A stretch of 64,000 bases of DNA from Parcubacteria bacterium OLB19. GTDB lineage: Bacteria; Patescibacteriota; Minisyncoccia; Phycocordibacterales; UBA918. Below the pieces are notes generated by a model that worked only from the letters and a program-made list of their open reading frames with translations, ran no database searches and was not told the origin of the DNA. Each line of letters begins with the position of its first letter. Within the stretch, counting starts at the first letter, position 1. The translations under genes were made by a program, and so were the position numbers. Positions 1 through 64,000 of this stretch are shown here, in pieces. The stretch lies in NCBI GenBank assembly GCA_001567365.1, contig JZEL01000013.1, positions 39,058 to 103,057 on the forward strand, given 5' to 3'.

Positions 1-1147
1 GAATTAAAATTACCGCTTTTGTATAAGAAGCAATAGCCTCCACTAAATCATCAATCGCGATATTTTTATCGGCTCCGCCAGCAATCAATACTACGTTCTT
101 TTTGTCACCGTCGCCAACAGCCTTGAGTCCAATCGCTGTTGCTTGTGGTGTAGTAGCGTTGTTGTCATTATAAATTCCCACCCCCTCTTCTGTTACACCC
201 ACATACTCTAAACGACCTTCCACCCCTCTAAAAGTAGCTAGGGCATTAAAAATCTCTTCATCTTCCAAACCAGTTGCTTTAAGAGCGAGGTAGGCTAAAG
301 AAGCATTTAGACGATTATGTTCACCCGGCATAGATAAAAGCATATCCTCCGGCAAGATTGATAAATTTGCCAACAACACCTCTTGGTTGAAGTGATAATT
401 TAATTTTTGGGCTAAAGCAAATACTTCTGGGGTTGTTACAAACACTCCACTGTCTTCTTGATGCAAAAAAATCTGTGCCTTGTCTTTAAAATACAAATCC
501 ATGGCCTCCTCTTTGGTTTTACCACCACGAGTATAATAATTGAGATGGTCTTCCATAAAGTTGGTAAAAACTGCAATCTGCGGTGAAATACCCGCCCAAC
601 CAAAACCTTGTAATTGCCACGAATCAAGCTCCATCACCGCCACAGAATCCTCCTTCACTTCCTTTAAAAGTTGGAGATTAGAAAGACCGCGCACATTACC
701 ACCGAGTAACACACTTTCACCGGTTACTTCCGACAACACATGATGAATCATATGAGTAACCGTACTTTTACCGCGAGTACCAGTCACCCCAATAATTGGC
801 ACATGAGAAATCTCTGCAAATAAAGCAGCAGATTGTTTTAGAGGCACGCCCGCTTCGCGGGCGTGCCTCAAATACTCCGAATCCAAAGGAACCCCAGCCG
901 CCACCAACACCAAATCCACATTTTCAAAATCCTCAAGCTTATGACCACCTAAAGCAAAACGTATATTGGAAAATTCCCGTAAAGATTCTACCGAAGAAGC
1001 TAATTCAGTTTCGGTTTTCAAATCAGTCACAATCACCTCCTGAGCTCCAACTTCAGCTATAAAGCGAGCGTCTCCCACTCCCCGTCCTAAAAGTCCGAGA
1101 CCCATTACTGTGACTCGCTTATCTTTAAAATAATCAGTAAATGTCAT
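1..1147 (-). CDS. murD: UDP-N-acetylmuramoylalanine--D-glutamate ligase (MurD-like Mur ligase); C-terminus cut by window edge
   Basis: Minus-strand translation from the ATG at 1147 gives MTFTDYFKDKRVTVMGLGLLGRGVGDARF (Rossmann N-domain), then a GVTGTRGKSTVTHMIHH P-loop and a DSWQLQG motif typical of Mur ligases. The frame stays open to position 1. It is absent from the ORF track because there is no stop inside the window. Confidence 0.7.
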   Translation of the reverse strand, partial: MTFTDYFKDKRVTVMGLGLLGRGVGDARFIAEVGAQEVIVTDLKTETELASSVESLREFSNIRFALGGHKLEDFENVDLVLVAAGVPLDSEYLRHAREAGVPLKQSAALFAEISHVPIIGVTGTRGKSTVTHMIHHVLSEVTGESVLLGGNVRGLSNLQLLKEVKEDSVAVMELDSWQLQGFGWAGISPQIAVFTNFMEDHLNYYTRGGKTKEEAMDLYFKDKAQIFLHQEDSGVFVTTPEVFALAQKLNYHFNQEVLLANLSILPEDMLLSMPGEHNRLNASLAYLALKATGLEDEEIFNALATFRGVEGRLEYVGVTEEGVGIYNDNNATTPQATAIGLKAVGDGDKKNVVLIAGGADKNIAIDDLVEAIASYTKAVILI

Positions 1148-1211
1148 ATTGACCATATCATACGCAAAAAACGCTCTATTTGCCAATAAAAGACCATGCT
1201 ACACTTTAATT

Positions 1212-1793
1212 ATGAACAAATCTGTAACCAACAAAATAATCCACTTTCTTTCAGTTTTGTTTATCGTTGTAGTTATATTTAGTGCCTCCATTTATCTAAC
1301 AGAATACGTCACCAATGACATTGATGCTCAATTATTCATTCAGCAATTTGGTTATATTGGCGTACTCCTTATCAGTTTCATTACTGGTCTCAGTCTTATC
1401 TCACCAGTTCCGGCTGCTACTTTTACACCAATCTTCACCGCTGGTGGCATACCGCTTTTTGTAACCATTGGACTAGCTGTGGTTGGTACTATGTGTGCAA
1501 ATTTCATTTCATATTACATCGGACGCCTTGGACATGATTTTACCTCTGCTCACTATCCAAAAATTCAGAAAAAAATTATTAATCTGTATACATGTAGAAA
1601 AGAATTGTTACCTTACCTCATATTTGCCTTCACCGCTTTTGTACCAATTCCTGACGAAATTTATCTGATCCCCTTGGGTATTATTGGGGTAAGAATTCGT
1701 GAATTTATCATCCCTCTATTTTTGGGAACTATCTTTTTCCAAACCATGACAGCTCTTGGTTTTCATAACATCTTCCAAATTATCCTAAACTAA
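1212..1793 (+). CDS. DedA/TVP38-family-like integral membrane protein
   Basis: ORF 1149..1793 in the track; probable ATG at 1212 (MNKSVTNK...). It has several predicted TM helices and a G-rich re-entrant-loop-like segment (FITGLSLISPVPAATFTPIFTAGGIPLF) resembling DedA/SNARE-associated proteins. Confidence 0.45.
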   Translation: MNKSVTNKIIHFLSVLFIVVVIFSASIYLTEYVTNDIDAQLFIQQFGYIGVLLISFITGLSLISPVPAATFTPIFTAGGIPLFVTIGLAVVGTMCANFISYYIGRLGHDFTSAHYPKIQKKIINLYTCRKELLPYLIFAFTAFVPIPDEIYLIPLGIIGVRIREFIIPLFLGTIFFQTMTALGFHNIFQIILN

Positions 1794-1841
1794 AGGGGAA
1801 AAGTAACAGCAAAAATATCTTATCTGTTATACTTTTAGTAT

Positions 1842-2030
1842 ATGCAACCAAAAAAATTAGAAAACTATAAAGTTTTTCCTTTCATCGCTTGGACTATTTG
1901 TGTACTTTTTGCTGGTTTCGTTGGCTTACTCTCACTAGAAATGAAACAAGCCATCACTGAATTACAAACCATTAATTTACAAAACGCTGAAAAGATAGAT
2001 TCCATAGAGAAAAAACTCGATCAAAGGTAA
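1842..2030 (+). CDS. small hypothetical membrane protein (62 aa, one TM helix, coiled-coil tail)
   Basis: ORF track; a hydrophobic stretch FPFIAWTICVLFAGFVGLL; followed directly by a hairpin plus T-run terminator. Confidence 0.35.
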   Translation: MQPKKLENYKVFPFIAWTICVLFAGFVGLLSLEMKQAITELQTINLQNAEKIDSIEKKLDQR

Positions 2031-2041
2031 TCTTCAATAAA

Positions 2042-2064
2042 ATCCGCCAATGGCGGATTTTTGC
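2042..2064 (+). terminator. rho-independent terminator
   Basis: atccgcc-aat-ggcggat stem-loop followed by ttttgc. Confidence 0.5.
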
Positions 2065-2087
2065 TAAAAACTTTATAGAATAAGAAT

Positions 2088-2120
2088 CACACTAAAAGCC
2101 CGTGTGTGTGCTCTAGGATT
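2088..2120. repeat. degenerate copy of the tRNA-Ile 3' end plus its 3' trailer (copy 1)
   Basis: cacactaaaagcccgtgtgtgtgctctaggatt closely matches the + strand sequence spanning the tRNA-Ile trailer, acceptor 3' half and T-arm half (2337-2370). Confidence 0.6.
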
Positions 2121-2219
2121 AAATGAATAAAGGAGTGTAACGACTATTATGAATTTATGTCCCAATTTCGCCCTTTCCTAGGCGAAATTGCTGGACGAAA
2201 AAACTACAAATACTTAAAG

Positions 2220-2330
2220 CACACTAAAAGCCCGTGTGTGTGCTCTAGGATTCGCACCACAAGAGTATTTCCGTTTTTATATTCCTTTCAGTCATTAAAA
2301 ACTAGGTCAACCTAGGGCCTTTAAAAAATA
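2220..2330. repeat. degenerate second partial copy of tRNA-Ile (pseudo-tRNA remnant)
   Basis: cacactaaaagcccgtgtgtgtgctctaggattcgcacc at 2220-2258 and ctaggtcaacctagggcc at ~2303-2320 mirror the genuine tRNA segments ctaggattcgaacctagggcc. The anticodon and D arms are absent. Confidence 0.5.
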
Positions 2331-2352
2331 GTAAGCACACTAAAAGCCCGTG

Positions 2353-2426
2353 TGCGCGCTCTAGGATTCGAACCTAGGGCCTTTCGAGTATCAGTCGAAT
2401 GCTCTAGCCAACTGAGCTAAGCGCGC
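2353..2426 (-). tRNA. tRNA-Ile (anticodon GAT)
   Basis: Minus-strand sequence GCGCGCT-TA-GCTC-AGTTGGCTA-GAGC-A-TTCGA-CTGATAC-TCGAA-AGGCC-CTAGG-TTCGAAT-CCTAG-AGCGCGC-A folds as a canonical cloverleaf. The anticodon loop is CTGATAC. It lies downstream of the 16S in the same orientation; no CCA is encoded. Confidence 0.85.
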
Positions 2427-2490
2427 ACACGGGCTTCTAACAAATGTGTCCGCTACTATAGCAGATAATTATAAAAAATGTAAGGGTTAA

Positions 2491-2527
2491 AAAAGATAAA
2501 AGCTCTATAGTAAACTATAGAGCTTTT
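2491..2527 (-). terminator. hairpin terminator (palindromic; T-rich on the minus strand)
   Basis: aagctctatag-taaa-ctatagagctt stem with flanking A/T runs, immediately downstream of the minus gene 2550..2762. Confidence 0.45.
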
Positions 2528-2549
2528 TGCTCTTAGGTTGGATGTGTTT

Positions 2550-2762
2550 CTATAAAAAGTACATCCAACCGAACAATCCTCCAAAAAATGTTAAAGCTAA
2601 CAACACGGCCCAGCCAATTATTTGCAACCGACCGACCTCACCATTTTTAATTTCATCAAAACCTTCCCTGAAAAAATCAAAAACAGATCCTGTGTTTATT
2701 TCAAACATTTTTTCATCTCCTGCTTGTGTCAATAATGATTCGGCATTTTTTAATTTTTTCAT
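2550..2762 (-). CDS. small tail-anchored membrane protein (70 aa), hypothetical
   Basis: ORF track; a soluble N-terminus and a C-terminal TM helix IIGWAVLLALTFFGGLFGWMYFL. The overlapping + strand ORF 2527..2790 is low-complexity and judged spurious. Confidence 0.4.
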   Translation of the reverse strand: MKKLKNAESLLTQAGDEKMFEINTGSVFDFFREGFDEIKNGEVGRLQIIGWAVLLALTFFGGLFGWMYFL

Positions 2763-2874
2763 TTCTTACCCCTTAAAATTGAAAACCTAACTTCTCCTAT
2801 GATAACACACCATATACTTTTGTCAAGTGTTTGTTTTCCCCGACAAACTCTTGGGAGTGAGATATAATGCAGGT

Positions 2875-3285
2875 ATGAAATTTTTAACCTTATTTGCCCT
2901 TATTGCCCTTCTACCCACCACCGCCTCGGCTCAAAGCCTTCAAACACTCATCCCTGGAATTATTGGTTTTATTGATACAGTTCTCATTCCTTTTCTCCTT
3001 GGTCTTACTTTCTTAATTTTTGTTTATAGTGCCGTTAAATATTTTGTTATTGAGGGTGATAACGAAAAAGGTCAGGAAAAAGCTAAAAGTCTAGCTCTTT
3101 ATGGCGTCCTTGCTTTTGTCTTCGTTATCATCTTTTTTGGCCTTGTAAAAATAGTAACCTTAACCACCGGCCTTGAAAGCACAAAACCAGTCTGTCCAGA
3201 TTATTTAAAAGAAAAAGGTGAATGCAAAAGTCCTCCACCAATTCCTGGCAAAAAACCACCAGTTCCAGATGGATTTGTAAATTAA
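2875..3285 (+). CDS. small secreted membrane protein (signal peptide plus two TM helices; VirB2/TrbC-pilin-like topology), hypothetical
   Basis: ORF 2827..3285; likely start MKFLTLFALIALLPTTASA at 2875 (signal peptide), two hydrophobic helices and a Pro/Lys-rich C-tail; a strong terminator follows. Confidence 0.45.
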   Translation: MKFLTLFALIALLPTTASAQSLQTLIPGIIGFIDTVLIPFLLGLTFLIFVYSAVKYFVIEGDNEKGQEKAKSLALYGVLAFVFVIIFFGLVKIVTLTTGLESTKPVCPDYLKEKGECKSPPPIPGKKPPVPDGFVN

Positions 3286-3287
3286 AA

Positions 3288-3325
3288 TAAACCCCTGCTT
3301 TAAAGCAGGGGTTTATTTTAATTTC
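3288..3325 (+). terminator. rho-independent terminator
   Basis: aaacccctgctt-taa-agcaggggttt followed by attttaattt. Confidence 0.6.
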
Positions 3326-3481
3326 ATATGCATAATTTTTGCAAAAGGGATTTCTCTCTTTTGTCTTATCCTTTGGTCCGGTCTTTCCCTGGAGTCCGAT
3401 ACCATTTCAGAGAATTGAGTATCATCTCTCGTTATATGCTCAATTGAGGCATATAACATCGACCAATTAGCCATCGACCAT

Positions 3482-4968
<1,487 letters not shown>

Positions 4969-5371
4969 GAAGACAGGGCACTATAGACCGAAGTCTATGT
5001 GCATCTGCGTTTGTGAGCATAAATGCGGTACTGTACTAATTCCCGCGCTCAACAAACTATTTACCTAAAGGATAAGACAAAAGAAAGGATAAATAATTAT
5101 CAAAACTTTTGCCTAAAAATTGTGCTGTGATGCATACCATTTCAAGTAGTTTTAAAAAACTACAAAAAACAATATACGTACCATATCTAATGTTGGGCAT
5201 TAGATATGTTGTATGAAATTTTCAAATTACAATGCTCCTTTTTGAAGATAGTGAGAAAGACAAGGACGAGCCTTAATCTCCTCTTTTTGTTACCTCCAAC
5301 GAACAGTGCTGAGCATTATACAGATGTAAAGAAAATATGCAAGTACCTATAGTTGAAAATAAAAATACCGC

Positions 5372-5420
5372 CACAAAAATGACGGTACTGGGTGCGGTAC
5401 GGCTAAAGCCGTACCGCACC
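5372..5420 (-). terminator. hairpin terminator for the L,D-transpeptidase gene
   Basis: ggtgcggtacggc-taaa-gccgtaccgcacc, a 13-bp GC-rich stem, then a T-run on the minus strand (complement of aaaaat at 5375-5380). Confidence 0.55.
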
Positions 5421-5444
5421 CTACCCCTTTTAAAGAAACCAAAG

Positions 5445-6179
5445 CTAGCGGTAAGCAATGATTTCTATTCCTTCCCTCTCAGCCCCAGGACCAAGTAGCT
5501 TTTCCAAATTGATAATAGCCTCATTCAAGAGCCTAGTACAACCAAAGGTTTCTTTGTCCCAAAAACTACCCCTCGGATAACCTCCGGTGCCATGCAGTCT
5601 TACCAATTCCCAATTAGGTGTGTCCCATTTTATTTCAAATTTGATTGCACCCATGGCGTTGTCCTTATGACCAGGCGGCAAACAACCCGCAGGCAAATGC
5701 TTATAAACCGTGCGGATATTTGGTGTAGGACACCAAGTTGGATTCTTATCAATCTTGGTAACAACCCCTCTCACCACATCCTTCGGTAATTTATCCGCCG
5801 AAGGCGTGACCACCGCATAGCCAACAAGTGGTTCATAAGAACCTGCATCGTTGAACTTGAAAGCCTCCAAAGTTTTCTCACGGTAATTTATATAAATTAC
5901 ACTTCGATATTTGGAAACGATATCAGGTTTACTTTCAGGCATATACACACCACCCTCAATATTCTGACTACCGTCAGGGCGCACATACACCGTAAATCGG
6001 CCGTATTTATAGGTCTTAACCTTAAGTTCACGTTCAATTCCTTCACCTGCAAAAACAATGAATTTTTCGATTTCAGATTTAGGCTTATAGGGCCTAAATC
6101 TTTTTTCTGGAACTGTCTCACAACCAACAAGTAGAAGGAGACAAGAAAATAAAAGAACGAACTGAGTAAATTTACCCAT
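5445..6179 (-). CDS. lipoprotein with YkuD-type L,D-transpeptidase catalytic domain
   Basis: Signal peptide with lipobox LLLVGC; C-terminal VRLHGTGGYPRGSFWDKETFGCTRL matches the YkuD catalytic motif HGT...S.GC.R. Confidence 0.65.
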   Translation of the reverse strand: MGKFTQFVLLFSCLLLLVGCETVPEKRFRPYKPKSEIEKFIVFAGEGIERELKVKTYKYGRFTVYVRPDGSQNIEGGVYMPESKPDIVSKYRSVIYINYREKTLEAFKFNDAGSYEPLVGYAVVTPSADKLPKDVVRGVVTKIDKNPTWCPTPNIRTVYKHLPAGCLPPGHKDNAMGAIKFEIKWDTPNWELVRLHGTGGYPRGSFWDKETFGCTRLLNEAIINLEKLLGPGAEREGIEIIAYR

Positions 6180-6333
6180 TTTTAATTCTCCGATGAAAAT
6201 TTAACTATTGAAATTATACCATATATTTATATAAAAAGCAAAAAACCCAGCCTAAGGCGGGTTTTGGTTTTATATTTCCAATGAAATATAAATAATAATT
6301 CTAAGAGATGACATGATTTTAAAACTGGTCTTT

Positions 6334-6378
6334 ACAGGACTTCAGATAAGGCCACAGGCGTAGAGCTGAAGTGAATAA
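6334..6378. repeat. 45-bp direct repeat, copy 1 (internal 7-bp inverted repeat acttcag/ctgaagt)
   Basis: acaggacttcagataaggccacaggcgtagagctgaagtgaataa, identical to 6493-6537. Confidence 0.8.
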
Positions 6379-6492
6379 GGACGGATTTTAAAATAGAGAA
6401 AGGTCAATTATTGCTGGTACGAGGAATCAACCAAGGTACGGACAAAATTGACGATCACATGCAATCTCAAACGAATTTATAATTAGTAAATT

Positions 6493-6537
6493 ACAGGACT
6501 TCAGATAAGGCCACAGGCGTAGAGCTGAAGTGAATAA
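6493..6537. repeat. 45-bp direct repeat, copy 2
   Basis: Exact duplicate of 6334-6378, 159 bp downstream, in the promoter/5' region of the minus gene 5445..6179. Confidence 0.8.
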
Positions 6538-6643
6538 AATCTAATTATTTATGTACAAATAACAAATATTTTTTGAAAAATTTTAAGAATCTTTAATAAG
6601 GATTCAACAACATGTAATCCGTAGATCACATGTTGTTGTTCCG

Positions 6644-7990
6644 TCAGGCTGCTATTTTTTTAACAATACCTACTATCCGTTTATCCCTGTATGCCTTTCT
6701 TATGAAGTTAACAAAGTTAGCGATAGAGCTAATGTCCATCTCAGCCACCAATGCCTCTTTTGAGCGTTTTACACCATAAACATGGAACCGTTCTGGTGAA
6801 ACACGATAAAAGTTTATAGTGTGGTCTTGCTCTCCAAAATTAACAACAACGGTCAATTTTCCATTGACAGGAATCTGCATAGTCCTTTCTGGATATAGCT
6901 TCTCTTCTTCATACACAGTTAACCCCTTCACATCATCAGGACTAACTGCATTTAAATCATTAACCTCTTGGATAAGCAGACCCACTTTCACGCCAATACC
7001 TCTTACTTCTTTAGCATCAGCACTGGCAGAACCAGCCTTCGCATTTGCCTCGTTAGCAATTTTTCTGGTACTACGATTTGCAAACCAGAAATACAAGGAC
7101 AGCAAAACAATAACAACTGATAATGAAATCACAATAATCACAATAATCATCTGATTATGTTCAACCGCATCAGCCATTACCTCAATGTCTGCATAAATCT
7201 CAGACCTTGTAGCATCATTTTGTTTTTTCAACTCCGCTAAAGCTTCAGCAATTTCTTTCATAGAAGCAGAGATTGTCGCTTGGTTTTGCGCTAAAGCTTG
7301 TTGGTCTTTACCTAAACCACCCACACTTCCAGACAATTCGTTTAGTTGTTTTTCTAAAACACCTAAACGCTTGTTGGCTTCCGCATTACCACCAGCTAAA
7401 ACTTTTTTCATTTCAGCAACTTGTTTTTGCAAATGACTGATTTGAACTTCAGCTTCCGAAGGTTTTGTAGCCTCTGGTTTTACCTCTGGCCGCACTGTAA
7501 CGATAGCAGGAGGAGCATCAGTTTTCACCAGCTCTGGGGCTTGTGCAACTTTTACCTTACCACTATCAGGCAATTGGTGAATTGGAAAAAAAATACCAAC
7601 ATCAGACTCTTTTGAAGCCACGAGTTTCTTCAGTTCAACAAAAGGAACACGGTCTTTCAATCCGTTGAAATCTCGAAAAAAAGCAGCGTATGCCTGAGGA
7701 TTATTTAAAATCTCTGGGTTTACAGCTTTTTTCAGAGCTTCAGCTAAATCTACCTCTCCATGCTTCTCTGGTTTTAGAATAAAATTCCTCGATGCTTCGG
7801 CGAGAAAATCAACTGATACACCTTCAGAATTTGCATGACCTTCCTTTATGGCAAAGCTTTGAAATTCATTAAAAGTTTTGTCATTTTTCAGAATACCAAA
7901 GACTCTGAATTCCTTCAATGAAGCTATGGCTGGGTTGATTAACAAAAAAACAACCGTAACAGCAACAAAAAACCGAAATATAATTTTCAT
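6644..7990 (-). CDS. hypothetical secreted/membrane protein (signal peptide, coiled-coil region, one internal TM helix, C-terminal globular domain)
   Basis: ORF track; N-terminal MKIIFRFFVAVTVVFLLINPAIA; a coiled-coil-like stretch QKQVAEMKKVLAGGNAEANKRLGVLEKQLNEL; a TM helix IIVIIVISLSVVIVLLSLYFWF. Confidence 0.45.
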   Translation of the reverse strand: MKIIFRFFVAVTVVFLLINPAIASLKEFRVFGILKNDKTFNEFQSFAIKEGHANSEGVSVDFLAEASRNFILKPEKHGEVDLAEALKKAVNPEILNNPQAYAAFFRDFNGLKDRVPFVELKKLVASKESDVGIFFPIHQLPDSGKVKVAQAPELVKTDAPPAIVTVRPEVKPEATKPSEAEVQISHLQKQVAEMKKVLAGGNAEANKRLGVLEKQLNELSGSVGGLGKDQQALAQNQATISASMKEIAEALAELKKQNDATRSEIYADIEVMADAVEHNQMIIVIIVISLSVVIVLLSLYFWFANRSTRKIANEANAKAGSASADAKEVRGIGVKVGLLIQEVNDLNAVSPDDVKGLTVYEEEKLYPERTMQIPVNGKLTVVVNFGEQDHTINFYRVSPERFHVYGVKRSKEALVAEMDISSIANFVNFIRKAYRDKRIVGIVKKIAA

Positions 7991-8091
7991 TTCTAACTCC
8001 TTTCAAAAATTTTTTCAAAAAACTGTTTACGGAAAAATCCGTATTCGTTTTCAATCCTACCATACTTTTTACAAAAAAGCAAATATGTGTG

Positions 8092-8140
8092 ATGAGTTAA
8101 AAAATAGGGGTTGCGATATTGAATCACAACCCCTTTTTTA
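8092..8140. terminator. bidirectional hairpin terminator
   Basis: ggggttgcgatattgaatcacaacccc stem with A-run 5' and T-run 3'. Confidence 0.55.
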
Positions 8141-8154
8141 ATTACTCCTTAATT

Positions 8155-8619
8155 TTAATGATGTCCACCTCCAGCAAACCCAGCTTCTAGATCAGCATTA
8201 AGGCTTCCGCTTGCAGTCGCACCAGCCTCAGAAATTGCTGTGGGGTTATTTATGATGGTCGGAGAACTACCACCTCCACCACAACGTCCTCCTCGACATC
8301 CCATACCACCAGTACCGGCAAATATTGCCGCACCAGCCGCGCCAGATGTAGCTCCAACTAACAGATTACCCACAAATGGCGTTTTGGACTTAACTTGGTA
8401 GTCATGTACCATTTTCCCCGTAGGTTGACCATTTTCATCAAACTCATACATACGAGACACATATGCACCATGCGTCCAGTCAAACCCGTCGGAAGTTTTG
8501 CCAGAATATACACTCATAAGAGTATTTCCGTTTTCATCCTTGATATGAGTTGTACTGCACCCAGCAATGAGAACAAACACTATAAGTATCAGTAATCTCA
8601 ATTTAAACTTAATCATTTT
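8155..8619 (-). CDS. lipoprotein with Gly/Cys-rich C-terminal tail, hypothetical
   Basis: ATG at 8619 is preceded by aaaggaggagaaa (Shine-Dalgarno). Signal peptide plus lipobox LIAGCS; tail GGMGCRGGRCGGGGSS...GGGHH. The track ORF 8155..8682 extends upstream of this start. Confidence 0.5.
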   Translation of the reverse strand, partial: KMIKFKLRLLILIVFVLIAGCSTTHIKDENGNTLMSVYSGKTSDGFDWTHGAYVSRMYEFDENGQPTGKMVHDYQVKSKTPFVGNLLVGATSGAAGAAIFAGTGGMGCRGGRCGGGGSSPTIINNPTAISEAGATASGSLNADLEAGFAGGGHH

Positions 8620-8947
8620 CTCCTCCTTTCTTTTTTTTACACACAAGTCTTCCCGACGTACCGTCGAAAGTCTCTGAATCAATCACTCCACCTCCAATTG
8701 GAAACATAACTCCTACACAAGTAGGAACCAAAAACGGAAAACCTGGTAAGCGTTCATTTCTAATTGATGGACTGGGTGCTTTTTTTTCAAAAACAAGAAC
8801 ACAGGGTTCCTCTTCAACTACTGGAGGTGGGGCTTCTATAACCACAGGCTCCAACTTAGTAGGAGCACGTTCTCCTTTTCCATCAGCAAAAACAGTACTT
8901 GTATAACAAACAGAAAAAAGTAGCAAAACAATAATGGTTTTGTACAT
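8609..8947 (-). CDS. small secreted protein, hypothetical
   Basis: Signal peptide MYKTIIVLLLFSVCYTSTVFA; Pro/Glu-rich mature region; overlaps the next gene start by ~11 nt. Confidence 0.4.
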   Translation of the reverse strand: MYKTIIVLLLFSVCYTSTVFADGKGERAPTKLEPVVIEAPPPVVEEEPCVLVFEKKAPSPSIRNERLPGFPFLVPTCVGVMFPIGGGVIDSETFDGTSGRLVCKKKKGGEND

Positions 8948-9069
8948 AATTTCACCTCTTTATAAAAAACATTCTATAGGAACTTTATAACCACTCTACA
9001 ACCATAAAGATTATAGTTATAACAGCTGGTCAGCAGTCTACCACAGTTTTACAAAAAAAGCAAGAGTGA

Positions 9070-9103
9070 TACAAAAAACACTGGTCGCCAAAGCAACCAG
9101 TGT
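9070..9103 (-). terminator. hairpin terminator for 9124..9600
   Basis: acactggtcgccaaagcaaccagtgt stem; a T-run on the minus strand (complement of aaaaaa at 9072-9077). Confidence 0.5.
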
Positions 9104-9123
9104 TAGTTTATTTCATTCAATCT

Positions 9124-9600
9124 TTAATCATGATTATCATCGTGATCGTGATGATCATAAACCTTGTCTATAGCACCAAGATTTTGGGACGTCATATCGA
9201 TGCCTGTACCAGCAAAAGTATGAGCACTGTCCTTACCGGACGCTAATGAGTAAGCTCCAGAATCTTGTACCTGGTCCATTTTAGTGTGCAATTTCGCCCT
9301 ATTATCAGCACAATTAGAGTCACAATTTCCACCTGGGCCAAACTTTGTGATATTTATTTCTGACTGAGCGCTACCGTCGGTAGTACCAGTTGAATAACTG
9401 TCTGTTGTAGTTTCATCACCTTCAGCTACAGCATCACCAAAACCGTTGGTTTGTCCGGACAATTTGTGCCTAACATCAAATCCGGAAAAGCTATGATTCG
9501 GAAACCTGAACGATGTTCCCGGCATGATATTGTCAGCAAAAGATGGGACTGAAAAATACAATAAAAAAACAGAAACTAAAGAAAGAAATGTTTTTTTCAT
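9124..9600 (-). CDS. secreted protein with His/Asp-rich C-terminus (possible metal-binding tail), hypothetical
   Basis: Signal peptide MKKTFLSLVSVFLLYFSVPSFA; Gly/Ser/Thr/Asp-rich body; C-terminal YDHHDHDDNHD. Confidence 0.45.
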   Translation of the reverse strand: MKKTFLSLVSVFLLYFSVPSFADNIMPGTSFRFPNHSFSGFDVRHKLSGQTNGFGDAVAEGDETTTDSYSTGTTDGSAQSEINITKFGPGGNCDSNCADNRAKLHTKMDQVQDSGAYSLASGKDSAHTFAGTGIDMTSQNLGAIDKVYDHHDHDDNHD

Positions 9601-9800
9601 CTCAATACTCCTTTTTGAAAAGAGAAAAAATTGTTTAAAAAGTACAAAATAATACTATAAATAGTTGAAGCAAAGCATCAACCGGAAATTGTCCCGCCGA
9701 AGCGGAAACCGGTACAACACTTTTTTATTACCGCTCCAACAGAACTGTGAATAATATACATGGATTTAGATTTTTGTCAAGGAAATAGATTTGAGGGTTT

Positions 9801-9863
9801 GGCAATAGCGGTGGGCGGAAATTAAAACCTTGAAGGCTTTAATTTCCGCCCACCGCTATTGCC
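9801..9863. repeat. 26-bp perfect inverted repeat (ggcaatagcggtgggcggaaattaaa / tttaatttccgcccaccgctattgcc) with an 11-nt spacer
   Basis: Read directly from the sequence. It lies between divergently oriented genes (9124..9600 minus, 9907.. plus) and shares the GGGCGGAAA core with 17122-17183 and 62178-62208. Confidence 0.85.
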
Positions 9864-9906
9864 ACTCTCAGTTTTGCACTCAACACAAGTTGAAACTCGG
9901 CTGAAA

Positions 9907-10623
9907 ATGGGTAGAATGGCATTTACTATGTCAAATTTGGAAACAATTGTTATGTCAGTCGGGGGGTCGTTGATCGTTCCTGATCAGATTGATACAACTT
10001 TTCTATCAGAATTAAAAGATTTTATTATTAAAGAAACGGCTAATGGCCGTCGTTTTATTATCATCGCTGGTGGCGGCAAAACTGCCAGACGCTATCAAGA
10101 TGCCGCCAGTAAGGTAAGCACTCTCAACAACGAAGATTTGGATTGGCTTGGCCTACACGCCACTCGCTTAAATGGACACCTCCTCCTTACCATCTTTCGC
10201 GATTTAGCTTATCCGACCATGATCACCAACCCTGACGATATTCTGGATGTACCAAAATCCGCCAAACTGGTCATCGCTGCTGGCTATCGACCTGGTGCTT
10301 CTACCGATTTGCGAGCTATTCAAATTGCTGACAATATCAGAGCCCATAAGGTTATAAATCTCTCCAATACTGATTATGTTTATACCGACAATCCAAACAC
10401 CAACTCTGAAGCCAAAAAAATTGAAGATATAAACTGGGCAGAATTTAGAAAATTAATTCCTGAAGAATGGGATCCTGGATTATCAGCTCCTTTTGATCCT
10501 GTAGCTGCCAAAAAAGCTGAGGTATTAAAATTGGAGGTGGCACAAATAAATGGTCAAAAAATTTCTGAGCTTGAAAACTATTTAAATAACAAACCTTTTG
10601 TCGGCACACTAATACATCCGTAA
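9907..10623 (+). CDS. pyrH: amino-acid-kinase-family protein, most similar to archaeal-type uridylate kinase (PyrH)
   Basis: IVMSVGGSLIVPD N-terminal motif, IIIAGGGKTARRY, GHLLL and AGYRPGASTDLRA resemble UMP kinase signatures. The start was chosen at MGRMAF (9907) because the palindrome overlaps the annotated 9859 start. Confidence 0.5.
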   Translation: MGRMAFTMSNLETIVMSVGGSLIVPDQIDTTFLSELKDFIIKETANGRRFIIIAGGGKTARRYQDAASKVSTLNNEDLDWLGLHATRLNGHLLLTIFRDLAYPTMITNPDDILDVPKSAKLVIAAGYRPGASTDLRAIQIADNIRAHKVINLSNTDYVYTDNPNTNSEAKKIEDINWAEFRKLIPEEWDPGLSAPFDPVAAKKAEVLKLEVAQINGQKISELENYLNNKPFVGTLIHP

Positions 10624-10640
10624 TTAACTTAATCATTATA

Positions 10641-10672
10641 AAAATAAAACCCCGCAAGGGGTTTTATTTTTG
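10641..10672. terminator. bidirectional terminator between convergent genes
   Basis: aaaaccccgcaaggggtttt with flanking A/T runs. Confidence 0.6.
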
Positions 10673-11218
10673 GTATTTTCGCAAAAATTCATCGACCACT
10701 AAATGTAGTTCTGGGATAGTGCAGTCATTAAAAATGGTATGATCTGCCATTTCCATCACTTTTGCTTTTTGCATTCCATTGGGATCTGGGTCATTCATTT
10801 CTAAAGCTTCGTGTTTTTGAAAATCAGAAAAAGATACTTTGTCGGTATCACTTCCACGTCCAACAATTCTCTCGTATCTAAGTTCAGGCGCAGCATCAAC
10901 GGCCAAAAGCACACCTCCGGCTTGTTTTAAAGTTTCAGCTTCTTTTACTGCTCTAATTGATTCTATAACTGCATTTTCTATCTTATTCTCAGCAACCTTT
11001 TCTAAAGCTTTTCTCACTATCACATCTGCACCAAATTCGGCTCGGAGAGCATTTCCAATCACTCTGGCATTGACGCGATCGGGTTCAAGTCCACGTTTAG
11101 TTACTTCTTGCATAATCAAGTCCCGACTAGAGTAGTGGGTAAAACCAAGCTTTGTCACTAAGTAATCAACTATTGTCCCCTTTCCTGATCCATCCGTTCC
11201 AGTAATACCAATAATCAT
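10664..11218 (-). CDS. P-loop nucleotide/nucleoside kinase family protein (dephospho-CoA-kinase/dNMP-kinase-like)
   Basis: N-terminal Walker A MIIGITGTDGSGKGT; ~184 aa, the size of small NMP kinases. Confidence 0.45.
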   Translation of the reverse strand: MIIGITGTDGSGKGTIVDYLVTKLGFTHYSSRDLIMQEVTKRGLEPDRVNARVIGNALRAEFGADVIVRKALEKVAENKIENAVIESIRAVKEAETLKQAGGVLLAVDAAPELRYERIVGRGSDTDKVSFSDFQKHEALEMNDPDPNGMQKAKVMEMADHTIFNDCTIPELHLVVDEFLRKYQK

Positions 11219-11220
11219 AA

Positions 11221-12207
11221 CTATTGTTTAGTTTGAGTTTCAGCTTGTTTTTTCTCTTGCCACTTGGCGTAAACAACCAATAACGGACTGGCGGTACAGA
11301 TGGCTGAATAGGTACCAGCAATAACACCGGCAATCAAAGTTAGAGCGAAAACTTTTGTTACTTCACCACCGACAAAATAAAGCGCAAACAAAGCTAGCAA
11401 AACTGTAAGTGAGGTATTGATTGATCGAGCCATAGTTTGGGAAATAGATTCACCAACAATTTCATCAAAAGGTTTAGTGATAGTGTATTCAACCTCTTCA
11501 CGCACTACTCCAGCTTCCATTTTTTTAGTTCTTTTTTCAATACGATTAAGAACCAGATTTTCACGTACACGGTCAAAGATAACTATAGAGTTGTTTACCG
11601 ACAAACCGAGAATAGCCAGAAGCGCCATCACAAATAAAATATCTGCCTCAATACCAGAAGTGTGACCAAGAATACTTACAAGCGCCATTGGCACAATCAC
11701 ATCAAACAACAACACCAAGATGGTAATACTACCGTAAATCCACGAACTAACTGGTTTACCGATACCGGCAAAAGCAAAAGCTACATAAAGTACAATAATC
11801 AGTACCACTCCTGCCACCGCCCATAATGCCTTGTCTCTAAGTTCCTTACCCATCACCGGACCGACTGTGGTAAAGCGAGTTATCTCTCCATCTTTACCAA
11901 TACTAGTTACAGCCTGAGAAACCAATACACGTTCAGCTTCAGTTAAATCTTGGGTGCGAACCAGATAACCATTCCGTCCAGTTTCATCTACCGCTTCCTG
12001 AATAGAAAATTCACCAATACCCAACTTTTCTACCACCTCACTCAAGGCTGATTTTTCTGGCACTTCATTGTAAACCACTTCGGTTAGTGAACCTCCAGTA
12101 AAATCTATTCCTGGTTTAAGTCCAAGAAAAGCAACTATAGCCAAACTTGCTACGGTCAAGACCAAAGCTATGGTCAAAAGAATTTTACGATAATGTACTG
12201 CAAACAT
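11221..12207 (-). CDS. secF: protein-export membrane protein SecF
   Basis: GIDFTGGSLTEV motif and six TM helices; adjacent to secD. Confidence 0.85.
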   Translation of the reverse strand: MFAVHYRKILLTIALVLTVASLAIVAFLGLKPGIDFTGGSLTEVVYNEVPEKSALSEVVEKLGIGEFSIQEAVDETGRNGYLVRTQDLTEAERVLVSQAVTSIGKDGEITRFTTVGPVMGKELRDKALWAVAGVVLIIVLYVAFAFAGIGKPVSSWIYGSITILVLLFDVIVPMALVSILGHTSGIEADILFVMALLAILGLSVNNSIVIFDRVRENLVLNRIEKRTKKMEAGVVREEVEYTITKPFDEIVGESISQTMARSINTSLTVLLALFALYFVGGEVTKVFALTLIAGVIAGTYSAICTASPLLVVYAKWQEKKQAETQTKQ

Positions 12208-12217
12208 AAGCTATAAA

Positions 12218-13678
12218 TTATTTAAAGAAACCGCTACCGAATAAAAATCGCCACACTTTACCTCGATCTTGTTCAACTTCCGGTAAGGCCATGAGTAGAG
12301 TTCTAGTAATAACTAAAGCGGAAATCATTGAGATTAAAACACCAATACCGAATACTAGAGCAAACCCCTTTACCAAAGAAGAACCGAACCAGAACAAGAT
12401 TATCGCCGCCAAAATACTGGTGATGTTACTATCACGAATTGCGCCCCAAGCACGTCTAAATCCTTCTCTAGCAGATTCACGACTGGTTTTACCTGACAGG
12501 AATTCTTCCTTCATTCTTTCAAAGACCAGAATGTTAGCATCAACCGCCATACCAATAGAAATAATGAAGCCGGCCAAACCAGCAGCAGTCAATGTAACTG
12601 GTATAAATTGGAAAAGAGCCAACATAATCACTACATAGCTTAAAAGCGCAACACCAGCAATTAAACCTGGTAAACGGTACCATAACAACATAAACAAGAT
12701 AATGATACCGAGACCAACAACTCCAGCCTTAACCCCCTTCTCTAGCACCTCCTGACCTAATGAAGCACCGATGGTTTGAGTATTAATAAGCTCAATTGGA
12801 ATCGGCAGAGCACCGAAGTTAAGATTTTGTGCCAAATCTCTGGCTTCTTGCGGATTAAAGCCACCGGAAATGATAGCCGTACCACCTGTGATTGGTTCAT
12901 TAATTCGCGGTGAAGATATCACCTCACCATCAAGGAAAATAGCCAACTGTTGACCAACATTTTCACGTGTGATTTTTGCAAACAAATCAGCCCCTTCACC
13001 CGTAAAGCGTAGCGACACCACTGGTTCATTAGCCACTTGTCCAGACTGAGCGCCGGTAAATTCAAGACGTGCACTTTCTAGATAACGGCCAGTCAAACCA
13101 GTATCGATATAAGGCTCACCCATCGCCAACAAAGATGAAGTTGCCACTTTCACTATCGCCTTCGTATCTTCTCCATCCTTACCTTTACCGGTGATTTCTG
13201 AAATAGATTGTTGGGCTGCTAAAGCTTCTAAATCAACCAGTTTGAACTCGAGTAGTGGTGTGCGTCCAATCTCTTCTACAGCCTTAGAAACATCAGTCAC
13301 TCCTGGCAACTCCACTACCAAACGCTGATGTTGTTCACCGGACACAATACTACTAGTTTCAACATAAATCGCCGGCTCTGATACACCAAAAACGTTAATG
13401 CGTTTCTCAATAACCGCCTTAAGAGTATTCATTAAATCTGGAATTTCTATCGGATCGATACCTTCAGTATCAGCTTCATAGACAAGGTGTGAACCACCTG
13501 CCAAATCTAGCCCTAATTTAAAAGGTTTTTCAGCATTTTCGTTAACAGTGTTGCTGTAAACAAAAAAAGCCAACCAACCAAGAATTCCTAATACCACCAC
13601 TGCCCTGAAGGCTCTTAGGAAATTGTCTGTCTTTGAACTGGTGCTTTCATTAGAAATTTTTACCGGTTGATTTGTCAT
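12218..13678 (-). CDS. secD: protein-export membrane protein SecD
   Basis: GLDLAGGSHLVYEAD motif, a large periplasmic domain and C-terminal TM helices. Confidence 0.85.
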   Translation of the reverse strand: MTNQPVKISNESTSSKTDNFLRAFRAVVVLGILGWLAFFVYSNTVNENAEKPFKLGLDLAGGSHLVYEADTEGIDPIEIPDLMNTLKAVIEKRINVFGVSEPAIYVETSSIVSGEQHQRLVVELPGVTDVSKAVEEIGRTPLLEFKLVDLEALAAQQSISEITGKGKDGEDTKAIVKVATSSLLAMGEPYIDTGLTGRYLESARLEFTGAQSGQVANEPVVSLRFTGEGADLFAKITRENVGQQLAIFLDGEVISSPRINEPITGGTAIISGGFNPQEARDLAQNLNFGALPIPIELINTQTIGASLGQEVLEKGVKAGVVGLGIIILFMLLWYRLPGLIAGVALLSYVVIMLALFQFIPVTLTAAGLAGFIISIGMAVDANILVFERMKEEFLSGKTSRESAREGFRRAWGAIRDSNITSILAAIILFWFGSSLVKGFALVFGIGVLISMISALVITRTLLMALPEVEQDRGKVWRFLFGSGFFK

Positions 13679-13736
13679 AAAAATAAAATATAAAAAAACT
13701 TAATTTGACTGTTATAGCATATTAAGGGCTGGTTTT

Positions 13737-14540
13737 CTATTGACGAGTCTTCAACTTTAGGAGATTACGAAACAAAAGGATAACCGTCATAGGGCCGATA
13801 CCACCGGGAACAGGCGTCAAAAGCGAAGCTTTTGACGCCACTTCCTGACTCGCATCCCCCACTAAAAGTCCACCGTCCTCTGAAGCTCCAGCATCAAATA
13901 CCACTACTCCCGTCTTCACCATATCCGCAGTTAGTAAATTTGGTTTTCCTACACCCAATATCACAATATCGGCATTTTTAGTGACCGAAGAGACGTCAAT
14001 TGTATTCTCCGTTACCGTCTCTACGCGCGCGCCTTTGGCGCGCGCGTAGAGTACAGCCGGCAACCCTACCAATCTCCCCTGTCCAAACACTACTACTTTT
14101 TTATCTTGCCATTCCACATTGTAATATTTAGAAATCTCATCAATAGCTCCAACCACTGGTGGCAGAATATCCGTTTCTTCTCCTAAATAATCAAAACGGT
14201 CGACATCCTGATGTTTAGGTATAGCTTGTAGCACTTTGTCAGTAACAATATGTTCTGGTAACGGCAATTGCACAATCACACCATCAACTTTTGCTGACTG
14301 ATATTTAATTAAATCGACAAACTCTTCAGTTGTTGTCTCTTTAGGTAAAGTGATTGTATTCATAAACACCCCTAAAGATTCGGCTTTTTTTTGTTTTAAA
14401 TCTAGGAATTTCTTCGTTTCAAAATTAGGATCACAAGTTACGACTACTAATTTTGGTGAGGTATTACAACTAACAACCAAAGATGACACTTCTTCGGTAA
14501 TCAGTTTCGACAAACTTTGACCATCAACAAGATTATTCAT
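13737..14540 (-). CDS. folD: bifunctional methylenetetrahydrofolate dehydrogenase/cyclohydrolase FolD
   Basis: VIVQLPLP, VVFGQGRLVGLP and PVPGGIGPMT motifs. Confidence 0.85.
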   Translation of the reverse strand: MNNLVDGQSLSKLITEEVSSLVVSCNTSPKLVVVTCDPNFETKKFLDLKQKKAESLGVFMNTITLPKETTTEEFVDLIKYQSAKVDGVIVQLPLPEHIVTDKVLQAIPKHQDVDRFDYLGEETDILPPVVGAIDEISKYYNVEWQDKKVVVFGQGRLVGLPAVLYARAKGARVETVTENTIDVSSVTKNADIVILGVGKPNLLTADMVKTGVVVFDAGASEDGGLLVGDASQEVASKASLLTPVPGGIGPMTVILLFRNLLKLKTRQ

Positions 14541-14561
14541 AACTCAACAAACTACACTGTT

Positions 14562-15659
14562 TTAAGCACCAGGTAAAGCTGAGCGACGTTCATCTACCGG
14601 CACCCAATCCTCATAGCGACCATTAGTGTATTTGATTGCCTCTTTGGATGAATAACGACAATGATAAATAGCTGTTAATTTTTCTCCGTCCATAAGCAAT
14701 GGATAAACATAAAAACGCCAACTATGCGGACAAGTCGGGATCTTTCCTCTTGTAAGATGCCAACATAAAAAGAAAGCTAGTCTTATCATCCAAGGATAAA
14801 GGGGTAAAACTTTTTTTCCAACAATCTCTGCCATTTCCTTTGCGTAAACTGGATCACCGGTTGGAGTAAGATTAAACACTTCATAAGACCAAGCGTTTTG
14901 TGCAAAGACACAAAGCGCCACTACATCAGTCACATCATCTTCGTGCACAAATTGCCTAACCCAACCTTTGGTGGCAGGAAACAAAGCTGTCAGTGTAGTA
15001 ACTACTTTATTGATAAAACCTCCCTTAAGATTACCTTGCAGTGCGGACTGTAAACCAAAACGAATTCGCATATAGCGACCGCGCGGACCAGTGATAGCAG
15101 CTGGACGAAGAATAGAAATTTGCGGATAATGCTGTTCATTCATGAGTGCATTCTCGTAATATTTCTGCAAATTTTCTTCAACTAATTTCTTTTCCTTTGC
15201 ATAAATATAATCATCTTCACGTAAACCTTCAGCCTCAGTAAAATAATGTGTAAAACCATTATCTGCCCTAGCACTATAAGAAGCGGCGGTGGAAAAGTGT
15301 ACCAACTTCTTAACAAAACGATTAGTGAAAGCAAAAGTGAAAACTGATTGTGAACCGTCTATATTCCATCTAGCTTGTTCTTTCTCTTGATCGTACATAG
15401 CTCTAATTTGCCAAGCCGTATGTACGATTGTGTCTGGCATGTAGGGCATAACTTTATTTTGCCAACCCGGATCAGCTAGATTATGTTCTATATAAACTAG
15501 TTTGGGAATAGTTTTAGAAAAATCAGATTGTAGCTCTTTATCAATGGCGATAATCGCTCCCACATCATCACGCTTGGCAAATTGATCGCATAACATCTCA
15601 CCCACATAACCTGAAGCACCAGTAATAAGAATCGTTCTTTTGTCATTTAACATAGCCAA
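14562..15659 (-). CDS. NAD-dependent epimerase/dehydratase (SDR family) sugar-nucleotide-modifying enzyme
   Basis: N-terminal ILITGASGYVGEML Rossmann motif; YxxxK-type region YIYAKEKK; 365 aa. Confidence 0.65.
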   Translation of the reverse strand: MAMLNDKRTILITGASGYVGEMLCDQFAKRDDVGAIIAIDKELQSDFSKTIPKLVYIEHNLADPGWQNKVMPYMPDTIVHTAWQIRAMYDQEKEQARWNIDGSQSVFTFAFTNRFVKKLVHFSTAASYSARADNGFTHYFTEAEGLREDDYIYAKEKKLVEENLQKYYENALMNEQHYPQISILRPAAITGPRGRYMRIRFGLQSALQGNLKGGFINKVVTTLTALFPATKGWVRQFVHEDDVTDVVALCVFAQNAWSYEVFNLTPTGDPVYAKEMAEIVGKKVLPLYPWMIRLAFFLCWHLTRGKIPTCPHSWRFYVYPLLMDGEKLTAIYHCRYSSKEAIKYTNGRYEDWVPVDERRSALPGA

Positions 15660-15674
15660 TACATTATAACAAAA

Positions 15675-17067
15675 TTAACGATGGAATTTTATGGTTACAC
15701 CAAAACGAGACAATAGCGTTTTGATGGTTCTAAGTGCAACATCAATATCTAATAAAAAAGACCGATTTTTTACATAATAAAGATCATATGATAAACGTAT
15801 TTTCGTCTCTTCTAGAGATTGTGGACTAATGTTATTTCCCATATAGTGCTGATGAGTTTGCGCCCAGCCGGTCACACCTGGTTTAACAAAATTACGAATA
15901 TTGTAGTAAGGGATTTCTTTAGCTAAACGTTCACCCAAACCTTTAATATCATTGCGAGGACCAATTAGAGACATTTCTCCTTTCAAAATATTTAATACTT
16001 GCGGTAACTCATCAATACTAAGCTTTCGCAATAAAGCACCGACCTTGGTCACTACATTTCCTTCTTTAGCATCTTCGTTAGTCCAAGTAGAACTTGCGCT
16101 ACGATTTTCGGTCATGGTTCGAATCTTATAGACAATAACTTTTTTATTAAATTGTCCGATGCGTTCTTGAGTAATAAACAAATCGCCTCTACCTTCAAAT
16201 CTCATAGCCACATAAATAAATGGTAAAAGTAACAGTAGCACTAGACCAAGAGCAAGTGAACCAACTACGTCCACCACTCTTTTTAAGGCATCATAAACAG
16301 GGCTTTTGGCTTGAGACACATTCGTAATAAACCATTCATAATTTAAAGCTGACAAAGGTACTCGATCAAAAGTATCTTCGTAGACTTTATAGAAATCCAA
16401 AAAAGTTAGCTCGAAACGCAAAAAAGCTAAATCAAACAATTTTGGTAAAACCTTATCTAGATAACCATCATTGGTATTGGCTACAATAATATCGATCTTC
16501 TCTTTCTCGATAAGTTGCAAAAGTTTAGTTTCAAAATCAACCGTCTCTGTCGCAGTCTTCTTATCAATAATACGAACGAAGAAGTAATTATAACGGTCGT
16601 TGTTGTTTACTTCGTCGACCAATTCAATCGCTTCCGGACCATCAGCCAGAATAATGGCACGATGCATATTTTTTGGAATAAATCGATTATACAAATACAT
16701 GCGCCACCAAGTAAAAAACAGCCACACTAATAAACATATAGATAACCAAATTGGTCTTAGGAGCGATGCCAAAAGGTATAACAAAAAAAAGTAAAAATGC
16801 CACGATGGCATTTACCACTTGCGTATTCAGAATTCGGCTAAACATTAATGATTTAAAGAAAACAGTCTGTTTATCATAAAGACCAGCAATATAAAAAATC
16901 AACAACCAAACGGCAGAAATTATCAAAAACGGACCCAAATGACTACCAAACAATTCTGCGCTAGGAATAGATAAATAACGCACAAAAAGAGTCAGCCACA
17001 AGGCTACGACAAAGAAAAATATGTCACCAATAATAAGAATTAGCAGTTCTCGTGTACGCTCTCCCAT
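15675..17067 (-). CDS. polyprenyl-phosphate glycosyl-phosphotransferase (WbaP-like bacterial sugar transferase), split into two ORFs by a frameshift in an A/T homopolymer
   Basis: ORF 16687..17067 supplies TM helices; ORF 15675..16811 carries the catalytic C-domain (KIRTM...DELPQVLNILKGEMSLIGPR...PGVTGWAQ). Combined length ~464 aa equals a full-length WbaP-like protein. The overlap 16687-16811 contains an A8 run at 16783-16790; removing one base gives a continuous frame (...AFLLFLLYLLASLL...). Confidence 0.6.
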
Positions 17068-17121
17068 AGCTATGTATGTCTGATATCGTACCTAAGTCTT
17101 TGAAAATGGCAAGGGTTGAAC

Positions 17122-17183
17122 GGGCGGAAAAGATAATGGCCGGCAAGGCCTTAAGGCCTTGCCGGCCATTATCTTTTCCGCCC
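17122..17183. repeat. 29-bp perfect inverted repeat (gggcggaaaagataatggccggcaaggcc / ggccttgccggccattatcttttccgccc) with a 4-nt loop
   Basis: Read from the sequence; lies between the divergent WbaP-like and GT1 genes; shares the GGGCGGAAA core with 9801-9863. Confidence 0.85.
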
Positions 17184-17208
17184 TTTGTCCCCCACCCCAA
17201 AATAAGCT

Positions 17209-18373
17209 ATGCTATTGGTAATGGAAACCACTCCTCAAAATCATAATAAAATTCTTTACATTATAACCAAATCGAATTTTGGTGGTGCGCAAAAATACGT
17301 TTATGAATTAGCTACAGAAATGAGCAAACTTGGTTACGAAGTAGCCGTCGCTTGTGGTGGAAAAGATGAATTAGTGGAAAAATTACACCAAGCCAATATT
17401 CAAACTTATGAAGTTACAGGTTTTCAACGTGACGTTAGTATTTTTAAGGAAATAAAAGCTTTCTTCTCTTTAATTAGAATTATTCATAATTTCCAACCTG
17501 ATATCGTACACTTAAATAGCGCCAAGGCCGGTGGTTTAGGCGCCTTAACCTCTCGTTTACTTAGAGTACCAAAAATCATCTTTACTGTTCATGGTTGGTC
17601 TTTTCTTGAACCGAGACCACGACTTTGGAAAATTTTAGCTTGGTTTGGTTCTTATTTTACTTGCCTTTTAGCACACAAAATAATCACCGTCAGTCAGCAC
17701 GATTTTAGACACACCAACATGCCCGGTGTTCAGAGAAAACTCACGACCATACACACTGCTATCGCTCCCTATCCTCTTCTACCTCGTGAAGAAGCCAGAG
17801 AAAAATTAATAGGTAAAACTTTAACCAATCAACACTTATCCAACCTTTGGTTGGTCACTATTGCTGAACTCAACAACAACAAAAATCACGTCACTGCGAT
17901 AGATGCTGTAGCTGAATACAACAGCTCTCATGCCAACAAAATTTTTTATACTTTAATCGGTAGCGGTGAATTACAAAACTCACTCAAAGAGCAGGTGAAC
18001 CTACGTGGAATGACTGATTATGTTCTATTCCTTGATTATGTAGAAAACGCTAAACAATATCTATTAGCATTTGATATATTCCTTCTGCCATCAAAAAAAA
18101 GAGGGGTTGCCTTACGTTCTTCTTGAAGCTGGATTAGCCGAACTACCATGTATTGCCAGTCGAGTCGGCGGTGTTCCCGAAGTTATATCAGACCAAGAAT
18201 CAGGCTTACTAATAAACCCAAACAATCATATGAGTATCGTCGAAGCACTCACACAATTAATGAACAACCCAGACGAAAGAATGGCGTATAGTTACAATTT
18301 AGCTGACTCTATAAAAAATAATTTCAATCTTGAGCAAATGACTAAATCAACTGAAGCAATTTATAATCATTAA
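17209..18373 (+). CDS. glycosyltransferase family 1 (GT4-type), split by a frameshift in an A8 run
   Basis: N-terminal GT1 domain (ORF 17209..18126) and C-terminal EGLPYVLLEAGLAELPCIASRVGGVPEVI motif (ORF 18071..18373). The A8 at 18093-18100 read as A7 gives LLPSKKEGLPYVLLEAG. Confidence 0.65.
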
Positions 18374-19506
18374 TCAAAATTCAGTGGGCCAGATGTTTGG
18401 TTCTTGGCTAGTCGTTGATAATTTATATGACCACGCATACCGAGTACCATCGCTATCGCCAAAAATTCTATAATCAAATGAGAACCACCGTAACTCAAAA
18501 ATGGCACCGTTGTACCCGTCACTGGCAATACACCGATATTAATACCCACATGTACAAAAAAGTGTGCCAATAGCATTATAACCACTCCAGTGGCAAACAG
18601 CTTTTCAAAATTACTAACCCCCATAGTGGCATGATACAGTAAGCGCCAAAACACTACTCCGAACAAGGTAAATAACACCACCACCCCAACCAAACCCCAC
18701 TCCTCAGCAAAAGCAGCGAAGATAAAATCTGTTTCATATTCTGGCAAATAGAGAAACTTTGACTGTGTACCGTAACCAATTCCCTTTCCTAATATTTGTC
18801 CAGACCCCACAGTTACCGTTGATTGATAAGCATTATAACCAGACCCCTGAATATCAGACAAAGGATCAACGAAAGTCATGATTCTTTCTTTTTGATATTC
18901 TTGAAAGACAAACTGCCACATGCCACCAAGAGCCACCATTCCTAACAAAAACACTACTGCTACATGCCTAAAACGAATTCCAGCCACCAACACCATACCA
19001 AACCAAATGGCAAAAATAATCATAGCTGAGCCAAAGTCAGGTTGAATCAATATCAAACCAAAGACCACTAGTACATAAAATCCGGAAACTAAAATATGTT
19101 TAAAATCACTAATGAGTTCATGTCTCTTGGCAAAATATTTCGCCAAGAGGGCAATCAGTATCAATTTAGCTGGGTCAGATACTTGTAAAGAAAAAAAGCC
19201 AAAGTCAAAACGCTGTCGTGCACCCAAGGTCATCTCACCAAAAAATAACACTAATATTAGAAGTAGAATTATAAAAAGGTAGGAGTAAAAAATAATATTA
19301 CCAGTACGCAAAAAACGATAATTGGGAATTATAGCCAAGAAAAAAACCACTACCGCCAAAAACACCCAGATTATCTGTCGATTAAAGTAAATATTATCCT
19401 CGACTGGTGAATACATTGTCACCAAGCCAAAGATAGTAAGGCACATTATTGCCCCAAACAAAATACCGTCAAATCCGGAGAATAATGTTCGCCAAATACT
19501 CCTCAT
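18370..19506 (-). CDS. ftsW: FtsW/RodA/SpoVE-family peptidoglycan glycosyltransferase (cell division / elongation)
   Basis: Ten TM helices and conserved SEDS regions (FDPLSDIQGSGYNAYQS..., YLPEYETDFIFAAFAEEWG). Confidence 0.8.
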   Translation of the reverse strand: MRSIWRTLFSGFDGILFGAIMCLTIFGLVTMYSPVEDNIYFNRQIIWVFLAVVVFFLAIIPNYRFLRTGNIIFYSYLFIILLLILVLFFGEMTLGARQRFDFGFFSLQVSDPAKLILIALLAKYFAKRHELISDFKHILVSGFYVLVVFGLILIQPDFGSAMIIFAIWFGMVLVAGIRFRHVAVVFLLGMVALGGMWQFVFQEYQKERIMTFVDPLSDIQGSGYNAYQSTVTVGSGQILGKGIGYGTQSKFLYLPEYETDFIFAAFAEEWGLVGVVVLFTLFGVVFWRLLYHATMGVSNFEKLFATGVVIMLLAHFFVHVGINIGVLPVTGTTVPFLSYGGSHLIIEFLAIAMVLGMRGHINYQRLAKNQTSGPLNFD

Positions 19507-19524
19507 GCCTACAGCATATACAAA

Positions 19525-20964
19525 CTAACGCAAGGGTGCAAAGTTAGCATCAGTTTTGGTAATTACATCAATACGAGCTGGCCCCATCTCGCAAATGTCA
19601 TTTGCAATTTCTTTATAAACTCGTTCTAGATCCTTTATGGTTGGAGCTTCATAATAAGTATCCTGACTAGAGGCTAAATTTTTGATCAATGTTACATCCC
19701 TTTCTACAGCCTCTGCTTTACTAAAGAAATCTCCAAAACCAATAGCATAAATAGTCACATCTGACTCTTTAGCCTTACTAGCCATATCAACAGCATACTT
19801 ACCAGCATATTCACGATCGGCTTTATTGGTCTTTGGATTTAAAGGTCTAGTTACATCTCCGTCAGTTAAAAATACTATGACTTTTCTAGCATCTTCCCGA
19901 TGTCTTTCACTAGTTAATTCATCCAACGCAACTGCGAAAGCGTCACCCATATTGGTATATTGCACACCTTTGGTACCCATTTTAGTACTCTGAATAGAAT
20001 CAGATACCAACTTAAAATCGCTAGTTAATGTTTGTTCTATAGGTTTTGTTGGTTCAGTAGCGTATGACAGATAGCCAACTTGGTCCTGCTGGCGTAGCAA
20101 CTTAACAAACATCTTAGCTGACTGTTTTGCACTTTCAAGCGGTTCTGGTGGAACACCACCATCAGCCGCCATTGATCCCGAACGATCCAAAACCAAAACT
20201 ACATCGGATGGAACTTCACAACTACGCACCGTTTTCGCAATCGGATTCGGCCAAGTAAATACAATATCTTTTTCTGTTCTGGCTGAAAATTCATCAATTA
20301 CTGTTTGTGAAGAAGTTAGTGGTTTACCTTCTTGATTAAAAATTGTTGCCACTACCTCCACCTGTTTAGCATCGGTCAACTCAGTGTTTTCGAGTTTTAC
20401 ATTTAGTTTCGGTCTAGCATCCGCACCAACAAGTTCTATACTCATAGTGCGAAACTGACTACGCCCAATGGTGGCTGGTAACCAAGTTTTGGCTTCTTCT
20501 AAAACGATTTCTGTTTTTGTTGGTACTAAATTATCTTTAGTATAAACCCTGCCCTCAAAAATTGGATAAGTGCTATCTGGAGGCAAAACGGTCACTCCTT
20601 TTCTTTCAGCAATCACCTCATTACCATTAAAGAGACGAAAGGTATAAGTTAGAGTTGGAGTACCAGCTTCTTTGTTTTTATTAGCAACATAAGCTACCGC
20701 ATTATACTGCCCATCTACAACCTTAAAACTTTCCGCCCATATTACCTCCGGTGGCACAACCGTAAAGGCACAGATCAGCGTACAACTACCACCACAATCC
20801 ACACCAACTTCATTATTATTCAACACGCCATCGAAACAATTTGCTGGAGTATAGAAAAAAGCAAAGTATATAGTCAAAAATACTAGAGAACAAAAAGTAG
20901 TAAAACCAGCACCGTACTGTACTCTACGCCAAAAAGCCCATGGTCTTTTAATATTCAAATGCAT
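19525..20964 (-). CDS. membrane-anchored von Willebrand factor A (vWA) domain protein
   Basis: MIDAS motif VLVLDRSGSMAADGG plus downstream vWA elements (LTDGDVT, AIGFGD). The start was set at MHLNIKRPW (20964) because the track start 21036 lies inside the upstream terminator hairpin. N-terminal TM helix. Confidence 0.6.
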   Translation of the reverse strand: MHLNIKRPWAFWRRVQYGAGFTTFCSLVFLTIYFAFFYTPANCFDGVLNNNEVGVDCGGSCTLICAFTVVPPEVIWAESFKVVDGQYNAVAYVANKNKEAGTPTLTYTFRLFNGNEVIAERKGVTVLPPDSTYPIFEGRVYTKDNLVPTKTEIVLEEAKTWLPATIGRSQFRTMSIELVGADARPKLNVKLENTELTDAKQVEVVATIFNQEGKPLTSSQTVIDEFSARTEKDIVFTWPNPIAKTVRSCEVPSDVVLVLDRSGSMAADGGVPPEPLESAKQSAKMFVKLLRQQDQVGYLSYATEPTKPIEQTLTSDFKLVSDSIQSTKMGTKGVQYTNMGDAFAVALDELTSERHREDARKVIVFLTDGDVTRPLNPKTNKADREYAGKYAVDMASKAKESDVTIYAIGFGDFFSKAEAVERDVTLIKNLASSQDTYYEAPTIKDLERVYKEIANDICEMGPARIDVITKTDANFAPLR

Positions 20965-21015
20965 GGATTTAATTATAACAGATTTGTTTACCTCGCTATT
21001 GTTAATTAAACTCAA

Positions 21016-21056
21016 CCAAAATAAAAACAACTTCATGAAAATGAAGTTGTTTTTAT
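21016..21056 (-). terminator. hairpin terminator after the large repeat-protein gene
   Basis: aaaaacaacttcat-gaaa-atgaagttgttttt with a T-run on the minus strand. Confidence 0.55.
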
Positions 21057-21067
21057 TTAATAATTAA

Positions 21068-24000
21068 TTAGACTTCTCCTCCTGTAGCCACCACGTTAAT
21101 TCTGTATTCTGCTTCAGCTGATACTGAAGGCTCATCATCAACGGTACATTTGACTTTTATAATCTGAGTTGAAGTCAATTCTCTAGTAGTATATTCTTTT
21201 AGAGTAACATTTGAACTGGAATTTGGTTTGTGATTAAACTCCTTAACATGATCATCAACACCATACACATTACAGGTCACATTCTCGTCTGAAGTAATAT
21301 CTATTTTAATATCAGCTGTCTGACTTTTTCTTATTAGACTTGGTTCAGCTGTAATTTCAATTGTTGGTGGTATAGTTGTTGAAACAACCGGAACTGAACT
21401 AGATTCGCAAGTATAAACTTTAGTAGTTGCGTTATAAGTTTCTACTAAGCTTGTATCACATCTTGCGTATACAACCACAGAATCAATAGGACTAGCCAAA
21501 TGACTACTTCTAAGAGTGAAGTTTGTCCCACCGTAATCAATTGAAGTAACTCTGCTACTTACTATATCTTCTGGTCTATCTAAAGACAACCACACAGCTC
21601 CCCTCTTATCAACCTTAACGTCTAAATAACCATTTGAATTCCATCTCACAGTAGTACTGCAAGTTCTTGTTCCTGGTATGGTTATAGTACAATCATCAGC
21701 TTCAATAGAACCGTCTGGCAATGGAGACACGCCTAATATTACTGTTACACTCTTTGATATATTACCAAAAGGACCATTACAATCTAAAGTGAAAGTTGTA
21801 TTAGCAGTGATTGGGGAACTATCTGTAGAACCATTAATACCTTTTAATCCACCCCATCCACCACTAGCTGTACAATCTGTAACATTAGTTGCATTCCATT
21901 CTAATCTTGTAACATTACCATAAGAAACAGTAGTTGGGTTAGCAGTGAAACTTAATGTAGGTGAATTAACAACAACAGAGGAAGGTGTATAACTAACCGT
22001 TACTGGATTACTCCAAGGACTACAACCACCTGAGTTACAAGCTCTTGATCGTAAGGTATTCACCCCAACACCTAAACCAATTGCTTCGGGTGTACCTTTC
22101 CAATTCGTACCCGCACCTACGTTATAAATCAAACTATCAACCATAACATGGTAACTATTGGGAACATTATTACCGTCCCATTCAACAGTTATTGTATCTG
22201 TCGCTGTTACATTTGGCTTATCAACCCATATATTGGAAATTGTTGGCGGTGTCGCAATTGGGTGAACAACTAGGGGTTTTATACTGCTCCAAGGACCACA
22301 ACCGCTAGCATTACAAGCTTGAACCGAGACGGAATAAGAACCATCTGCTAGACCTAGCTGTGAAGGAGTGCCACACCAATTTGTTTCAGAGCCCATAATA
22401 TAGACCTTACTATCAACCTTTATATTGTAATTAGTTGGACTATTGTTACCTGACCAATTAGCACAAAAACCATTTATGGGTGTTAAAACATAGTCGGATG
22501 ATAACACTATATTTATATCTGCAGAGGTTGGTGCCACACCAGTAGCCGAACCGGTGACATTTATAATTTTATCATCACTCCAATCACTACAACCAGCAAG
22601 ATTACAAGCTTGAACGGAAATTGTATGTAGGTCTGCCCCCCAACCTAACATGGCAGGTGTACCAGTCCAAGACACTGCGGAAACTACTGGATATATAACT
22701 TTCTTGTCAAGCATAATATTGTAATATGTTGGAGTATTATTACCAGACCAAGTAGCAGTGAAGGTACCACTAACAGGCACACTAGAAGGACCTACATCAA
22801 AGCTTGATAATGTTGGTTTACCTACAACCGGACTAGTTACTGTCAATTCAGCTGGATCGCTCCATTCACCGCAACCACCAGTATTACAAGCTTGGAAATA
22901 TATATGATGTTTTCCAGGATACAAGCCCAAGGATTCTGGTGTACCAGTCCAAGTATTAGTCACACCAAAATACATTCCTGCATTATATAAAGTGCTATCT
23001 ACTAAAGCGTTATAGTAGTAAGAATGAGTATCACCAGACCAAGTAGCAGTGAAGTTCTCATTTGTGGCTACAGATTTAGGATTCACATTAACTTTTGCTT
23101 TACCTGGAGTCGGCAGAGCGCTAGTTATAACTAGTTTTTTAGAAGGACTCCAGTCACTACAACCACCTGAGTTACAGGCCTGAACAGATACATAATGTGT
23201 TCCAGCCGGTAAAGCAAAAGATGTAGGAGTTCCTGTCCAGGTGTCTGCTGAACCCATGTCATATACGACACTATTAACTTTTATATTGTAACTAGTTGGA
23301 CTATTGTTACCGCTCCAATTTGCTGTGAAGTTATCCAAAACCGATGTGTAGGGTGGGTATTGAATCAAATCGACAGAAGACGTGGTTGGAGCAATTTCAG
23401 AAGAAACAATCACTTCAATGGTTTCGATAGCACTCCAATCACTACAACCATGTATATTACAAGCTTTTGAAGCCACAGAATAAACAGTATCTTTTACCAA
23501 CCCCAACGATTCTGGTGTACCAGTCCAAGAAGTTAAAGCACCCATAGATACTTCCTTTCCATTAAATCTAAGTACGTAACTACTAGGGGTATTATTACCA
23601 GACCAAGTAGCAGTGAAGTTTCCTTTCAATGAAAGCTTGTTTGGGTTAACACTAATATAAGATATTGTAGGGGCTTTACCACCTGGAACAACTGTTATTG
23701 AGCCTGAATCAATAACTTCCAATATTTTAGAAGGACTCCAGTCACTACAACCACCTGAGTTACAGGCCTGAACAGATATTTTATTAACACCAGTCACTAG
23801 CTTAGGCACCAAAGAATCTGGTGTACCAGTCCAACTTGTAGCAGGACCAACATCATATACATTTGAATTAATCATCATCTTATAACTACTAGGGGTATTA
23901 TTACCAGACCAAGTAGCGGTGAACTCACCTGTAGGCGCAACTGAAGTCACACTTAACGATAACCATGAATTCGTTGGCTTATCTTCCAAGACTTTCAACA

Positions 24001-24352
24001 TCTTAGAATCACTAAGTAGACACCCACCTGAGTTACAGGCCTTAATACTAACATTATAATCCCCTGGCGTTGGCTTGCCAGACCAGGTAGTAGACATACC
24101 GACTGGAGTTTCTACACCATTTACAATTATGGAATATGATGTTGGGCTATTGTTAGCAGACCAAGAAGCATTCACAGTAGTTCCGTAACTAGCAGTGAGT
24201 GGGCTGACTGTCCAAGTGGTAAAGGTTGTGGGTTTAGCAGCATAACTAACGAAAGGAACTACTAAAAAACAAAACAATACTGTAAAAAATAAAATTAAAT
24301 ACTTTCTGTATTCACTAAATATGAGCTTGGGATTGTAAACATTTTTAATCAT
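21068..24352 (-). CDS. large cell-surface protein with ~10 tandem ~95-aa Ig/FN3-like repeats carrying a conserved ACNSGGCSDWS cysteine motif
   Basis: Signal/TM N-terminus; a repeat unit (T/S)ATWSGNN(S/T)P(S/T)SY...V.....W(T/S)GTP.....G...(V/I)SVQACNSGGCSDWS recurs about 10 times. DNA-level repeats are visible, e.g. ggactccagtcactacaaccacctgagttacaggcctgaacagata at ~23148 and ~23738. The C-terminal 350 aa are non-repetitive. Confidence 0.7.
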   Translation of the reverse strand: MIKNVYNPKLIFSEYRKYLILFFTVLFCFLVVPFVSYAAKPTTFTTWTVSPLTASYGTTVNASWSANNSPTSYSIIVNGVETPVGMSTTWSGKPTPGDYNVSIKACNSGGCLLSDSKMLKVLEDKPTNSWLSLSVTSVAPTGEFTATWSGNNTPSSYKMMINSNVYDVGPATSWTGTPDSLVPKLVTGVNKISVQACNSGGCSDWSPSKILEVIDSGSITVVPGGKAPTISYISVNPNKLSLKGNFTATWSGNNTPSSYVLRFNGKEVSMGALTSWTGTPESLGLVKDTVYSVASKACNIHGCSDWSAIETIEVIVSSEIAPTTSSVDLIQYPPYTSVLDNFTANWSGNNSPTSYNIKVNSVVYDMGSADTWTGTPTSFALPAGTHYVSVQACNSGGCSDWSPSKKLVITSALPTPGKAKVNVNPKSVATNENFTATWSGDTHSYYYNALVDSTLYNAGMYFGVTNTWTGTPESLGLYPGKHHIYFQACNTGGCGEWSDPAELTVTSPVVGKPTLSSFDVGPSSVPVSGTFTATWSGNNTPTYYNIMLDKKVIYPVVSAVSWTGTPAMLGWGADLHTISVQACNLAGCSDWSDDKIINVTGSATGVAPTSADINIVLSSDYVLTPINGFCANWSGNNSPTNYNIKVDSKVYIMGSETNWCGTPSQLGLADGSYSVSVQACNASGCGPWSSIKPLVVHPIATPPTISNIWVDKPNVTATDTITVEWDGNNVPNSYHVMVDSLIYNVGAGTNWKGTPEAIGLGVGVNTLRSRACNSGGCSPWSNPVTVSYTPSSVVVNSPTLSFTANPTTVSYGNVTRLEWNATNVTDCTASGGWGGLKGINGSTDSSPITANTTFTLDCNGPFGNISKSVTVILGVSPLPDGSIEADDCTITIPGTRTCSTTVRWNSNGYLDVKVDKRGAVWLSLDRPEDIVSSRVTSIDYGGTNFTLRSSHLASPIDSVVVYARCDTSLVETYNATTKVYTCESSSVPVVSTTIPPTIEITAEPSLIRKSQTADIKIDITSDENVTCNVYGVDDHVKEFNHKPNSSSNVTLKEYTTRELTSTQIIKVKCTVDDEPSVSAEAEYRINVVATGGEV

Positions 24353-24355
24353 AAT

Positions 24356-25204
24356 CTATTGTTTTGCTATTAAAATCACTTCTTTGGCTACAGTATCCGT
24401 ATTATCTAGATTGGCTTCAGGGTTAAAGCTAAAAAATATATCATCTCCAACTTTAATATCACTAATATTTATCTCTTTTTTTGCATGCTTAATATTGTAA
24501 CGATTTTCATCATTAATACTAAAAATATCAGTATTGCCCCCTAGTGTAATAGTCAGTTTTTCGGTACCTGCTTGATTGAATAAATATGGTATATATTCAA
24601 TCTTAGAATTTTCTAAATTAACCACTCTACCTTTTACATAAGACATAGAACTGTTTACCATTTTCTCTGACTCTGTAGCAAGTGTTTCAGTAAACTTATC
24701 TTCACTAACGTTAACAATACTTGAAATTGATAAAATATTTTCAATCAAAACATCATTTGGTCTACCATTAAAAATAACATTAACAACATCTCCTTCCTTT
24801 AAATTAATTAAGTTTAATTCAACTTTTCCACTTCTAAGAACAGATCCATCTGTATCTTTAGACACAATTAATTTTTGTATTAAAGTATTTTGTGTTAACT
24901 TTAATTTAACATCTTTATCACCAAAATTAACTTTTTCCCCTAGAGTAAATTCACTTGAAGAAAGTTTTACATACATCTCACCCTTATCATAATCTATCGA
25001 CTTAATTGACGCATTGGCATTTAGTGTTTTTATTTCTATTTCAGTATTATTTGCAGTATCCAAATTATCTACAACCGTAATCTCTTTAGTATTAGACAGA
25101 TAATTCCAGCCAATAACTAATAATAAAATTAACATTACAGCAACCAACACTAAACCAAAACCTTTCTTCTCTCTTACCACAGCTTCCGATAAATTGTTGT
25201 CCAT
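24356..25204 (-). CDS. membrane-anchored hypothetical protein, co-oriented 4 nt upstream of the repeat-protein gene (probable operon)
   Basis: ORF track; N-terminal TM helix GFGLVLVAVMLILLLVIGW; beta-rich Asn/Lys-rich ectodomain. Confidence 0.45.
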   Translation of the reverse strand: MDNNLSEAVVREKKGFGLVLVAVMLILLLVIGWNYLSNTKEITVVDNLDTANNTEIEIKTLNANASIKSIDYDKGEMYVKLSSSEFTLGEKVNFGDKDVKLKLTQNTLIQKLIVSKDTDGSVLRSGKVELNLINLKEGDVVNVIFNGRPNDVLIENILSISSIVNVSEDKFTETLATESEKMVNSSMSYVKGRVVNLENSKIEYIPYLFNQAGTEKLTITLGGNTDIFSINDENRYNIKHAKKEINISDIKVGDDIFFSFNPEANLDNTDTVAKEVILIAKQ

Positions 25205-25277
25205 AAAATAATATGTTTAAAGATTTATAAATTTTAATGTATTGTAACATGCGCAATTTTCATTAAAGCTGAAAATA

Positions 25278-25310
25278 AACAAAAAACACCGCAAAGCGGT
25301 GTTTTTTGTT
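25278..25310. terminator. rRNA operon terminator (palindromic)
   Basis: acaccgc-aaa-gcggtgt flanked by A6 and T6 runs, just downstream of the 5S on the minus strand. Confidence 0.55.
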
Positions 25311-25328
25311 GGAGTATTAAAAACTTAA

Positions 25329-25437
25329 TGTTGGCGCCTACCTACTCTGCCCCTTACGGAGTACCATCGGCGATGAAGAGCTTAACTTCCGTGTTCGGAA
25401 TGAGAACGGGTGTACCCCCTTCGCTAAAGCACCAACA
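25329..25437 (-). rRNA. rrf: 5S ribosomal RNA
   Basis: The reverse complement TGTTGGTGCTTTAGCGAAGGGGTACACCCGTTCTCATTCCGAACACGGAAGTTAAGCTCTTCATCGCCGATGGTACTCCGTAAGGGGCAGAGTAGGTAGGCGCCAACA matches the bacterial 5S consensus (CCGAAC...GAAGTTAAGC...GCCGATGGTACT...GAGTAGG). Confidence 0.8.
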
Positions 25438-25861
25438 TTAAATTTTCAATAAAGTCATCTTGTATCGCGTGAGATAATTCCCAACCGTAGTTGAGAGGGA
25501 GCGCGGGAAACTGGGAAACCAGTATTATCAAGTATCTTTATCCATCACAGTTAAGTGTAAAAAAAAAAAACTTAATATCCCGCGCAAAATCATCTCACGC
25601 GATACATGCAAATGCATATTCTTTTTTGGTAAAACCACAATTCAAAATTGTACTCTGTGCACAACATCAGCTTATATATTATGATTTATCATCGATATAC
25701 AGCGTTCCTTACAGTCGAGTGAATGAGTGAAATAAAAGCGCGATAGCATTTTTATTTCCGAGTAAATGAAGACTGTATAAACAATCTCCACCCACATCAT
25801 CCGACGTAAGTTAAACACCTGAATATCTATTCTCATCGATATACAGCGTTCCTTACAGGAA

Positions 25862-29142
<3,281 letters not shown>

Positions 29143-29884
29143 CCTGTAAGGAACGCTATATACCGCTTCTTTTAAAAGCGACGTTCCTTACGGATGTTGT
29201 GCACCGCTGCACAATTTTGAGTGTTGTCTGGTCTCTGAAAAATACAGTAATCAGAACCAGACTTGTGTTTTGGTTTGCTGTGGACGAAAAGACCCTGCTT
29301 GAGGCATAAATCTTTACACAGCAAACCTGTTTTACCTACAGCGTGAAATCACGAAGTGATTTCACGCCACTGCCACGTGTGCGTCGAAACACACGTGGAC
29401 TTTTCGGAACCGACCTTATCAAATCGGTTCCTAGAATATGCAGTTGTATGGACTCTTCCATACAACTCACCTTCGCTCGGTTATACGAAAGTAAAACTTT
29501 CATGCAACTCTCGCTCAGGTGATTTGTCAATGACCGCGTACCTCCTTGAATTTTAGTTTAAAAGACCGCGTGACCGCGGGAGAAAATCGTAAACGAATTT
29601 CGCGCGGCTAGCTTGTTCTTTTTCTAAAACTCATAAATACGTGACCGCCATTCTATACGAATGAAAAATAAAGTCAAGCGCTTATTGTGGTCAAAAACCT
29701 CTAGTTATCTCCACTTTTATACACACTTTTATACACAGGGATTTATAAGGTTATTTGATAAGGGTAATTTAAAAAAGCTGGAAAATTACAAAGCAATTTT
29801 CCAGCCAAAACTAAAATCAAAACTGTTAATTTGGAACATAAAAAAATCTCCCCGTAAAAACAGAGAGACTTTCAAGAAGAACAC

Positions 29885-31090
29885 TTAGTATAATTTATTC
29901 CAATCTATCCACTTCCATTCAGTCCAATCGTCCGTATCAGGATTGATAAAAGTTGTGTACCTTATTAATGGGTTGGCTTTATTGGTAATTTGTACCACCG
30001 CAGCTGGTTTTCCCGAATCGAGAGTAAATGCCATCATATGCAAAATCCAGTCTGGATGCCAATCATTAATAACTTTATGATCAGTTGTATCAAAAGAAAC
30101 AAAACGATCGTCGTACTTGACCGCATTTATCATATCAAGACGAGCCCTATCTGACTGAAAATTATTACTTGGGGTTGGTAAATAATAGGTTACACCAGAC
30201 AAAGTGGACATAACCCTATACTCCTTCCCTACTTCAAAAAAGTGTGCGTCTACATTGGTAGTGTAGTAATACCACTTACCGTCACTTTTTTTATATTGTA
30301 TGTTGCGAGACGTGATCCATCCCGCTTCCACTGCATGTCTAAAGGTTTTTACTACCCCATCCTTTTTAACATAAGCCAGAGAAGATGGTGAATTTGAAGC
30401 TGATCTATAATAACTCCAAGTTAAATTGTTTGCAGGCCAAGTTTGGTAATAACGCCTATCATCCACAACTAGTGACGGAGGAAGATACTTTACCGCCTTG
30501 TCTATAGTAAGAGGTAGGATGTACGGATTTGCACTTACTGGAACAGAGGAAGTCAAATCATATCTCATCTCCCAATGTAAGTGGGCAAAAGTAGTTCCAG
30601 TTTTACCTAAATAAGCCACCGTCTGCCCTTTTTTAACTTTAGCACCATCTACAATACCTGTACCCATTTTTTGCAGATGTAACATTGCACTTTCTACCAC
30701 CATCACTCCGGCAGTATTCTGTGAATAAGGAAAGGTGTGCCTCGAATAGAAGCGCTTACCTTGACCAGAAACGGTCCCTACAGAATCAAGCAAGACAACC
30801 TCACCATCAGCAATTGCCAATAATGGATAACCTTCGTCAGTATCATTACCACACCTACCGTTCCAATCTTCACCCATATGGAACTTCTCTATTTTTTGGT
30901 CGGGATTGAACTCCATATGGAACTGATGTGAATCACCATTGGTTGACCAACCTGGAATTGAACACAACGGACCAGTTTGGTTTTCATTGAACGGCAGTCC
31001 TGTTAGACCAGTTGGCTCCGGATAAGAACCTGCTAAAGATAGATTGCAAAATAAAAAACCAAAAACAACAAACAATGATCTTAATTTCAC
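29885..31090 (-). CDS. secreted M23-family (LytM-like) metallopeptidase with C-terminal extension domain
   Basis: Signal peptide; HMGEDW (HxxxD) and AHLHWE (HxH) zinc-binding motifs separated by a Gly-rich beta region. Confidence 0.7.
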   Translation of the reverse strand: MKLRSLFVVFGFLFCNLSLAGSYPEPTGLTGLPFNENQTGPLCSIPGWSTNGDSHQFHMEFNPDQKIEKFHMGEDWNGRCGNDTDEGYPLLAIADGEVVLLDSVGTVSGQGKRFYSRHTFPYSQNTAGVMVVESAMLHLQKMGTGIVDGAKVKKGQTVAYLGKTGTTFAHLHWEMRYDLTSSVPVSANPYILPLTIDKAVKYLPPSLVVDDRRYYQTWPANNLTWSYYRSASNSPSSLAYVKKDGVVKTFRHAVEAGWITSRNIQYKKSDGKWYYYTTNVDAHFFEVGKEYRVMSTLSGVTYYLPTPSNNFQSDRARLDMINAVKYDDRFVSFDTTDHKVINDWHPDWILHMMAFTLDSGKPAAVVQITNKANPLIRYTTFINPDTDDWTEWKWIDWNKLY

Positions 31091-31171
31091 TTTTACACCC
31101 CATAAATGTACTATATTAAAGAACTAAATCGACCTTCATAGATCGATCTTTAATTTATAACACAAAGTTTA

Positions 31172-31874
31172 TTATTTTGCTGTATTAAAAGAATGTAAGA
31201 CTTCCTCAAAAATTCTTATATCTTCACTATTGGTCAGTATTATATAACTAAAATTTTCCCCACCCAAAATATATACTTTCTTATACTCCTCACTATACAT
31301 ATCATCACCTCTAAATCCAATACTAGATATATTATTAATATTCAAATAATATTCTTTGGCAAAAAAAGGTATTATGTCTTTTTCTTTTTTTGTTATCATT
31401 TAAGGTGTTCTCTAAAGAATCCTTAACAACCATTATTGTTATACCCTCGTAAGGATCTTTTTTGTCTGACAACCAAATTATAGATTGTAAATTTTTAATA
31501 TCTCCAGACACCTCTTCTTGTATTTCTACTGTCCACCAATCAGGAAACCTCAATTTTATATTGTAGTTTTTGTTTATATAAGTCTGCCACTCTGAAATAT
31601 TCATATCTTTTTTAACCACCTCCACATTCTCCGGTTTTTCTTCATAGATATGTAAATCTTTTATATCCTTTGGCAGTGCGGGTGCAGATTCAGCTTCTTC
31701 TGGAATGTCTGGGGCAAATTCTATACCTATACCATCATCAACCACAAGAGTAGCTTGCGACTGTTTTTTATTTTCAGTTTGGATAACAAAGAAAGACACC
31801 GCCCCGAGTATTAAAATAATCGCAGTGGAGATGATGATTAAATTCTTCATATTCATAATAAATGATGGTATCAC
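31172..31874 (-). CDS. hypothetical membrane-anchored protein, split by a frameshift in an A/T run (31385-31391)
   Basis: ORFs 31335..31874 (N-terminal TM plus acidic region) and 31172..31399 overlap. Reading the T7/A7 run one base shorter gives a continuous ...TLNDNKKEKDIIPFFAKEYYLNI... Confidence 0.4.
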
Positions 31875-31898
31875 CTAAACTCAACAAAACCAACCCTC

Positions 31899-32535
31899 CT
31901 ACCCTCGATATGATCCATTATGCAATTCATCACGTACACCGATTTTATCAATTAGTATCTGGTGCTTGTAGTCGAAAAAATCACGAGTGAGTTTATCGTT
32001 CATACCAACACGATAAAGCAAGCTTTCATTTGTCATGAGTGCAAAGCGAATTTCCATTCCAATCTCCGCTTCAAAGGCACGAATAGCAGTTTCAATTTTA
32101 GACTGGGGTGGTTTTTTCATTGAAATAAGTAAATCTAGTTGCTGTTCAAATTCACGAACAAAGACACCTGCCACAGCGACAAAATCAAGAGGACCTGCTT
32201 TACGTAAATGCGTCAATAAATTCTTGCCATTGATAGGGGCGGTTTCAAACAAAAAAAGTTTGTAAGGCCTGTAGTTCCTGAAATTTTTTATTTAAACAAT
32301 AATGTAGAACTTTAGTTTTTCGAGTCTTACCCGGCAAAACCATCTGCACAATATGTGAAGTTATAACCCCAGCTCTTTCTAAGGCCGATATTTCAGTACG
32401 AGCAGTACGACGTACCAAACGTGCCCTTTTACACATTTCTTCAAAAGTAAACTCCTTGGACGGATTAAATAAGAAAAATCTTAAGAGTTTGACGCGGGCC
32501 GTGCTACCAAACAGAATGGAAAGTGGATCTGACAT
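31899..32535 (-). CDS. winged-helix DNA-binding-domain protein with uncharacterised C-terminal domain, split by a frameshift in A7 (32251-32257)
   Basis: ORF 32245..32535 carries a wHTH (RARLVRRTARTEISALERAGVI). ORF 31899..32252 continues in another frame; one fewer A gives ...QALQTFLFETAPINGKNLL... Confidence 0.4.
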
Positions 32536-32641
32536 AAGGTGAAGTGGTGAGATTATAACACAAGAGATATGTTCGTAATTATAGACAAAATTTGAGGATA
32601 GTGTTGTATGGTACTTAAATCAAATTTGTTACAATCCATAT

Positions 32642-33001
32642 ATGAAAATCGTGTTTTTGGCTGGTTCATTTCGTGGTAATGACATTACTGACATCAAGCA
32701 AAATATTGAAAATGCAAAAAAATATGTGAATATTTTTATAGAAAATGAAATTCCTTTTTACTCACCACATTTAAATATTAATCAAGAAATTAAAAATTTT
32801 CCTACAAACAAAACCGAATACGCTTCTAAACTCAATCATGCATTTCTTAACTTATGTGATGCCCTTGCTGTATTACCAGAATGGGAAAAATCTTCCGGAA
32901 CCAAAAAGGAGATAGAAGAAGCCAAAAAATCACAAAAACCAATTTTTTATCTTGAAGATAAAGATGCTATTACAAAAATAATATCGTTTTTGAAAGACTG
33001 A
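32642..33001 (+). CDS. hypothetical small protein (119 aa; nucleoside 2-deoxyribosyltransferase-like fold suspected from the MKIVFLAGSFRG N-terminus)
   Basis: ORF track. The N-terminal beta-strand-Gly-rich start resembles DUF4406/DUF1937-type proteins; this is a weak assignment. Confidence 0.35.
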   Translation: MKIVFLAGSFRGNDITDIKQNIENAKKYVNIFIENEIPFYSPHLNINQEIKNFPTNKTEYASKLNHAFLNLCDALAVLPEWEKSSGTKKEIEEAKKSQKPIFYLEDKDAITKIISFLKD

Positions 33002-33011
33002 TTTTAAATTT

Positions 33012-33056
33012 CTAAATACAACAAGCGCGCCCGAAGGGCGCGCTTGTTGTTATTTT
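33012..33056. terminator. bidirectional terminator between convergent genes
   Basis: aacaagcgcgcccgaagggcgcgcttgtt flanked by A/T runs. Confidence 0.65.
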
Positions 33057-33069
33057 ACTAATAGTAAAA

Positions 33070-33483
33070 CTACTTCAAAGTAACTTTAGCACCGGCTTCT
33101 TCTAGCTTAGCCTTTAGAGCCTCGGCATCCTCTTTCTTCATACCTTCCTTCACTACCGCTGGAGCAGCATCTACCATGTCCTTAGCTTCCTTTAGACCTA
33201 GGTTCAACACTTCCTTAACCACCTTAATTACAGCGATTTTTTGTGCACCGGCATCAGTAAGTTCTACTGTGAACTCTGATTGTTCTTCCGCAGCAGCACC
33301 ACCAGCAGCTGGACCAGCTACGGCTACAGCTTGTGCTGATACACCAAAACGCTTTTCCAATACCTTAACTAGAGCATGTAGCTCAAGTACACTCATCTTC
33401 TCTACTTGTTCAACTAGAGCTTTGAATTCAGCAGGAATTTCTACTGTCTCATCAACTCCGGTTGTTGTTGTTTCTTCTGACAT
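33070..33483 (-). CDS. rplL: 50S ribosomal protein L7/L12
   Basis: Ala-rich hinge; C-terminal [40 protein letters not shown]. Confidence 0.9.
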
Positions 33484-33540
33484 ATAATTTTAAAATAATT
33501 TTAATAATTCTAAATCCTCAAATTTTGTAGAAAAAGTTTA

Positions 33541-34023
33541 TTACTTTTTCGATGCGATAGCGTCAAGAGCAATAACCAATCCTTGAATTGGAGAATTGAT
33601 AACATTGACAAACATACCACGAAGAGTTTGTAGTGGTGGAATAGATGCAATTTCGATCATTTCCGCCTGACTCTTATATACTCCTTGGAATACACCGCCA
33701 ACAATGGCAACATTATTCTTAAACTTCTCAGAAAATTCCTTGATGTTTTGTGCTGGAGCAATTGCATCAGCGCTATAAGCAATAGCCACCTCACCATCGA
33801 GATTTGGCATCTCGCCGGTAAAGGTAGTACCGAAAGCGCGCTTCATGAGAGTCTTTTTGGCTACAAGATAACCTACTCCCTTCTCACGCAAATTCTTGCG
33901 CATCGCTGTAGTATTGGCAACTGTTAGTCCTTTGAAATGAACAAAAACAATTGACTCCGAACTATCACGAACAGTCTCAAGCTTAGCAAGAATATCTTGC
34001 TTTTTGGCTTTTGTAATGGCCAT
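33541..34023 (-). CDS. rplJ: 50S ribosomal protein L10
   Basis: MAITKAKKQDILAKLETVRDSSESIVFVHFKGLTVANTTAMRKNLREKGV is typical of L10; upstream of rplL. Confidence 0.85.
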   Translation of the reverse strand: MAITKAKKQDILAKLETVRDSSESIVFVHFKGLTVANTTAMRKNLREKGVGYLVAKKTLMKRAFGTTFTGEMPNLDGEVAIAYSADAIAPAQNIKEFSEKFKNNVAIVGGVFQGVYKSQAEMIEIASIPPLQTLRGMFVNVINSPIQGLVIALDAIASKK

Positions 34024-34203
34024 AGATACTTAAATATACAGATTTTAATAATGAACACAGGCCATGGATATTAAAGTTATTTAACACCAATAGGCTTCGA
34101 CCCCAAACTAAAGAGATTGGACCTCGGTCGGCTGGCACAAAGACCATTTACTGCAAAAGCAACCAACTGTCATGAGCCTGTTACCGACAATATAACAGAT
34201 TTT

Positions 34204-34497
34204 TTACAAAAGAAAAGTGTCTATGGCTTTTAAGCTAATAACAAGGAGTCCGATAATAGCTGGCCCGATAAGCCATATCCAAAGAAAGTGAAAATAGACT
34301 TTACGTCTTAGAACCAAAGGTAGAGTTACCATTAAAATCGGTAAAGACACATAAAGTATCTTATTAGACTCTACTCCATAAGAAAACCAAGCCACAAAAG
34401 CCACAATTGAAATCAAACCGGAAACAGCAGCTAAGAGCGAAACTAGTCCGGAACTTATTCTATTTAAAACATCCTTCATACCGAAAAAGTATAACAT
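34204..34497 (-). CDS. small membrane protein (97 aa, 3 TM helices), hypothetical
   Basis: ORF track; strongly hydrophobic. Confidence 0.35.
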   Translation of the reverse strand: MLYFFGMKDVLNRISSGLVSLLAAVSGLISIVAFVAWFSYGVESNKILYVSLPILMVTLPLVLRRKVYFHFLWIWLIGPAIIGLLVISLKAIDTFLL

Positions 34498-34552
34498 AGT
34501 TTTTCAAACAAGCGCTTTTCACCCTGAAGATTTTTAGTACAATGTTGCTACT

Positions 34553-34623
34553 CGGGGTATAGCATAGTGGTAGTGTGCGTCCATGGGGTGGATGTGGCGC
34601 CGGTTCGATTCCGGCTATCCCGA
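34553..34623 (+). tRNA. tRNA-Pro (anticodon GGG)
   Basis: CGGGGTA-TA-GCAT-AGTGGTA-GTGT-G-CGTCC-ATGGGGT-GGATG-TGGC-GCCGG-TTCGATT-CCGGC-TATCCCG-A folds as a cloverleaf. The 5' CGGGG acceptor is typical of tRNA-Pro. The anticodon loop is AT-GGG-GT. No CCA is encoded. Confidence 0.78.
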
Positions 34624-34635
34624 CGAATTTGCGTT

Positions 34636-34672
34636 AAAAATAGCGCGGTCCCAAAGGGACCGCGCTATTTTT
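34636..34672. terminator. bidirectional terminator
   Basis: aaaaatagcgcggtccc-aaa-gggaccgcgctattttt. Confidence 0.65.
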
Positions 34673-34685
34673 AACGATTTTTAAA

Positions 34686-35141
34686 CTAAATAGTCACACT
34701 CTCATCCTTCTTGCATTTGAAGTAAGATGATAGAGATATAGCTCCAGGACCAGCCAACAGCAAAGCAATGGTCAAACCAAGTGCCAACACATCAAGATCA
34801 CCCTTGTCGCCAATATTAAAACCCTTTACTGTCCACCACGCTACAAAAGCGATGATGGTAAGCCAAAAAGCCCAGAAACGAGTCATAACACCAAGCAAAA
34901 TAGCGATACCACCAAAAAGCTCAGCAAAAGCTACCAAGAAGGCAAACATATCTGCCATTGGAAAACCGAGATTAGTCAACATACCAGCAAAACCAGCCAA
35001 TCCCATTTCACCAAAGAATTTAGCATAGCCATGAACAACAAAGAAAACTCCTGTGGCAATACGCACAGAAAGAAGAGCGTAGTCTAATTCCTTACTAGTA
35101 ATATTTGTATCATCATTAAAAGTACAGATTTTATTAAACAT
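34686..35141 (-). CDS. DoxX-family membrane protein
   Basis: Four TM helices with the typical DoxX pattern (VFFVVHGYAKFFG..., AFAELFGGIAILLG). Confidence 0.6.
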   Translation of the reverse strand: MFNKICTFNDDTNITSKELDYALLSVRIATGVFFVVHGYAKFFGEMGLAGFAGMLTNLGFPMADMFAFLVAFAELFGGIAILLGVMTRFWAFWLTIIAFVAWWTVKGFNIGDKGDLDVLALGLTIALLLAGPGAISLSSYFKCKKDESVTI

Positions 35142-35217
35142 AGTGGTTTTAAAAATTATTTAAATAAACAACCTCCATTCAGTCTATATTGTAGCAAAAC
35201 TCTTAAGACAAAGACAA

Positions 35218-35703
35218 TTAATCTAAACTTTTTGATTTTTTATCTAAATATTCTGAAGTGTGACCTACTAAAGTACCAAGATTTTGCAAAAATTGTGCCA
35301 CCGCCGAGATTGCCAAAATAACTACAGGAATAAAAGCATAGGGAGTAAGGAGATAGAAGAAGACAACAGTAGAACCCATCCAGATTCCAATACACGAAAT
35401 ACAACCCAAGAGATCTGCCAAAGTACGCCTTGGTCCAGTAGCAGGTTTAACCAACTCAAATCCCCTACCTACTTTCTTTAGATCCCAAAACTGTTCGCGA
35501 AAGAAACGAGTGATGGTGTCATAGACAAAAAGTCGTATCAACCGCCAGGTGGCTAAAGTCATTAAAATATAATCTAGTGGCTTCAATGGTGTCTCCAAAA
35601 AACGAGATTCAGTTTCAAGAATAATTACCCCCATCACCACCAGACACAAGAAAAACACCAGAAAAACAAAATTCCAAAAGTATTGATCAGTAATACGTAT
35701 CAT
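35218..35703 (-). CDS. hypothetical integral membrane protein (4 TM helices)
   Basis: ORF track. A 31-aa hydrophobic mini-ORF (MFNKTFYKFLFSFVAVIVGTLFFILVVGLGV) lies immediately upstream at ~35710-35805. Confidence 0.4.
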   Translation of the reverse strand: MIRITDQYFWNFVFLVFFLCLVVMGVIILETESRFLETPLKPLDYILMTLATWRLIRLFVYDTITRFFREQFWDLKKVGRGFELVKPATGPRRTLADLLGCISCIGIWMGSTVVFFYLLTPYAFIPVVILAISAVAQFLQNLGTLVGHTSEYLDKKSKSLD

Positions 35704-35968
35704 AAACTACACCCCAAGACCAACTACCAGTATAAAAAAGAGCGTACCTACTATCACTGCCACAAAACTAAACAGGAACTTATAGAAAGTCTTATTAAAC
35801 ATCCTAATTATTATAACAGATAAATATCACACATAAGTAAACAACACACAAAGCTACGCATAATGCAGTGTTTTAGCTTTACTATATTTGTTTACACAAG
35901 CTAGTTAATTTTTGCTGGCAATTTGTTGGTAAAAGTGTATAATAGAAAGATAACTATGAAAGAGACCC

Positions 35969-36486
35969 TTATGCAGATACGTCTGCATCGGGGGCTTTTT
36001 CTTTTTGTATAATCGCAGAAAATTTATGGTAATGATCATTCAAAAATAAGATTTCTGAGTTTTTATTTCTTAATAGAATAGAGCATTTATTATCATCAGG
36101 AGCAATTATAGTTTTTAGAACATTATTTTCCTTAAGAAATTCAACTAGACAACCAAAATCGCCATCGCCTGTAAGTAATATACATTCTTTGATAGGCCTT
36201 TATAAAAATCGGAAACGGACTTTAAGACTAATTCTGCATCACAATTCCCTTTCACCATACCACGAACATTAATAGTTTGTTTGAAAACCAAAATAAAACC
36301 ACACTCTTGCAGATATTCATAAAACATTATTCTATTAGGAATTAGTCCTATGAATAAATAAACATTATTGGGAGTATATTTTTGCCTCAGCCAGCCACGA
36401 AATTTTTTATAATCGATTTTATAGCCAAGCTCAGTCGCTGCTCGATATAAATTATTTCCATCAATATAAATGTTTACCTTGACCAC
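35969..36486 (-). CDS. NYN/LabA-like (PIN-fold) domain protein, interrupted by a frameshift near 36195-36210
   Basis: N-part (ORF 36145..36600): VKVNIYIDGNNLYRAATELGYKIDYKKF...GNCDAELVL. C-part in another frame: IKECILLTGDGDFGCLVEFLKENNVLKTIIAPDDNKCS, carrying the NYN signature TGDGDF. Putative GTG start at 36486; the track start 36600 lies inside a terminator hairpin. Confidence 0.45.
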
Positions 36487-36511
36487 AATATTTACGTAAT
36501 TATACCACACC

Positions 36512-36545
36512 AAAAACCCCGACAGCGAGGCTGTCGGGGTTTTTG
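36512..36545. terminator. terminator hairpin (first of a tandem pair)
   Basis: aaaaaccccgacagc-gag-gctgtcggggttttt. Confidence 0.6.
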
Positions 36546-36586
36546 AAATTGAGTTAAAAAGGTATTTACAATTGTAACAGAACACA

Positions 36587-36617
36587 ACAAAACCCCGCAT
36601 AAAGCGGGGTTTTGTTT
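36587..36617. terminator. terminator hairpin (second of a tandem pair), directly downstream of gene 36662..38650
   Basis: aacaaaaccccgc-ataa-agcggggttttgtt. Confidence 0.6.
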
Positions 36618-36661
36618 AGCTTAGACTAAACTTTTTACAGTTCTGTCAAAGGTATCTTAGA

Positions 36662-38650
36662 TTAAGAACCTTGTACAGTCTCGTAACCAGTTCGGAAGTC
36701 TTGAGCTGGAGTTGGTGTGTAAGCCTCAGTAGATGTAATACCATCTTCATCTGAAGTGTAGTTTACATTACCAAGTTGTACACGGTATTGACCAGTAGCA
36801 AATGGGTCAACAGTTACAGTCAATGTGAATGTTTCTGTTTCACCTTCACGTACTGTGAATACACCTGAAGTGTCTTCATCAGCAGTTGATGAAAGAACTC
36901 CTGACGAAGTAGCTTTGCCACCATCAACAGAGAATTCAACACCAGTAGTTGCTGAAGTTCCTTCAGTTGCTAGTTCCTTGATGTAGAAATCACCTTCTAC
37001 AGCAGTAACTTCGAACTCAATAGTGAACTTACCGATAGTATCGTTTTCACCTTGTGTATCAGTTGTAGCTTCTACACCATCAACTGGTACAACGATACCT
37101 TCAGCTACTAGAGTATGTGACTCACCGCTAGCAGAACCAGAGAATGTGTCAATATCATCAGCACCTTCAGCGTCAGTTAGATCACGTTCTACTGAAGTTA
37201 CGTTAGCTTCGATAGTTGTACCATTTGAGTAACGATCAACGTTAGTTGAAGATTCTTGTGACTTGATGTCAACAACAACTGCAACTGTTACTTCATCATC
37301 AGCATCAATGGTTACATCACCATCAATATCGAATTCGAAAGTAGTTGTGTTAGCAGTAGTACTTGCTGAGTTTTCAGCATCGAAACTTTGTCCATCGATT
37401 TCAAGAGCAATATCATCAATTACAAGTGATGAAGTAGCTGATGTATCAACCTTTACAAACAATGTGTTAAGTTCAATATCACCTTCTTGAGCTTCGATAG
37501 TGTATTCAAGGATAGTTACACCATCTGTTGAATCATCTGTATCAACTACGATATCTGTAGCATCTGGGTTGCTTGAAGCAGTTCCGAACTTAAGTTCTTC
37601 ACCTTCACCTTCTTCAACGATTTCGAAAGCAGCTGAAGCTGATGGCAACTCATCTGTTGTGGCAACACCGTCAGCATCGAAGTAACGTACTTCTGTAGCT
37701 GTAAGTGTCCAGTCACCTTCATCTGATACACCAGCGTCGTCAACTGAACCTGCAACTGTAGCAGCAACAGTAACTTCTACTTCTTCATCTTCCATAAGTA
37801 CTAGACCTACGTTTGTGAAGCGGAATGTACCATCATCTTCATCTAGGTAATTATCCTCGTCTGAAGCGTCGAATGAAGCAACTTCTTCACCGTCTACCCA
37901 TAGAGTAATCTCTTCGAATACTTCCCATGGATCGTTTTCAGTGTTGTCACCATCAGTTTCGATAGTGAAGTCCATACGATCAATTTCGATGTCTCCATCT
38001 GTAGCTTCCATTGTAATTTCAGCTAGCTCTGCATCTTCTGCACCTTCTTGTACATCAGTGTCAGTAGCATCATCCATTTCGAATGTGTCTAGTGAACCTT
38101 CACCTGAAAGTTCATTTGATTCTTCTTCCTCTTCTTCATCTGTTGATCCTTCCTCCTCATCTTCGTCTGGAGTTGTAGTAACAGTGTTTAGAGCATTAGC
38201 TTTAGCACGTGTTGATGGACCAAAGTAACCAGTTGGGTTTACTAGACCAGCTGGTGAAAGGATATCAGCACGGTACTTAACTTGGAACTTAGATACTGCA
38301 GCGGTTGTAGCTGGACCATAAGTCTCAGTTTCCATACCAGCAGAACCAGCACCTGTAGCAGCTACACGAGTATCTGGGTCAGCGTTCAAGAACTTTTGTA
38401 GTTCCTTTACATCAGCACCAGTCATGCCTGTCTTAAGGTCACGAGTCCAAGTGTATCCGCTAGCTGTAGCGCTACCTTGTCCAGCTTGTGCTTGGAGAGT
38501 AGCGATTTGTGCTAGTAGATCATTAATCATCTTTTGTAGATCTTCAGCTGACTGTTGAGCGTTTGAAGCTGGAACAGACATTGTGAAGATCATTGCTAGT
38601 GCTACAAAAGCAACAGCTGCCTTTGAAGCAAAATCTTTTGCAATAGTCAT
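36662..38650 (-). CDS. secreted peptidoglycan-binding-domain protein with a long, extremely acidic Asp/Glu/Thr-rich region (S-layer/cell-surface candidate)
   Basis: Signal peptide; PG_binding_1-like segment LKTGMTGADVKELQKFLN...ETYGPATTAAVSKFQ; then ~450 aa dominated by D/E/T/V/G (e.g. EDEEEGSTDEEEEEESNELSGEGSLD). Confidence 0.65.
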   Translation of the reverse strand: MTIAKDFASKAAVAFVALAMIFTMSVPASNAQQSAEDLQKMINDLLAQIATLQAQAGQGSATASGYTWTRDLKTGMTGADVKELQKFLNADPDTRVAATGAGSAGMETETYGPATTAAVSKFQVKYRADILSPAGLVNPTGYFGPSTRAKANALNTVTTTPDEDEEEGSTDEEEEEESNELSGEGSLDTFEMDDATDTDVQEGAEDAELAEITMEATDGDIEIDRMDFTIETDGDNTENDPWEVFEEITLWVDGEEVASFDASDEDNYLDEDDGTFRFTNVGLVLMEDEEVEVTVAATVAGSVDDAGVSDEGDWTLTATEVRYFDADGVATTDELPSASAAFEIVEEGEGEELKFGTASSNPDATDIVVDTDDSTDGVTILEYTIEAQEGDIELNTLFVKVDTSATSSLVIDDIALEIDGQSFDAENSASTTANTTTFEFDIDGDVTIDADDEVTVAVVVDIKSQESSTNVDRYSNGTTIEANVTSVERDLTDAEGADDIDTFSGSASGESHTLVAEGIVVPVDGVEATTDTQGENDTIGKFTIEFEVTAVEGDFYIKELATEGTSATTGVEFSVDGGKATSSGVLSSTADEDTSGVFTVREGETETFTLTVTVDPFATGQYRVQLGNVNYTSDEDGITSTEAYTPTPAQDFRTGYETVQGS

Positions 38651-39673
38651 AAATGTAATTAAAAATAATTTTGCGTGGGATTAACACGCGTACTCAAATT
38701 AATGAGCGATTAAAATTTGATAACGACTGATAATATGAATTAATTCATATTTCGTAAGTGGCTTATCAACCCACCTACGCAATATCACTAACTCTGTGTC
38801 TTGCAACACAAAGGTTAGCTGCGAAACGGGTCTGAATGTCTAGAATTAGCAACCATAAGCGGGACAAGGTCGGGCGGGAATTTTGCGCTTTATGCTAAAA
38901 AGCATCCGCGCGCAAGACGGTGTTTTTGGATATGAAAATCATGTAACCACTTACATAATCCTGTTTATGTCTAACTTTTAGGTTGGACATCACATGTTTA
39001 TCAAAGAACATTCATAACTCTTAAACGCTTGTTTCTTGATGAAGTGTCGAGTGACTTTGTGTACTACACAAGTGACTAAAAAACCACTTCAGAAAAAAGC
39101 GCATAAGCGCATGCAAAACAGTATAGCAGGTTCTTACACCTTCCAACAGTATCAAGGATGAAGTATGTGGATTATTTGCCTAGTCTCACCAACAAAAATG
39201 ATGATGGTTTTAGTACAAAAAATAACAACAAATCCCGACTACCGTACCTTCTACAGTACGTGAAAGTGCGAAAAACGTCAATAAACTACCTTCTGTTTCT
39301 GCCTGTGATGACGCTTGTGTTTAACTGGTCTTACTAGCAAAAAAACAGTAGAAAACAGAAAACTATGAGTGGCAAGTGGGTATAAAACGTAATAGAGTAG
39401 CTATATCCAGAGAAACTAAAACTCCAATTTTAAGCCTCCACAACGAAAATACTCTAAGCGAAGATCTGCGAAAGAATTTGGGATTTTTGTTTCTTTCTAT
39501 TACAGTCTCAGAAAATACCACAACACTTTCCTTGCGTCTTTTATAAAATAAAGGACTAACACAATATTTTCTTACAGGTCATTATTCAGACAATTTTCAC
39601 TGCGAATGCTCAAAAATATTATCCAGTCCTTTATATAATAGTTGTTATTTGATACAAATATTAAATGTGTCCT

Positions 39674-40402
39674 TTATTTTGCTAAAGAATATTTTGACCA
39701 TCGTCTCTCACCTTGTCTTATTACTTGTCCTTTTTCTATTAGACTATTGAGTTCTCTTTGAATAGTCTTCTCTCCGACATCAGTTATAACTTCAGCAATG
39801 TCTTTAATTGTGGCTTCGGGTTTCGCTTCAAGGACAGTCTTTATACGGACAGAACGATCTACCAATTGGCTATAGACCATATGCGCATCGGAGCTAATAT
39901 CTCCCTTTGGGATACTTACTCGTGACGGACGAATTGCGCCAATAGACTTAGACGCTTTGGGACGATCGACAGTGATACTCGGTGAAACTTGTGCTGAATC
40001 ACGAACAGTTAGTGGAGTCTGACTAGTGAAGTGGTTGCGAAGGTATCGTTGTACCAAATCAACCTCAGCTAGGAGCAAAGCTAAGACTTCGTCATTCAGC
40101 ACCCGAGCGGCGTTGGCAATACGAAGCATTCCTTCCAAAGCCACTAAGGATTGCTCGAAGGGGAAAATCTTGTCTTTAACTTCATACTCATACAGAGACA
40201 ACGTCGCTAATGACGACTCATGTACTCTCATGGCTTTTTCACTTATGTTCTTTAGATGGAAATCTGTCTGTTCGTTCCTTTCAATATAAGACAGAATATA
40301 GAAGACAACAGAGACCATTCTCTCTGTCTTTTTAAAAACATTACTGTAGTATTCATTGTTAGATGATAGTCTTTTTACTTCGTAAAAACTGTCTTTTTCC
40401 AT
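39674..40402 (-). CDS. putative transcriptional regulator with C-terminal winged helix-turn-helix
   Basis: C-terminal TIKDIAEVITDVGEKTIQRELNSLIEKGQVIRQGERRWSKYSL is wHTH-like; the N-terminal ~170 aa are uncharacterised. Confidence 0.45.
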   Translation of the reverse strand: MEKDSFYEVKRLSSNNEYYSNVFKKTERMVSVVFYILSYIERNEQTDFHLKNISEKAMRVHESSLATLSLYEYEVKDKIFPFEQSLVALEGMLRIANAARVLNDEVLALLLAEVDLVQRYLRNHFTSQTPLTVRDSAQVSPSITVDRPKASKSIGAIRPSRVSIPKGDISSDAHMVYSQLVDRSVRIKTVLEAKPEATIKDIAEVITDVGEKTIQRELNSLIEKGQVIRQGERRWSKYSLAK

Positions 40403-40667
40403 ACTGTCTTTTCTGTCTTATTTACTGTTAAATAGTTTCTTTTATTGTCGTTTATACTTCTTGTCTTTAACTCCTGTTGTCTTACCTACTATAAAGACAT
40501 TTTGTTTATTTGCAAGGTTATTTTTTGTCTTTGACTTAGAACAGTTTAGCATTATTTGCACAGAATTTCCTATAGCCCCTTCTACTTTTAATCCGACTCT
40601 CCCCAATATAATCAATTGGTTTTGTGGTATTATTTTGGTATTTCATAAATCACGGTTTGTATTGTTA

Positions 40668-42890
40668 TGTCTAAGAAAAAACGCACTAGTGCCCTAGAAG
40701 TAAAAGAACGGTCTCCCTTATTTGATGACCTTTCGCCACAAGCCCGTCAGGCTATCGGGGCTGTTATCGTGGGTGTTTTGGGTATCTTTTTTATTGTCTC
40801 TTCTTGGATACGCTGGCATGGTCGGAGGCTATAGCGAAGCTGCTCTGACTAAACTTTTTGGTACCGGCGCTTGGCTTGCACCATTAGCTTGTGCTTTTTA
40901 TGTCTACGCACTCATGAATCCAAAAGAGGACGACCATGTCAGCACTTCAAAAATTATCGGTATCTCTGTCCTCTTCTTTTCCTTATTAGCTAGTCTCGAA
41001 TTGTATAGTGACGGACTTGGCGGATTTACCGGTCTAGCTATCACCTATCCACTCACATATTTGGTTGGAGAAATGGTGACGGGAGTAACCTTGTTTGCAC
41101 TAGTCTTGATTGGAGTTTTTCTTACCTTCAACACCGGACTCACCTTGCCAAAATTTGGTCGAAAGGGTGAAGGAGAATTTGAAGAAATTGAGGAAGATTT
41201 CGGTCTTGAAGAACTAGACCTGCCTGAACTAGATAACACAAAAGAGGGAGAAGAAATATTAGAAGAGGAAAAAGAGGAAGAGAAAAAAGGCATTCAGTCA
41301 TTTAAAGATAAGGTGAGCGATACCTTGAAGGGAGTAAGAAATGATGCTGATATTGTAGTCAAAAATTTCAGCGGTCCTTACGTACCTCCTCCTCTTACGC
41401 TCTTAAATAAAGACAAGGGTAAGGCGATGGCTGGAGATGTGAAAGCTAACTCCATGACCATTAAACGCACCTTGAAGGAATTTGGTATTAATGTTGAAAT
41501 GGATGCTGTAGAAAGCGGTCCCGCCATTACTCGTTACTCATTGAAGCCGGCTCAAGGTGTGCGTATTTCTCGCATTGTCGCCCTGCAACAAGAACTTCAA
41601 TTAGCCCTTAAGGCCAGCACTATTCGTATTGAGGCACCTATTCCCGGCAAATCACTAGTTGGTATTGAAGTACCGAACGCTGTTCGTTCTACTGTCGGTT
41701 TGGCCTCCATTCTCAAAAATCCCGAATATACCGACTCACCACGCCCACTCTTGGTTGCTTTGGGTAAGGATGTAGCTGGTGGTGTACACTTCGCCAACAT
41801 CGCTCGTATGCCACATGCCCTAATTGCTGGTACCACCGGATCTGGAAAATCTGTAACTATACATAATATTATTGTCTCTCTCCTGTTTAGGAATTCCCCC
41901 GATCAATTACGTTTTATTTTAGTAGACCCAAAGCGCGTGGAACTCACTCTATATAATGGTATCCCACATCTACTCACACCAGTAATCACCGAGCCGAAGA
42001 AAGCTCTCAAAGCCTTAACTTGGGCAGTTAAAGAGATGGCCAGACGTTATGATATTTTGCAAGCTGAAGGTATTCAAGGACTAGATCTTTATCACAGTAA
42101 TGTCTACCAACCAGCCAAGAAGGCTTGGGAGGAAAAAGGTTCTCCGGAAGAAGAAAGAGATAACTTACCTGAACCACTACCATATATAGTTATCATCCTC
42201 GATGAGCTTAACGATTTAATGCAAGCTTACCCACGTGAACTCGAAGCCTTGATTGTACGCCTAGCACAAATGAGTCGCGCTGTCGGTATTCATCTACTCT
42301 TAGCTACTCAGAGACCTTCAGTAAACGTTATAACTGGTACCATCAAAGCTAATGTTCCGACCCGTATCGCCTTAAACGTGGCCTCACAGATAGATTCTCG
42401 TACCATTATTGATCAGATGGGAGCAGAAAAACTTCTCGGGCAGGGTGACATGCTTTATTTGTCCTCCGATAGTCCTCGTCTCATCCGTATTCAATCAGCC
42501 TTCATCTCCGGTGAGGAAATTAAGAAGGTAGTGAGTTATCTAAAAGATCAAGATAGTGCTCACCAACTCGACACTATTGACTTTGAAGACCAGAAAGACG
42601 GCATGGGCAATATGAACTCATTTATGGGTGCTATCGGTGGTAATGATGACGATGTTGGTGATGATCTCTTTGAAGATGCCAAACAAGCCGTAATGGAAGC
42701 CGGAAAAGCTTCCACCTCCTATTTGCAACGCAAACTTCGCATTGGCTATTCTCGAGCAGCCCGCCTAATGGATATTCTCGAGGAACAAGGTGTAATCGGA
42801 CCAGCCGACGGTGCTCGCCCACGTGAAGTCTTGATTGGTAAAAATGCTCCTATGGACCAAGATAACGACCTAAGTGGACGTGAGGATTAA
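40668..42890 (+). CDS. ftsK: DNA translocase FtsK/SpoIIIE; N-terminal segment displaced by a frameshift in a T6 run (40787-40792)
   Basis: Motor domain with Walker A GTTGSGKSV and a gamma-domain wHTH (STSYLQRKLRIGYSRAARLMDILE). The ATG at 40668 gives MSKKKRTSALEVKERSPLFDDLSPQARQAIGAVIVGVLGIFFIVS, which joins LLGYAGMVGGY... if the T6 is read as T5. Confidence 0.8.
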
Positions 42891-42892
42891 AA

Positions 42893-43279
42893 ATGCTGAG
42901 ACCTATCACCAACACCCTAGAATTACGAGATATCCTGAAATTTTTAGGTATAGCCATATCTATATTGCTTTTTGGTGCCTATTTAAGCTTTCAAGCTAGA
43001 TATCTAATAGCCGGACCGCAACTAATTCTTGACTATGAACCTCCAGTTAATAACACTACACGTGTAGTTGAACTTACCGGTACCGCCACCAACATCACTC
43101 ATCTCTGGTTAAACGACCGTCCTATCTTTACCGATGAAAAAGGGCATTTTAAAGAGGCATTAATTTTAGAAAACGGTTATACTATAACTACTTTGAAAGC
43201 TAGGGACAGATACGGACGCGAAACAGAAATTGTACGATCGTTTGTCTACACTCCAGCTTCCATTATTCAATATAATTAA
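42893..43279 (+). CDS. hypothetical membrane-anchored protein (128 aa)
   Basis: ORF track; one TM helix FLGIAISILLFGAYLSF; sits between ftsK and recA. Confidence 0.4.
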   Translation: MLRPITNTLELRDILKFLGIAISILLFGAYLSFQARYLIAGPQLILDYEPPVNNTTRVVELTGTATNITHLWLNDRPIFTDEKGHFKEALILENGYTITTLKARDRYGRETEIVRSFVYTPASIIQYN

Positions 43280-43285
43280 TTAAAT

Positions 43286-44383
43286 ATGGCAAAGAAAAAA
43301 ACCATTGAAAGTAGCAGTAACAAAGAGCAAGGAATCGCCAGTATTGCCGAAACCTTACGCGCTATCAAAACCAAATTCGGTGATGAAGCAATCATGACTC
43401 TAGATGAAAGCAAGAAAGTTGACGTAGACGCTATTCCAACTGGTTCAATCGGCCTTGATGATGCCCTTGGTATCGGTGGCTTTCCACGTGGACGTATTAT
43501 TGAAATCTTTGGACCAGAGTCTTCCGGTAAAACCACCCTATCTCTGCACGCAGTAGCTGAAGCACAAAAGATGGGTGGTATTTGCGCTTTTATTGACGCC
43601 GAACACGCTATGGACCCTGAGTACGCCAAAAATATCGGTGTAAAGCTGGATGAACTTTTGATTTCCCAACCAGATAATGGCGAGCAAGCCCTAGAAATTG
43701 TTGAGTCTTTAGTGCGTTCCGGTAAAATCGATGTGATTGTGATTGACTCAGTAGCCGCTCTTACCCCTAGAGATGAAATCGAAGGTGAAATGGGCGCTCA
43801 CCATGTAGGTAAACAAGCTCGTTTAATGAGTCAGGCCTTACGTAAATTGACTGGAATAGTAGCAAAAAGTAAGACGGTGGTTATCTTTATTAACCAAATC
43901 CGTATGCAAGTGGGAGTGATGTTTGGTAACCCTGAAACCACACCAGGAGGTAAAGCTCTTAAGTTCTACACTTCTGTTCGACTAGATATTCGCCGTATTG
44001 CTCAGATTAAAAAGGGCGAAGAAGTGGTTGGTGGACGTCACCGGGTAAAAGTAGTTAAAAATAAAGTAGCTTCCCCTTTCCGTACAACTGAATTTGACTT
44101 AATCTATGGTGAAGGTATCTCTCGTGAAGGTGAACTATTAGCCCTCGGTGAAAAATATAAATTCGTGAGAAAATCCGGCGCTTCTTATACTTACCTTCCT
44201 CCTGGCGGTGACGAAAGTGCTGAAGTAAAACTAGGTCGTGGTTATGATGCTGCTCGCACGTATCTGCGTGAAAACCCTAAAGTTCAAAATGAATTATTAG
44301 GCCATATTCGCCAAGCACTTAAAGACGAAGCTTCCGGTGTACAAGTAGAGAAAGCGAGTCTAAAAAAAGACAGCCGGCGATGA
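43286..44383 (+). CDS. recA: recombinase RecA
   Basis: [20 protein letters not shown] Walker A; [12 protein letters not shown]; strong end-to-end RecA similarity. Ends with TGA. Confidence 0.92.
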
Positions 44384-44420
44384 AGATGTGAGTGGTAGCG
44401 AGGAGTAAAGGATGAAAGAG

Positions 44421-44458
44421 AAAAAGCGGTAAATTCCTAAAGGAATTTACCGCTTTTT
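44421..44458. terminator. bidirectional terminator
   Basis: aaaaagcggtaaattcc-taa-aggaatttaccgcttttt. Confidence 0.65.
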
Positions 44459-44470
44459 AGAGTAAAACTG

Positions 44471-45487
44471 TTACTTATTATTACTGATTGGCACTCCAGT
44501 TGGGCTACCGTCAATAACTATGGTGTTTATTGATCCATTTTCTACACCCTTCAAAAAAGCTGTCGCTTTAGTATTGTTGGAAATAGCGTTAATAATTAGC
44601 GCTATCTGTTCAGGAGTAAAACCTGTTGGTAAACTGGAAAATAAATTGGTAATACCCTTACCTTCATTACCTCTTCGGTTTGCCTCTTCTTCAGCTACAA
44701 ATGTAAGAGTTTTTTGTTTTGCTAGATCCTCATCAGCTGCTGCTTTTTCAGCAATAGCATTTAAGACCTTTTGCGGTGGAAGCACTTTCCTTATTTGCAC
44801 AGGCAGGATAGTAAAAACTTTCTGCGCGTCTGATTTTTCCATACCCTGACTAACTAAGTCGGACACTAAGTGTTCTAGGAACTTTTCCTCCATAGTAACC
44901 GCTAACTCTTCGCGCTTACTAGTAGTAGCTTCCTCTGAAGTATATTGTGACACGGAAGAACGAACTGCTGACCGAGTAACTGGTATGATTAAAGAATTTA
45001 TATAACTTTCATCATTTCCCATTCTTTGAAAGACCCAATAAGCGTAAACTGGGTTAATTACAAAAGAAAAAGTGGCTTCTACAATCAAAGGTAAGTTGTT
45101 CTTAGATTGTGAAATCATACCGCCATCTCCTTCACTAGCATCCCCGCCACCAAAATGAATAGCTGTTTTTCTAGCCGACATTTTACTAAAATCAAGAAAA
45201 GGATTTACAGTATGAAATCCTTCAGTGTAAGACCTTGTTTGCATTGTGTTAAATAGAGAAGCAACATAAATCGTACCAACTGGAACCATAATGAAGGAAT
45301 TATACATAATCACTAAAATGGTTACAGCTGTTGAAATGAGAATATAGAATGACGATGGTTTTTTCAAATCTTCAACGCGATTACCCTCTTCAATTTGTTT
45401 TGCAAAATTTTTGGTATCCTTATAGAAAACATAAGCAAAACCAATAATGGCCAAGACTAAAATCGTAAGTATTATTGTAAACCACAT
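44471..45487 (-). CDS. SPFH/band-7 (prohibitin/HflK-like) domain membrane protein
   Basis: N-terminal TM helix, then a region resembling SPFH domains (VPVGTIYVASLFN...GFHTVNPFLDFSKMSARKTAIHFGGG) and a C-terminal Ala/Glu-rich coiled coil. Confidence 0.45.
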   Translation of the reverse strand: MWFTIILTILVLAIIGFAYVFYKDTKNFAKQIEEGNRVEDLKKPSSFYILISTAVTILVIMYNSFIMVPVGTIYVASLFNTMQTRSYTEGFHTVNPFLDFSKMSARKTAIHFGGGDASEGDGGMISQSKNNLPLIVEATFSFVINPVYAYWVFQRMGNDESYINSLIIPVTRSAVRSSVSQYTSEEATTSKREELAVTMEEKFLEHLVSDLVSQGMEKSDAQKVFTILPVQIRKVLPPQKVLNAIAEKAAADEDLAKQKTLTFVAEEEANRRGNEGKGITNLFSSLPTGFTPEQIALIINAISNNTKATAFLKGVENGSINTIVIDGSPTGVPISNNK

Positions 45488-45597
45488 TTAATCACCTCAT
45501 ACAGTAAATTTTTGAAAGAACCTTCTCTGACATCTAAATAAAAATTTAGAATGTCCGCATCTTATAACACATAATTATATATATGTAAATATATATC

Positions 45598-45924
45598 CTA
45601 CCCAAATCTCATCTCTCGCCTTGGTATATAAAGATAAATTTTGAAAGAAAGTAAAGAAAACACAATCAGACCGAGACTGATGAGTGTTAAAAATTCACCT
45701 TGAGATACGGCTTGTGAAAATACTTGCCAAACATAAGTAGGAACCGCTCCAAGTTGAACTTGTAGCAAATTATTTAAAATATCCGGTAATGATACCAACT
45801 TAACAAACAAAGCACTGCTGGCACCAAAAACCAGACCAAATAACGTTACAAAATTAAACAACACACTAAGCCAATAGCTATACCAAACTCGACGCATTAT
45901 TCTGTCTCTTATTATAGATGTCAT
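45598..45924 (-). CDS. small membrane protein downstream of the sigma factor (candidate anti-sigma factor)
   Basis: Likely start MTSIIRDRIMRR at ~45924; two TM helices; co-directional ~38 nt after the sigma-factor gene. Confidence 0.35.
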   Translation of the reverse strand: MTSIIRDRIMRRVWYSYWLSVLFNFVTLFGLVFGASSALFVKLVSLPDILNNLLQVQLGAVPTYVWQVFSQAVSQGEFLTLISLGLIVFSLLSFKIYLYIPRREMRFG

Positions 45925-45961
45925 ATTTACATACTTATAACGCTCATAATTTGCAAAAAAG

Positions 45962-46552
45962 TTACATAAATCCTTCAATTTCCCCTTCTCGACTCTCGCG
46001 CCGGAAGGCAATTTTTGCCCGAAAAATGCGCACCTTAACGGTGCCAATCTTTTCGTTGGTAATATTAGCAATATCCTCATGCGACCAGCGCTCTAAATAA
46101 TGCAAACGCAAAACTTGCGCAAAATGACTTGGTAAACGTTCAAGAACTCGCTCAATTCCGTCACGTTTTTCGTCAAAACCACTATGTTCAACCTTTTCAC
46201 CAATAAATTGCTCAAATTCCGGATCAAGATTAATAAACCTCTGCCCTTCCTTTATTAATTTTTGATAACGAGTAAAAGCGGTATTCATCAAAATACGGTA
46301 TGCCCATGAGGAAAATTTAGCATCAGTCTGTGGCGTAAAAGAGTCAGCGTGTATATAAATCTTAGTAAAAGCATCCTGAACTACTTCTTCAGCATCAGCT
46401 TTATTTCTAACAATACCAACAGCCTTACGTAAAAAAGCGGTTTCATAACGATCAACCAAAATTCCAAACAACCAAGGTTGGTTTATAGATAATTTAAGCA
46501 CTTCTTCATCAGAAAATTCATTGGCTTTGGTAGTGGTTGTTAATCCTAACAT
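45962..46552 (-). CDS. RNA polymerase sigma factor, sigma-70 family (ECF-like, regions 2 and 4)
   Basis: Region 2-like VVQDAFTKIYIHADSF; region 4 HTH LERLPSHFAQVLRLHYLERWSHEDIANITNEKIGTVKVRIFRAKIAF. Confidence 0.65.
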   Translation of the reverse strand: MLGLTTTTKANEFSDEEVLKLSINQPWLFGILVDRYETAFLRKAVGIVRNKADAEEVVQDAFTKIYIHADSFTPQTDAKFSSWAYRILMNTAFTRYQKLIKEGQRFINLDPEFEQFIGEKVEHSGFDEKRDGIERVLERLPSHFAQVLRLHYLERWSHEDIANITNEKIGTVKVRIFRAKIAFRRESREGEIEGFM

Positions 46553-46599
46553 ATGGTAGTATCATCTTTGCTTATTTAGTGTAGCATTAAAATTCTTTT

Positions 46600-47175
46600 A
46601 TGGCAGTTTTATCATATAACGAAATTACCCCGAAAAAAGTTATCATTTTTAACGATGAACCGTGTTTAGTCATTTCTTCTCATGTTTTCAGAAAACAAAA
46701 AAGAAAACCGGTCAATATTACTAAACTCAAGGGTCTAAAATCAGGTCGAGCTTTGGAAAACACTTTCCACGTCAACGAAACCGCTGACGAAGCCGAGCTC
46801 GAAAGAAAAGATATTACCTTTATTTACCGCAAAGGTGATGAGTATTGGTTCCATACTGCTGGTAAGCCAAGTGAACGTTTCTCTCTCACCACTGATTTGG
46901 TTGGTGACCAAGGTAAGTTTATGAAAGAGAGATCTGACATTGAGGCTTTAATTTTTGAAAATGAAGTAATTGGAGTAAAAATACCAATTAAAATTGAACT
47001 TAAAGTAAAAGAAGCTATGGACGCCGTCAAAGGCAACACTTCTTCTGGTGCCTTAAAGGAAGTAACTCTCGAAACTGGGGCTACTATCATGGCACCAATG
47101 TTTATCAATACCGGTGACATTATTGCTATCAATACTGAATCAGGAGAATATTCTGAACGAGTGGAGAAAGCTTAA
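46600..47175 (+). CDS. efp: elongation factor P
   Basis: 191 aa; three-domain EF-P pattern including the loop KLKGLKSGRALENTF (position of the conserved modified Lys/Arg) and a C-terminal OB domain. Confidence 0.8.
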   Translation: MAVLSYNEITPKKVIIFNDEPCLVISSHVFRKQKRKPVNITKLKGLKSGRALENTFHVNETADEAELERKDITFIYRKGDEYWFHTAGKPSERFSLTTDLVGDQGKFMKERSDIEALIFENEVIGVKIPIKIELKVKEAMDAVKGNTSSGALKEVTLETGATIMAPMFINTGDIIAINTESGEYSERVEKA

Positions 47176-47187
47176 GTTAGAAAAGAT

Positions 47188-47218
47188 AAAAGGGCGACAC
47201 CGTAGGTGTCGCCCTTTT
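47188..47218 (+). terminator. rho-independent terminator after efp
   Basis: aaaagggcgacacc-gta-ggtgtcgccctttt. Confidence 0.65.
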
Positions 47219-47236
47219 ATCTTTATGTATCTTTAT

Positions 47237-47266
47237 GAAAAAGCGCCGGCTTCGCCGGCGCTTTTT
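47237..47266. terminator. second hairpin terminator (serves minus-strand rpsR)
   Basis: aaaaagcgccggc-ttc-gccggcgcttttt. Confidence 0.65.
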
Positions 47267-47274
47267 CACTTTAA

Positions 47275-47478
47275 TTAGTGCTGAATATAAGGCATCAAGG
47301 CCATAAAACGAGCACGCTTGATAGCACGAGCAAAATCACGTTGTGACTTAGCAGAAAAGCCAGTACGACGACGACTAAACATGCGAGCGTGTGGATTTAC
47401 ATAAGCACCTAGAGCGGTAATATCTTTGTAATCGATATGTTCTAGAGTAGCTTTCTTGTGTAGATTGTGTTGTTCCAT
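47275..47478 (-). CDS. rpsR: 30S ribosomal protein S18
   Basis: ITALGAYVNPHARMFSRRRTGFSAKSQRDFARAIKRARFMALMPY. Confidence 0.85.
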   Translation of the reverse strand: MEQHNLHKKATLEHIDYKDITALGAYVNPHARMFSRRRTGFSAKSQRDFARAIKRARFMALMPYIQH

Positions 47479-47510
47479 AACTGAAAGTTAGCTAATAATA
47501 AGTTTTTTAA

Positions 47511-47945
47511 TTAGAACGGGATGTCTTCGGGATTAATTTCCTCTTCTGGATAATCCGGTAACGCCGAACGATTATCCTCACTACTTCCCTTATCTTGGCC
47601 AGTTGGCGCACCGCCACCAGAATTCTTTGGACCAAATTGTACTCTTTCAGCAATAATTTCAGTACGATATTGTTTCTGACCATCCTTCTCCCAGCTTCGA
47701 GTCTGCATTCGTCCTTCAACGTATGCACTACTGCCCTTAAATAGGTACTTAGCGCAAGTATCAGCCTGCTTTCCAAACACTACGACATTATGGTAATCAG
47801 TTGACTCTTGCCTTTTACCATCTCGGTCGTTATAAACTCGATTAGTAGCTAAAGACATTGAACAAACTTGCATACCGCTCGGTAAGGCCTTGAGCTCCGG
47901 ATCACGGGTTAGGTTACCAAAAATCATTGCTTTGTTAAGATACAT
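47511..47945 (-). CDS. ssb: single-stranded DNA-binding protein
   Basis: OB fold (MYLNKAMIFGNLTRDPELKALPSGMQVCSMSLATN...HNVVVFGKQAD); Gly-rich linker; acidic tail ending DIPF. Confidence 0.85.
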   Translation of the reverse strand: MYLNKAMIFGNLTRDPELKALPSGMQVCSMSLATNRVYNDRDGKRQESTDYHNVVVFGKQADTCAKYLFKGSSAYVEGRMQTRSWEKDGQKQYRTEIIAERVQFGPKNSGGGAPTGQDKGSSEDNRSALPDYPEEEINPEDIPF

Positions 47946-47974
47946 ATTTTTTAAATTAGTCGATTAGACGCTAA

Positions 47975-48490
47975 TTATACTGTTTCTTTCTCCTCTTTTC
48001 TATCCTCTCCCTCTACTGTTTCCTCAGTTTCCTCTCCTTCAACCACCTCTTCATCACCTTCAATATCTTCGTCGGTAATAATACGAACTTGTTTATTAAC
48101 GATAGAATCGTGGAAACGGAACGGGTGTTGTTCTTCAACCTTGGTAAGTTTTACGATAAGAAAACGTAACAATTCCTTAGTTTCATCAAAAGTTTCAGTT
48201 AATTCATTTAACTCTGATGAACTTAGGCGAAAACGTACCCAACCAAAGTAAGCACTACCGAATTTTCTATTCTTGCCTTCAAGGTACTTAACAATCTCGT
48301 AAGCTAGATCGAAACGCTTTGGTGTCTCCTCGTCGGTAATAACACCGCCGATCTTAGTAATATGGTTTTTGAGCTTATCAAAAACGCTAGTCACTTCCCC
48401 TTCAGCAACTGTTGGAAGTATATGGAAGGCAAATTCGTAGCTAACAAGCTCGTTTTCCGCCTCAATTGCTGGCATCTTTGTTTCTGACAT
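47975..48490 (-). CDS. rpsF: 30S ribosomal protein S6 with acidic C-terminal extension
   Basis: YEFAFHILPTVAEGEVTSVFDKLKNHITKIGGVI; conserved rpsF-ssb-rpsR order. Confidence 0.8.
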   Translation of the reverse strand: MSETKMPAIEAENELVSYEFAFHILPTVAEGEVTSVFDKLKNHITKIGGVITDEETPKRFDLAYEIVKYLEGKNRKFGSAYFGWVRFRLSSSELNELTETFDETKELLRFLIVKLTKVEEQHPFRFHDSIVNKQVRIITDEDIEGDEEVVEGEETEETVEGEDRKEEKETV

Positions 48491-48836
48491 GTGTACAGGA
48501 ACTTAATCTAATAACGGCGCTACATTAACACATAAATATAGTTTTTTCAAGGAAATTTTTATATAAAAACCCCTAAACAGCCTATTGGCGTTTGGGGTTT
48601 GAGTGAGCGTTGCGCTTACTTTATTTTTCTGATTCTTTTCCCTCCTTGGAAAAAGGGTTTGTTATAACAGCTAAAAAAATGAACAAAAGAACAAAACTTA
48701 AACCGGACAACATAACTGGATCCACGACTATCTCCTTTTTTGTTTTCAGAAAAATTTCACATTTTTTGTGAAGTGCACATTATAGTACTGTTACTGTTTG
48801 GTGTCAATACAGTGTGTTGTGTGTTAAAATACACAC

Positions 48837-49787
48837 ATGTCAACCGACTCTCAAGCTAAATTCCCTCCCTCAGTAATCTTACCTATCATCATTTTTATCC
48901 TCCTAGCCTCTTTAGTGATATATCTTTTTCTAGAAAATAGCGAGAAAGAACAACGAATCACAAATTTAGAAACCGAAAAACTTAACACGCAAAGAGACTT
49001 AGTAAACACCACCAACACCTTACTAAAAGAGCGTGAGCAAGCCAGCTCAACCATAAACGAATTAGCTGGACGATTATCTCTTACCAGTGAAGAACTGGCC
49101 GATATAGAAAAAGATTTTGAACGAGAAAAAGAAAAGAACGAAGAATTTGAAAAACAAATACGCAAAATATCCGGCACAGTAAATAACTTAGACAAACTTT
49201 CAAAAACTGATAAAGAGTTACTACAAAAATACTCTCGTACTTATTTCTTAAACGAAAACTTCATTCCAATGAAGCTAAAGAAAATAGACAATCAGTATGT
49301 GATGCCAGATAAAACTGATTTATATTTTCACGGTAACGCAGTTGGATTTTTAGAAGAGATGTTAGATGATGCTAAAGAAGCTGGCTTTGATATCAGAATT
49401 ATTTCTGCTTATCGTTCTTTTGATGAGCAAGCTGACCTAAAGGGTCAATATACTCAAATCTATGGTAGTGGCTCCAATGCTTTTTCTGCGGATCAAGGTT
49501 ATTCTGAACACCAACTCGGTACAACCGTCGATATTGTCGACATGGAAACTCGCACTACTTCACAAAGTTTTGGACAGACTGAAGCTTTTAAATGGCTAGA
49601 AGATAATGCTTATCGTTACGGTTTTGTCCTCTCCTACCCTGAAAATAATGAGTTTTATATTTATGAACCTTGGCATTGGCGTTTTGTCGGCGTCGACCTA
49701 GCGCGAGACCTACACCGAGCCGATGCCCAATTTTATGAATGGGATCAAAGAAAAATTGATGAGTATTTGATTAAAATATTTGATTAA
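48837..49787 (+). CDS. membrane-anchored D-alanyl-D-alanine carboxypeptidase, VanY / peptidase M15B (LAS) family
   Basis: N-terminal TM and coiled coil; catalytic ISAYRSFDEQ, SEHQLGTTVDI (SxHxxGxAxD) and EPWHWRF (EPWH). Confidence 0.7.
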   Translation: MSTDSQAKFPPSVILPIIIFILLASLVIYLFLENSEKEQRITNLETEKLNTQRDLVNTTNTLLKEREQASSTINELAGRLSLTSEELADIEKDFEREKEKNEEFEKQIRKISGTVNNLDKLSKTDKELLQKYSRTYFLNENFIPMKLKKIDNQYVMPDKTDLYFHGNAVGFLEEMLDDAKEAGFDIRIISAYRSFDEQADLKGQYTQIYGSGSNAFSADQGYSEHQLGTTVDIVDMETRTTSQSFGQTEAFKWLEDNAYRYGFVLSYPENNEFYIYEPWHWRFVGVDLARDLHRADAQFYEWDQRKIDEYLIKIFD

Positions 49788-49840
49788 AACTACATAAAAA
49801 AAGGCGCGGGCGAAGCCCGCGCCTCTTTTATGTAGTTTTA
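49787..49840. terminator. extended bidirectional terminator hairpin
   Basis: taaaactacataaaaaaggcgcgggc-gaa-gcccgcgcctcttttatgtagtttta (GC core plus AT extension). Confidence 0.65.
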
Positions 49841-49843
49841 ATC

Positions 49844-50704
49844 CTAAATTAACCTCACCCCATACAACCTCTCCGCATTCTTCAATAACTGTTCCTGCAC
49901 TTCTTCAACTGGCAAGGCTTTTATTTCAGCTATCTTCTTTACTACTTCTTTAACATACATCGGCTCACATCTCTTTCCTCTATAAGGCACTGGTGCCACA
50001 TAGGGACTATCGGTTTCGGCATGCATTAGATCTAGTGGTACAAACTGCACCACCTCTTTATAAACTTTAGCAAAAGTGATGACTCCGGTGAAAGACACAG
50101 TAAATCCAAGTTCAAAGAATTTTTTCGCCTGTTCGTAAGTACCAGCATAAAAGTGAATATTGCCCGGTACTTTAGCGTAATGCTTCAAGATAGAATGTAC
50201 ATCTTCATAAGCACTTCGCCCTGTCGGACTTTCCCCACCAGCTTTTGGATCACGAGTATGAATCATTAAAGGGAGATTTAGTTCATTAGCTAATTCTATT
50301 TGGGCAATAAATGCCCCTTCCTGCACCTCATAACTTTCCGGTGTCGTATGAAAATAATCAAAACCACACTCCCCAATTCCCACCACTTTTTTGCTTTTTG
50401 CTAACTCACGATAAAAATCTTTATTAAAGATTTCACCTTTAGAATTAAAAGGCTGGCCGTTCTCTCCAACCGTTTCCTCATCATGATGTCCGGGAGTAGT
50501 CTGAATTGGATGAAGACCAACAATCGCCCAGGCTCCGTCATTAGCTTCCGCTATCTCTACCGCTTTTTGACTAGTAGTTTCCTTAGTACCGACATTTATA
50601 TGCGCCACCCCAGCCTCGCGAGTCCGCAACAAAACTTCTTCCCTGTCATCATTAAAAGCTGAGAGATTGAGGTGGGTGTGAGTGTCGATATGAGTATATT
50701 TCAT
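49844..50704 (-). CDS. tatD: TatD-family metal-dependent hydrolase
   Basis: MKYTHIDTHTHLN; conserved His/Glu/Asp pattern of TatD. Confidence 0.8.
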   Translation of the reverse strand: MKYTHIDTHTHLNLSAFNDDREEVLLRTREAGVAHINVGTKETTSQKAVEIAEANDGAWAIVGLHPIQTTPGHHDEETVGENGQPFNSKGEIFNKDFYRELAKSKKVVGIGECGFDYFHTTPESYEVQEGAFIAQIELANELNLPLMIHTRDPKAGGESPTGRSAYEDVHSILKHYAKVPGNIHFYAGTYEQAKKFFELGFTVSFTGVITFAKVYKEVVQFVPLDLMHAETDSPYVAPVPYRGKRCEPMYVKEVVKKIAEIKALPVEEVQEQLLKNAERLYGVRLI

Positions 50705-50716
50705 AACTGAATACAG

Positions 50717-52171
50717 TTAATTCTCCAGACGTTTAAATAAATTATCTGGTTTTTTGTTTTCTTCAATAGCTTCGAGAATAATACGGGAAGTTTCTGGCAT
50801 AATTGGCTTTAATCGTAGAGCAATTAAATGCAATCCTTCTCGTAAAAACTTAATATTTTCTTTACCTTTATCAGGATCAGTTTTCACTAACTTATATGGT
50901 TCAACGTCTGTAATAAACTCGTCAAATTTTTTAATATTTGCCCAAACAACGTTAATAGTTTCTGAGAAATTAAACTCATTAATCGTATTTGTATAATTAT
51001 TTGAATATATTTCATCCCAATGTTGTTTTATCACATTGTCATTGTTGGTAAAATCTTCCAAATGCGTCTCCGCCATCTTCATTACTCTCGCTACCAGATT
51101 ACCTAAACCATTCACCAAATTTGCAGTGTACCATTCGTCAAGTTTTTCCCACGTAATATCTGTATCATCAAAAGGATGGACGTGTCGTAAAAGTAAATAA
51201 CGAGTCGCATCAGTACCATAACGTTCAATCAATTCGTATGGGCTGATAACATTACCTAAAGATTTGCTCATTTTTTGTCCGCCACTATTGATAAAGCCGT
51301 GGTAAACCACTTTATCAGTAGCTTTAATACCAGCACTCTTAAGCATTGCTTGCCACATAATTGACTGAAAACGCACCTGATCTTTTCCAGCCAATTGTAA
51401 AACCTCACCATCAACCCAAAACTTTTTAAAATCTCCCTCTTCGTTTGGCCAATCAAGTGTAGAAATATAATTAGTTAAAGCGTCAAACCACACATACATT
51501 ACTTGACCTTCATCATCAGGTACTGGAATACCCCAGTTTAATCTAGACTTTTCGCGAGAGATACTAAAATCTTCAAGACCTGCTTTCACAAAATTTAATG
51601 CCTCCTGTCTTCTCCAGTCTGGCAAGACCACACCCTCCTGCCCTAAATATTCTTCCAAATATTCTTGATAATTCGAAAGTTTAAAAAAGTAATTTTCTTC
51701 TTCAATAAGTTCTGGCACAGTATTGTGATCAAGACATTTACCATCAACCAAATCTGACTCCGTTTTAAAAGCTTCACAACCAACACAATACAGACCAGAA
51801 TATTTCTTTTTATAAATATCACCTTTCACTGCACAACGTCGCCAAATTTCTTGGGCCGCTAATTTATGAGCTTCGTCGGTCGTGCGAATAAAATTGTCGC
51901 AAGAAAGATTAAGAGCTGAACTTAGTTTTCTAAACTCATTAGCGTAATGATCAACATATTCTTGCCTGTCTACACCTTGTTCGTCAGCCTTTTGAGCGAT
52001 TTTTTGTCCGTGTTCGTCGGTACCGGTATTAAAAAAGACTTCGTATCCTAAGAGCCGATAGTAACGAGCCAAAACATCGGCCTGTAAGACCTCATAACCA
52101 AAACCAATATGCGGATCGGCATTTACATATGGCAATGTGGTGGTGATATATTTGGCTTTTTTATTTGGCAT
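50717..52171 (-). CDS. metG: methionyl-tRNA synthetase (minimal form)
   Basis: TTTLPYVNADPHIGFGYEVLQADVLARYYRL (HIGH-region variant); KMSKSLGNVI. Confidence 0.85.
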   Translation of the reverse strand: MPNKKAKYITTTLPYVNADPHIGFGYEVLQADVLARYYRLLGYEVFFNTGTDEHGQKIAQKADEQGVDRQEYVDHYANEFRKLSSALNLSCDNFIRTTDEAHKLAAQEIWRRCAVKGDIYKKKYSGLYCVGCEAFKTESDLVDGKCLDHNTVPELIEEENYFFKLSNYQEYLEEYLGQEGVVLPDWRRQEALNFVKAGLEDFSISREKSRLNWGIPVPDDEGQVMYVWFDALTNYISTLDWPNEEGDFKKFWVDGEVLQLAGKDQVRFQSIMWQAMLKSAGIKATDKVVYHGFINSGGQKMSKSLGNVISPYELIERYGTDATRYLLLRHVHPFDDTDITWEKLDEWYTANLVNGLGNLVARVMKMAETHLEDFTNNDNVIKQHWDEIYSNNYTNTINEFNFSETINVVWANIKKFDEFITDVEPYKLVKTDPDKGKENIKFLREGLHLIALRLKPIMPETSRIILEAIEENKKPDNLFKRLEN

Positions 52172-52313
52172 AGTAAAGATACTTTAGCACCAAAATTACA
52201 AACAGCAAACAGACCCTAAACTATTTTAGAAACCTCGCGGAAAAACTATGTCAATAGTTTTGAGCGGAGAACTTGATTCGTGTTTCTAAAATAGTTTAGG
52301 GTCTGTTTAATAA

Positions 52314-53693
52314 CTACTTCAAATACTCTACCAATTCCGCAATTTTTACTCTCGTTTGCTCACCTGTATCTCTATCACGTACAGTAACTGTGTCTTTTAA
52401 TTCTGGTTTTTCCTCTCCTAAAGTTTCAAAATCAATCACGACACAATATGGCGTACCAATCTCATCTTGTCGGCGGTAGCGTTTGCCGATATTGCCATTG
52501 TCGTCAAAAGCAACATTACCAAATTCTTTTTTAAGAACAGCAAAAACTTCTCGGGCTTTTGTCACTAGTTCTGGTTTATTCTTTAGAAGTGGTGATACCG
52601 CTACACGGAAAGGCGCTAAATGTACTGGTAATTTTAGATAAGTTCTAACCTCACCATTCATTTCATCCTCTGTATAAGCTTCCGACAAAACCGCCGTCAA
52701 AGCTCGCCCAACACCAAAAGAAGGCTCAATCACATGTGGAATATATCTCGAACCATCAGCTTCTATATATTCCATTGTTACACCGCTAGCCTTCATGTGA
52801 TTTTTTAAGTCGTGATCGGTTCGGTAAGCAAAACCGGCCAACTCATCAAAACCTTTGCCCGGAAAATCGTATTCAAAGTCAATTGTACGCTTACTATAGT
52901 GAGCCAGGTCATTAGCTGGTACTTCATACTCTCTGACATTTTCTCTTTTCAATCCTAAGTGATCAAACCATTTCCAAATAGCTACTCGCCATTCTTCAAA
53001 AGATTTTACCCACTCTTCTTCCTTAACAAAATATTCAATTTCCATTTGTTCAAATTCACGTACTCGGAAAAGATATTCACGCGGAGCAATCTCATTACGG
53101 AAAGCTTTACCAATTTGTCCAATACCGAAAGGCATTTTAGGTGCCATTGAATCCAATACGTTTTTGAAATTCACAAAAATTCCCTGTGCGGTTTCTGGAC
53201 GAAGATATACTTTACCATCTGGTCCAGCGGTAGCACCGATAGTAGTTTCAAACATTAGATTAAATTGTCTTGCTGGTGACAGACTATTTCCTTTTGGACT
53301 CTTAATTCCCTTTTCGGAAATTATTTTATCAATATCGGCAAGTGACATACCTTCAGCATCAAGACCGTTATCCTTGAGTAAGTGATCAGCTCGGTAACGC
53401 TCACCGGTTTCCAAATCTTCAACTAACGGGTCACAAAAACCTGCTCCTGTATGTCCTGAAGCCTCCCAAACTTTAGCATTCATCAAAATTGCAGCGTCAA
53501 GACCGTACATGTCTTCCCTACCATCAACAAACATTTTCCACCACTCACGCTTAATGTTATTGTTTAGAGTTACACCTAAAGGTCCGAAATCCCAAGTCCC
53601 TTTTAATCCCCCATAAATCTCACTACCTTGAAATACAAAACCTCTTCGCTTACAAAGCGAAACGATTTTCTCCATCTTATTTTCGTTTTTCAT
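52314..53693 (-). CDS. glyQS: glycyl-tRNA synthetase (dimeric alpha2 type)
   Basis: RRGFVFQGSEIYGGLKGTWDFGPLG N-terminal motif and class II motifs. Confidence 0.85.
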   Translation of the reverse strand: MKNENKMEKIVSLCKRRGFVFQGSEIYGGLKGTWDFGPLGVTLNNNIKREWWKMFVDGREDMYGLDAAILMNAKVWEASGHTGAGFCDPLVEDLETGERYRADHLLKDNGLDAEGMSLADIDKIISEKGIKSPKGNSLSPARQFNLMFETTIGATAGPDGKVYLRPETAQGIFVNFKNVLDSMAPKMPFGIGQIGKAFRNEIAPREYLFRVREFEQMEIEYFVKEEEWVKSFEEWRVAIWKWFDHLGLKRENVREYEVPANDLAHYSKRTIDFEYDFPGKGFDELAGFAYRTDHDLKNHMKASGVTMEYIEADGSRYIPHVIEPSFGVGRALTAVLSEAYTEDEMNGEVRTYLKLPVHLAPFRVAVSPLLKNKPELVTKAREVFAVLKKEFGNVAFDDNGNIGKRYRRQDEIGTPYCVVIDFETLGEEKPELKDTVTVRDRDTGEQTRVKIAELVEYLK

Positions 53694-53706
53694 ACACTAA
53701 AATCCA

Positions 53707-55686
53707 CTACTGACTCTTAACTAAACCACTATCTTGACCAAACCCTTGTTCAGCTGATAGTTCTGTACCCAACCTTTCCTTCTTAACTTGCAAAGTTCCC
53801 TCAGTGAAGCGGTCTTTAGCTCTTAAATCTTGATCTTCAATGAGTGTTAATGTTCTACCAATATGCGTGACACTTGGCAAGAGGGCAACTTTTATTTTCA
53901 TAATCTTACTCTTGTTAGCTGAAATATCACCAGCTTCCCAAACCAATTGTTTTGAAACCGGATTAAATTCAATCTTTCCTTCTCCGTCAGTTGTATTGAG
54001 CCAAGAAACGTACTGAGGCAAAGATGTGGTCAACACCGCTTTGGTAATATCATTAACCCCAGCTACAGCCTCAAGCGTGATCGTGTATTCAGTTTTTTGC
54101 CCAGCTACTGGTGGCACTGGCCCTTGATCAGTTTCTAAATGTGCCACCTCACTATTGATTTTTATTTCTGAAGAATATTTTGCCTCAGCAACGGCTGTAC
54201 CAATCAGCTCTTCGCTGGCATTTGACTCATTAACACGTCTAGCAAAAACTTTAACTGACAAATCAAAAGCGCCAGTAGCCTGACTAGCGTCAGGATCAAC
54301 TATAAACTTAAAATCGCGAGACTCGCCAGGTTTTACTTGCTCAAGAGAAGGCATACTGGATATCTCCCAACTAATCTTTTTTGCGCCAGCGTCAAAATAG
54401 CCATTAGATACTGAAACATTATTATCTCTGACCATATTACCGATAGGCATAAGCTCAACTCGCATATCATAGACTGATGCATCCAAAGTATTTTTAACCG
54501 TTACAGTAACATCGGTTGTGTCAGCAGTACTTAAAACGGCCTTACCATCGCTATCATTATTTATATTTACCACCACCCCAATAAACGGTTCTTCGATTTG
54601 GTAATTTAATTTAGTTTGCGTCAAAACTGAACCGAGAGCAAATTGATTATCGACTCGTGGATTACCGGCCTTAAACTGAATTTCAGATGATTCGCTAGCT
54701 AGTCCAGTGACCAAACCACGGATTTTTATGATGTAAGTATTATTGGGTAATATTTCTTCTATCAACCACTCACCCTGACCATGAGCCGGTGCTGGTTCAG
54801 AACTTATCTGCGAAAAAGTATTTGGATAAGTAGCACTAATCAAAATGTTTTTCATCGGTGAAGTTGAGTTAGATTGAACAGTTAGAGTAATTTCCATCTC
54901 CTGCCCCGATGAAATCTTCTCCACCGAATTTACCCGCAACACCAAAGGCGAAGAATTGATTTTTACAATCACCGGTTCAGCCTCTTTATAAAAAGTTCCA
55001 TTTGAGTTGACAATCCGATATTCAATTGTAGCCTTAATTTGCTTCTCTTCATTTTCTTCACCAAAAAGAATGGCTTTGGTGGGTATATTGAGAACCTGCC
55101 CCGGATCAATCTTTTCTATTGGTATTCTTTCCTCATAAAGATCCTTTCCCGCCTCTTCGGCCGACTTTGTGCCTGCTGGATAATTAATAATCAGCGTTGC
55201 TGATTCAATAGCTACAGAATTCTGATTAGTAACACTTAACTGTAAAGGTAGAACATCACCACCGGCTACAGAAAAAGGTACGTCCATGGATAAGTTTATG
55301 TTATTGCCAGAAATTTGATTACTACCAAAAAACATATAAGCTCCAGAGACCAACAACGCCAACAAAAACACACCGAAACTAAAGATCAAAATCAACTTAC
55401 GATACGGACGTTTCGGTTTATCGGGTGAAAAAACCGCACTATCAACTTCTTGCTCCGAAAAACTTTCTGGTTCGGCTTTGATATCTTCATGTACAATTGA
55501 AGGTTGAGCGACCGGTGCTGGGTTTGGATTAATATCTTTATCTTTTGGTAAAGAATTGTTCCAACCACGAGACACCTCGATTGAAGGACGCGTTAAATCG
55601 TGTCTTTCGGTACGAACCGTTCCACCACTGCGTTCATAAAGACGTTTACGTAACTCATCGATATTTTCCTGCTCTTTAATTGACAT
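53707..55686 (-). CDS. hypothetical membrane protein with large extracytoplasmic beta-sandwich-repeat region (DUF11/CARDB-like)
   Basis: Cytoplasmic N-region, a TM helix LILIFSFGVFLLALLVSGAYMFFG, then repeated beta-rich segments (e.g. LPLQLSVTNQNSVAIESATLIINYPAGT). Confidence 0.45.
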   Translation of the reverse strand: MSIKEQENIDELRKRLYERSGGTVRTERHDLTRPSIEVSRGWNNSLPKDKDINPNPAPVAQPSIVHEDIKAEPESFSEQEVDSAVFSPDKPKRPYRKLILIFSFGVFLLALLVSGAYMFFGSNQISGNNINLSMDVPFSVAGGDVLPLQLSVTNQNSVAIESATLIINYPAGTKSAEEAGKDLYEERIPIEKIDPGQVLNIPTKAILFGEENEEKQIKATIEYRIVNSNGTFYKEAEPVIVKINSSPLVLRVNSVEKISSGQEMEITLTVQSNSTSPMKNILISATYPNTFSQISSEPAPAHGQGEWLIEEILPNNTYIIKIRGLVTGLASESSEIQFKAGNPRVDNQFALGSVLTQTKLNYQIEEPFIGVVVNINNDSDGKAVLSTADTTDVTVTVKNTLDASVYDMRVELMPIGNMVRDNNVSVSNGYFDAGAKKISWEISSMPSLEQVKPGESRDFKFIVDPDASQATGAFDLSVKVFARRVNESNASEELIGTAVAEAKYSSEIKINSEVAHLETDQGPVPPVAGQKTEYTITLEAVAGVNDITKAVLTTSLPQYVSWLNTTDGEGKIEFNPVSKQLVWEAGDISANKSKIMKIKVALLPSVTHIGRTLTLIEDQDLRAKDRFTEGTLQVKKERLGTELSAEQGFGQDSGLVKSQ

Positions 55687-55720
55687 ACTTAAGTCGAATT
55701 ATACCACCAAACACAAAGAG

Positions 55721-56299
55721 CTAGAGGTGGCTATTCGCAATTGCTTTTTCTAGTAACAATTCCAATTTAGCCACCGGTAACTCAGTTCGAAAATCTTCCA
55801 ATTCAGAAAAAACCGCACTTTTAAAATCTTTAGGAATACTACCCTCATCCACATACCCTAGTTCGTTGAGTATTTTGAGTTGCACAATTAAATCCCAAAA
55901 AAGCCTTTCATTATTAATTTTATTCATTTCCTCTAAAGCCAGAAGACAAAAATCAAAAAGTGCAGGCAGAGACTCCTCCCCATGAATGAAGCGTCTTAGA
56001 GTTTTAAATACAGTAACAACACTACCGCGAACCAAACGATTGTCGGCTTGGGTGAAATAATTAGTTTTAGCTTCCACACTTCCCACTTTCCATCCTTGTT
56101 TTCCTTTAATTAAAGAAACTCTAATTAAAGAAAAATCTTGCAAAGCAAATCTTTGTTTTGATCTTTCCTCCCGTACACTCTTGGCAGTGGCATACAACAT
56201 TCCCACCTCTCGCGTGAACAAGAGAAATACTTTGTCGGCGGTATTGTGAAGAAAACTCCCACACACCAACGCCTCAGTTGTGTAGGTATGGTATGACAT
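55721..56299 (-). CDS. recO: DNA repair protein RecO-like
   Basis: N-terminal OB-fold pattern (TEALVCGSFLHNTADKVFLLFTREVGMLYATAKSVRE...FALQDFSLIRVSL). Short for a RecO (192 aa), hence moderate confidence. Confidence 0.5.
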   Translation of the reverse strand: MSYHTYTTEALVCGSFLHNTADKVFLLFTREVGMLYATAKSVREERSKQRFALQDFSLIRVSLIKGKQGWKVGSVEAKTNYFTQADNRLVRGSVVTVFKTLRRFIHGEESLPALFDFCLLALEEMNKINNERLFWDLIVQLKILNELGYVDEGSIPKDFKSAVFSELEDFRTELPVAKLELLLEKAIANSHL

Positions 56300-59200
56300 T
56301 AAAGTTTATGAATTGATATAACGAAGGAATTTTCACCAGCCTTAATTTCCTTTCCGGAATTTTCCGTAATAATTATCTCACTCGCACCAACGGTCTTTTT
56401 GATTAAATTAGACATATTAGTGTTGCTTAATAATTCTTCTCCAACTTCATTGGTTTTAATTTCTAAGCGGATACTATCTTGTGGCACCAGACCAGCTTCT
56501 TTTCGCATATCCTGAATAGCACGAATCAAATCACGAGTATCACCTTCCATTTTTAGTTCGGGGGTAATGACAGTATTTAGAATCACTCTCTCTGTTTGAT
56601 TGATATCGAAGGCTACCATTTTTACATTAATTTCTTCAGCAACAATATCAGTATATTCTTTAGCCATTTCAATATTAAGAGTCAAAGAAGAAAGTGGTTG
56701 ACGCACCTTAATATTGGCTTTAGTTCTTGCTTCAAGGGCAGTGGTTACAAATTCCCGAACCAGACTCATTTCACCAATCACCACAGGATCAACCTCCCCC
56801 ACATTTGGCCACTCTGACAAATGCACACTTATAGCCTCGTTCCCATTTCTTACTTTCTGCCACAGATATTCAGCATAAAACGGCATAGCTGGAGCCATTA
56901 CTTGTGCCAAAGTCTTTAGTACATATCTCAGTGTTCCGAGTGCTAACTTTTTATCTGTTTCATCTTCACCTTTCAAACGTTCTCGCGAACGGCGCAAATA
57001 CCAAACCGATAGGTCGTCAATAAAATCAGTCAGTGGTCTGGTAGCTTTATCAAGCTCATAAGCTTTATAACCATTTGTCACCTCGAGGGTTAGTTGATTG
57101 AGGCGCGCCACGATCCATCTATCCAAAATATTACTGGAATCGTGGCGCGCTCCCCACCATCCTGAAACATTTCATACATCGCCAACACATTATGCAAGCG
57201 TCCCAAGTTTTTACGTTGTTGTTCTAAAACCTCCTTTTCCGAAAAACTCAAATCTTCTCCATGTACTACTGGCGATGACAAAAGATAATAACGTACAGCA
57301 TCAGCTCCTAGACGATTCACCAAATCCACCGGATCTGGATAGTTATTTAATGATTTACTCATCTTCTTACCATCCTCAGCTAAGACTAGACCATTCACCA
57401 CCACATTTTCATAAGGTGACTTATCAAATAAAGCCACACCCAAAACTAGCATGGAATAGAACCAACCCCGAGTTTGATCCAAACCTTCGGCAATAAACTG
57501 TGCTGGGAAACATTCTTTAGTAAAAGTATCAGCACAAGAAAAAGGATAATGATGTTGGGCATATGGCATAGAGCCACTCTCAAACCAACAATCAAACACG
57601 TCCGGTACCCTCTCCAATTCCTCATCACCATCGTAAAGTTTTACTTCATCGATATATGGTCGATGATAATCAAGTTCATAGTTATCGTTGTGTGGTAGCG
57701 GTGAAAATGACAAAGTACGCAGTTCAGCATTTTGGAGATCATAAGAATTATCTTCAATGTGCTTCGCCGTAACTTCAAGATCATCACCCTCTACCACTGC
57801 CTGCATCATCTGCAAAGTACCATTATGAGATACAAACAAAATATTTTTACCATTATGTTTTTGCTCAAGTTCATAAAGTAACTCTCCCACTCGCTTTTTC
57901 ACATCCAACCAATTTTCTCCTCCTTCCGGTCTTTTAGTCAACCTATCAATACCAGTAGCAAAGAAAGAATGATATTCATCAACCGTTCTTCCCTCAAATT
58001 CACCAAACCCCATTTCTAAGAGACGTACATCTTCCACTAACACACTATTATCTAGTCCAAGATTCTTAGCGATTTCCTCAGCGGTTTCTTTAGTTCTTTG
58101 TAGTGGTGAATAATAAATAAAATCAATCTTTTCTGACTGCAATTTCTCCGTCAAACCCTTGATTTGTTCTCTACCTTTTTCTGTTACGCCATTCTCTACA
58201 CCATCCTTAACATTCAGAGTATTTTGTGTGTTTAATTTTGACTCAGCATGACGGGTAATGAGATATTTGTTACCGCTTTTTGGTATAAAAGTTTTTAATT
58301 CCTCAAGTGAGCCGATTACTTTTATTTCACCTGATTTTTTATTTCGCCAGATTGGTAGTGGCGCACCCCAATAACGCTGACGTGACACAGCCCAGTCACG
58401 AGCGCCTTCAAGCCATTTTCCAAAACGATTACTACCAACATGGTCTGGTACCCACTTCACTTTATTATTAGCTTCAACCAACTTATCCTTAATATCAGTT
58501 ACTTTCACAAACCATGAAGTAGTACCGTAATTCAAAAGGGGTGTTCCGTCTCGCCAACAATGCGGATAACTGTGCGTAATATTTTCCTTCTTAAAAATCT
58601 TTCCCTGCTCCTGCAAATATTTCAAAACTTTTATATCGGCATCAAGATGAGATACTCCCGTAGCATCATCGTCTTTTGGTTTCACTAATTGTCCAGCAAA
58701 TTCTGTTACAAACGGCATAAAGCGACCTTCATAGTCAACATGATGAACAATCGGAATATTGTTTTCCTTAGCCAAATTCATATCTTCCTCGCCATAAGCT
58801 GGAGCAATATGTACCGCACCCGTTCCCTCTTCACCAAGCTCAACATAATCAGCATGATAAATTTTCCAAGCTGTTTCTACCCCTTTGATGTCTTGCTTTC
58901 GTAGATAATCAAAGGGAGGCTGATATGAAAGATCTACTAAGTCTGAGCCTTTCATTTCTTCAACTATAGATAGTACAAATTCTCCCCATAAGTAATTACC
59001 GTCATTGTCTTTTTTTATACCTGGAATTTTTCCAAGCATTTCTTTAGCAAGAATTATGTATTCATTATTTTTTGATGGTCTTTCTTTATATTCGATTTTT
59101 GATGCGTAAGCTGGTAAAACTAAAACTTTCACATACTCGAAGTCCTTATTTATCGCCACCGCCATATTGCCTGGCAGAGTCCAAGGCGTAGTTGTCCAAA

Positions 59201-59921
59201 TCAAAATACTAGTGTCAGTCGGCTTACCTTCACTATCGAGAAGAGGCATTTTCACTGTCACGGAAATATCTTTCACATCTGCATAGCCTTGGTTTACCTC
59301 GAAGTTGGATAAGGTCGTGCCACAACGTGGACATAAATGCATAGCTTTATACCCTTCATAAACCAGACCCTTTTCATGAAGCTGTTTAAACACCCACCAC
59401 ACACTTTCGGTGTAGGTGCTATCCATGGTCTTGTAGTCATTTTCCATATCTACAAAACGCCCCAGACGTGGCACTATTTTTTTCCAATCATCAGCGTACT
59501 CCAAAACCGCCCCTCGAGCTTCTTCGTTAAAATTCTTAATACCAAATTCCTCGATATCTTTTTTATTGGCTAATCCCAACTTTTTCTCGATTAGATTTTC
59601 TAGTGGTAAACCATGACAATCCCAACCCCAGCGTCTTTTCACTCGAAAACCATTCATCGTCCAAAAACGCGGGATGGCGTCCTTTATCGTACCAGCCAAA
59701 ATATGCCCGTAGTGTGGCAAGCCAGTCGCAAACGGCGGACCATCATAAAAAATATATTCTCCTTTTGGCTCAGCTCCCGCCGGCCTTGCCATACTTTTAT
59801 TAAAAATATCTTCTCGTTGCCAAAAAGATTGTATCTCCTCTTCGCGTAGAGCCATCTCGCTTTTTACCACTTCTGCTACCACCTCCACCGTATCATTTTC
59901 ACGATTTATTTTTTTAGACAT
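56299..59921 (-). CDS. ileS: isoleucyl-tRNA synthetase, split into two ORFs by an apparent 1-nt deletion in a T/A run (~57125-57132)
   Basis: HYGH and KMSKS motifs in ORF 57090..59921. The anticodon-binding domain DRWIVARLNQLTLEVTNGYKAYEL is in ORF 56299..57126. Reading the T4 as T5 gives ...ATIPVIFLDRWIVARL... Confidence 0.85.
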
Positions 59922-60428
59922 AAAACAATTTAGTTATGTATATCAGACATAATAATAAACATGCATATCAGACATGTTTTTACATATTAGCATGAGTCAT
60001 GGTTTTAGCTAGATATCTTGCAAAAAAAATAGTTGCGTGGTACAGTAAAAAGTGAAATTCACCACAACAAAATAAGGAGAAGGGTCATGCTGTTCTTTAG
60101 AGACATCATTCAATGTATTAATAATAGTGTTTCATTTTTACTAAAAACGATCTCAAATAACCGGAAGTTGAGAATTAAAAATTGTACAAAAAATACCGCA
60201 ACTTCGCCCTGGCGAAGATCAATACATAAAAGGAGATTAAAAAAATGTTAAAAACTAACAAAAAACAAGATTATTAGTTTCTTCCCCACTTAGTAGTTTG
60301 ATCATATTAATAATGAAACCAACTATACCAAATGTTGTACTTGTACAACAAAGCAACCAAAATACTTTTCTTGACCAGAAAAGAAGGCAAAAGCGCGGTC
60401 ACAGAAGAAGAAACAAGTAAGAATTTAA

Positions 60429-60464
60429 TTACCCCGTCAGATTTTGACGGGGTTTATTTTTTAT
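60429..60464 (+). terminator. rho-independent terminator
   Basis: accccgtc-agatttt-gacggggt followed by ttattttttatt. Confidence 0.6.
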
Positions 60465-60521
60465 TAAAACTAAAATCGGTGAATTGAAATTTCTATAGAG
60501 ACATGTGAATAATAGATTAAA

Positions 60522-61361
60522 CTACAGAGTAGTAAATGACTGGACGATAGTGTTTATATATTCACGTATTTTCATATAGTCCTCATAAGACTGAGTAGGC
60601 ATAACACAATTTGCTTGTAATTCATTAATACAGAATTTCTCATCCTTATCTTTTGACAAATCATTAGCAAAAAAACCTATACTATATGCTCCGTTTTTAT
60701 TAATGAAATAAACTGGCAACAATGGTTTTGTATAGTCCGCGTCGTAAGTACTTCGATTTTGTTCGGTAAAGATTATAGGGTCAACTTTATAGTAGTCATA
60801 ATAAACATTTCTAACATCAGCCTCTGTTTGTTCAACTGTTGCATGTGTATCTTCACTATATGGCGCCACTTCTATATCTAAACCGTACAAATCTCTTTTT
60901 ACTGAATCCCAACCAGTTTTTTCACCTGACACGATTTCTGATGAAGGAGTTGTATTAATAATGATCCCTCCAGAAATACTGCCGAATTTTTCACAAAAAA
61001 GTGAATCTGAACAAAAGTTAACACTAGCTTCTTTAGGGTACAGAAAAGCCAAACTATATTCATCACTTACATACCATAAGTATCCCTCGGGGGCAGGTTT
61101 AAGTTGGGGGAAATTATCATTTGATATGAAGCCTTTCTCCTCAGTGGTATACCATGTATATGTCTCTAAAGGTTCAAAAGTATTTTTTTCTTCATTGGAT
61201 TTATTTTTTTCAAAATATGTTAATCCGATACCAACCACAACTAACAAACCCAGCATTCCAAAACCAATAAATTTATTTCTAAATGTCATATTTTGTTTAG
61301 TATACGGATTTGCCAAAAAAAAACAATTACTATACAATCGCCAATGCGAAACACTTCGCAT
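60522..61361 (-). CDS. hypothetical membrane-anchored protein (N-terminal TM helix, extracytoplasmic domain)
   Basis: ORF track; TM helix FIGFGMLGLLVVVGIGLTYF. Confidence 0.4.
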   Translation of the reverse strand: MRSVSHWRLYSNCFFLANPYTKQNMTFRNKFIGFGMLGLLVVVGIGLTYFEKNKSNEEKNTFEPLETYTWYTTEEKGFISNDNFPQLKPAPEGYLWYVSDEYSLAFLYPKEASVNFCSDSLFCEKFGSISGGIIINTTPSSEIVSGEKTGWDSVKRDLYGLDIEVAPYSEDTHATVEQTEADVRNVYYDYYKVDPIIFTEQNRSTYDADYTKPLLPVYFINKNGAYSIGFFANDLSKDKDEKFCINELQANCVMPTQSYEDYMKIREYINTIVQSFTTL

Positions 61362-61408
61362 TGTTCTTTGTTATATCAATAATATTTTTCTAAATAAGGA
61401 GTTACAAA

Positions 61409-62131
61409 GTGAGTTTATTTAAACGTACTGCTGTAGCATTATTTATTTTGTTATTTTTATTTACCACCAAAACACAAGCTGGTAGTTTCTGGTTTCCAAT
61501 CGAAACAGTATATCCGTATACTGTAAAAGTTACAGCCGTCCCTGACCTAGATACAGCAATCGGTGTTATCAAAACACGTATGGGTGAGAAAGGAAGAAAA
61601 AGTAATGGTTGTGTTGCACTTTTTCCAGACACTTACCCATGTACTAGTGCTTATAAAAAAGACTATTCCGTCTGGGGATACAAAAAAGATGGCGGTGGTA
61701 AATGGAATTTAGCAGGAATTAATTATGCTAGTGACCCATACATTATGTGGTACGACAATCATAATGGCTATGATTTTTCTGATCCTTCGTACACTGGCAA
61801 AAGCGTCCATGCGGTTGAAAATGGTGTTATAAAATTAGTTAATAGTGACTGGGGTCAGGTGGAAATTGAACATGATATCAACGGCGTAATATATCGCACT
61901 ACTTATACCCACATGGACATCAGTACCACCAAATCTAGTTTAATTGTTGGAACAACAATCTATCGTTGGTTTAAGCTTGGTACAGTATCAAATAAAACAC
62001 CGGCGGGTATATCTGTTGGTAAACACCTACATTTCGTAACCAAAAAGAAAGTTGGTACTTCATGGAAAATTGTTGACCCTTACGGTCACTGGGAAAATGG
62101 TGTTGAAGTAGAGCCATATCTTTGGGAGTAA
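61409..62131 (+). CDS. secreted M23-family metallopeptidase
   Basis: Signal peptide; HNGYDF (HxxxD) and GKHLHF (HxH) motifs. Confidence 0.7.
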   Translation: MSLFKRTAVALFILLFLFTTKTQAGSFWFPIETVYPYTVKVTAVPDLDTAIGVIKTRMGEKGRKSNGCVALFPDTYPCTSAYKKDYSVWGYKKDGGGKWNLAGINYASDPYIMWYDNHNGYDFSDPSYTGKSVHAVENGVIKLVNSDWGQVEIEHDINGVIYRTTYTHMDISTTKSSLIVGTTIYRWFKLGTVSNKTPAGISVGKHLHFVTKKKVGTSWKIVDPYGHWENGVEVEPYLWE

Positions 62132-62175
62132 TTATTTACTTGATGTGTGGTTATTTTTATTTTGTGTAAATTGTT

Positions 62176-62213
62176 TAAGGGGCGGAAACCGCAGGTTTCC
62201 GCCCCTTATTTTT
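62176..62213. terminator. bidirectional terminator sharing the GGGCGGAAA palindrome core
   Basis: aaggggcggaaacc-gcag-gtttccgcccctt followed by attttt. Confidence 0.65.
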
Positions 62214-63891
62214 ACATCCTCTCTGGCGCTTTAATACCCAAAATCCAAAGACCATTTTCTAAAGTGGTTTTCACAGCTTCGGCAATAGCGATTTTATATG
62301 GTGCGTTTATGTCTTCTTTGTCAGCAATTTTTTCGTGAGCATAGAAAGAATTAAACTCCCCCGCTAGTTCAGTCAAATATCCCACGACTTTATGTGGCGC
62401 ACGGTCAACAAGAGCTTCTTCTATTACTTCCGGAAAACGGTAAATAATTTTTTCAATTTCATAAGGAGCGTCGGGATAAGTATTGGTATTTAATTCTAAG
62501 CCTGCTTGTTTGGCTTTTTCTAAAACTGAATTTATACGAGCGTAAGTATATTGAAGATATGGTCCGGAATCACCTTCAAAAGATAGAGATTTCTCTTTAT
62601 CAAAAATAATGTTGGATCCTGGATTTTGACGTAAAATTTGATACTTCAAAGCTGCTACGGCTACCATTTCTGTCATCGCTTCAACATCATCAGTGCGGGT
62701 ATTTTCCGCCTTTATTCTCGCTTCATTCTGAATTTCTGCTAGCAGTGACTCGCCGGTCAAAACATTACCTTTTCGTGACGACATTTTACCGGTAGTTAGA
62801 GTCAGAAAACCAGTTGAGATATGTTCCAAATCCTTTTGGGTAACATCTGTAAATAACTCCTTTATTACCGCAAACAAAACTTGGAAATATTCTCGTTGTT
62901 CATTTCCTGTGATAATAATTGACTTAGTCCAATCTGGATAAGTTTTTTGTTTAGTCAAAAAATTACCTAAATCTTTAGCTTCATAAGTTGGTAGACCTTT
63001 GGAGTTTAAAAATACTCTAGTATGAAGACCAACTTTTTCACCTTCATAAACTATGGCTCCTTCACTTTCCTTAAACACATCTCCAACATGCTGAAGAACA
63101 GTATCTTTACCTAATACACTCACTTCGCTTTCAAAGAATTGTAAATCAAATTTAGTTCCCAAAACTCCGCAAAGCTCAGCCAGACGACGAAGTGAGGTAG
63201 CAATACCAATTCTTCTAATCTCATTTAATTCTTCATTACTACCTTCGTACAAAACTTTATTTAAATCATCAATATCTTTCTTGGCTTCTTCAACATTTTC
63301 ATAAGCTTCGTTACCAAACACATAAGCTTTACCTAAAGCCACAATATCATCAGGATCACCTCCTTGCTTTTTTAAACCCCACACTCCTTTGGCCACCGTA
63401 AGACCAATATCAGATGGATAATTGATTCTTTTCACTTCAGCCCCTGAAAATTCAAACAGACGAGAAATTGATTCTCCAATAATATTTCCAACTAAGTTAC
63501 CAATATGCAGTGGTTTGAAAAGATTTGGACTAGTGTATTCCATCATTACCAATTGACCAATCTCGTTATCATTTCTTCCCCACGCATCACTTAAAGTCTT
63601 AACCCGAGCAACTTCACTAGCAAAAAAATCACGACTTAAAAAGAAATTAATAAAACCAGGGCCGGCAATTTCTATTTTTTCTACGTATTCAATCTGGTCT
63701 TGAAGCGCCGCGACAAGTTGCTCCGCAACTTGTCGCGGCGCTTCCCCTTTGCGCTTTGCCACTACCATCGCCACATTAGTAGCATAATCACCATGAGTAA
63801 GTTCAGCCGGATGCTCGACCGCAAAATTTACTTCAGTAAAACCCCAACTAGCTAAAACGTCATTTATTGCTGTCCTAATTACCTTTTCCAT
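62212..63891 (-). CDS. argS: arginyl-tRNA synthetase
   Basis: SPNLFKPLHIGNLVGN (HIGH region); MSSRKGNV (KMSKS-equivalent); an N-terminal Arg_tRNA_synt_N-like domain and C-terminal DALR-type region. Confidence 0.88.
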   Translation of the reverse strand: MEKVIRTAINDVLASWGFTEVNFAVEHPAELTHGDYATNVAMVVAKRKGEAPRQVAEQLVAALQDQIEYVEKIEIAGPGFINFFLSRDFFASEVARVKTLSDAWGRNDNEIGQLVMMEYTSPNLFKPLHIGNLVGNIIGESISRLFEFSGAEVKRINYPSDIGLTVAKGVWGLKKQGGDPDDIVALGKAYVFGNEAYENVEEAKKDIDDLNKVLYEGSNEELNEIRRIGIATSLRRLAELCGVLGTKFDLQFFESEVSVLGKDTVLQHVGDVFKESEGAIVYEGEKVGLHTRVFLNSKGLPTYEAKDLGNFLTKQKTYPDWTKSIIITGNEQREYFQVLFAVIKELFTDVTQKDLEHISTGFLTLTTGKMSSRKGNVLTGESLLAEIQNEARIKAENTRTDDVEAMTEMVAVAALKYQILRQNPGSNIIFDKEKSLSFEGDSGPYLQYTYARINSVLEKAKQAGLELNTNTYPDAPYEIEKIIYRFPEVIEEALVDRAPHKVVGYLTELAGEFNSFYAHEKIADKEDINAPYKIAIAEAVKTTLENGLWILGIKAPERM

Positions 63892-63915
63892 ATTATTGCT
63901 ACAATAACCAATTAT

Positions 63916-64000
63916 TCCACAACTGTCACGAGTCCTTCGGGTTTTTTGGTACTATCAATCACAAAAGTCTTTCGCCCCAAAACCTGCCCCTTATTATTCT
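63916..64000 (-). CDS. 3' end of an unidentified gene continuing beyond the window
   Basis: The minus-strand frame ...NNKGQVLGRKTFVIDSTKKPEGLVTVVE* is open to the window edge. Confidence 0.3.

Follow-up and report, generated by a model that had tools for sequence, protein, structure and literature searches.

Eight frame-disrupting insertions or deletions (indels) in a 64,000-nucleotide stretch of the metagenome bin Parcubacteria bacterium OLB19 (uncultured Parcubacteria), referred to here as the window, are very probably residual Ion Torrent PGM base-calling errors left in the consensus. Seven of them split genes, and the eighth alters the tail of recA. All eight genes are found as a single intact frame in independent related assemblies (86-99.4% DNA identity), and these sequence comparisons suggest that the DNA of OLB19 itself carries the intact state of each. 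The broken genes are almost certainly an assembly artefact, rather than true damage to the genes or a switch of biological origin. A preliminary description of this DNA had attributed seven broken genes to systematic sequencing or assembly error, an explanation that is supported by the PGM-only source of the bin, by the intact independent assemblies and by the match to the PGM error spectrum. It had also traced every break to a one-base change in an A/T homopolymer, and this generalization does not hold: two of the seven lesions (in the NYN-domain gene and ileS) lie outside A/T homopolymers, and ftsK requires two bases.

In 64 kb, the public OLB19 record retains no fewer than eight indels that escaped correction, with ileS, ftsK and other genes deposited as fragments and recA deposited with a wrong terminus. 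Analyses of gene content, pseudogenes, completeness or "missing functions" in candidate phyla radiation (CPR) bacteria would be misled if they use this record. The value of the present analysis is practical, in that exact corrections are supplied; the frameshifts themselves yield no new biology.

Source of the sequence

The 943-residue IleS fragment encoded in the window is 100% identical to KXJ99859.1 (Parcubacteria bacterium OLB19), whose contig of 110,985 bp includes the window, and at least five other split-gene fragments, along with the truncated RecA, correspond to KXJ998xx entries with UZ19_OD1 locus tags. The identification of OLB19 as the single OD1 bin of Speth et al. (2016) rests on this locus tag, the phylum and the "OLB"/Olburgen name; the name OLB19 is absent from the main text of that paper. 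The OD1 bin was obtained from IonTorrent PGM data only, with 400-bp chemistry (Speth et al., 2016), which gives the sequence a flow-based origin. The same authors mention "persistent frameshifts", common for IonTorrent, and applied a homology-based repair script and manual curation to the assembly.

Frame-disrupting indels in the window

Inspection of the open reading frames (ORFs) in the window reveals each of the seven split genes as an adjacent, overlapping pair of same-strand ORFs in differing frames. When ORFs of related contigs are used as tblastn queries, frame-switching matches occur at exactly these seven genes, one switch in each, and the remaining protein-coding sequence in those parts of the window that were covered yields none; all seven splits first described are thus real in the sequence. 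Relatives from a genome-contig scan with the 662-residue PG_binding protein, all at 39-71% identity, served for this frame-switch scan. Frame-switching matches at 27.2-28.3 kb belong to the 23S rRNA and do not concern protein-coding sequence. Further candidates suggested by same-strand ORF overlap prove on inspection to be separate neighbouring genes or lone ORFs, including the sigma factor and the next gene (45.6-46.6 kb), two lipoprotein genes (8.2-9.0 kb), EF-P and an M23 peptidase.

With the recA tail, the total is eight frame-disrupting lesions in 64 kb. Six are located in A/T runs of 5-8 bases, while the other two are the loss of a C from CC in ileS and of a lone T in the NYN-domain gene. 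A/T runs of at least six bases occupy 1.79% of the window, yet five of the eight lesions lie in them, a strong enrichment (binomial P ~1e-7). Five runs of 5-8 bases carry one extra base, a true T8 has lost two, and the NYN and ileS lesions are single-base deletions, so that indels of one or two bases are concentrated in homopolymers and accompanied by two single-base losses, at a 1-mer and a 2-mer. Placing these lesions requires homologues as well as open frames. One-base repairs at the sites originally proposed in the WbaP-like, hypothetical, FtsK and IleS genes also open the frames, yet are contradicted by homologue alignments, and an open frame alone therefore does not place a lesion.

The assemblies used for comparison (Logan, ENA) come from strains that are 0.6-14% divergent in DNA, and do not represent the same DNA. 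The lesions are absent from them at all eight sites. At five, alignments with contigs from other sequencing runs, at 98.6-99.4% identity, show no coding gap other than the lesion: IleS (L001), GT1 (L022-L024), NYN (L025), FtsK (L029-L031) and RecA (L029). At the remaining three the same holds at 86-96% identity: the hypothetical protein (L033, L034 and L036), the wHTH-like protein (L025-L028, L033 and L034) and the WbaP-like protein (L032). In 16.8 kb of alignment at 97% identity or more, each of the five coding indels found disrupts the reading frame of the window, and none disrupts that of the relatives.

This spectrum matches that published for the PGM. PGM accuracy on 6-mers is approximately 68%, and long homopolymers are under-called (Bragg et al., 2013; PMC3623719). 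High-frequency indels, mostly of a single base, occur about once per kb and give rise to frameshifts in assemblies; C/G deletions are observed in 2-3-mers, and the under-calling of 1-mers is described as "not improbable" (Bragg et al., 2013). With PGM/454-type flow errors the OLB19 lesions share a flow-based source, A/T runs of 5-8 bases, single-base deletions in 1-mers and 2-mers (among them a C/G 2-mer), both signs, and frameshifts in the consensus. They differ in nothing essential. The long-run lesions do comprise five over-calls and one under-call, whereas the read-level data of Bragg et al. (2013) favour under-calls; error rates in a consensus may depart from those in single reads, but the fit is imperfect. 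In a flow-based origin of these lesions, long A/T runs would be mis-sized because run length is inferred from signal amplitude, and "high-frequency indel" errors, in which a base is occasionally lost from a 1-mer or 2-mer, would account for the lone T of the NYN-domain gene and the C of CC in ileS. The authors' script and curation would have cleared many such errors and left these eight; having escaped repair, they would have caused the gene caller to emit fragments, which were then deposited as separate proteins.

ileS, ftsK and recA

In the ileS gene (56299..59921, minus strand), the 943-residue catalytic core is split from the anticodon-binding domain and DUF5915 (275 residues). The lesion lies at 57150..57151, where one C is missing (plus strand GGCGCG[C]CTCCCC) and CC is read as C. 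In the comparison with L001, a relative with 99.4% identity, 2,774 bases contain a single gap, at this very position, and IleS homologues read QDGGEARHDSNNILDRW across the break. The preliminary description correctly supposed that a base was missing but looked for it in a T/A4 tract at ~57125-57132, and the comparison with L001 moves it to a C lost after 57150 in a G/C 2-mer. A naturally split IleS is rejected: each of the other 119 best homologues listed is one protein, 1169-1248 residues long, the split is not conserved, and the 99.4%-identical strain has one ORF. A naturally split gene would be expected to have its split conserved in relatives and a start signal of its own in the second part.

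The ftsK/spoIIIE gene (40667..42890, plus strand) has its first 41 codons in a different frame and is deposited as a 690-residue protein starting from an internal ATG (P0148). Its lesion is the T6 at 40787..40792, which should be T8. All three related contigs from three sequencing runs (L029, L030 and L031; 98.8-99.3% identity) have T8 at this site, and FF at this point, in GIFFLLS or a close variant, is present in 30 of the 31 best homologues inspected. The T6 tract had been correctly singled out, but in the wrong direction: two bases are missing, where one extra had been proposed. The recA lesion, which the earlier work had not included, is one extra base in the A7 at 44362..44368, which should be A6, as in L029. 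The gene spans 43286..44408 on the plus strand, and the version in the window (KXJ99844.1, 365 residues) terminates prematurely at 44383 and has an incorrect C-terminus, reading KKDSRR and then a stop where the 373-residue homologues P0400 and P0403 have the acidic RecA tail.

It could be proposed that the OLB19 population is truly frameshifted, whether because pseudogenes have begun to form in a reduced symbiotic genome or because the lineage is a mutator. CPR genomes are indeed reduced, and since the comparison contigs come from other strains, at 0.6-14% divergence, a real strain-specific mutation at any single site is conceivable, which counts against the artefact. The overall pattern nevertheless makes this proposal highly improbable. 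The genes ileS and ftsK, both essential, have no further OLB19 copy among the 120 best homologues of each. Pseudogenes would be expected to have several lesions per gene, relaxed constraint and a dispensable or duplicated function; here each gene has exactly one lesion and no additional stop codons, and after correction the proteins share 95.7-99% identity with intact relatives, also downstream of the break. Eight lesions per 64 kb would moreover amount to roughly a hundred in a 0.9-Mb genome, which is incompatible with viability and typical of an uncorrected PGM consensus, and such artefacts are reported by Speth et al. (2016) themselves.

Genes encoding the hypothetical, wHTH-like and NYN-domain proteins

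A small membrane-anchored hypothetical protein is encoded at 31172..31856 (minus strand) and is split in two, with KXJ99830.1 as the N-terminal fragment. Its lesion is the T5 at 31379..31383, which should be T4. Four homologues (P0386-P0389) read NDNKKRKDIIPFF at the break, and L033, L034 and L036 have GTCTTTT-CTTTTTTT, with no other gap in the coding sequence. The corrected protein has 227 residues, of which 218 are identical in P0388; in the scan of metagenome contigs it had no match. The neighbouring run at 31385-31391, to which the break had been assigned, is a T7 that is correct as assembled. The orthologue in another contig, L021, is split at a T8/T9 tract.

The adjacent wHTH-like hypothetical protein (31899..32535, minus strand; 211 residues when corrected) is split into 96 and 117 residues (KXJ99832.1 and KXJ99831.1) by one extra base in the A7 at 32251..32257, which should be six bases long. 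This is the tract originally named, and the comparisons bear it out: all 14 homologues read QTFLFETAP, the reading obtained when one base is deleted, and relatives carry CAGAAAAG or CAAGAAGG at the tract, with a single gap exactly there (L025-L028, L033 and L034).

The NYN-domain protein (35969..36600, minus strand; N-terminal fragment KXJ99839.1) is also split in two. The Pfam NYN profile continues across the break, from positions 1-87 in one fragment to 95-140 in the other, and the corrected protein has one NYN domain covering profile positions 1-138 of 145 with a score of 50.3 bits, as compared to 23.1 and 17.7 bits for the fragments. A homopolymer near 36195-36210 had been held responsible. 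In L025 (98.9% identity over 3.5 kb), which reads DFYKGLYKECILLTGDGDF, a T is present that is missing between 36191 and 36192 in the window (CTTTG[T]ATAGG), and the lesion is the loss of this lone, non-repeated base.

Programmed ribosomal frameshifting or transcriptional slippage on A/T tracts might in principle allow such genes to be expressed as they stand. In the insect endosymbionts Buchnera and Blochmannia, frameshifts in poly(A) tracts are rescued by transcriptional slippage; the tracts in question are real, usually longer, and kept in the lineage. OLB19 resembles these species in having an AT-rich reduced genome with A/T-tract frameshifts in otherwise intact genes, and six of the eight lesions do fall in A/T runs, on which RNA polymerase is prone to slip. 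It differs in that strains near-identical to it have in-frame tracts. A programmed frameshift would be conserved, but every orthologue examined, from 99% down to approximately 65% identity, has one continuous ORF. Slippery sequence is absent at the NYN and IleS lesions, and the shifts needed vary in sign and size (+1, -1 and -2). Recoding is accordingly scarcely credible as an explanation for these genes.

Glycan genes and the question of phase variation

The gene encoding a WbaP-like sugar phosphotransferase (Bac_transf; 15675..17067, minus strand) is divided into ORFs of 126 and 378 residues (KXJ99822.1 and KXJ99821.1). Its lesion is the A6 at 16713..16718, which should be A5. Removal of one A from this tract yields a 463-residue protein with 443 of 463 positions identical to P0265 (95.7%); most of the 120 best homologues are single proteins of exactly 463 residues, and the rest have 435-483. 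Homologues read ISVAVF|TWWRMYLY at the break, and L032 (86% DNA identity) has A5, the sole gap within the coding sequence. The A8 at 16783-16790, where the break had first been placed, is in frame and encodes a conserved LLFFV. A repair made there also gives 463 residues, but 30 consecutive residues are then out of frame and identity to P0265 is no higher than 90%.

The GT4/GT1 glycosyltransferase gene (17209..18373, plus strand) is split into 305 and 100 residues, the first of which is KXJ99823.1, and the Pfam Glycos_transf_1 domain continues across the break (profile positions 18-102 and 99-168). Here the original placement in the A8 at 18093..18100, with one base extra, is borne out. Relatives from three sequencing runs (L022, L023 and L024; 98.6-99.0% identity) have A7, the sole gap in up to 3.8 kb, and the one-base correction brings back the motif PSKKEGLPYVLLEA.

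It was suggested at the outset that the glycan genes could be subject to genuine phase variation. Phase-variable contingency genes that switch by homopolymer slippage are familiar from, for example, the glycosyltransferases of Campylobacter, Haemophilus and Helicobacter, and GT1 resembles these in being a glycosyltransferase with a coding A7/A8 tract that has three lengths across assemblies. Slipped-strand mispairing at this tract, and possibly at others, would toggle surface-glycan synthesis, with OLB19 in the "off" state. GT1 is a surface-glycan gene with the longest tract involved, and the combination of glycan gene and eight-base lesion tract occurs only there; the other lesions are in housekeeping genes, genes of unknown function or the A6 of the WbaP-like gene. 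Nine assemblies (L022-L024 and six contigs of another species) have A7 at the orthologous tract; in L017, an unrelated JGI assembly of another species, the tract is A6 and the gene is split. The public assemblies thus include A6, A7 and A8, each as a single consensus. The split of the hypothetical protein orthologue in L021 could be read in the same way.

For the WbaP-like gene the suggestion is weakened, since the real site is A6 and not A8. For GT1, it is very unlikely that slippage of this kind is at work. Contingency loci would leave essential genes spared, but ileS, ftsK, recA and the NYN-domain gene are hit alike within the same 44 kb, and GT1 consequently needs no special mechanism. OLB19 differs from the contingency systems in this equal involvement of housekeeping or essential genes, in its short tracts and in having two lesions outside repeats; tracts of A7 or A8 are short for an efficient poly-A/T switch. 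The A6 of L017 is expected of an error hot spot and equally of a truly slippery tract. A second homopolymer frameshift in L017, in a VWA gene, points to an error-prone assembly. Residual PGM error is the preferred explanation for GT1 as for the other genes, and there is only a slight chance that the tract at 18093-18100 is a slippage-prone glycan switch in Paceibacteria with the A8 of OLB19 as a real "off" allele; if true, it would be the first case of phase variation in CPR bacteria. The tract merely encodes Ser-Lys-Lys (TCA AAA AAA), and AAA is the preferred lysine codon (208 AAA versus 105 AAG in eight long ORFs sampled).

Split genes and their deposited records

The seven genes named as split in the preliminary description, encoding a WbaP-like sugar phosphotransferase (WbaP), a glycosyltransferase (GT1), a small membrane-anchored hypothetical protein (Hyp), a wHTH-like hypothetical protein (wHTH), an NYN-domain protein (NYN), FtsK and IleS, are each represented by a pair of open reading frames (ORFs) that adjoin and overlap on the same strand but differ in frame. 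Where the family is recognised by Pfam, its profile runs across the break: Glycos_transf_1 occupies profile positions 18-102 in the first GT1 ORF and 99-168 in the second, and the NYN profile continues from positions 1-87 to 95-140. Profile searches place the catalytic core of IleS and an inserted domain in a 943-aa ORF, and the anticodon-binding domain and DUF5915 in a 275-aa ORF. In a tblastn scan of the window with all ORFs of at least 80 aa from 36 related contigs, frame-switching hit pairs occur at exactly these seven genes; the only others lie within the 23S rRNA gene, apart from one spurious 19-aa hit.

The public record contains the same fragments. For IleS, the 943-aa fragment matches KXJ99859.1 ("Isoleucine--tRNA ligase 2 [Parcubacteria bacterium OLB19]") at 100% identity, and FtsK is recorded as a 690-aa protein starting at an internal ATG. 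The remaining fragments are deposited as separate proteins (KXJ99821, KXJ99822, KXJ99823, KXJ99830, KXJ99831, KXJ99832 and KXJ99839; locus tags UZ19_OD1000321-341).

Comparison with independent assemblies

Cluster look-ups and homologue searches yielded contigs of other assemblies and sequencing runs in which these genes recur with high DNA identity, and these contigs were used to place each frame-disrupting indel (lesion). At IleS, contig L001 (SRR31850040) is 99.4% identical over 2,774 bases with one gap, at which the window lacks the bracketed G of minus-strand GGGGAG[G]CGCGCC, equivalent to a C after plus-strand position 57150. At GT1, contigs from three runs (L022, L023 and L024; 98.6-99.0%) align over up to 3.8 kb with a single gap, where the window has A8 versus A7. 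At NYN, L025 (98.9% over 3.5 kb) reads DFYKGLYKECILLTGDGDF, and the window is without a lone T after 36191. At FtsK, the window has T6 versus T8 in contigs from all three runs compared (L029, L030 and L031; 98.8-99.3%). Because 30 of the 31 best homologues inspected read FF at this point, within GIFFLLS or a close variant, two bases are missing here rather than one being extra.

Three of the eight sites were compared with relatives of 86-96% identity, not 99%. Hyp has T5 at 31379-31383 in the window versus T4 in the ENA contigs L033, L034/L035 and L036 (92-96%), and four cluster mates read NDNKKRKDIIPFF. The wHTH gene has one base extra in A7 at 32251-32257 relative to L025-L028, L033 and L034 (91-94%), and QTFLFETAP is found in all 14 of 14 homologues. 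In WbaP, the sole gap within the coding sequence relative to L032 (86%) is A6 at 16713-16718 versus A5. WbaP homologues read FISVAVF and then TWWRMYLYN, locating the surplus base within the A6 run, and the protein repaired there matches its homologue P0265 at 443 of 463 residues.

The eighth lesion, missing from the preliminary list, is in recA (43286-44408, plus strand), where the window has A7 at 44362-44368 versus A6 in the 99.3%-identical L029. It truncates the protein, replacing its acidic tail with KKDSRR*, and the deposited RecA (KXJ99844.1, 365 aa) carries this wrong tail. Overall, contigs at least 97% identical to the window cover 16.8 kb of it and reveal five coding indels; the frame is broken in the window in all five and in the relatives in none.

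The observation of split genes is real, but partly mislocated. The runs originally proposed for GT1 and wHTH were the right ones, and the FtsK tract was correct but its direction was not. The A8 at 16783-16790, to which the WbaP break had been assigned, is correct as assembled and encodes a conserved LLFFV; the real lesion lies in another run, 70 bases from it. For Hyp the lesion is in the neighbouring T5 rather than a T7, for IleS it is about 20 bases off in a G/C context, and for NYN it is a deletion outside any repeat. The general description of single-base length differences in A/T homopolymers therefore fits five of the eight lesions, but not FtsK (an A/T run differing by two bases) or NYN and IleS (no A/T homopolymer).

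Origin of the frameshifts

A/T runs of at least 6 bases (181 runs) make up 1.79% of the window, yet five of its eight lesions fall in them (binomial P ~1e-7). Near-identical contigs allowed 29 of these runs to be compared; 3 (10%) differ and 26 agree.

Speth et al. 2016 (PMC4821891) describe one Parcubacteria/OD1 bin from the Olburgen reactor (31 contigs, 0.9 Mb, JZEL00000000), sequenced only on the Ion Torrent PGM, and report persistent frameshifts in their data. OLB19 is linked to this bin by its locus tag, its phylum and the resemblance of OLB to Olburgen; the designation OLB19 is absent from the main text. For the frameshift problem those authors cite Bragg et al. 2013 (PMC3623719), who distinguish two classes of PGM indel error. 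The first, inaccurate flow calls, becomes more frequent with run length, accuracy dropping to roughly 68% for 6-mers, with a tendency towards under-calling in long runs. The second, "high frequency indel" errors, occurs about once per kb of reference, mostly as single-base events, with only 29% in homopolymers; deletions of C or G from 2-3-mers stand out among them, it is "not improbable" for 1-mers to be under-called, and these errors are explicitly stated to give frameshifts in assemblies (PMC3623719).

The window lesions comprise five over-called A/T runs, one T8 under-called by two, one CC adjoining GCGCGC reduced to a single C, and one isolated T dropped. This spectrum matches both classes, although imperfectly, since long runs in the window are over-called more than under-called, whereas the PGM tends to under-call such runs. 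Errors of both classes would then account for all eight lesions in the OLB19 consensus. It may be that they were missed by the repair step of Speth et al. because this used a homology-based script when few CPR reference proteins were available in 2015. Two lesions, at the FtsK N-terminus and in the RecA tail, split off just a short piece and may have escaped for that reason.

Real pseudogenisation in OLB19 is very unlikely. Two of the genes, ileS and ftsK, are essential, and the 120 best matches for either include no further OLB19 protein; moreover, each gene has exactly one lesion, and after correction the proteins share 95.7-99% identity with intact relatives. Recoding by programmed frameshifting or transcriptional slippage fails the conservation test because every orthologue examined is a single ORF, and two of the lesion sites are not slippery.

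Phase variation had been kept as a possibility for the two glycan genes, and is inapplicable to the housekeeping genes. For WbaP it is weakened, as the real site is A6 and not A8. For GT1, the JGI contig L017, from another species, has A6 at the same poly-A tract versus A7 in six sister contigs, and its gene is likewise split (coordinate 18144 of the related contig L012). However, L017 carries a second homopolymer frameshift within 17 kb, in a VWA gene at an A6/A5 run (L012 coordinate 19837), and has the look of a further error-prone assembly; the GT1 tract, furthermore, simply encodes Ser-Lys-Lys with the preferred AAA codon. Phase variation at GT1 is very improbable. Sequencing or assembly error, the main interpretation of the preliminary description, is strongly supported by the intact relatives and the PGM error spectrum, and on these sequence comparisons the frameshifts are almost certainly an artefact of the deposited assembly rather than a biological feature. 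The sole use of the result is as a correction list for the public record.

Homopolymer frameshifts also occur in other public assemblies of related Paceibacteria, in L017 and in the Logan contig L021, whose Hyp orthologue is split at a T8/T9 run (L012 coordinate 11092); these may be either errors or real variants.

The inserted domain of IleS

Residues 554-716 of IleS (57774-58262, minus strand) form a complete histidine-phosphatase domain within the catalytic core (His_Phos_1, PF00300, E = 4e-33, RHAES motif). Because PF00300 is listed in all 120 best IleS homologues (Paceibacteria/Parcubacteria, 61-83% identity), the insertion is no artefact but a feature conserved in this lineage. A full-text literature search for a His_Phos_1 insertion in IleS found no paper.

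Variable loci, rRNA genes and a palindrome

The Hyp gene (31162-31886) has no nucleotide-level match to its 246-aa counterparts in L025 (4251-4991) and L026 (791-1531), although the sequence on either side is 87-99% identical. The ENA contigs L033 and L036 have an allele of the same type as the window (227 aa; 92-96% DNA identity), and L012 has a third form of 266 aa. Such different alleles in otherwise near-identical strains suggest a fast-evolving or swapped surface protein. In the orthologue of the PG_binding_1 protein at 36662-38650, L012 (3600-3940) differs from L013-L017 by dense small indels, although the contigs are otherwise >99% identical. These fall in the acidic, repeat-rich part of this peptidoglycan-binding protein, where the JGI contigs have gene calls of between 185 and 692 aa; the region either contains variable repeats or is a hot spot of assembly collapse.

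All three rRNA genes are on the minus strand. The 16S gene (3513-4971) is unlinked from the 23S-5S pair (25851-29149 and 25329-25436), about 21 kb away, and the 23S match spans 3,299 bases versus a 2,925-position model, indicating an insertion of ~370 extra bases. Compared with the 99.5%-identical 23S of L034, the window has T3 versus T2 at ~28291-28293 and a missing C near 28810; in the leader region, single-base differences from L025 and L026 occur at 29225 and 29423. All of these non-coding differences are probably additional PGM indels.

Between the divergently transcribed WbaP and GT1 genes lies a 68-base near-perfect palindrome (17119-17186), with two 34-nt arms that are 97% complementary and no spacer. 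In L032 (86% identical) the same place is occupied by a perfect 30+30-nt palindrome with a different inner sequence, so the symmetry has been maintained through changes on both arms. The palindrome could be an operator or structured element.

Follow-up and report, generated by a model that had tools for sequence, protein, structure and literature searches.

The four co-directional genes studied here, in a 64,000-nucleotide window (the whole stretch of DNA that was analysed) from Parcubacteria bacterium OLB19, appear to form two adjacent, separately transcribed units behind the 23S-5S rRNA genes. The first would comprise the genes for a membrane anchor and a giant repeat protein, and the second those for a vWA protein and a RodA-type polymerase. 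We estimate at roughly one in two the probability of this reading taken as a whole, including the proposed docking of the giant's C-terminal tail on the MIDAS of the vWA protein. To our knowledge, the ways in which ultra-small, host-dependent CPR (candidate phyla radiation) bacteria build their envelopes and attach to partner cells are largely unknown, and most of their surface proteins are unannotated. The analysis recasts a hypothetical giant protein as a putative glycan-binding array of the ChiN type, a candidate attachment arm.

Gene layout and transcription signals

The three minus-strand open reading frames that a preliminary description of this DNA had reported are present, and the start of the vWA gene at 20964 is backed by an alignment with 18 orthologues. 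Hydropathy analysis gives the anchor, giant and vWA proteins one N-terminal hydrophobic segment apiece. The set was incomplete, as a fourth co-directional gene, coding for a SEDS protein of the RodA type, had been overlooked 18 nt past the vWA gene. The genes had been called tightly spaced, which holds for the 3-nt gap between anchor and giant genes but not for the 103 nt between giant and vWA genes, within which lies a strong hairpin.

Table 1. Features of the OLB19 locus in window coordinates
Feature	Position	Strand	Description
5S rRNA gene	25329-25436		5S and 23S placed by Rfam
Intrinsic terminator after 5S rRNA gene	25278..25310	(-)	15-bp stem, then T run
TGTTACAAT	25241..25249	(-)	extended -10-like box, ~36 nt 5' of anchor ATG
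Anchor gene	24356..25204	(-)	single-pass membrane protein, 282 aa
Giant gene	21068-24352	(-)	1094 aa
Giant, aa 1-38	24239..24352	(-)	predicted Sec signal peptide: basic n-region, hydrophobic core, S-Y-A followed by A
Giant, aa 38-790	21983..24241	(-)	eight tandem ChitinaseA_N (ChiN, PF08329) modules; Pfam and repeat HMM
Giant, C1 (aa 791-880) and C2 (aa 881-990)	21383..21982	(-)	Ig-like beta-sandwich domains; AF2 model
Giant, C3 (aa 991-1094)	21071..21382	(-)	strictly C-terminal Ig-like domain, ~105 aa; alignments and AF2 model
Terminator-like hairpin	21019..21058	(-)	18 bp, A-tract and U-tract flanks, directly 3' of giant stop codon
TGTTATAAT	20972..20980	(-)	extended -10 box, 7 nt 5' of vWA ATG, no Shine-Dalgarno
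vWA gene	19525..20964	(-)	479-aa membrane protein: basic N-terminus, one TM helix, Cys-rich module, beta-rich domain, vWA domain
MIDAS DRSGS, aa 260-264	20173-20187	(-)	intact
SEDS peptidoglycan polymerase gene (RodA/FtsW family)	18370..19506	(-)	PF01098, E=2e-81, 274 bits

The predicted terminator downstream of the 5S rRNA gene closes the rRNA unit ahead of the anchor gene. The box TGTTACAAT, which was read from the OLB19 sequence alone, hints at a promoter for the anchor-giant unit. The hairpin behind the giant gene has a dG of -20.9 kcal/mol (z = -5.1), and hairpins of different sequence occupy the equivalent position after the giant orthologues of four relatives (L001, L002, L003 and L013). 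Closer to the vWA gene, the motif TGnTAnnnT, to which TGTTATAAT conforms, was found in 60 of 67 loci, mostly 6 to 7 nt ahead of an in-frame vWA ATG. The hairpin and the extended -10 box, both conserved in position, thus mark vWA-rodA as a separate unit, whose transcript is probably leaderless. The earlier proposal of one operon of three genes does not fit with these predicted signals, which split the genes.

A ChiN array ending in a C-terminal tail domain

The signal peptide of the giant protein was predicted by rules applied to sequence and hydropathy. It is followed by repeats that had been taken for about ten units of ~95 aa without an obvious named family; an HMM derived from these units recognizes eight, of 87 to 101 aa, and they match PF08329 (ChitinaseA_N) over six stretches, scoring 104 bits where 21.2 is the cut-off (E=6.1e-30). 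The motif ACNSGGCSDWS, described as invariant, occurs in its exact form in only two repeats, the invariant part being A-C-N-x-x-G-C and one Ser. Nor are the repeats near-identical at the DNA level, as had been thought. Their codon-aligned identity is 44-61% (mean, 53%) and their protein identity 29-54%, Tandem Repeats Finder reported no array, and the only stretch duplicated exactly measures 54 nt (23137-23190, repeated at 23725-23778). The copy number does vary, with 8, 9, 13, 8 and 8 repeats among orthologues, as the preliminary description had anticipated, but the near-identical, recombination-prone units that it had invoked were not seen.

The repeat profile matches the N-domain of chitinase A in the PDB, with the Cys pair and a Trp aligned. 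Both the C-x4-C pair and the ChiA-type Trp are invariant in all eight repeats, and they align with A-C-D-A-T-G-C and FNQW of Vibrio ChiA; in the reported coordinates of the fully numbered Serratia chain 1rd6, the Trp corresponds to residue 69. Trp69/Trp70 of ChiA is an exposed residue required for binding to insoluble chitin (PMC2265269). The giant thus resembles the ChiA N-domain of Serratia marcescens and Vibrio harveyi in family, in its Cys pair and in its Trp69/Trp70-aligned Trp. It differs from ChiA in having eight tandem copies, in being fused to Ig-like and special C-terminal domains and in belonging to a CPR bacterium. It also has no GH18 domain, and searches of its 1094 aa with Pfam and NCBIfam profiles matched neither Glyco_hydro_18 nor any other catalytic domain.

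From homology to the solved ChiA structures, the repeats would adopt an FN3/Ig-like beta-sandwich fold. The earlier view of a secreted or surface giant made of disulfide-containing FN3/Ig-like modules is supported, which makes a binding role plausible. We infer that the ChiN array may serve as an extended arm binding a polysaccharide of the GlcNAc type, be it chitin or the glycan strands of peptidoglycan. RHS toxins and proteases have ChiN-like modules too, perhaps as mere spacers.

With its predicted signal peptide and long beta-sandwich array, present in 8 to 13 copies among relatives, the giant is reminiscent of giant Ig/FN3-repeat adhesins. Unlike in those adhesins, its repeats are old and diverged at the DNA level and so are not near-identical units prone to recombination. 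No ligand-binding head domain was identified in the giant.

Structure prediction covered the C-terminal region of the giant and the anchor. The AF2 model of the former (pLDDT, 74.7) retrieved titin Ig, contactin FN3 and complement MG domains in Foldseek searches, as well as the ice-binding adhesin 5irb. Mapping by phmmer shows C1 itself to be a repeated module in other CPR proteins. C3 has a Pro-rich lead-in and a conserved Cys pair and ends in RINVVATGGEV-COOH, the last five residues of the giant being disordered in the model. Behind a TM helix (about aa 12-38), the anchor is predicted to have a pair of small OB-fold-like beta-barrels, at aa 59-166 and aa 188-279; its invariant N-terminus, MDNNLxE…EK, was assigned to the cytoplasm.

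C3-type tails match 391 cluster representatives, and in nearly all of the matches listed the match reaches the protein C-terminus. Among the matches listed, 145 of 147 have a penultimate Glu (x-E-x), mostly in the form of QEI or EEI, and the consensus ending of the family is …VIPTxQEI-COOH. No Pfam or NCBIfam family was matched by the tail domain in 17 tail-domain sequences, which gave sub-threshold Ig matches only. The passengers are varied surface-type modules, including ChiN/fn3, LVIVD, CARDB, Flg_new, TSP_1 and Big_2, and they evolve fast. The C3-type tail is a previously undescribed, strictly C-terminal domain that may act as the surface-docking signal of the giant. With its roughly 390 clusters and its invariant Glu, the family can be used for listing surface proteins of Paceibacteria.

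Like the C-terminal domain of T9SS cargo and LPXTG signals, the tail is strictly C-terminal and is found on hundreds of secreted proteins with unrelated passengers; it is a beta-sandwich of about 100 aa. This resemblance is one of design, not of membership. In Pfam and NCBIfam, the tail matches neither a T9SS tail nor any other sorting-signal model, and its signature is the penultimate invariant Glu. The giant, which ends in …RINVVATGGEV, has no LPXTG and no hydrophobic segment at its C-terminus, and its final motif is followed by neither a TM helix nor a basic tail. Neither sortase nor T9SS genes were seen in the annotated parts of the window.

The vWA-rodA pair and the variable slot

The vWA domain is genuine (PF00092, E=2.8e-19, 70.4 bits against a cut-off of 23.8), and its MIDAS is intact, as had been described: across 19 aligned sequences, D260-x-S262-x-S264, T337 and D368 do not vary, and nor does the Arg inside DRSGS. 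The Cys-rich module has the form CFDGxxNxxExGVDCGGxC, with six invariant Cys. These Cys, together with the four basic residues that precede its only TM helix, suggest that the ectodomain is extracytoplasmic. The N-terminal TM helix and vWA domain, with weak NCBIfam matches, recall BatA/BatB. A BatA-type assignment was rejected, given a VWA_BatA score of 41.5 bits where the cut-off is 380, no MoxR or DUF58 genes nearby, and rodA as the neighbour.

The neighbouring polymerase scores 318.6 with the TIGR02210 rodA model (cut-off, 336.7) and 271.7 with the ftsW model (cut-off, 337.5), so that by these profile scores it is a SEDS protein nearer to RodA than to FtsW. In 74 of 76 species loci, rodA comes immediately after the vWA gene; the median gap is 44 nt. 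The pair is separated only in L016 and L048, both times by a gene for a tail-domain protein. The vWA protein itself is conserved at 59-94% identity and ~478 aa in more than 1000 clusters. Its class-wide occurrence and its pairing with rodA argue that it is a component of the envelope and is coupled to the SEDS polymerase, and its constant length and conservation fit a core envelope protein rather than a fast-evolving or accessory adhesin.

The gene order 23S-5S-[variable slot]-vWA-rodA is conserved, and this class-wide backbone ties the MIDAS protein to a wall polymerase. In 62 of 80 loci, a 5S rRNA gene on the same strand precedes the vWA gene, and the slot separating the two spans from 69 nt to 9.7 kb. 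It is empty in 34 of the 62; of the 13 slots that measure 2.9 kb or more, 12 contain a tail-domain gene. When the co-occurrence of the three genes first described was checked, anchor, giant and vWA were found together only in the four relatives with the hairpin, and most of the 80 species loci have vWA without the other two. vWA-rodA appears to be a core unit across the class Paceibacteria, and anchor and giant a lineage-restricted, fast-evolving surface module whose presence in the slot is limited to the closest relatives.

Taking all loci together, the ending [QE]E[IVLT] is carried by 24 of the 804 complete ORFs that are 150 aa or longer, each of the 24 encoding a large, N-terminally hydrophobic protein. 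Seventeen of these genes are upstream of vWA at a distance of less than 400 nt, and two are between vWA and rodA; in L098, three tail-domain genes stand in tandem ahead of vWA. A reciprocal scan from the tail domain gave six informative loci, and vWA-rodA follows in three of them. Elsewhere, tail-domain genes were found after rpsL-rpsG (L004-L007) or just before rplC-rplD-rplB (L091, L092 and L096).

Possible docking of the tail on the MIDAS

In vWA/MIDAS receptors such as integrin I domains, anthrax toxin receptors and complement factor B, which captures the C3b C-terminus, an acidic residue or carboxylate of the ligand is captured, and its side chain or carboxylate completes the coordination of the MIDAS metal. 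The OLB19 vWA protein shares with these receptors the intact DxSxS…T…D motif, the membrane tether, the predicted extracellular location and a Cys pair near the ends of the domain. It differs from them in being bacterial, class-specific and coupled to a RodA-type gene, and in its additional Cys-rich module and beta-rich domain. By analogy with the ligands, the candidate tail would present its invariant Glu beside a free C-terminus.

We propose a mechanism in which the giant would be exported by Sec and its eight ChiN modules would reach out to a GlcNAc polymer of a partner cell or of the bacterium's own wall. Two Ig-like spacers would be followed by the C-terminal Ig-like domain, offering the Glu in its free tail. 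The extracellular MIDAS might then capture this Glu or the terminal carboxylate and hold the proteins non-covalently on the surface, close to sites of wall synthesis, and the slot beside vWA would be the place where client genes gather. We consider it unlikely, if worth stating, that the tail domain is a new surface-display signal of Paceibacteria with the vWA MIDAS as its receptor, which would dock varied binding proteins, here a ChiN array, independently of sortase and non-covalently where the wall grows. Should such docking occur, it would represent a new principle of surface anchoring; if it does not, the slot would be an ordinary place for variable surface proteins beside housekeeping genes.

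The latter possibility corresponds to a simple insertion hotspot, in which the slot is a permissive or highly expressed site and vWA works with RodA alone in wall synthesis. The giant would then be retained by an uncleaved N-terminal helix, by the co-transcribed anchor, whose gene is 3 nt away, or by a C-terminal domain that binds the wall. Half of the tail genes in the reciprocal scan lie away from vWA and several others are beside ribosomal-protein operons, and adjacency to vWA could therefore reflect a preference for such sites. The many empty slots and the separate transcription signals of the giant and vWA genes point the same way. Related ChiN/PG_binding genes within ribosomal-protein clusters agree with it as well. 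However, the only two interruptions of vWA-rodA are again tail-domain genes, most genes with the tail ending abut vWA, and an invariant Glu in a free tail encoded beside an invariant MIDAS would be an unexplained coincidence. We regard the hotspot as a somewhat unlikely full explanation.

Returning to tail docking, the proteins concerned could instead be structural components of a wall or S-layer-like coat, abundant on the cell, with ChiN bound to the cell's own peptidoglycan and the C-terminal domain self-assembling or attaching, and with no partner cell involved. Two related Parcubacteria proteins, P0007 and P0008, join ChiN repeats to PG_binding_1, the glycan strands of peptidoglycan resemble chitin, and the genes adjoin highly expressed operons and the wall polymerase gene. 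Nevertheless, a structural lattice would not usually have passenger domains so varied and fast evolving, many genomes have nothing in the slot, and Pfam and NCBIfam profiles detected neither SLH nor another known wall-binding module in the giant, making this arrangement distinctly improbable.

The single three-gene adhesion operon initially put forward, with a vWA/MIDAS head binding the host surface and the giant and anchor assisting, draws on the adjacency and common direction of the genes, on three products facing the cell exterior, on the adhesion mediated by vWA domains in other systems and on synteny of the trio in four close relatives, but it is largely refuted and very improbable in view of the conservation of the vWA protein, its pairing with rodA irrespective of the presence of the other two genes, the hairpin and promoter box between the genes, and an anchor with only five homologues.

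A conserved vWA-rodA pair next to a variable slot

The three minus-strand ORFs that code for the anchor (a 282-aa single-pass membrane protein), the giant (1094 aa) and the vWA protein (a 479-aa membrane protein with a MIDAS metal site) are real, and the giant matches UZ19_OD1000327 of Parcubacteria bacterium OLB19 with 100% identity. The preliminary description had joined them in a putative surface-adhesion operon. We compared the surroundings of the vWA gene in 80 species-representative loci, 76 of which had enough downstream DNA to score rodA. In 74 of these 76, the next gene after vWA was a RodA-type gene of the SEDS family, with a median gap of 44 nt. On the other side, 62/80 loci had a 5S rRNA gene ahead of the vWA gene in the same orientation, less than 1 kb away in 34 of them and 9.7 kb away at most. 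The anchor and a giant with chitinase A N-terminal (ChiN) modules occupied the slot between the 5S rRNA and vWA genes only in the closest relatives (loci L001, L002, L003 and L013). When slots measured at least 2.9 kb, 12 of 13 held a gene for a protein ending in the strictly C-terminal Ig-like domain of the giant (aa 991-1094, the tail domain), and one locus, L098, had three such genes in tandem. The anchor, giant and vWA genes are thus not one conserved operon; a variable slot lies beside a housekeeping pair, and the vWA protein belongs to the core, with rodA as its partner, and is no accessory adhesin.

Features of the locus and its surroundings (window coordinates)
Feature	Position	Strand	Remark
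PG_binding_1 protein gene	36662-38650	-	662 aa, secreted-type envelope protein
M23 peptidase gene	29885-31090	-	401 aa
23S rRNA	25851-29149	-	3299 nt
5S rRNA	25329-25436	-	
Strong terminator, after 5S	25310-25278	-	
Anchor gene	24356-25204	-	
Giant gene	21068-24352	-	
54-nt exact duplication	23137-23190 = 23725-23778		giant repeats 2 and 4
Extended -10 box TGTTATAAT	20972-20980		7 nt ahead of the vWA ATG
vWA gene	19525-20964	-	start 20964 backed by alignment with 18 orthologues
vWA four-Cys module	~20790-20850		aa 43-65
RodA-type SEDS gene	18370-19506	-	
GT4 glycosyltransferase ORFs	17209-18126; 18071-18373	+	305 aa; 100 aa
Bac_transf ORFs	15675-16811; 16687-17067	-	378 aa; 126 aa
16S rRNA	3513-4971	-	

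More than 1000 clusters at the 90% identity level matched the vWA protein, with identities of 59-94% and lengths that hardly depart from ~478 aa; the few source names given were Paceibacterota, Nomurabacteria and Kaiserbacteria. The MIDAS residues, the Arg within DRSGS and six Cys residues were invariant in the alignment of orthologues. Four basic residues precede the single transmembrane helix, and on this sequence criterion the vWA domain should face outward. A BatA-type system was rejected, as scores were far below the cut-off and no MoxR was present. Searches of the literature on vWA, RodA and surface proteins in Parcubacteria and the candidate phyla radiation (CPR), and on OLB19, returned nothing on these genes. 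Behind the helix lies an invariant four-Cys module, CFDGxxNGxExGVDCGGxCxxxC, which may resemble the CGNGxxExGExCD motif of disintegrin-like or Myxococcus Cys-rich repeats.

Predicted transcription signals lie between the giant and vWA genes. An 18-bp hairpin at 21019-21058, flanked by A- and U-tracts, directly follows the giant stop codon (dG -20.9 kcal/mol, z = -5.1), and hairpins of differing sequence occupy the equivalent position in L001, L002, L003 and L013. The vWA start codon is preceded by an extended -10 box and lacks a Shine-Dalgarno sequence. In 60 of 67 loci, TGnTAnnnT preceded the in-frame vWA ATG by 5-9 nt, in most cases by 6-7 nt, and this fixed spacing together with the missing Shine-Dalgarno sequence implies leaderless transcription, conserved across this whole class of CPR bacteria. 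vWA-rodA is predicted from these signals to form a separate leaderless unit, and the anchor and giant genes, 3 nt apart, another one. Read-through from the rRNA operon was rejected in view of the strong terminator after the 5S rRNA gene.

The anchor had only five homologues, with 35-60% identity, among 5.8 billion proteins. The N terminus of the family, MDNNLxE…EK, is invariant and predicted to be cytoplasmic. The family profile also matched a gene in locus L022 (E=4e-7), just upstream of a tail-domain protein devoid of ChiN modules.

The ChiN repeats of the giant

The giant carries eight repeats of 87-101 aa, not about ten, and they do belong to a named family, ChitinaseA_N (PF08329; 104 bits in Pfam for a cut-off of 21.2). 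Nor are they near-identical, as had been proposed: pairwise identities were 29-54% for protein and 44-61% for DNA, and we dropped that claim, since Tandem Repeats Finder detected no array. Exact duplication was limited to a 54-nt patch shared by repeats 2 and 4, which are ~61% identical outside it; the patch looks like a short gene-conversion tract. The string ACNSGGCSDWS, described as invariant, is present in just two exact copies; A-C-N-x-x-G-C alone is kept throughout. The initial view of the locus thus stood in part, for both observation and interpretation: the repeat had already been described as a family, and what looked like an operon is a variable slot beside a housekeeping pair.

A profile of the eight repeats picked up solved structures of chitinase A (ChiA) in the PDB, at their N-terminal domain; ChiA was reached with this profile alone, a phmmer search of the PDB with the whole giant yielding no match. 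The Cys pair of the repeat aligned to A-C-x-x-x-G-C of ChiA and its invariant Trp to FNQW of Vibrio ChiA. By reported coordinates, this Trp corresponds to position 69 in the Serratia chain 1rd6, which is fully numbered. Trp69/Trp70 of ChiA is an exposed residue required to bind insoluble chitin (PMC2265269). No GH18 or other catalytic domain was found in the giant, and for want of GH18 it was rejected as a chitinase. ChiN modules are also found alongside PG_binding_1 in other Parcubacteria proteins, as well as in RHS toxins and proteases, and ChiN is therefore a reusable extracellular module. Copy numbers were 9 in L001, 13 in L002 and 8 each in L003, L013 and the window. The giant is thus modular and of secreted type, and we infer that its ChiN array binds a GlcNAc-type polymer.

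The C-terminal domain family and the vWA protein

The region of aa 791-1094 was modeled by AF2 as three beta-sandwich domains followed by a disordered five-residue tail (pLDDT 74.7), and a Foldseek search with this model returned generic tandem Ig/FN3 proteins, nothing more specific. The giant has neither an LPXTG motif nor a C-terminal helix, and a sortase-anchored protein was therefore rejected. Its C terminus is RINVVATGGEV. Of the 804 complete ORFs with 150 aa or more in all fetched loci, 24 end in [QE]E[IVLT]. All 24 code for large proteins that have a hydrophobic segment near the N terminus and whose C termini follow R[IV]x[VI][VI]P[TS]xQEI or VxxExxGxxEEI. Seventeen of these genes are located less than 400 nt ahead of the vWA gene; two lie between vWA and rodA, in exactly the two loci where that pair is interrupted, two farther upstream in tandem, and the rest after rpsL-rpsG.

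A search of 1.84 billion proteins with a profile built on the final 112 aa gave 391 representatives, of which 203 had E≤1e-10. In nearly all matches listed, the alignment reached the last residue; Glu was next to last in 145/147 among them, with 68 ending in QEI and 25 in EEI. Pfam and NCBIfam hold no model for this domain. It is preceded by varied surface-type modules (ChiN/fn3, LVIVD, CARDB, Flg_new, TSP_1 and Big_2). The giant belongs to a large family that this special C-terminal domain defines, and genes of the family are strongly enriched next to vWA. A reciprocal metagenome scan starting from the tail returned seven loci with a narrow alignment, six of them informative: the tail gene was followed by vWA-rodA in three and by rplC-rplD-rplB in the other three.

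The free tail of the giant, with its invariant Glu, would dock on the metal held by the MIDAS site in the vWA protein. MIDAS sites accept an acidic side chain or carboxylate from their ligands, and it is on this precedent that docking is proposed. In the main rival explanation, the space following the rRNA genes is simply a favoured location for abundant surface-protein genes, and the similar placement of such genes next to ribosomal-protein operons speaks for it. The hydrophobic C terminus might conceivably be read by a PDZ-type protease. What merits follow-up is the family of C-terminal domains and the 23S-5S-vWA-rodA order seen across the class.

Genes for large secreted proteins of the tail-domain family, and for related ChiN/PG_binding proteins, recur within or next to ribosomal-protein operons: after rpsL-rpsG (L004-L007), before rplC-rplD-rplB (L091, L092 and L096) and between the L15 and SecY genes (L008). 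A need for high expression may account for these positions.

Neighbouring genes

Downstream, beyond rodA, we found genes for a GT4 glycosyltransferase, a Bac_transf sugar transferase, an epimerase, FolD and SecDF. The GT4 gene is split into two overlapping ORFs corresponding to the N- and C-terminal domain halves, and its L002 orthologue is a single 418-aa gene; the split is apparently a frameshift or an assembly error. The Bac_transf gene also appears to be split, into two ORFs overlapping by ~125 nt; its orthologue has 463 aa in L002 and is likewise split in L001. In the latter, a long JGI contig, vWA and rodA are each broken into two to three ORFs (11618-14272), probably by assembly frameshifts and not as true pseudogenes.

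The M23 peptidase gene lies directly upstream of the 23S rRNA gene, and L001 has the same neighbour. A gene for a second envelope protein, with a PG_binding_1 domain, lies nearby. The 16S rRNA gene stands apart from 23S-5S; it has the same orientation, but ~21 kb that include protein genes separate the two. The 23S rRNA gene has ~370 nt extra relative to the 2925-position model. Its matches span ~5.5-5.7 kb in some relatives (L012, 478-6192; L042, 161-5698; L058, 2847-8509), which suggests large insertions or introns.
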